Positions 1-20,000 of a stretch of DNA of 20,000 nt are shown piece by piece. The position numbers and the translations under genes were made by a program. This DNA is from an uncultured virus (IMG/VR IMGVR_UViG_3300027901_000780) (taxonomy: Duplodnaviria > Heunggongvirae > Uroviricota > Caudoviricetes), in the IMG/VR virus record IMGVR_UViG_3300027901_000780; one strand, given 5' to 3'. Within the stretch, counting starts at the first letter, position 1; every line of letters starts with the position of its first letter. The notes under the pieces are model-generated. The model had not been told where the DNA came from. It saw only the letters and a program-made list of their open reading frames with translations, and did not search any database.

Positions 1-90
1 GAAGAAATGAATAAGATATTAAAAACTTTAAAAAATAATATTACTAAATTAGAAATTTGTTTATATAATTATAAAAAATATAGAAAATAA
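1..90 (+). CDS. 3' end of a hypothetical protein (partial)
   Basis: Open frame from base 1 (EEMNKILKTLKNN...KKYRK) to TAA at 88-90, four bases before the next ATG. Confidence 0.6.
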   Translation, partial: EEMNKILKTLKNNITKLEICLYNYKKYRK

Positions 91-94
91 ATGG

Positions 95-418
95 ATGTTA
101 ATTAGTTTGGGAATTTATACAAAGAAAGGATTAAAAATAGCAGATGGATATATAAGGATTATATATGGTGATAGGGGCGATTATATAGAGGTTAATTCAA
201 GACAAATTATATTAGGTAATTTACATATACCAGAAGATAAAAAGTGGAAGGAAAGTAATTATAAAGTTTATTATATAGAATATAGAAGCAATGATAAATG
301 TAATGTAAAGGTATATTATCAAAAGAAAGAGGTTAGTTATGCTGATTATAAAATTGGATATTATTATATATCTCTTAATGATGTAAATATAATAAGTGAA
401 ACAATAAAGATGAGTTGA
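95..418 (+). CDS. Hypothetical protein, Tyr-rich, virus-like
   Basis: 107-aa ORF in a tightly packed operon; codon usage matches neighbours. Confidence 0.75.
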   Translation: MLISLGIYTKKGLKIADGYIRIIYGDRGDYIEVNSRQIILGNLHIPEDKKWKESNYKVYYIEYRSNDKCNVKVYYQKKEVSYADYKIGYYYISLNDVNIISETIKMS

Positions 419-422
419 TAAA

Positions 423-1127
423 ATGAATAATATTAATGAAACAATTAAAATAGGAATGGTGGGAACACATGGTATTGGAAAAACTGAATATGTTAAGATG
501 TTGTATAATTGGTTCATTAATGATAATAGTATAAAATATACAAAAGATGATATTGCATATATATATGAAATAGTTAGGGATTGTCCATATCAAGTAAATG
601 AAAAGACATCATTAAAGGCACAAAAATGGATTCTTGATAATCAAATTGATAGAGAAAGACATTTTTATGAATTAAATAAAAAAATTATAATAACTGATAG
701 AACAGTTATAGATAATTTTGCATATTTATTATATGCAAAGAGGGTATCAGCAAAAGATATGAAAGTTAAAGATGTTGTAAAGTATGCGGGTGATGTTGAT
801 TTTTGGTTGGATGTTCATCCATATAATATAATATTTTATATAAGGATACCTAATAATTTAGAATATAATGAAATAACTATATATGATGATGGTTTTAGGT
901 CTATAAATAAGAAATTTCAATTAGAAATAGATAAAATAATTGAAGTAATATTAATTAATAGATTTAATTTAAATGTGATAGATTATTATGAAATTGATGA
1001 AGAATATGTAAGGATTCATAAATATAATAATATATTTATGATTAATGCTGATTATGGTAATTTAACAGAAGGGTTTAATAAGATATTAGAGGTAATAAAG
1101 AAATATAATGGGATGGGGTTGATATAG
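423..1127 (+). CDS. P-loop NTPase of the AAA_28/NadR-like nucleotide kinase type
   Basis: Walker A GTHGIGKT near the N-terminus, IITDRTVIDNFAY motif and DDGFR lid motif, all typical of this family. Confidence 0.8.
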   Translation: MNNINETIKIGMVGTHGIGKTEYVKMLYNWFINDNSIKYTKDDIAYIYEIVRDCPYQVNEKTSLKAQKWILDNQIDRERHFYELNKKIIITDRTVIDNFAYLLYAKRVSAKDMKVKDVVKYAGDVDFWLDVHPYNIIFYIRIPNNLEYNEITIYDDGFRSINKKFQLEIDKIIEVILINRFNLNVIDYYEIDEEYVRIHKYNNIFMINADYGNLTEGFNKILEVIKKYNGMGLI

Positions 1128-1939
1128 TGCCATTTTCAAATGAAACTGATGAGGAAATAAAAGAGAGAACAATGGAAATTATTAAAATTAGTGATGAAGA
1201 TAAATATTTGATAGAACAATTAAAGAAAAACATTAAGAATGGTGTAAGAAAGAGTAGAATAAAATCAGTTGTTTATTATAAGAATAGAGGACATTGGGGA
1301 GATAATAAATTTAGAGGAAATACAACAGGAAAATTATTAATAGATTTATTTAACTATTATTTACCAACTAAGGTATATGATCCAATGGAAGGAAGTGGAA
1401 CAGTAAGAGATGTATGTATAGAAGCAGAGATAGATTATATTGGGAATGATTTAATAAGTGGGGGTTATGATTTATTATATTTACCAGAATTGAGATTATT
1501 AAAGAATTTAAAGGTGGAGTTAATTGATTTTATTTTCTTTCATCCGCCATATTGGGACATTATAAAGTATTATGATTTGTATAATACAAATAAGGATGAT
1601 TGTTTAAGTGGGTGTGAAACATATAAAGAATATTTAGAATCTTTAAGATTATGTATAGATATATTATGGCAAATATTAAGAAAAGGTGGGCATTTGGTTA
1701 TACAATTAGGAGATAAAAGAAAGGATAATAGATATTATCCAATAACATTTGATATATATCAAAGATTAAGTAATTTATTTATAATACCAAATCAATTATA
1801 TTTAGAACAGATAATAATAAAAGTACAAGAGTATTATAAAAATGGGACAGAAGGTGTTGGTATTGAAGGGTATAATATGTTTGGAACACCAATAATACCA
1901 ATAAATCATGAATATATATTAATATTAAGGAAGATTTAA
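1127..1939 (+). CDS. Amino (N6-adenine/N4-cytosine) DNA methyltransferase with MPF-starting N-terminal extension
   Basis: SAM-binding motif I DPMEGSGT followed by catalytic motif IV HPPY. GTG start overlaps the upstream TAG (TAGTG), with GGGGTTGA SD upstream. Confidence 0.85.
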   Translation: MPFSNETDEEIKERTMEIIKISDEDKYLIEQLKKNIKNGVRKSRIKSVVYYKNRGHWGDNKFRGNTTGKLLIDLFNYYLPTKVYDPMEGSGTVRDVCIEAEIDYIGNDLISGGYDLLYLPELRLLKNLKVELIDFIFFHPPYWDIIKYYDLYNTNKDDCLSGCETYKEYLESLRLCIDILWQILRKGGHLVIQLGDKRKDNRYYPITFDIYQRLSNLFIIPNQLYLEQIIIKVQEYYKNGTEGVGIEGYNMFGTPIIPINHEYILILRKI

Positions 1940-1942
1940 AAG

Positions 1943-2119
1943 ATGCCATTTGAAAAAATAATTGATGAGATTGATGATAATAATAAATCTAAAAAGAAAC
2001 CTAAATATATTAAAAAATGTATTAAATGTAATAAAGATATGATAGGAAAAAAGAAGGGAAATATTATAACATATTTTCATAAAGAATGTAGGTATGGATT
2101 ATTAGTGGTGATAAATTAA
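1943..2119 (+). CDS. Small Zn-finger protein (58 aa, MPF start), absent from the ORF track
   Basis: Manual translation MPFEKIIDEIDDNNKSKKKPKYIKKCIKCNKDMIGKKKGNIITYFHKECRYGLLVVIN has CxxC...HxxC and exactly fills the gap between two genes. Confidence 0.75.
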   Translation: MPFEKIIDEIDDNNKSKKKPKYIKKCIKCNKDMIGKKKGNIITYFHKECRYGLLVVIN

Positions 2120-2120
2120 T

Positions 2121-2375
2121 ATGAGTAAGGTATTAGTATTAACAGATTTACAAGTATATTTATTATTAAATAAGTTACTACATTCATGTGGTCATTGTAT
2201 TAGAAGTCCTAAAGAGAGAAATTGTAGAGAGTGTGAATGGAAAACACTAATATTAGAATTATATGAGCCAAAAGACCAAGAAGAAGAAGAATATTTAAGT
2301 CGTTATGATATTGATGAACCATTACCTTTATATGATATTAGAAAAGGAATGAATGAGAGGATGAAACCAAAATGA
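2121..2375 (+). CDS. Small Zn-binding hypothetical protein
   Basis: CGHC...CREC; GGTGA SD upstream; ATGA overlap with the next gene. Confidence 0.75.
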   Translation: MSKVLVLTDLQVYLLLNKLLHSCGHCIRSPKERNCRECEWKTLILELYEPKDQEEEEYLSRYDIDEPLPLYDIRKGMNERMKPK

Positions 2376-2872
2376 GTAGAGTACTAACAAAAGATGAACA
2401 GGGAATTATATGTGATGGTTGTTGTAGATCAATAGAAGATTTTATGATAGAAAAAATGGTATTATATAGAAAATATAAGTGGAAAAATGAAGAAGGAAAA
2501 TATTATTTAAAAATTGGAGAAAGACCAAAAGAAATACCAAATTATAAGTTTTGGAGAGCAAGATTACTTAAATTTCATAATGAAGAATGTGTAAAAAAGA
2601 GATGTGAAATGTTTAATAAGGTATGTGGGGATAATGATGGATTATGTTATAGTAAGAAGAAAGGAACAAAATGTTATTTAGTAGTTATATGTAGATTTAT
2701 TAATTTAGTTATATATTTAGAAAGAGATTTAGATTATCAACAAAAGAATATTGAAAGATTAAAAAGATTAGGGTTATATATAGAACCAGAAGATAAGAGA
2801 TATTGTAAGAAATGTGGTTATATGATGCACAAAGATTTTATTAAAGAACATGAAGCAAAGTGTAAAAAATAG
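2372..2872 (+). CDS. Cys-rich hypothetical protein with C-terminal C2HC-like finger
   Basis: CDGC, HNEEC and CKKC...H...C motifs. Confidence 0.75.
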   Translation: MSRVLTKDEQGIICDGCCRSIEDFMIEKMVLYRKYKWKNEEGKYYLKIGERPKEIPNYKFWRARLLKFHNEECVKKRCEMFNKVCGDNDGLCYSKKKGTKCYLVVICRFINLVIYLERDLDYQQKNIERLKRLGLYIEPEDKRYCKKCGYMMHKDFIKEHEAKCKK

Positions 2873-2875
2873 GAG

Positions 2876-3523
2876 ATGAATAAATTGAATGGAGATAAAG
2901 AGAAAAGGTTTGGAATAGTAAATTATTTTGAAATAGAAATGAATAATGGAGAAATAAAAGTATTAATGGAACATTGTCCTAAATGTGAGAGTATTTTAGA
3001 TAAATATGAACCAAATAGGTGTAAGTGGGTTGATTGTAATTGGAATATAAAAAGAGAGGAAATAATAGGTTCAGTATTATTAATAGGGAGTATGAGATTT
3101 AATAAGTTATTCTTTGAATTAGAGAAACAATTAACATTTTTTGGATATAATATAATAATGCCATATATAGATGGTATATATAATAAAAGTAATTATTCTA
3201 AAGAACAATGGAATTATTTAGAGTTACATATATTAAAGAAGATTGATTTAGTAGATGCGGTATTTGTTATAAATGATAAAATGGATGTTAGTGATGAAGA
3301 AGGTTATATTGGAGAACATACAAAAGAAGAAATTTTATATACAATACTAACAAAGAGTAATAGTAATTATGAAGATTGGTGGAAATATATTGGTAAAATA
3401 TACAAGATTGATGTATATAAAATATTAGAAAAGGATAATGTAAGTAGTAAAATACAAAAATGGAATAATTGGGGAATGAATTTTCATAGTGAAGAAATAA
3501 TGAATCTTATTAAGGCATTATAA
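2876..3523 (+). CDS. Zn-ribbon plus nucleoside 2-deoxyribosyltransferase-like (NDT superfamily) domain
   Basis: CPKC...C-C N-terminal finger, then LIGSMRF...KIDLVDAVFVIN...GYIGEHTKEEI, a pattern I associate with phage NDT-like proteins. Confidence 0.55.
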   Translation: MNKLNGDKEKRFGIVNYFEIEMNNGEIKVLMEHCPKCESILDKYEPNRCKWVDCNWNIKREEIIGSVLLIGSMRFNKLFFELEKQLTFFGYNIIMPYIDGIYNKSNYSKEQWNYLELHILKKIDLVDAVFVINDKMDVSDEEGYIGEHTKEEILYTILTKSNSNYEDWWKYIGKIYKIDVYKILEKDNVSSKIQKWNNWGMNFHSEEIMNLIKAL

Positions 3524-3569
3524 GGGAGAAGATATGGTATAGAATATATTTTTGTGATGATGAATAAAC

Positions 3570-3595
3570 CTCTAATTAATTGATAGAGTTTTTTT
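3570..3595 (+). terminator. Short hairpin plus T-tract, putative terminator
   Basis: CTCTA-ATTAATTGA-TAGAG followed by T7 in one of the few intergenic gaps. Confidence 0.45.
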
Positions 3596-3672
3596 CATAT
3601 TTTCTCTATTAATATGAAGAAGAAATGTAGAACTGAACAAAAATATAAATATATTTAATAATGGTGATGTAT

Positions 3673-4233
3673 ATGAAATATACAGAAGAATTTCATAATA
3701 TATATATATTAATAAGAGATGAAGTATTACTCTTTATAAAAAGAAATAATAATGGAGTAGAATCAGAATTTATACATTATTATATTAGAAATTTAAAAGA
3801 AAATCCAAGAAATGATAAAGATAAGAAATATAAGATATTAAATTTTGAAGAAAGACTTGATGGATGGGGTTTTCATATTAAAATTAATTATTATTGTGAA
3901 ATATTACAGAAGGTATTAAATGAATTAGTAAGAAGAAGTATAATAACAATAAAAGAATTTGATAAGTATATATTAACAGAAGTAGGATTGGGGTTAATTA
4001 ATTTAGAAATAGAAAATAAACCACATATTTTTCCATTAGATAAGATGATTAAAATAAATAAGGCAACGGTAGGACAAAAATGGTTATATATGGTAAAAGA
4101 ATTAGGGGGTATGGGAAATATGTTATGGGAAAATATAGATGTAGATGTATTAATGGATTCATTTGCCAGTAGGATAATGAAGGAAACAATGGAATTAATG
4201 ATGTTAATAAGAAAAAGGAGAGAAAATAAATGA
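3673..4233 (+). CDS. Hypothetical protein with probable winged-helix domain
   Basis: LNELVRRSIITIK...YILTEVG resembles a wHTH recognition helix and wing. Start moved from 3661 to ATG 3673 because GGTGA at 3663 is the SD. Confidence 0.6.
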   Translation: MKYTEEFHNIYILIRDEVLLFIKRNNNGVESEFIHYYIRNLKENPRNDKDKKYKILNFEERLDGWGFHIKINYYCEILQKVLNELVRRSIITIKEFDKYILTEVGLGLINLEIENKPHIFPLDKMIKINKATVGQKWLYMVKELGGMGNMLWENIDVDVLMDSFASRIMKETMELMMLIRKRRENK

Positions 4234-4715
4234 ATAATGATGAATTTATAAAGAAATTAGAAAGTTATAAATTTGTGGATAGGGTAATATCATTTTTTGA
4301 AGGAGAAAAGAAAGTATTTAGAAAGGTTAAAAATCCATATTTAAAGATTGGATTTAAAGATATAGATGTAAATAATATGTTTATAGTGAAGATAACAGAG
4401 AGAGGAATTTATATAGTAAGAAATTTTGGATTAAGTATAAATGTATATGCTGAAAGTATTAATGATGATATAGAAGGATGTAAAAATAAATTAATTTTAG
4501 ATATTATTAGTACATTAGATGAGATTGATTATATATTAAAAATTAATGAAAGTGATGTAACATGTGATACTTGTAATAGAAGGTATAATGAAGATAATAT
4601 AAAAAGATGTCCTTTTGGGGTAATAGTATGTTATAAGTGTGAAAATAATCCAGATAAGTGTGATTATATAAGTTTTAATCAGTCATGTACAAATAAATGT
4701 GGTAAAAAAATATAA
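4230..4715 (+). CDS. Hypothetical protein with Cys-rich C-terminal Zn-binding domain
   Basis: CDTC...C...CYKC...C...C...C; ATGA overlap with the upstream gene. Confidence 0.75.
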   Translation: MNNDEFIKKLESYKFVDRVISFFEGEKKVFRKVKNPYLKIGFKDIDVNNMFIVKITERGIYIVRNFGLSINVYAESINDDIEGCKNKLILDIISTLDEIDYILKINESDVTCDTCNRRYNEDNIKRCPFGVIVCYKCENNPDKCDYISFNQSCTNKCGKKI

Positions 4716-4737
4716 GTGAATTAGAAGGTATTAAGGC

Positions 4738-5103
4738 TTGAAATTAAAAAAGAAAAAAAAGAATAATAATAATAATTATTTTAGTATAATAGTAGAAAAG
4801 GAAAAGGATAAAGAAGATAAATTATATTATAATATACATTTTAAATATCATAAATTTAGTAAGAGTGATATAATGTATGCAATATTACATTTATTTTTTA
4901 ATGATGTAATGAAAGCAATTAGGAAAAATAAAAATAAACATAATTTAGATGAAAAGAAAGATAAAAAAACTATAAGGATGATTGCTTATCAATCATTAAT
5001 TAATCAAATAAATGGTAATCTTTTAAGACTTTTAAAGAATATAAATAATAATTTAGAAAATAAAAAAGATAATAATAAGGAAGAGTTTAATTATTTTATA
5101 TAG
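4738..5103 (+). CDS. Hypothetical Lys/Asn-rich protein
   Basis: 121-aa ORF with TTG start, filling the operon gap. Confidence 0.6.
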   Translation: MKLKKKKKNNNNNYFSIIVEKEKDKEDKLYYNIHFKYHKFSKSDIMYAILHLFFNDVMKAIRKNKNKHNLDEKKDKKTIRMIAYQSLINQINGNLLRLLKNINNNLENKKDNNKEEFNYFI

Positions 5104-5116
5104 GGAGATGATATAT

Positions 5117-5989
5117 ATGCCATTTGATAAAATAGGAGAAAAGAAAGAAGAAAAAATAGAAATTGGTAGTAGTAGTGAATTAGAAAATAAAGAAATATCA
5201 AAAGAGGAAGATTCAATAAATGTTGATGAATTAGAAAAATTGGATATAAATAGAGTAGTAATGGAAGTAGCAAAACCATTAGTGGAAAAAATTGAAAAAT
5301 TAGAAAAAAATATATTAGATAGTAAAATATATAAAAATGAATTAGTGAATCAGGTAGTAGATAATTTACTAAATTTAATAGTTCCATTAAAAGAGTTTAA
5401 TGGAACATATATAGACTTAAATAAAAATTTAATTAATACAAATAATAAATTAGTTAATTCTATTAATGAATTATTAAAAAATATAAAAGATTTAGCAAAT
5501 GATTTAAATGATGAATTTATGGTAATGGTTAATACAATGAGAACAGTTGAATCATTAGTAAGAATGGTTGAATCATTAATATTAAAGTTAGATGTTAGAC
5601 CAGTAATTAATTTAAGTCCAATAATAGAAGTTAAAATAGATGAAAAGAATAAAGTTATTCCAATAAAACCAAAGAAAGAACCAGTAAAATCAATAAAAAA
5701 GGAGGAAGATGATACAATTAGAACACCATTAAAACCAGATGAAATGATAGAAGAACTTGATGAATTTACAGATAAAAAGGTGCAAAAAATAGTTGGTGGA
5801 GATGAAAAGTTGATAATGTTTGAAGGAGAAATGATAGGTATAAAAATTATTACTATAAAGAAATTAATGGAAAAGACTGGTTTAACTAAGAAAGATATTA
5901 TAAAATTTTCAAAGGAAAAAGGATATAAGATAACAAAAACAAGGATATATACTGATATTAAAGTAAAAAATTTAATAGAAAAAGAATAA
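5117..5989 (+). CDS. Coiled-coil protein with MPF start and possible C-terminal HTH-like domain
   Basis: GGAGATGA SD favours ATG 5117 (MPFDKIGEKKEE) over 5108. Heptad-rich centre; C-terminal TIKKLMEKTGLTKKDII is HTH-like. Confidence 0.7.
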   Translation: MPFDKIGEKKEEKIEIGSSSELENKEISKEEDSINVDELEKLDINRVVMEVAKPLVEKIEKLEKNILDSKIYKNELVNQVVDNLLNLIVPLKEFNGTYIDLNKNLINTNNKLVNSINELLKNIKDLANDLNDEFMVMVNTMRTVESLVRMVESLILKLDVRPVINLSPIIEVKIDEKNKVIPIKPKKEPVKSIKKEEDDTIRTPLKPDEMIEELDEFTDKKVQKIVGGDEKLIMFEGEMIGIKIITIKKLMEKTGLTKKDIIKFSKEKGYKITKTRIYTDIKVKNLIEKE

Positions 5990-6003
5990 AATGGAGGAAT
6001 AAT

Positions 6004-6204
6004 ATGAGTAAATTGGAGATAGCATATTTTATATTTGGATTTGTATCTATAATATATGCAGTAATTTTTATTTTTAATAACTTTTTTGTAGAAGATATAG
6101 GTACAATAGATATATTATTAAATGTAACAGCAGGTATAACATTTCTTATATTTGGATTTATATTTTCTATTTTATCTTTTGAAGAATTTAGAAAGTCAAT
6201 ATAG
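6004..6204 (+). CDS. Small membrane protein with two TM helices
   Basis: Two hydrophobic ~20-aa segments; GGAGG SD. Confidence 0.75.
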   Translation: MSKLEIAYFIFGFVSIIYAVIFIFNNFFVEDIGTIDILLNVTAGITFLIFGFIFSILSFEEFRKSI

Positions 6205-6219
6205 ATGGGGTGATTAACA

Positions 6220-6819
6220 TTGGTTAATATAATGGAAATTAATAAAAATGAATATTATGTTAATACAGTTGTTGTATTAAATAAAGAAATATATAAAGAT
6301 AAAAAAATTTATGCTATAATTGGTACAAGAGAACCAAATAGATATGAAAAGGATATTGCATATAATTTAGGAAGGAGGTTTGCAATAAAGGATATAGTAG
6401 TTATAACTGGTGGTGCAAATGGAATAGATTATTATGCTACTGATGGATGTTTAAGAAATGGTGGAAATGTTATATGGGTTTTAGCAAAGTTTAAGGATGA
6501 TATATTAATTCCACAAAAGAATTTTGATTATGCTTTGAATAATATAGAAAATGGATTAGATATAATAATAATTGATTATATAGAAGAATTAACATTAAAA
6601 CAACAATATTTAGAGAGAAATATAGTAATATTAGAAACAGCAACAAAAATATTTATACCAATGTATTATGATGATTGTATGAAAAAGAAATATGGAGTAT
6701 ATAAACAAATAAAAAATAATTATTTAAAAAATAAAAATATATATAATAAAGATAATAATAAAAAATTTATATTTATGCACGATATAATAAGGGCAATAGG
6801 TAATAGTAATATATTTTAG
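6220..6819 (+). CDS. DprA/Smf-like SLOG-fold protein
   Basis: AIIGTR, VITGGANGID and YLERN motifs match the DprA/Smf core; GGGGTGA SD. Confidence 0.75.
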   Translation: MVNIMEINKNEYYVNTVVVLNKEIYKDKKIYAIIGTREPNRYEKDIAYNLGRRFAIKDIVVITGGANGIDYYATDGCLRNGGNVIWVLAKFKDDILIPQKNFDYALNNIENGLDIIIIDYIEELTLKQQYLERNIVILETATKIFIPMYYDDCMKKKYGVYKQIKNNYLKNKNIYNKDNNKKFIFMHDIIRAIGNSNIF

Positions 6820-6831
6820 GATATGGTATAT

Positions 6832-6978
6832 ATGAGTGATTTTGAAGGTATGTGGGAAGAATTAAAGAAATATATAGAAGATGATAATTTATATATGACA
6901 ATTTATCCTTTTGATGTACAAACAAAAATTAAAACTAAAATGGAAGAATTAGAAAATAAGTATATAGATAGTGATTAA
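6832..6978 (+). CDS. Small hypothetical protein (48 aa), absent from the ORF track
   Basis: MSDFEGMWEELKKYIEDDNLYMTIYPFDVQTKIKTKMEELENKYIDSD fills the gap between adjacent genes. Confidence 0.6.
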   Translation: MSDFEGMWEELKKYIEDDNLYMTIYPFDVQTKIKTKMEELENKYIDSD

Positions 6979-6979
6979 T

Positions 6980-7792
6980 ATGGATTATGATTCAAATGTA
7001 GAAAGAGTTAAAAAAGAAAAAATAGAAGAACTATTAAAGAATAAGAAGAATGGAGATAAAATAAGATTTGAAATAGAAAAGGTGGTGGTAGATTTGGAAG
7101 ATTATAGTAATTTAAAATTAGTGGATTTTATAAGAAAGATAAAGAGTAATGTGTATGAATTTGATAAGAAAAGTAATAATATAGATACATTAGCATTAAA
7201 AACATTCAAATAAAATGGTATTACAATGGATGGAATTGTAAAAAAGGATAAACATAAGATAAGGGAAGGGTGTTCAAATGCAATTGTGTGTAATATATCA
7301 ATATTATTATAGGTTTGTGAGAATGGAGAAGCAATAATAACTAATATATTTACTGCTATTAATAGACAATTGAATAAAATACAAAAATTTTTAAAAGTTG
7401 GAATACAAGAGGATAACTCTTTTAATAATATAAGTGGTTATTGTTGGGATGATATGTTATTGAATAAGTTAATTTATTTAGTTTGGTATTATACATTTAG
7501 TTGGGATAAGGAGAAATCATTGGAAAGATTATCATTAATAGTATTTAAACAAGATGCAAAGACTATGAATGGAATTATAAATAATAAAGTAGAAAATATA
7601 ATAATTGGATGTTGTAATGCTATTGTATGTAATATATCTTTATTAATAAAAAGTTATTATGAGGATAAAGAAAATAAAGATTTAAAAGAAGATAAAGTAT
7701 TACCACAAATAGTAGGGAGATTGATGAGAGCAGTAGATAAACAGGAACAACAAATAAAAAGTTATAAAAAGTCAGCAAAGTTTTATAAGTGA
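6980..7792 (+). pseudogene. Tandem two-domain helical protein interrupted by in-frame TAA (7211) and TAG (7310)
   Basis: Track ORFs 6971-7213 and 7370-7792 share a frame, and the gap translates as a homologue of the second half: FK*NGITMDGIVKKDKHKIREGCSNAIVCNISILL* versus FKQDAKTMNGIINNKVENIIIGCCNAIVCNISLLIK (339-nt period). Confidence 0.7.
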
Positions 7793-7797
7793 TATAT

Positions 7798-8073
7798 ATG
7801 AAATTTCAAGTTGATTATAATAAAAAAGAATTAAGTGTATTAATAAAAGGTATGAATAAGTTTCATAAGTCTGGTTTTACAACTGAAAGTGAAAGAAGGA
7901 TAGCAAGAATTTTAGGAGAACAATTTGAATATATGTATAAAGAAATAGAACAACCAGAAAAGGATACTGTAAGTTGTATGTTTTGTAGTGGTGTTGGAAA
8001 GTTAAAGGAGGGAGAAACAGTATTAAATTTAATAATAACTGAGGAAGGTTTTATTAATATTAAAGTGAGGTAA
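7798..8073 (+). CDS. Hypothetical protein with CxxCxGxG motif
   Basis: CMFCSGVG. ATG 7798 preferred over GTG 7789, which lies in the SD-like AGTGA. Confidence 0.65.
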   Translation: MKFQVDYNKKELSVLIKGMNKFHKSGFTTESERRIARILGEQFEYMYKEIEQPEKDTVSCMFCSGVGKLKEGETVLNLIITEEGFINIKVR

Positions 8074-8077
8074 TATA

Positions 8078-8350
8078 ATGACAGATGGTATAAGTGATGC
8101 TTATGATACAAGATTAAGGTGTCCTAAGTGTTATCATAAATCTGAATCTTATGAATTATTAGAGGTAAATAATAGATTAGTTTGTCCTCATTGTAAAAGG
8201 ATAATGTTTGATATAATATTATTAGAGAAAACAGTAATAGTAACATATAAGGAACAAGTAGATTTTTCTAATAAAGTATTAGAGAATAGTTCTAATGAAA
8301 AATTAAAAAAACTATTAAATGATGGATATAGTATAGTAGGATATGTTTAA
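8078..8350 (+). CDS. Zn-ribbon protein
   Basis: CPKC...CPHC; GAGGT SD. Confidence 0.75.
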   Translation: MTDGISDAYDTRLRCPKCYHKSESYELLEVNNRLVCPHCKRIMFDIILLEKTVIVTYKEQVDFSNKVLENSSNEKLKKLLNDGYSIVGYV

Positions 8351-8365
8351 TAGGGAGATATAAAA

Positions 8366-8473
8366 TTGTATTCTTATGTCAATATATGGGTTTTAATTAT
8401 ATTATGGGGTATTATAGTATTAGTTTGGTATTTAATATGGAGAGCGGGGAAAAAATATAGAAAAAAGATATAG
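8366..8473 (+). CDS. 35-aa single-pass membrane peptide, absent from the ORF track
   Basis: TTG start after GGGAG. MYSYVNIWVLIILWGIIVLVWYLIWRAGKKYRKKI is a TM helix with a basic tail. Confidence 0.6.
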   Translation: MYSYVNIWVLIILWGIIVLVWYLIWRAGKKYRKKI

Positions 8474-8482
8474 GTGATGTAT

Positions 8483-8647
8483 ATGGTTAAGATGGCAAGA
8501 ATTATAATGGAAATTGAAGAATGTAGATAAGATGAGGTTGATACATATAAAAATAATAAATGGAATAAAAAAGAAGATATAGAACCAATATGGAATGAAA
8601 TAAGAATTATTATAAAAAAGAGAAAAAAAGAAATGGGGTTAATATAA
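8483..8647 (+). pseudogene. Small gene with in-frame TAA at 8528
   Basis: AGGTGA SD and ATG; MVKMARIIMEIEECR*DEVDTYKNNKW...KKEMGLI ends in a TAATG overlap with the next gene. Confidence 0.5.
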
Positions 8648-9126
8648 TGCCAATTGTAACAGAAGATGATTTAAAAAAAGAGAAAGAATTAAGTGAATTT
8701 ATGAAGAAATATTATAATGAGTATTGGAATAATTTAAATAATCCAAATAAGACTGGATTAACATTAAGTGTTGATAGTGATATATTCAATTATTTAATTG
8801 ATAGAATAGAAAGAGAGAAGAATAATAAAATATTTATTGGTGTAGTAAAAGGTATTAGGTTTGATGCTTGGGATAAGAGTGAGAGTGAAAGAGATATAAT
8901 ATATTTTATTAAGAAAGGATATGATGAAAGACATTGGGTATATTTATTAAATGGTGTAACTGGTTATGAAAGTATTGCAGTAGAAAGAATAAAAGAACCA
9001 TGTATAGAAGGATGTAAAGGTTGGATAGCATGTATGGGGACAGATAGGAGATGGGATAAATTAATTATACCACATGAAGAAATGGATAAAGTTAGGGAAC
9101 ATATAAAAGAATTGGGTGTTAGTTGA
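8647..9126 (+). CDS. Hypothetical protein (MPI start)
   Basis: 159-aa ORF with conserved-looking GVTGYES and WIACMGTDRRWD segments; TAATG translational coupling. Confidence 0.75.
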   Translation: MPIVTEDDLKKEKELSEFMKKYYNEYWNNLNNPNKTGLTLSVDSDIFNYLIDRIEREKNNKIFIGVVKGIRFDAWDKSESERDIIYFIKKGYDERHWVYLLNGVTGYESIAVERIKEPCIEGCKGWIACMGTDRRWDKLIIPHEEMDKVREHIKELGVS

Positions 9127-9315
9127 TTGGTGGATATTATAGAAGAAACTGTTAGTAGAATAAGATTAAGTAATGAAGAATTAATTTTATTTAAAAATAT
9201 ACTTGATAAAATAAATTTGGTATTTATTAGTGAATTAAATAAAAAGGAAAGTGATTTTTTATTAATTTTAAATAAAAGAGTAAATGGGAGAATAGAAATG
9301 TTAGATTTAATATAA
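9127..9315 (+). CDS. Small hypothetical protein
   Basis: 62-aa ORF abutting the previous stop. Confidence 0.55.
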   Translation: MVDIIEETVSRIRLSNEELILFKNILDKINLVFISELNKKESDFLLILNKRVNGRIEMLDLI

Positions 9316-9344
9316 ATAAAATAAACAGAAAGGAGTTGAATAAT

Positions 9345-10208
9345 ATGGATTTTTTAGAAATGTTAGGGATGAATGAAAGACCAGAAATATTGATAATAGA
9401 TGTAAGTGATGTACCAGAAGCATATCATAAAGTTAATGAATGTATATATCAATATGGTAGGAATTTTTTTATAGAATATGGAGAAAAAATGAGAAAAAAA
9501 GATGAGTATATACAACCAACAAAATTTATAATGGTTTGTATAAGAATAAAGAATCCAACAAATAGACCATTACAACATAATGGTCTTGATCCTAATAGTC
9601 CAAGTAGGTTTGAGTATGAATATCCATATTTAGATTTAATGAGTGCAAAGGGAACAAGAAAAGATATATATACATATGGAGATAGGATAAGAGGAAGAAA
9701 AATATATTATTGGATGGAAGCAAATGGAAAATTACATAAAATAAATAATGAAGATGAAATAGAAAGGATAAATAAATTACAAGAAGAAGGTAATATACCA
9801 AGTGATGCTGTATTTCTTGAAGAACCAGATCAATTTCAATGGGCAGTAGATTTATTAAAGGAACATCCATTAACAAGACAATGTATAATAACAATAGGGC
9901 GACCAGATGATGTAGAAGAAAAACATATACCATGTCTAAGAATGATACAATTTATGGTATATGAAGGTAAATTAAATATGATAGTATTCTTTAGGTCGTG
10001 GGATGCTTATGGTGGTGTTAATCTTAATTTAGCAGGATTAACAGTAATGTTAGAGGAAGTTTCAAGACAAACAAATATACCAGTAGGTGAATTAATAGCA
10101 TTTACGAGTAATGTTCATCATTATAAAGAGCAAGATAAAATAATAGAAAATTGGATTAAAAGTAGATTTGATAAAAGACTAAGAATTGATGAAATAAAAA
10201 AAGAATAG
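9345..10208 (+). CDS. thyA: Thymidylate synthase family protein, archaeal type (ThyA or dUMP-modifying homologue)
   Basis: YTYGDR, DQ, TRQ, catalytic PC(L), FRSWD, Asn at the E. coli N177-equivalent and H-x-Y. GGAGTTGA SD favours ATG 9345 over TTG 9336. Confidence 0.9.
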   Translation: MDFLEMLGMNERPEILIIDVSDVPEAYHKVNECIYQYGRNFFIEYGEKMRKKDEYIQPTKFIMVCIRIKNPTNRPLQHNGLDPNSPSRFEYEYPYLDLMSAKGTRKDIYTYGDRIRGRKIYYWMEANGKLHKINNEDEIERINKLQEEGNIPSDAVFLEEPDQFQWAVDLLKEHPLTRQCIITIGRPDDVEEKHIPCLRMIQFMVYEGKLNMIVFFRSWDAYGGVNLNLAGLTVMLEEVSRQTNIPVGELIAFTSNVHHYKEQDKIIENWIKSRFDKRLRIDEIKKE

Positions 10209-10223
10209 ATAGGAGATGATAAT

Positions 10224-10484
10224 ATGCCATTTAGTAGTGTTGATGATGATAAAAAAGAAGAAAAACCAAAAAAGATAGTTAAAAAAGAAGAAAAGAAAGA
10301 AGAATATAAAGGTGATCCTCATAATATAAATATAGAAACAAGAGAAGAATATGATGAAAGAGGATTAGAACAAAGAGTAAAATCAATAGAAAATTCACTA
10401 TTAGATATTAATTTAAAGATTGAGGCAATATTTAGTAGTGATAAAAAAGCAAAGAAGATGTATGAAAAGATAAAGAAAAGTTAG
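10224..10484 (+). CDS. Small charged coiled-coil protein (MPF start)
   Basis: MPFSSVDDDKKEEK...LEQRVKSIENSLLDINLKIE; GGAGATGA SD. Confidence 0.75.
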   Translation: MPFSSVDDDKKEEKPKKIVKKEEKKEEYKGDPHNINIETREEYDERGLEQRVKSIENSLLDINLKIEAIFSSDKKAKKMYEKIKKS

Positions 10485-10495
10485 GGTGTATTATT

Positions 10496-11191
10496 TTGCC
10501 ATTTACAGGTACAAATGAAATAGAAAAAATAGAAAAATCAGAAGAAAAAACAAAAAGAAAAAGGAAAACAGCAGGAGAAATATTTACTGAACAACAACAA
10601 GAAAAAGAGTTAAAAGATAAACTTGGTATATCTGGTGATATAGATGTGAAAATTGATGAATTAGGATTAAAAGGATATACTGGTATTGTATTAGGAGAAA
10701 AGTGTAAATATTTTGTAGAAGGTATGATTAATAAGGATAAACAAATACAGGCAACCTCAATAGATTTAACAGTTGGGACAATTTTTAGGTTAAGAGAAAG
10801 GAAGAAGCAAAATATTACAATAGATTTTGATAATAGTAAGAGGGTATTAGCAGAAGCAATATTATATAATAAAAATAAATTGGGAATATGGGAATTAAAG
10901 AAATCATCAGTATATAAAGGTAGAACAAATGAAATAATTACTTGTCCAGCAAATTTTAGTGGTATAGTATTACCAAGATCAACTTTATTAAGAAGTGGAA
11001 TAGAGATAATAGGAACATGGATTGATCCAACATTTCATGGACATATAGAGTTTTTAATTAAACCACATTTAAATATTGATATATATAAAAATGCAAGACT
11101 TGTACAAGTGTCAATGTTTAAAGGTGAAATACCAGATAAAAGATATTGGTATGCAATAAAAGGGACATATCAAGAAAATAGGGTGATATAA
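10496..11191 (+). CDS. dut: Trimeric dUTPase/dCTP deaminase superfamily protein, probably archaeal-type dUTPase, with ~60-aa MPF extension
   Basis: SIDLTV, PRSTLLRSG, WIDPTFHG, ARLVQ and GTYQ motifs. No Glu at the position equivalent to the E. coli Dcd catalytic E138. Confidence 0.8.
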   Translation: MPFTGTNEIEKIEKSEEKTKRKRKTAGEIFTEQQQEKELKDKLGISGDIDVKIDELGLKGYTGIVLGEKCKYFVEGMINKDKQIQATSIDLTVGTIFRLRERKKQNITIDFDNSKRVLAEAILYNKNKLGIWELKKSSVYKGRTNEIITCPANFSGIVLPRSTLLRSGIEIIGTWIDPTFHGHIEFLIKPHLNIDIYKNARLVQVSMFKGEIPDKRYWYAIKGTYQENRVI

Positions 11192-12244
11192 ATGCCTTTT
11201 GTTGATTCAGATAATATTGGAATTATAGAGGAAACGAAAACAATAGAAAAATTTAATTTTAATGAAAGAGATATAATAAAGGATGTAATAGAAAAACAGG
11301 GATTCTCAGTAATAGTGACAACACCAGATAAGTTAATACTTGATTCAAGAAATGAAATATGTTGTAAAAGGAGTTATTGCAGTAGTTATAATAAAAAGTG
11401 CTACTGTCCTCCATATTCTTTATCATTAAAACAGTTTGATGAATTAAGACAAAAATATAAATATTGTATAATAATAATAAGTGTAGTAAGTCCAGAAGAA
11501 TGGAGTTATGTATTAAAGGGAAATGAGTTTGATGAAAAGAAACATAAGGTATATTTTAGAAGGTGGGTACAAAATATAACATGGGGTATTTATAGAAAGA
11601 AGTTATATCCGATATTTAGGGATACTGATAGTTATTTATTATTTGGTACATCAGTAAGTAGGTGTAACAAATGTAGGGAAATGAAAAAGGGAGAATATAT
11701 TAATAATAAATGTAAAACAGGGATTGCATGGTCATCACCAGAAGCGGTAGGAGTAAATATTGGAAAAACATTAGAGCAATTTAATTTTTCATTAAAATTT
11801 GGTGTAACATATGATATAACGAGGGTGGCAACTATTTTAACAAATGAAAATATACATTATAATGAATATATTAATATAATAAAAGTTCCAAAATATAAAC
11901 AAACATTTATGTCATTAAAAGAAATGGTTAATTTTATGTCAAAGGAAATAGAAGATAAAGTTTATATATTAAAGACAAAAACAAAACATATTACAGTTAA
12001 TCAATGGAAAGAATTAAATGGAAAGAAGGTAGATAATATAGATTGGAAATTATGGGATTATTTTATCATATTTGAATGTAATTATAAGGGTTATGGTAAA
12101 GGTAGAGAAAGAAATATTGAAAAAATAAAAGAGATAGCATTTATGAATAATTTTCCTTATGTAGTGATAATAGATGAAATATTTAATAGGGTAGAATGTG
12201 ACTTTTTGAAACCAAATACACCATTTGGGGTAGCATTAATATGA
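11192..12244 (+). CDS. DUF2284-like predicted metal-binding protein with C-terminal extra domain (MPF start)
   Basis: C...CSSY...CPPY, CxxC...C and SPEAVGVNI match the DUF2284 pattern as I recall it. Confidence 0.7.
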   Translation: MPFVDSDNIGIIEETKTIEKFNFNERDIIKDVIEKQGFSVIVTTPDKLILDSRNEICCKRSYCSSYNKKCYCPPYSLSLKQFDELRQKYKYCIIIISVVSPEEWSYVLKGNEFDEKKHKVYFRRWVQNITWGIYRKKLYPIFRDTDSYLLFGTSVSRCNKCREMKKGEYINNKCKTGIAWSSPEAVGVNIGKTLEQFNFSLKFGVTYDITRVATILTNENIHYNEYINIIKVPKYKQTFMSLKEMVNFMSKEIEDKVYILKTKTKHITVNQWKELNGKKVDNIDWKLWDYFIIFECNYKGYGKGRERNIEKIKEIAFMNNFPYVVIIDEIFNRVECDFLKPNTPFGVALI

Positions 12245-13062
12245 ATGATATAGAATTAACAATAGAACCAAGTTATAAATGTATGTTAGGTTGTAAAATA
12301 TGTAGTAGTATTGGTATAGATGAAAATATTATACTAAATAATGAAGAGTTAGAAGCAATTTTATTAAAGATAGGAAATAAAGTAAAAGTTATAAGGTTGA
12401 GTGGAGGAGAACCATTATTAATACCTATTAAAAAATTAATTAGTTATATAGAATTAATCAATGAATATTGTAATGAATTGGAAACATTTGAAATATTAAC
12501 GAGTGGTGTTATTAGAAATTTGTATATGTCAAATAGGTTTTTAGTGGTTTGTAAGGTAGAGGCAATGTTTCATAGGACAAATGCTAAAAATAAGAGAGTT
12601 TGTATTACTTTATATGGAGAACATTTATTTCATGAAGAAATAACTAATATAAAAGGAAGTTATGAATTAACATTGGGAGTTATAAATACTTTAAGATCAA
12701 ATAATATAGATGTATATGTTGAAACACCAATAATATCTTATGGTAGTATGGGTATTATTGATATATGTAGATTAAATAATTTACAATTAAAAGTATTAAA
12801 ATTATTAAAACATGGAAGGGCGAAAAATTTACCAGTTTTTTCAAAGAGGAAGCAACAGTATGTTGTTAAGTTAATGAAGGAAAAATATAATGATATAATT
12901 ATATCAAATTCATTATTGGATAATAATATTTGTAAGTGTGATAGAAAAAATAAGATAACAATATTACCAGATGGGACATTTGTTCATTGTGTTGGTACAA
13001 AACAATTAAGAATACAAGATAATATATTAGATATAAAAGGGAAAATATGTGAGATGATATAA
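12241..13062 (+). CDS. Radical SAM enzyme with truncated Twitch/SPASM-like tail
   Basis: CMLGCKIC (CxxxCxxC), LSGGEP and C-terminal C...ITILPDG...C. Confidence 0.9.
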   Translation: MNDIELTIEPSYKCMLGCKICSSIGIDENIILNNEELEAILLKIGNKVKVIRLSGGEPLLIPIKKLISYIELINEYCNELETFEILTSGVIRNLYMSNRFLVVCKVEAMFHRTNAKNKRVCITLYGEHLFHEEITNIKGSYELTLGVINTLRSNNIDVYVETPIISYGSMGIIDICRLNNLQLKVLKLLKHGRAKNLPVFSKRKQQYVVKLMKEKYNDIIISNSLLDNNICKCDRKNKITILPDGTFVHCVGTKQLRIQDNILDIKGKICEMI

Positions 13063-13871
13063 TGCCATTTGTTAGTAGTGAAGAAAATATAATAGATGGT
13101 GCAAAAGAATTTATATTAGATTATTTAAAAGAGAATGAGGGGGAATCATTTACTGCTGAATTTTTGGCAGAACAATATGGTTATAAGGTTTCTTATGTAA
13201 AAACTGCATTGAATAGACTATTAAAAGAAAATAAAATAAAAAGAAAGAAGGTAGAAGATAAATTTGAATATTGGTATGAAATACCAAAAAAGAAAAAGAA
13301 AATAAAGGTTATGCCATTTTCGATAACTATATCATTTAAATATCCACAAACAGATAAACATCCAGATGGAAGATTTATAGAAGCAAGATCAAGAGTATTT
13401 TATGCAGTACCAAGTGAATTAGAGAGAATAAAGAAATTTGCTGTAAAAGAAACTGTAAAATTTCTATCTTCATATAGTAGTATATTATTATTGGGCGAAT
13501 TAAGTAAATATAGGAAAACTGGTATTACTGAATTAGAGGATGAACCAATTGAAAAAGAATTAGAGGAAGTAAAAGAATATACAGTAGTTATGGATATATT
13601 TGATTGGGATTATAGTAAGGTAAGATTTGAAGAAATAAAAACATATGATATAAGTGGTAATAAGTTAAAGGATGAAATGAAAAAACCACATTTAGGTATA
13701 TTAAGGGCTATGTTATTACAAGAAGAATTAGAAAGAAAAGGAATAAAAATGTCAATAGAAGAAATAATGGAAAAAGAGAAAGCAGGAGAAAAAGAAATAG
13801 GTGGAATTAAATTTAAAGGATTTATAAGTAGATGGGAAAAAATATATAGGGAAACATATGGTGAAGAATAG
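13062..13871 (+). CDS. Protein with N-terminal winged-helix domain (MPF start)
   Basis: ILDYLKEN...FTAEFLAEQYG...VKTALNRLLKENKIKR...YW is a wHTH pattern. Confidence 0.75.
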   Translation: MPFVSSEENIIDGAKEFILDYLKENEGESFTAEFLAEQYGYKVSYVKTALNRLLKENKIKRKKVEDKFEYWYEIPKKKKKIKVMPFSITISFKYPQTDKHPDGRFIEARSRVFYAVPSELERIKKFAVKETVKFLSSYSSILLLGELSKYRKTGITELEDEPIEKELEEVKEYTVVMDIFDWDYSKVRFEEIKTYDISGNKLKDEMKKPHLGILRAMLLQEELERKGIKMSIEEIMEKEKAGEKEIGGIKFKGFISRWEKIYRETYGEE

Positions 13872-14482
13872 TGGAAATAGATATTAATAGTATATCAAAG
13901 GTAAATGAAAAAATGGGTAAGTATTCTATTAGTGAAATAATAAATATATTACTTTATAATAGGGATGTTGATATTGAATTAATGAATGAAAGATATAAGA
14001 ATAAAGAAATAGAAATACCAGAATTAAGTTTATATTATATTAGTTTTGATTATGATGATAATAATGAGTTAAGAAAATTGAAAATGTATTTTAATGTTAA
14101 ATATATATTTGATAATAAAGATATAATAATACATAAAACTGTTCGTGGGGTACATTTTATAGTAGATAATATATTTCCAACAGATATTGGAATAAAAAAT
14201 AGTATTAACATTAGACATGCAGTAAATGATGATAAATGGAGAATATTTTGTGGAGAAGGAAGGGGAGGAGATACATTATATTTTACATCACAAGTAATAT
14301 GGAGTGTAGATAATGATAATATAATAATACACAAAGAACATAAATATAATACAATTGATGAAAAAAATTTACTTTGTAATCCTTTTTTCAGTAAAATAAG
14401 ATTAAAGAAAAAAAATAATAATACTAAAAATATAGAAAAAAGAAAGAAGAAAAGAAGAAATATGAGAATAAATAAAAAATAA
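13871..14482 (+). CDS. Small protein with AEP (archaeo-eukaryotic primase)-like motifs and basic tail
   Basis: hhhDxD (ISFDYD), TxRGxH (TVRGVH) and downstream DD. GTG start overlapping TAG. Confidence 0.5.
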   Translation: MEIDINSISKVNEKMGKYSISEIINILLYNRDVDIELMNERYKNKEIEIPELSLYYISFDYDDNNELRKLKMYFNVKYIFDNKDIIIHKTVRGVHFIVDNIFPTDIGIKNSINIRHAVNDDKWRIFCGEGRGGDTLYFTSQVIWSVDNDNIIIHKEHKYNTIDEKNLLCNPFFSKIRLKKKNNNTKNIEKRKKKRRNMRINKK

Positions 14483-14552
14483 AATAACCAATAAAGTGAA
14501 GGTCAAATTTCCATTGAGTTTTCGGGAATTTCTTAAAGTTTTGGTTAATTTT
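14481..14552. terminator. Long imperfect hairpin at the end of the operon
   Basis: AAAATAACCAA...TTGGTTAATTTT outer stem and AAATTTCC/GGGAATTT inner stem. Confidence 0.4.
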
Positions 14553-14568
14553 AGGGAAGAAAAACAAT

Positions 14569-14761
14569 GATACTTATTTATAAGTGTATTGGACTGACAA
14601 TCTACTACACATCTAATACACATATTATAACGGTATTAGAACCATCTAAGATAGATACCCTTTATAAATGTTTCGGTCAGATATAACATTGTTATAACCT
14701 ATTCTAAGTCACTTGGGGATGCTCAGTTTATCGTTTTGATACTCATATATAAGTGTTTTGG
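14569..14761 (-). promoter_or_regulatory. Three direct repeats (starts 14569, 14654, 14738) resembling archaeal BRE-TATA promoters on the minus strand
   Basis: + strand GATACTTATTTATAAGTGTATTGG, GATACCCTTTATAAATGTTTCGG and GATACTCATATATAAGTGTTTTGG. Reverse complements begin CCAATACACTTATAAA, CCGAAACATTTATAAA and CCAAAACACTTATATA. Confidence 0.6.
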
Positions 14762-14894
14762 GAGAATGAAAATTAAGTGCCGATCAGTTTAATGAGTATA
14801 TATGAAGAAATACATGAATAGAAATATCATGTATGATGAATCATTATACCAAAACAAAACACAAAACACAAATAAAGAAAAAAAGGATGAATGA

Positions 14895-15464
14895 ATGAAA
14901 ATGGCAAAAGATAGTTTAGATACAGAAGATAAAGAATTAATGGAAGTATTAGAAAGTATAGGAATAGGAAATGTAAAGACATCTCGAGAATTTATAGAAC
15001 ATTTAGAAGCATTAGAGAAAGAAAAAGGAATTGCTGGATTCGGTGGTAAAGAGAAAGTCATCTATAAGGATAAATTTGATTCTATTTTTAAATCCATAGT
15101 AAAATATGTTAAATCAAGTAACTTTTTTACTACGGGAATAATTAGACAACATCTTATAGATGAAAAGGAATTAAAGGAAACAACACAAGTAAGAAAGAGA
15201 AAAGGAAAAGAGAAAAAGGTTAAAGTGTTAGTTACCAATGATAAAGAGGAAAATGTATTTAGCGATAATGTAATGAGAGCATTGTTAAATGAAATGTGTA
15301 AAGATAAAATTGTTATCAGATGGTTACCACCAGAAGATAGCGATGACGGATGGACTACAAGAGATAAGAAGAATGAGAAGACTGGAGAGGTAACTACATA
15401 CAAAATACCTATTAAGACAGCCTATTTTATCAATCCTAAGCATGATGTATTTAAAGGAAAATAA
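14895..15464 (+). CDS. Basic, possibly DNA-binding hypothetical protein (stand-alone gene)
   Basis: 189-aa ORF (start may be ATG 14901) flanked by intergenic DNA; wHTH-like spacing (FTTGIIRQHL...MRALLNEMCKDKIV). Confidence 0.75.
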   Translation: MKMAKDSLDTEDKELMEVLESIGIGNVKTSREFIEHLEALEKEKGIAGFGGKEKVIYKDKFDSIFKSIVKYVKSSNFFTTGIIRQHLIDEKELKETTQVRKRKGKEKKVKVLVTNDKEENVFSDNVMRALLNEMCKDKIVIRWLPPEDSDDGWTTRDKKNEKTGEVTTYKIPIKTAYFINPKHDVFKGK

Positions 15465-15491
15465 AATTCCTTTAATTTTAACCTTTTTTTT
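15465..15491 (+). terminator. Pyrimidine/T-tract terminator, archaeal type
   Basis: TTCCTTTAATTTTAACCTTTTTTTT immediately after the stop codon. Confidence 0.5.
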
Positions 15492-15553
15492 AAATGATGA
15501 ATTTTTAAAAAGTAAAAACATTAAACAACATAAATATAAAAGGATTGATAAAT

Positions 15554-15823
15554 ATGGATGAAATACCTTCTAATGAAGAAATACAAAAAATATTAAAAAA
15601 AGAATTTATAAGAGAAATACCAGAAGAATTTGATAACAGAAATAAACTAAGTGAATCGAATACAAAAACAAAGATATGGTATTCATCACAAATGATGGAT
15701 TCAATAATAAATGTATTTCAAATTGAATATAATAAAGGAAATAAATTCATATTACCTATACTTAAATCGTTAAGGGATACTAAAACAACTATGTTAAATA
15801 AAATGAAAGAACTAAAAAAATAA
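15554..15823 (+). CDS. Hypothetical protein
   Basis: ORF with AGGATTGA SD-like sequence favouring ATG 15554 over TTG 15545. Confidence 0.65.
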   Translation: MDEIPSNEEIQKILKKEFIREIPEEFDNRNKLSESNTKTKIWYSSQMMDSIINVFQIEYNKGNKFILPILKSLRDTKTTMLNKMKELKK

Positions 15824-15844
15824 ATAAATTTAATAATATCGTAT

Positions 15845-15901
15845 AATTCCCTTATGTGATCGTTAATGCAATAAATAACGATTGCATAAGGGAATTTTTT
15901 T
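15845..15901 (+). terminator. 21-bp stem-loop followed by T-tract (terminator or structured RNA)
   Basis: AATTCCCTTATGTGATCGTTA / 10-nt loop / TAACGATTGCATAAGGGAATT; the two DNA mismatches are G:U pairs in + strand RNA. Confidence 0.7.
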
Positions 15902-16207
15902 ATTTAATATAAAATTAAGAAAAGTAAATAAATGTAATAATATAGTTGATATATCCTAATCATTATAGATATATTATAATGGAGGAATATATATCAATAA
16001 AATGATGAGTTATATTATATAAAGGATGAAATATAAGAAGATATTCCACCAATAAAATATTTTTACCATTTTTATCACTAAAAGAAAAAAACAAATAGAA
16101 AATAAATAAAATACATTAAACTTTATATTATATAATAATGATGATTATTGATATTTATAATAATAATAATCAATAAATAAATAAATAATAAAGGAGATGA
16201 ATAAATA

Positions 16208-16693
16208 ATGCCATTTGCAAGTGCAGATGATATGGAAGAAAAGAAGGAAGAAAAGAAAGTAGAAAAATCAGAAAAAGTAGAAAAACCAAAGAAAACAGTA
16301 CAAATTAAATTAGAAGAACAAAGAGGAAATTTAGTTGATAAAATAAATCAAATAATAGAAGCAAGAATAGATGAGAAATTTAGATATTTAGAAGAAAGAT
16401 TAGATAAAATTGAAAAACAAATTAATGAATGGAAAGTGGAAGAATCTGAACAAGAAACAAAAGAAGAAGAAATGTCAGATGAAGAAGAAGGTGATGATGA
16501 AGAAGAAACAACTAATCCTTGTGGTGAAGATACATGTGAAATATGTTTTGATGATATAACTTGTACTGAATGTGTTAATGCAAAGTTAGAAAGAGTAGGA
16601 GATAAGACAAATGCAAAGTTAGTATTTAGAAAATGTCTTAGAAATGAAGGTGAAGAACCAAGACATATAGAATGTGATCAAGATGAACAATAA
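16208..16693 (+). CDS. Acidic coiled-coil protein with Cys-rich C-terminus (MPF start)
   Basis: MPFASADDMEEKKEE, heptads, Glu/Asp tract, then C-CEIC-CTEC-C-H-C; AAGGAG SD. Confidence 0.8.
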   Translation: MPFASADDMEEKKEEKKVEKSEKVEKPKKTVQIKLEEQRGNLVDKINQIIEARIDEKFRYLEERLDKIEKQINEWKVEESEQETKEEEMSDEEEGDDEEETTNPCGEDTCEICFDDITCTECVNAKLERVGDKTNAKLVFRKCLRNEGEEPRHIECDQDEQ

Positions 16694-16904
16694 TAAAATA
16701 ATATTATCAAAAAATCAATATATAGAAAAGGTAACGGATATAATAATGGGAAAAATACCGACAAGTAATATGAATATATATCATTTTTTAGTTGAAACAT
16801 TAAAGATAGGATTATTTTCTTGGAATAATGATATAATTGAATTAGTAGAGAAATATTTAGGAAAAGATATAATTGAAGAAATTGATAAATATATGTATGA
16901 ATAA
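16683..16904 (+). CDS. Small hypothetical protein
   Basis: ORF overlapping the previous stop (ATG 16683; track start 16674), followed by a T-tract. Confidence 0.6.
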   Translation: MNNNKIILSKNQYIEKVTDIIMGKIPTSNMNIYHFLVETLKIGLFSWNNDIIELVEKYLGKDIIEEIDKYMYE

Positions 16905-16958
16905 AATATAAATTTTTTTTAAACAAATAAATTTAATAAAGAAAAATGGGGTGATAAT

Positions 16959-17570
16959 ATTCCGTTTATGACACAAGAACAATTTGAAGAAAAAGAAGAA
17001 ATAATTAAAGAAGAAAAAAAGAAATATACTATGTATAAAGGAGATGAATATTATAAATTAGCAATATATTCAAAAGCATGTGAAAAGTGTGGAACAGTAG
17101 TAAAAACTAATAATGCCTATGTAATAGTATGGGATTTAAGTAAGGATAATTATTGTAGTTGTTTTGTATGTAAAGGATGTTCTATTAGTGCAGAAAAAGA
17201 AATAGAAAATAGTATAAATGTAGGAAGAATAAAAAAGGTAGATATGGAATTTTTGAAATATTGTCAAATACAAAGTAAAAAAGTAATAAGTAGAGAAAAG
17301 ACAGATGATTTAAAGAAATTAATAATTGGAATACAAGATATAGTAGTTTCATTTTCAGATGAAATAATAGTAGAAATAAAACAATTTAATGAAAGTTTAT
17401 TAAGTACAATTATTAGATTAGCAGAAAAAGAACCAAGTTTTTATCAAGAAATAAAAGATGAAATAATAAATAATAATAAAAATTTATTAGATTATATGGG
17501 AAAATTAACTAATAATTTTGATAATATAATACAAAATACTACATTAATGTTAAAATTAATTCAGAGTTGA
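16959..17570 (+). CDS. Zn-finger plus helical protein; probable ATT start giving MPF N-terminus (otherwise ATG 16968)
   Basis: CEKC...CxCxxCxxC. GGGGTGA-TAAT-ATT-CCG-TTT-ATG is in frame. Confidence 0.7.
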   Translation: MPFMTQEQFEEKEEIIKEEKKKYTMYKGDEYYKLAIYSKACEKCGTVVKTNNAYVIVWDLSKDNYCSCFVCKGCSISAEKEIENSINVGRIKKVDMEFLKYCQIQSKKVISREKTDDLKKLIIGIQDIVVSFSDEIIVEIKQFNESLLSTIIRLAEKEPSFYQEIKDEIINNNKNLLDYMGKLTNNFDNIIQNTTLMLKLIQS

Positions 17571-17576
17571 ATATAA

Positions 17577-20000
17577 ATGAATATCTTTTTAATAAAGAAA
17601 TATAAAGAAGGTGAAAAACCAAGATATAAGATGAATCCATATCTATTATTAGATGTATATTATCCTTCACAAAATGAATTTAATGAATTAAAGAAAAATA
17701 AAATAATTATAAAAGAAAATGGGTATAGATTTAATTCAAATATTGAAATAGAAATGTTTGAGAGATTACTTAATTTATTTAGATATAATAGAGAAATAAA
17801 TTTTAATATTATAAAAGAAAGTAAAACAAATATACCATTTGCAAATTTTATACCAATTTTAGTAGAAATAAATAAGGAAAAGGAAGAAATTGAAAAATGG
17901 AAAAATAAAGATATACTTGATAAGGCAAAACAAGGAATAATGTTAGTACCCAATTGGAAAGGTAGAGTAGAAGAATGGATGGCAAGAACAAAGGATAAGG
18001 AACAAATACCATATTTTGATAGTTTAACATTAATGAAATTGGTATTAAGGTGGCAAGATTCATTTGATAAAAATATTGATAGATATTTAGAATTTATAAA
18101 AAGAGAATTAAGTTATAATAATGTTCAATTATTTAATTTTCAAATACCAATTATTAAGGCAGAATTAATTCCAAAAGCAATTGAAGGAGTAGCAGAATTA
18201 AATAAAGTAAAAGTAAAAAGGCAACATGGTTTATGTCATTTAATACCAAGACGACCATTTTCAAATGATGAAGAATATCATATAAAGAGAACATTAACAA
18301 TTGAATATTATGAAGATGATAGTTATGGTGGTTTAAATACAATAAGTCATAGAGCATATAGATTGTGTAAAATACATAAACATTGTTTAACATTTAGTAT
18401 ATCATTATTAAATGATTTAATAGAAATAATACAAAAGAAATGCAAATATTTAGAATTAGTTATAGATTTAGAAGAAAAAGATGATTTAAATATTCCAATG
18501 AACATAGTATATAATTTAAAAACATTTCAAATGATAGCAACAGCAAATTGGTTTATAGGAAAAAGTATTGATACTATAAATAATGAATTAAGAAAATATA
18601 AACATTTAAAGGAAGATGAAAGATTAGAATTAATAAAATTAAAACAAATGCATGGAGAGATAATGAATTTATTAAAACAATTAAAGAATATTCCACATAG
18701 AGATGCAGTACAAATATTAAAAGATATATTTATTAAATATGATTATTCATTAGGTAGAAGGGGAACATTAGCAATATTTACGAGAGGAGGAAAATCATTT
18801 ATTGCTTATGCAATAGCATATTTAATGAATAAACCAACATTATATATTGTAAGAACAGAAGAATTATTAAAACAATTTTTTAAGGAAATTCATCAAAAAA
18901 TAGGAGTACCACAAAGAGATATAGGAATATATTATGGAAAGAGAAAGAGATTAACAAATTTTACTGTTGGTATATATAATACATTTGTAAATGTTCTTGA
19001 TTCAGATAAATATGATAATTTAGAACAAATGAAGGCAGAAATAGAGAAATTTATGTTATTATATATGCTCGGAAAAAAGGAATGGAAATTACCAGAAATA
19101 AAAATAGAGGTAATCGATCCAAGATCAAGAAATAAAAGAGGTAGAAAACCAAAAGTAGAACTTTTATTAAAAAATGGAGAGGTTAAATCATATTTTGATA
19201 TGATGTATGATGAAGAAATGGATGATATAATAAATCAAATGAAAATAAATAAAAAAGGATTAACAAAAAATAAATTAATAAAGAAATTTATTAGTTGGAA
19301 ATTAAATGAATTATATAAAGGTATAAATGAAGAATTAGAATTAGTAGAAGAAATAAGGAGTAAATTTGAATTACTTATTATAGATGAATGTCATCATTTA
19401 CCAGCACCAACATTTAAGACAGTAGCAGTAGAAAGTGATGCATTATATAGACTTGGATTATCAGCAACACCAAAAAGAGAAGATAGAAATGAAGTGTTAT
19501 TATTTACAACAGTAGGTAAGTTATTATATTCAGGAACACATAGAGATTTATTAGTAAGTAGATTGAATTGCCCTGTGGTATATAATAAAGTAAGATTACC
19601 ATTATCACAAGAGGAAGGACAAATATTTATAAGTGGAAATTATGAAAGTGAAGAAAATGAATTTAATTGGTATTGGAATGAAATATCTCTTTATGAACAT
19701 AATTTGGCTATGAAAGATAGAGGAGAGGCGATGCGACATTTTATAAGGGCACAAATGATAGCATATACAAGTAGGAGTAAAGATGATGAAATACTAAAAA
19801 TAATAGAAAGACATAGAGGTCAAACTGCTATAATATTTACTATGTATCAAGAACATGCAAGAAGAATAGTTGGTAAATTACAAAAAGAGGAACATAAAGT
19901 ATATGAAATGTTAAGTGGAACAAGTAGTACAATAAGACAAATAGTATTTCCAGCATGGAAAAGAGGATTATTACATATAATAGTAACAGCAAAGGTATTA
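17577..20000 (+). CDS. SF2 DExH helicase, XPB/Ssl2-like (3'-partial), absent from the ORF track
   Basis: Manually translated open frame to the window end: Q-motif LKTFQ (18516), Walker A TRGGKS (18780), IIDECHHLPA (DECH at 19383), LGLSATP (SAT at 19461), IIFT motif IV, and IVTAKVL at the edge. Confidence 0.9.
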   Translation, partial: MNIFLIKKYKEGEKPRYKMNPYLLLDVYYPSQNEFNELKKNKIIIKENGYRFNSNIEIEMFERLLNLFRYNREINFNIIKESKTNIPFANFIPILVEINKEKEEIEKWKNKDILDKAKQGIMLVPNWKGRVEEWMARTKDKEQIPYFDSLTLMKLVLRWQDSFDKNIDRYLEFIKRELSYNNVQLFNFQIPIIKAELIPKAIEGVAELNKVKVKRQHGLCHLIPRRPFSNDEEYHIKRTLTIEYYEDDSYGGLNTISHRAYRLCKIHKHCLTFSISLLNDLIEIIQKKCKYLELVIDLEEKDDLNIPMNIVYNLKTFQMIATANWFIGKSIDTINNELRKYKHLKEDERLELIKLKQMHGEIMNLLKQLKNIPHRDAVQILKDIFIKYDYSLGRRGTLAIFTRGGKSFIAYAIAYLMNKPTLYIVRTEELLKQFFKEIHQKIGVPQRDIGIYYGKRKRLTNFTVGIYNTFVNVLDSDKYDNLEQMKAEIEKFMLLYMLGKKEWKLPEIKIEVIDPRSRNKRGRKPKVELLLKNGEVKSYFDMMYDEEMDDIINQMKINKKGLTKNKLIKKFISWKLNELYKGINEELELVEEIRSKFELLIIDECHHLPAPTFKTVAVESDALYRLGLSATPKREDRNEVLLFTTVGKLLYSGTHRDLLVSRLNCPVVYNKVRLPLSQEEGQIFISGNYESEENEFNWYWNEISLYEHNLAMKDRGEAMRHFIRAQMIAYTSRSKDDEILKIIERHRGQTAIIFTMYQEHARRIVGKLQKEEHKVYEMLSGTSSTIRQIVFPAWKRGLLHIIVTAKVL

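What the first reader, a model, noticed from the sequence alone, without database searches (positions are those of the whole stretch)
1127..16970. Shared N-terminal 'MPF + acidic/Lys tail' tag on 8-10 unrelated proteins: candidate targeting or docking system
Seen in the sequence: MPFSNETDEE (1127, GTG, methyltransferase), MPFEKIIDEIDD (1943, Zn finger), MPFDKIGEKKEE (5117), MPFSSVDDDKKEE (10224), MPFTGTNEIEK (10496, TTG, dUTPase), MPFVDSDN (11192, DUF2284), MPFVSSEE (13062, wHTH) and MPFASADDMEE (16208). Also (M)PFMTQEQFEE (16959, ATT) and the variant MPIVTEDD (8647). That is about a quarter of the genes, although Pro codons are scarce in this C-poor strand. The start codon and the Pro codon (CCA/CCT/CCG) vary, suggesting selection on the peptide rather than on a DNA motif. 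In the enzymes the tag sits on a low-complexity extension ahead of the catalytic core. Established: Met aminopeptidase removes Met before Pro, which would expose Pro-Phe. Precedents for short terminal address tags are the T4 internal-protein capsid-targeting sequence, the Pro/N-degron read by Gid4, and the SSB C-terminal DIPF docking motif. Inference: a virus-encoded tag that sends a subset of proteins to the virion or a replication compartment, docks them on a hub protein, or controls their turnover. I know of no described MPF system.
Basis: partly seen in the sequence, partly recalled or inferred. Interest (0 to 1): 0.9.

Follow-up and report, generated by a model that had tools for sequence, protein, structure and literature searches.

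The report
Shared MPF tag on virus proteins
About a quarter of the genes in this stretch of an uncultured marine-sediment virus start with the same Met-Pro-Phe-plus-acidic peptide, which its only known relative keeps, so it looks like a common address or docking label whose reader is still unknown.

Summary
8 of 33 genes start NTG-CCN-TTT (MPF) behind a Shine-Dalgarno site. A ninth probably starts at ATT 16959, and one variant starts MPI (expected 0.03; p about 1e-17).

It reads MPF-x3-[DEN]-[DE/NQ] at the tip of a hydrophilic extension.

The only known relative is about 50-60% identical. It keeps MPF in 4 of 5 orthologues, with synonymous Pro-codon changes, and has MSF in the fifth. More distant and cellular homologues of the methyltransferase and the dCTP-deaminase-like enzyme lack both tag and extension.

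Selection on the peptide is therefore the better reading: a lineage-specific docking or address tag. No reader was found, and targeting, packaging or turnover remain untested.

One rival is not excluded. CCAUUU can pair with the gene's own Shine-Dalgarno site. Against it, the motif always sits at codons 2-3.

The virus is probably archaeal. My literature searches found no MPF system. The scan has noted analogous shared tags, with other peptides, on other viral DNA.

The parts
1127..1939 (+). Tagged gene 1: DNA N6/N4 methyltransferase. GTG start, MPFSNETDEE; the tag tip and extension are residues 1-46.
   Evidence: PF01555, E 2e-7; pLDDT below 50 for residues 1-6, about 90 for the core
1943..2119 (+). 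Tagged gene 2: 58-aa Cys-rich small protein, MPFEKIIDEIDD.
   Evidence: no family hit
5117..5989 (+). Tagged gene 3: 290-aa protein of unknown family, MPFDKIGEKKEE. The ATG at 5108 lies inside the SD and is not the start.
10224..10484 (+). Tagged gene 4: 86-aa Lys/Glu-rich protein, MPFSSVDDDKKEE. Its orthologue in L001 (6246-6626) starts MPFAESNEE, with CCG instead of CCA.
10496..11191 (+). Tagged gene 5: dCTP deaminase/dUTPase-like enzyme. TTG start, MPFTGTNEIEK, on an extension of about 70 aa.
   Evidence: (PF22769, E 2e-19)
11192..12244 (+). Tagged gene 6: DUF2284 metal-binding-type protein with an extra C-terminal part, MPFVDSDN (CCT). The Pfam domain starts at residue 46.
13062..13871 (+). 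Tagged gene 7: winged-helix N-domain plus a conserved unknown domain, MPFVSSEE. The L001 orthologue has MSF (TCA).
16208..16693 (+). Tagged gene 8: 161-aa Lys/Glu-rich protein with a Cys-rich C-terminus, MPFASADDMEE.
16959..17570 (+). Probable tagged gene 9: ATT-CCG-TTT, giving (M)PFMTQEQFEE if ATT is the start. The SD GGTGAT lies 3 nt before ATT and 12 nt before the ATG at 16968.
   Evidence: the start codon is inferred, not shown
8647..9126 (+). Variant: MPIVTEDD. The L001 orthologue (5512-5943) keeps MPIVT through synonymous CCA>CCG and ATT>ATA changes.
18255..18275 (+). The only internal tag-like peptide found (PFSNDEE, helicase residues 227-233). It resembles the methyltransferase tag PFSNETDEE and may be chance (my rough estimate p about 0.08).

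Best explanation
The shared start is a peptide-level short linear motif that is specific to this virus lineage: Met-Pro-Phe, three variable small or aliphatic residues, then acidic residues at positions 7-8. In the enzymes I could model it sits at the free tip of a hydrophilic, poorly ordered N-terminal extension.

Methionine aminopeptidase is expected to remove the Met. This is the established rule for a small second residue such as Pro, and I infer it here. That would leave a free, non-acetylatable Pro-Phe end followed by negative charge.

I read this as a common docking or address peptide recognised by one partner. Its carriers are a DNA methyltransferase, a dCTP-deaminase/dUTPase-like enzyme, a DUF2284 protein, winged-helix and Cys-rich proteins, and Lys/Glu-rich small proteins. 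All are encoded in the nucleotide-metabolism and replication block. The most likely consequence is therefore recruitment of these proteins to a shared replication or DNA-modification complex. The acidic tails ending in an aromatic residue that dock phage and bacterial replication proteins work in a similar way.

Shown: the motif, its excess over chance, its conservation, and its lineage-specific extension in two enzymes. Inferred: Met removal, a reader, and where the proteins go.
For: - Excess over chance: 8 (9 with ATT) of 33 genes against 0.03 expected.
- Strict register: all tags occupy codons 2-3. Anti-SD-like pentamers (CAYYT) within 40 nt of the 33 starts occur only at that position, in 7 tagged genes, and once at -19.
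- Position-specific acidity: residue 8 is D/E in 11 of 13 MPF N-termini from the two viruses and N/Q in the other 2. Within the window it is 7 of 9 tagged against 3 of 23 untagged, p 0.001.
- Residues 4-30 of tagged proteins are more acidic and less hydrophobic (p 2e-4 each).
- Conservation at about 50-60% protein identity: MPF is kept in 4 of 5 orthologue pairs while residues 4-6 and the linkers change. The dCTP-deaminase linker is 26 residues shorter in the relative.
- Synonymous changes inside the tag: CCA/CCG and CCT/CCA, and CCA-ATT/CCG-ATA in the MPIVT pair.
- The extension is lineage-specific. 4 more distant dUTPase-type homologues, the named ones from Heimdall-/Gerdarchaeota MAGs, and 37 more distant methyltransferase homologues have no MPF. 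They have either no extension or a different N-domain.
- AlphaFold: the cores are confident, while the tips are not docked in cis (pLDDT 42 for residues 1-10 of the deaminase-like enzyme, below 50 for residues 1-6 of the methyltransferase).
- Tag Pro codons follow genome usage, as expected if only the amino acid matters.
Against: - No reader was identified and no binding test could be run.
- Only two viruses of this lineage exist in the databases searched, so conservation rests on five orthologue pairs.
- One orthologue has lost the Pro (MSF).
- Only 20 kb of a 74-77 kb genome is visible. I cannot say whether structural genes, a protease or a scaffold also carry the tag.
- Every Pro codon begins CC. 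In this C-poor RNA that inevitably pairs with the G-rich Shine-Dalgarno site, so peptide-level and RNA-level selection cannot be fully separated by sequence alone.
- In protein 13062 the tag abuts a folded winged helix rather than a long linker.
Confidence: 0.45

Rival explanations
1. Cis-acting RNA element. CCAUUU (or UCAUUU) directly after the start codon pairs, through G-C, A-U and G-U pairs, with the gene's own Shine-Dalgarno sequence (AGAUGG / AGGUGA). The small hairpin would throttle initiation, or make it depend on an upstream ribosome (translational coupling) or on temperature. FourU-type RNA thermometers work this way (recalled). The peptide would be a by-product.
For: - RNAfold of -25..+18: mean pairing probability of +4..+9 is 0.66 in 9 tagged against 0.36 in 24 other genes (MWU p 0.009). 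MFE is -3.4 against -2.0 kcal/mol (p 0.07).
- The relative shows the same trend (0.73 against 0.32), and the MSF variant still pairs (-6.6 kcal/mol).
- Strong hairpins are predicted at 1127, 11192 and 16959 (-4.6 to -7.0).
- 8 of the 9 tagged genes follow the upstream gene closely: overlap to 15 nt for seven, 54 nt for 16959.
- Precedent for start-associated nucleotide repeats on a subset of phage genes: the Cluster K SAS (PMC3203893, passages read).
Against: - An SD-masking sequence could sit at many positions and in any frame. All 9 (plus 3 in L001) sit exactly at codons 2-3, and no other register is used near any of the 33 starts.
- Predicted stems are weak and uneven: MFE -0.1 to -7.0, and 4 of 9 have pairing probability below 0.5.
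- This reading does not explain the acidic residues at positions 7-8, the hydrophilic 40-75 aa extensions on enzymes, or why more distant homologues lack them.
- Any CC in this C-poor, G-rich RNA will be predicted to pair, so the folding difference is expected under the peptide reading too.
Confidence: 0.2
2. Capsid-targeting signal of the phage T4 kind. The tag loads a set of unrelated proteins into the procapsid through the scaffold, and may be clipped off by the head protease. The proteins would then be delivered with the DNA.
For: - It is formally the same design: a short N-terminal peptide shared by otherwise unrelated proteins (T4 CTS; PMC3012670, passages read).
- Earlier notes of this scan describe comparable tags in other archaeal-type viruses (unchecked leads).
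Against: - The carriers are nucleotide-metabolism, DNA-modification and DNA-binding proteins encoded in the replication block, interleaved with untagged genes.
- No capsid, scaffold, portal or protease gene is in the window, so neither a tag-like scaffold end nor a cleavage site could be examined.
- No common cleavage motif is evident behind the tag.
Confidence: 0.12
3. Turnover signal (N-degron). The exposed Pro-Phe end is read directly, or exposes Phe after removal of Met-Pro or Pro. A host or viral protease system reads it, giving a set of early proteins a short, timed life.
For: - A free N-terminal residue plus an unstructured linker is what N-degron readers need (established for ClpS and GID4; recalled).
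- Pro at position 2 in 10 of 33 genes.
- Flexible tips in the models.
Against: - No N-recognin is known to me in archaea. One search for N-degron, Gid4 and archaea gave 2 papers, neither of which describes such a system by its title or abstract start.
- ClpS-type readers disfavour nearby acidic residues (recalled).
- No protease or adaptor is in the window.
- The pattern is absent from five archaeal genomes that carry the closest dUTPase-type genes: 1 match in about 9.5 Mb against 3 for the reversed control. This gives no sign that this particular motif (MPF-x3-acidic-acidic) is common in those genomes, which may not be the host's.
Confidence: 0.1
4. No reader at all. Codons 2-3 (and the A/G-rich acidic codons after them) are selected only for their effect on initiation or early elongation, or on N-terminal stability. 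Pro blocks acetylation and most aminopeptidases.
For: - Early codons are known to change protein yield strongly (recalled).
- Residue 2 is Pro in 10 of 33 genes here and 5 of 25 in L001, including MPI and MPV forms.
Against: This does not explain the invariant Phe at position 3 in 13 of 13 MPF starts, the position-specific acidity at residues 7-8, or the added extensions on enzymes.
Confidence: 0.08

Closest known systems
Phage T4 capsid targeting sequence (CTS) of the internal proteins IPI-III and Alt
   Same: A short N-terminal peptide shared by otherwise unrelated, fast-changing viral proteins serves as a common address (PMC3012670, passages read).
   Different: The peptide is different. 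The carriers here are replication, nucleotide-metabolism and DNA-binding proteins, not known virion proteins. No scaffold, protease or cleavage site was seen. The virus is unrelated and probably archaeal.
Acidic tails ending in an aromatic residue that dock replication proteins (E. coli SSB C-terminal ...DDDIPF; T7 gp2.5 and gp4 tails) - recalled, not from a call
   Same: A Pro-Phe at the extreme end of a flexible acidic stretch. The carriers act on DNA and nucleotides.
   Different: The polarity and topology are reversed: N-terminal instead of C-terminal, and many proteins carry the tail for one presumed reader instead of one hub carrying it for many readers.
Pro/N-degron read by GID4 (eukaryotes) - recalled
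   Same: A free N-terminal Pro exposed by Met removal is the key determinant.
   Different: The known consensus has a small residue after Pro, not Phe plus acidic residues. The system is eukaryotic, and no reader is known in archaea or their viruses.
Start Associated Sequences of Cluster K mycobacteriophages (PMC3203893, passages read)
   Same: A short motif tied to the translation starts of a subset (11-19) of genes in a phage genome, of unknown function.
   Different: SAS is a 13-bp nucleotide repeat upstream of the start that overlaps the ribosome-binding site. The MPF motif lies in codons 2-3 and tolerates synonymous changes.
Shared terminal tags noted earlier by this scan in other uncultured viruses (for example MSWxxILK on magrovirus-like proteins)
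   Same: About a quarter of the genes carry one short terminal peptide on unrelated proteins.
   Different: The peptides and viruses are different. Those notes are unchecked AI notes and were used as leads only.

Membership tests
T4-type capsid targeting sequence | The same short N-terminal peptide on otherwise unrelated proteins of one virus | tested here: met
   8-9 of 33 genes; only three have family assignments, all different (PF01555, PF22769, PF10050)
T4-type capsid targeting sequence | Carriers are packaged in the head through the scaffolding core | not testable with these tools
   No structural genes in the window and no proteomics. The carriers lie in the replication and nucleotide-metabolism block.
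T4-type capsid targeting sequence | The tag is removed by the prohead protease at a consensus site | tested here: inconclusive
   No protease gene in the window. No common cleavage-like motif behind the tag in 13 N-termini.
Pro/N-degron (GID4 type) | Pro as the first residue after Met removal | tested here: met
   Pro is residue 2 in all tags. Met removal is inferred from the MetAP rule and was not shown.
Pro/N-degron (GID4 type) | A GID4-type reader in host or virus | not testable with these tools
   The host genome is unknown. No such family among the window's proteins.
SSB-type acidic C-terminal tail | The acidic stretch ending in Pro-Phe lies at the C-terminus of one hub protein | tested here: not met
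   The motif is N-terminal and sits on many proteins.
Start-associated nucleotide repeat (SAS-like) | A conserved nucleotide string independent of reading frame, upstream of the start | tested here: not met
   The motif is always at codons 2-3, and the third base of the Pro codon varies between orthologues.
SD-sequestering hairpin (FourU-like) | Complementarity to the gene's own Shine-Dalgarno site | tested here: met
   Pairing probability 0.66 against 0.36, p 0.009; same trend in L001
SD-sequestering hairpin (FourU-like) | A stable hairpin in all members | tested here: not met
   MFE ranges from -0.1 to -7.0 kcal/mol; 4 of 9 have pairing probability below 0.5.

The most novel reading that the evidence does not exclude
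An archaeal virus of marine sediments runs its own N-terminal address code. A free Pro-Phe end with acidic residues at positions 7-8 is read by a dedicated receptor, viral or host. The receptor gathers a changing set of DNA-modifying, nucleotide-metabolism and DNA-binding proteins at one site. That would be an N-terminus-reading system in an archaeal setting, with no described counterpart there. It would be one instance of a wider, undescribed habit of uncultured viruses to label about a quarter of their proteome with a private terminal tag.
Probability: 0.3. Interest if true: 0.8.

Novelty: new variant of a known kind. Interest (0 to 1): 0.62.

Why it matters
Shared terminal address peptides are known from very few viruses, with the T4 internal proteins as the textbook case. 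If the peptide reading holds, this would be a second, unrelated design. It is N-terminal Pro-Phe plus acidic residues, carried by replication and nucleotide-metabolism proteins of a probably archaeal virus from a lineage with only two known members.

It would give a handle for finding the hub of an unknown viral replication or DNA-modification complex: pull down with the peptide. It would also be a simple, portable tag for sorting proteins in such systems.

If the RNA reading holds instead, it would show how an extremely C-poor genome builds translational control out of the only CC-containing codon family.

Tried and rejected
- Whole genome: none is held. The window is not in viral contigs.
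- Relatives in viral contigs sought with the DUF2284 protein, the winged-helix pair and the 14895 pair: none.
- HMMER over 1.84 billion representatives with the winged-helix pair: only the L001-type protein and two marginal hits. The lineage has two known members, so no deeper comparison was possible.
The 80 listed are all on different contigs, so no other virus with clustered tags was seen. This is weak because the list is truncated.
- Pattern ATG-CCN-TTY-N9-GAN-GAN in five archaeal genomes that carry the nearest dUTPase-type genes: 1 match in about 9.5 Mb against 3 for the reversed control. These genomes need not be the host.
- Complex prediction, intended as a screen of the deaminase tag against three conserved untagged proteins: tool not available, nothing folded.
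- Sequencing runs: 4 DNA holders in 4 studies (marine sediment, seawater); no RNA holder listed.
- Rfam: no match. Repeats: only Lys/Glu-codon low complexity shared by the N-terminal regions of 5117, 10224 and 16208.
- Promoter and terminator consensus scan: not above shuffles.
- PDB sequence searches of three untagged proteins as possible readers: nothing below E 0.1.
- The internal MPF at 13311 is IPF in the relative, so I treat it as chance.
- The sub-threshold Pfam row for the 16968 protein (17.4 bits, cut-off 25) is treated as chance.
- Literature: four searches returned no paper whose listed title or abstract start describes an MPF or N-terminal Pro-Phe tag system. I saw only the listings.

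Full report
**What the window is.** The 20 kb are 21-26% G+C, and cytosine is only 5.9% of the + strand (A 9233, T 6055, G 3532, C 1180). All credible genes lie on the + strand, tightly packed. Most are preceded by GGAG / GGTGAT-type Shine-Dalgarno (SD) sequences. The window belongs to a contig of 74-77 kb.

Recognisable genes form a nucleotide-metabolism, DNA-modification and replication block:
- a thymidylate-kinase-like NTPase (423-1127);
- a DNA methyltransferase (1127-1939);
- a DprA/SLOG-like protein (6232-6819);
- a thymidylate-synthase-like enzyme whose best NCBIfam row is the methanogen type (9345-10208);
- a dCTP-deaminase/dUTPase-like enzyme (10496-11191);
- a DUF2284 protein (11192-12244);
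- a small radical SAM enzyme (12241-13062);
- an SF2 helicase (17577 onwards).

The nearest cellular relatives of the deaminase-like enzyme are all archaeal: Heimdall-/Gerdarchaeota, Bathyarchaeia and Aenigmatarchaeota MAGs. The DNA occurs in marine-sediment and seawater metagenome runs. An archaeal host is therefore likely but not shown. Cultured phages give only weak partial hits.

**The observation.** Each is the first start codon, or the one with an SD, just after an in-frame stop. In my curated set of 33 genes, 8 start NTG-CCN-TTT. A ninth (16959) does so if ATT is its start, and the SD spacing favours ATT (3 nt) over the ATG at 16968 (12 nt). Gene 8647 starts MPI.
- With Pro at 2.4% and Phe at 4.1% of residues, 0.03 MPF starts are expected (p 1e-17 for 8).
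- Of 19 CCNTTY hexamers on the + strand, 8 lie directly behind such a start.
- Of 1086 NTG triplets, only the 8 starts and one internal site are followed by CCNTTY.

The tail is also real and more specific than "acidic". Among 13 MPF N-termini from this virus and its relative, residue 8 is D/E in 11 and N/Q in 2. Residue 7 is D/E/N in 10. In the window alone, residue 8 is acidic in 7 of 9 tagged against 3 of 23 untagged proteins (p 0.001). Residues 4-30 of tagged proteins are more acidic and less hydrophobic. The motif is therefore MPF-x3-[DEN]-[DE/NQ].

**Relatives.** The lineage is very sparsely sampled. Word-based searches of 5.8 billion proteins found one close relative each for the deaminase-like protein (53% identity), the DUF2284 protein (60%) and the methyltransferase (53%). 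A full HMMER search of 1.84 billion representatives with the winged-helix protein pair found only that relative. Four scans of IMG/VR found none.

A 12.5-kb metagenome contig of the relative (L001) is syntenic with window positions of about 4200-16000. Its orthologues start as follows:

| Window gene | Window start | Relative's start |
|---|---|---|
| 10224 | MPFSSVDDD | MPFAESNEE |
| 10496 (deaminase-like) | MPFTGTNEIE | MPFSIEEEE |
| 11192 (DUF2284) | MPFVDSDN | MPFVDAEE |
| 1127 (methyltransferase) | MPFSNETDEE | MPFIEEEEL (protein P0010) |
| 8647 | MPIVTEDD | MPIVTKKE |
| 13062 (winged helix) | MPFVSSEE | MSFDSE |

So 4 of 5 MPF orthologues keep MPF. Around the conserved ATG-CCN-TTT the DNA has diverged. 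The Pro codon differs synonymously in 2 of the 3 MPF pairs with DNA, one start codon differs (TTG/ATG), and MPIVT is kept through two synonymous changes. The one loss is a single C>T change (CCA>TCA).

The linker behind the tag evolves fast: it is 26 residues shorter in the relative's deaminase. Four more distant dUTPase-type homologues and 37 more distant methyltransferase homologues have no MPF. They have either no extension or a different N-terminal domain. AlphaFold models give confident cores but pLDDT below 50 for the tips.

CCAUUU, and the variant UCAUUU, is complementary with G-U pairs to the local SD (AGAUGG / AGGUGA). Folding -25..+18 gives a higher pairing probability for +4..+9 in tagged genes (0.66 against 0.36, p 0.009). 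The relative shows the same trend.

Against this rival:
- The stems are weak and uneven (-0.1 to -7.0 kcal/mol).
- Any CC in this G-rich, C-poor RNA will be predicted to pair.
- An SD mask could sit anywhere, yet anti-SD-like pentamers near the 33 starts occur only at codons 2-3 of tagged genes, and once at -19.
- It explains neither the acidic positions 7-8 nor the added extensions on enzymes.

I put the peptide-level readings together at about two thirds and the RNA hairpin at about one fifth.

**How it most likely works.** By the MetAP rule the mature end would be Pro-Phe, a free secondary amine that cannot be acetylated (established knowledge; inferred here), followed by negative charge on a flexible arm. 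That is the anatomy of a docking peptide. The carriers are heterogeneous: a methyltransferase, a dUTPase-type enzyme, a DUF2284 protein, winged-helix and Cys-rich proteins, and Lys/Glu-rich small proteins. They are interleaved in operons with untagged genes, so the tag is not a transcription class.

Because the carriers all belong to the DNA and nucleotide block, I favour recruitment to a common replication or DNA-modification complex. This is analogous to acidic, aromatic-ended tails in phage and bacterial replisomes (recalled). T4-like head loading and timed turnover are less likely alternatives. No reader was found. The planned complex screen could not be run, and PDB searches of three untagged proteins gave nothing. 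The pattern is not enriched in five archaeal genomes carrying the nearest dUTPase genes.

**Novelty.** Four literature searches (listings only) returned nothing on an MPF or Pro-Phe N-terminal tag system. The general idea of a private terminal tag on many viral proteins is known from T4. This scan has also noted it on other viral DNA with other peptides (unchecked leads). I therefore rate this a new variant of a known kind, interesting but mechanistically open.

Noticed in passing
window 1-20000: Extreme strand composition: C is 5.9% and G 17.7% of the coding strand (GC skew 0.3-0.64 throughout), and all genes lie on one strand. The window also carries a dense set of nucleotide-metabolism and possible DNA-modification genes: a dNMP-kinase-like gene, a methyltransferase, a thymidylate-synthase-like gene with an N-terminal extension of about 125 aa, a dUTPase/dCTP-deaminase-like gene, DUF2284 and a radical SAM gene. 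This hints at modified DNA or unusual mutational pressure.
   Followed up: partly
window 14483-14894; L001 about 10521-10988: The only stretch that breaks the C-poverty (51 C in 412 nt). It is non-coding, the GC skew dips there, and it sits at the same place in the relative, just upstream of the best-conserved gene (14895, a TFE/TFIIE-alpha-like winged-helix lead at score 0.85). It may be an origin or a non-coding RNA. Rfam gave no match.
   Followed up: partly
window 15848-15905 and 3568-3600: Perfect stem-loops followed by runs of 7 T, at the ends of gene blocks. They look like terminators. The simple consensus scan did not list them, and its counts were not above shuffles.
   Followed up: partly
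window 18255-18275: The helicase carries an internal RRPFSNDEEY, nearly the methyltransferase's tag (PFSNETDEE). It is the only internal PF-x(1-5)-acidic-acidic match in both viruses and may be chance.
   Followed up: partly
window 5108, 6220, 6823, 6971, 7789, 9336, 15545, 16674: The SD sequences (GGAGATGAT / GGTGAT) themselves contain in-frame ATG, GTG or TTG. Naive ORF calling therefore adds false MIYM-, MINM- and MVNIM-type N-termini, and the true starts are 9-12 nt downstream.
   Followed up: yes
L001 2068-2625, 4209-4856, 3466-4203: The relative carries a phosphoribosyltransferase-like gene (PF00156) and a weak MazG-like gene that the window lacks. It also has a tandemly duplicated version of the window's 7370-7792 protein. 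It lacks the thymidylate-synthase-like gene and gene 5117, so accessory content turns over quickly.
   Followed up: partly
window 12241-13062: The small radical SAM enzyme lies between two tagged genes. Its best (far sub-threshold) NCBIfam rows are peptide-maturase types (HxsC, 39 bits against a cut-off of 268). Whether it acts on proteins or nucleotides is open.
   Followed up: no
window 13311-13319: An internal in-frame ATG-CCA-TTT lies inside gene 13062 (residues 84-86). The relative has IPF there, so it is probably chance rather than an internal start.
   Followed up: yes
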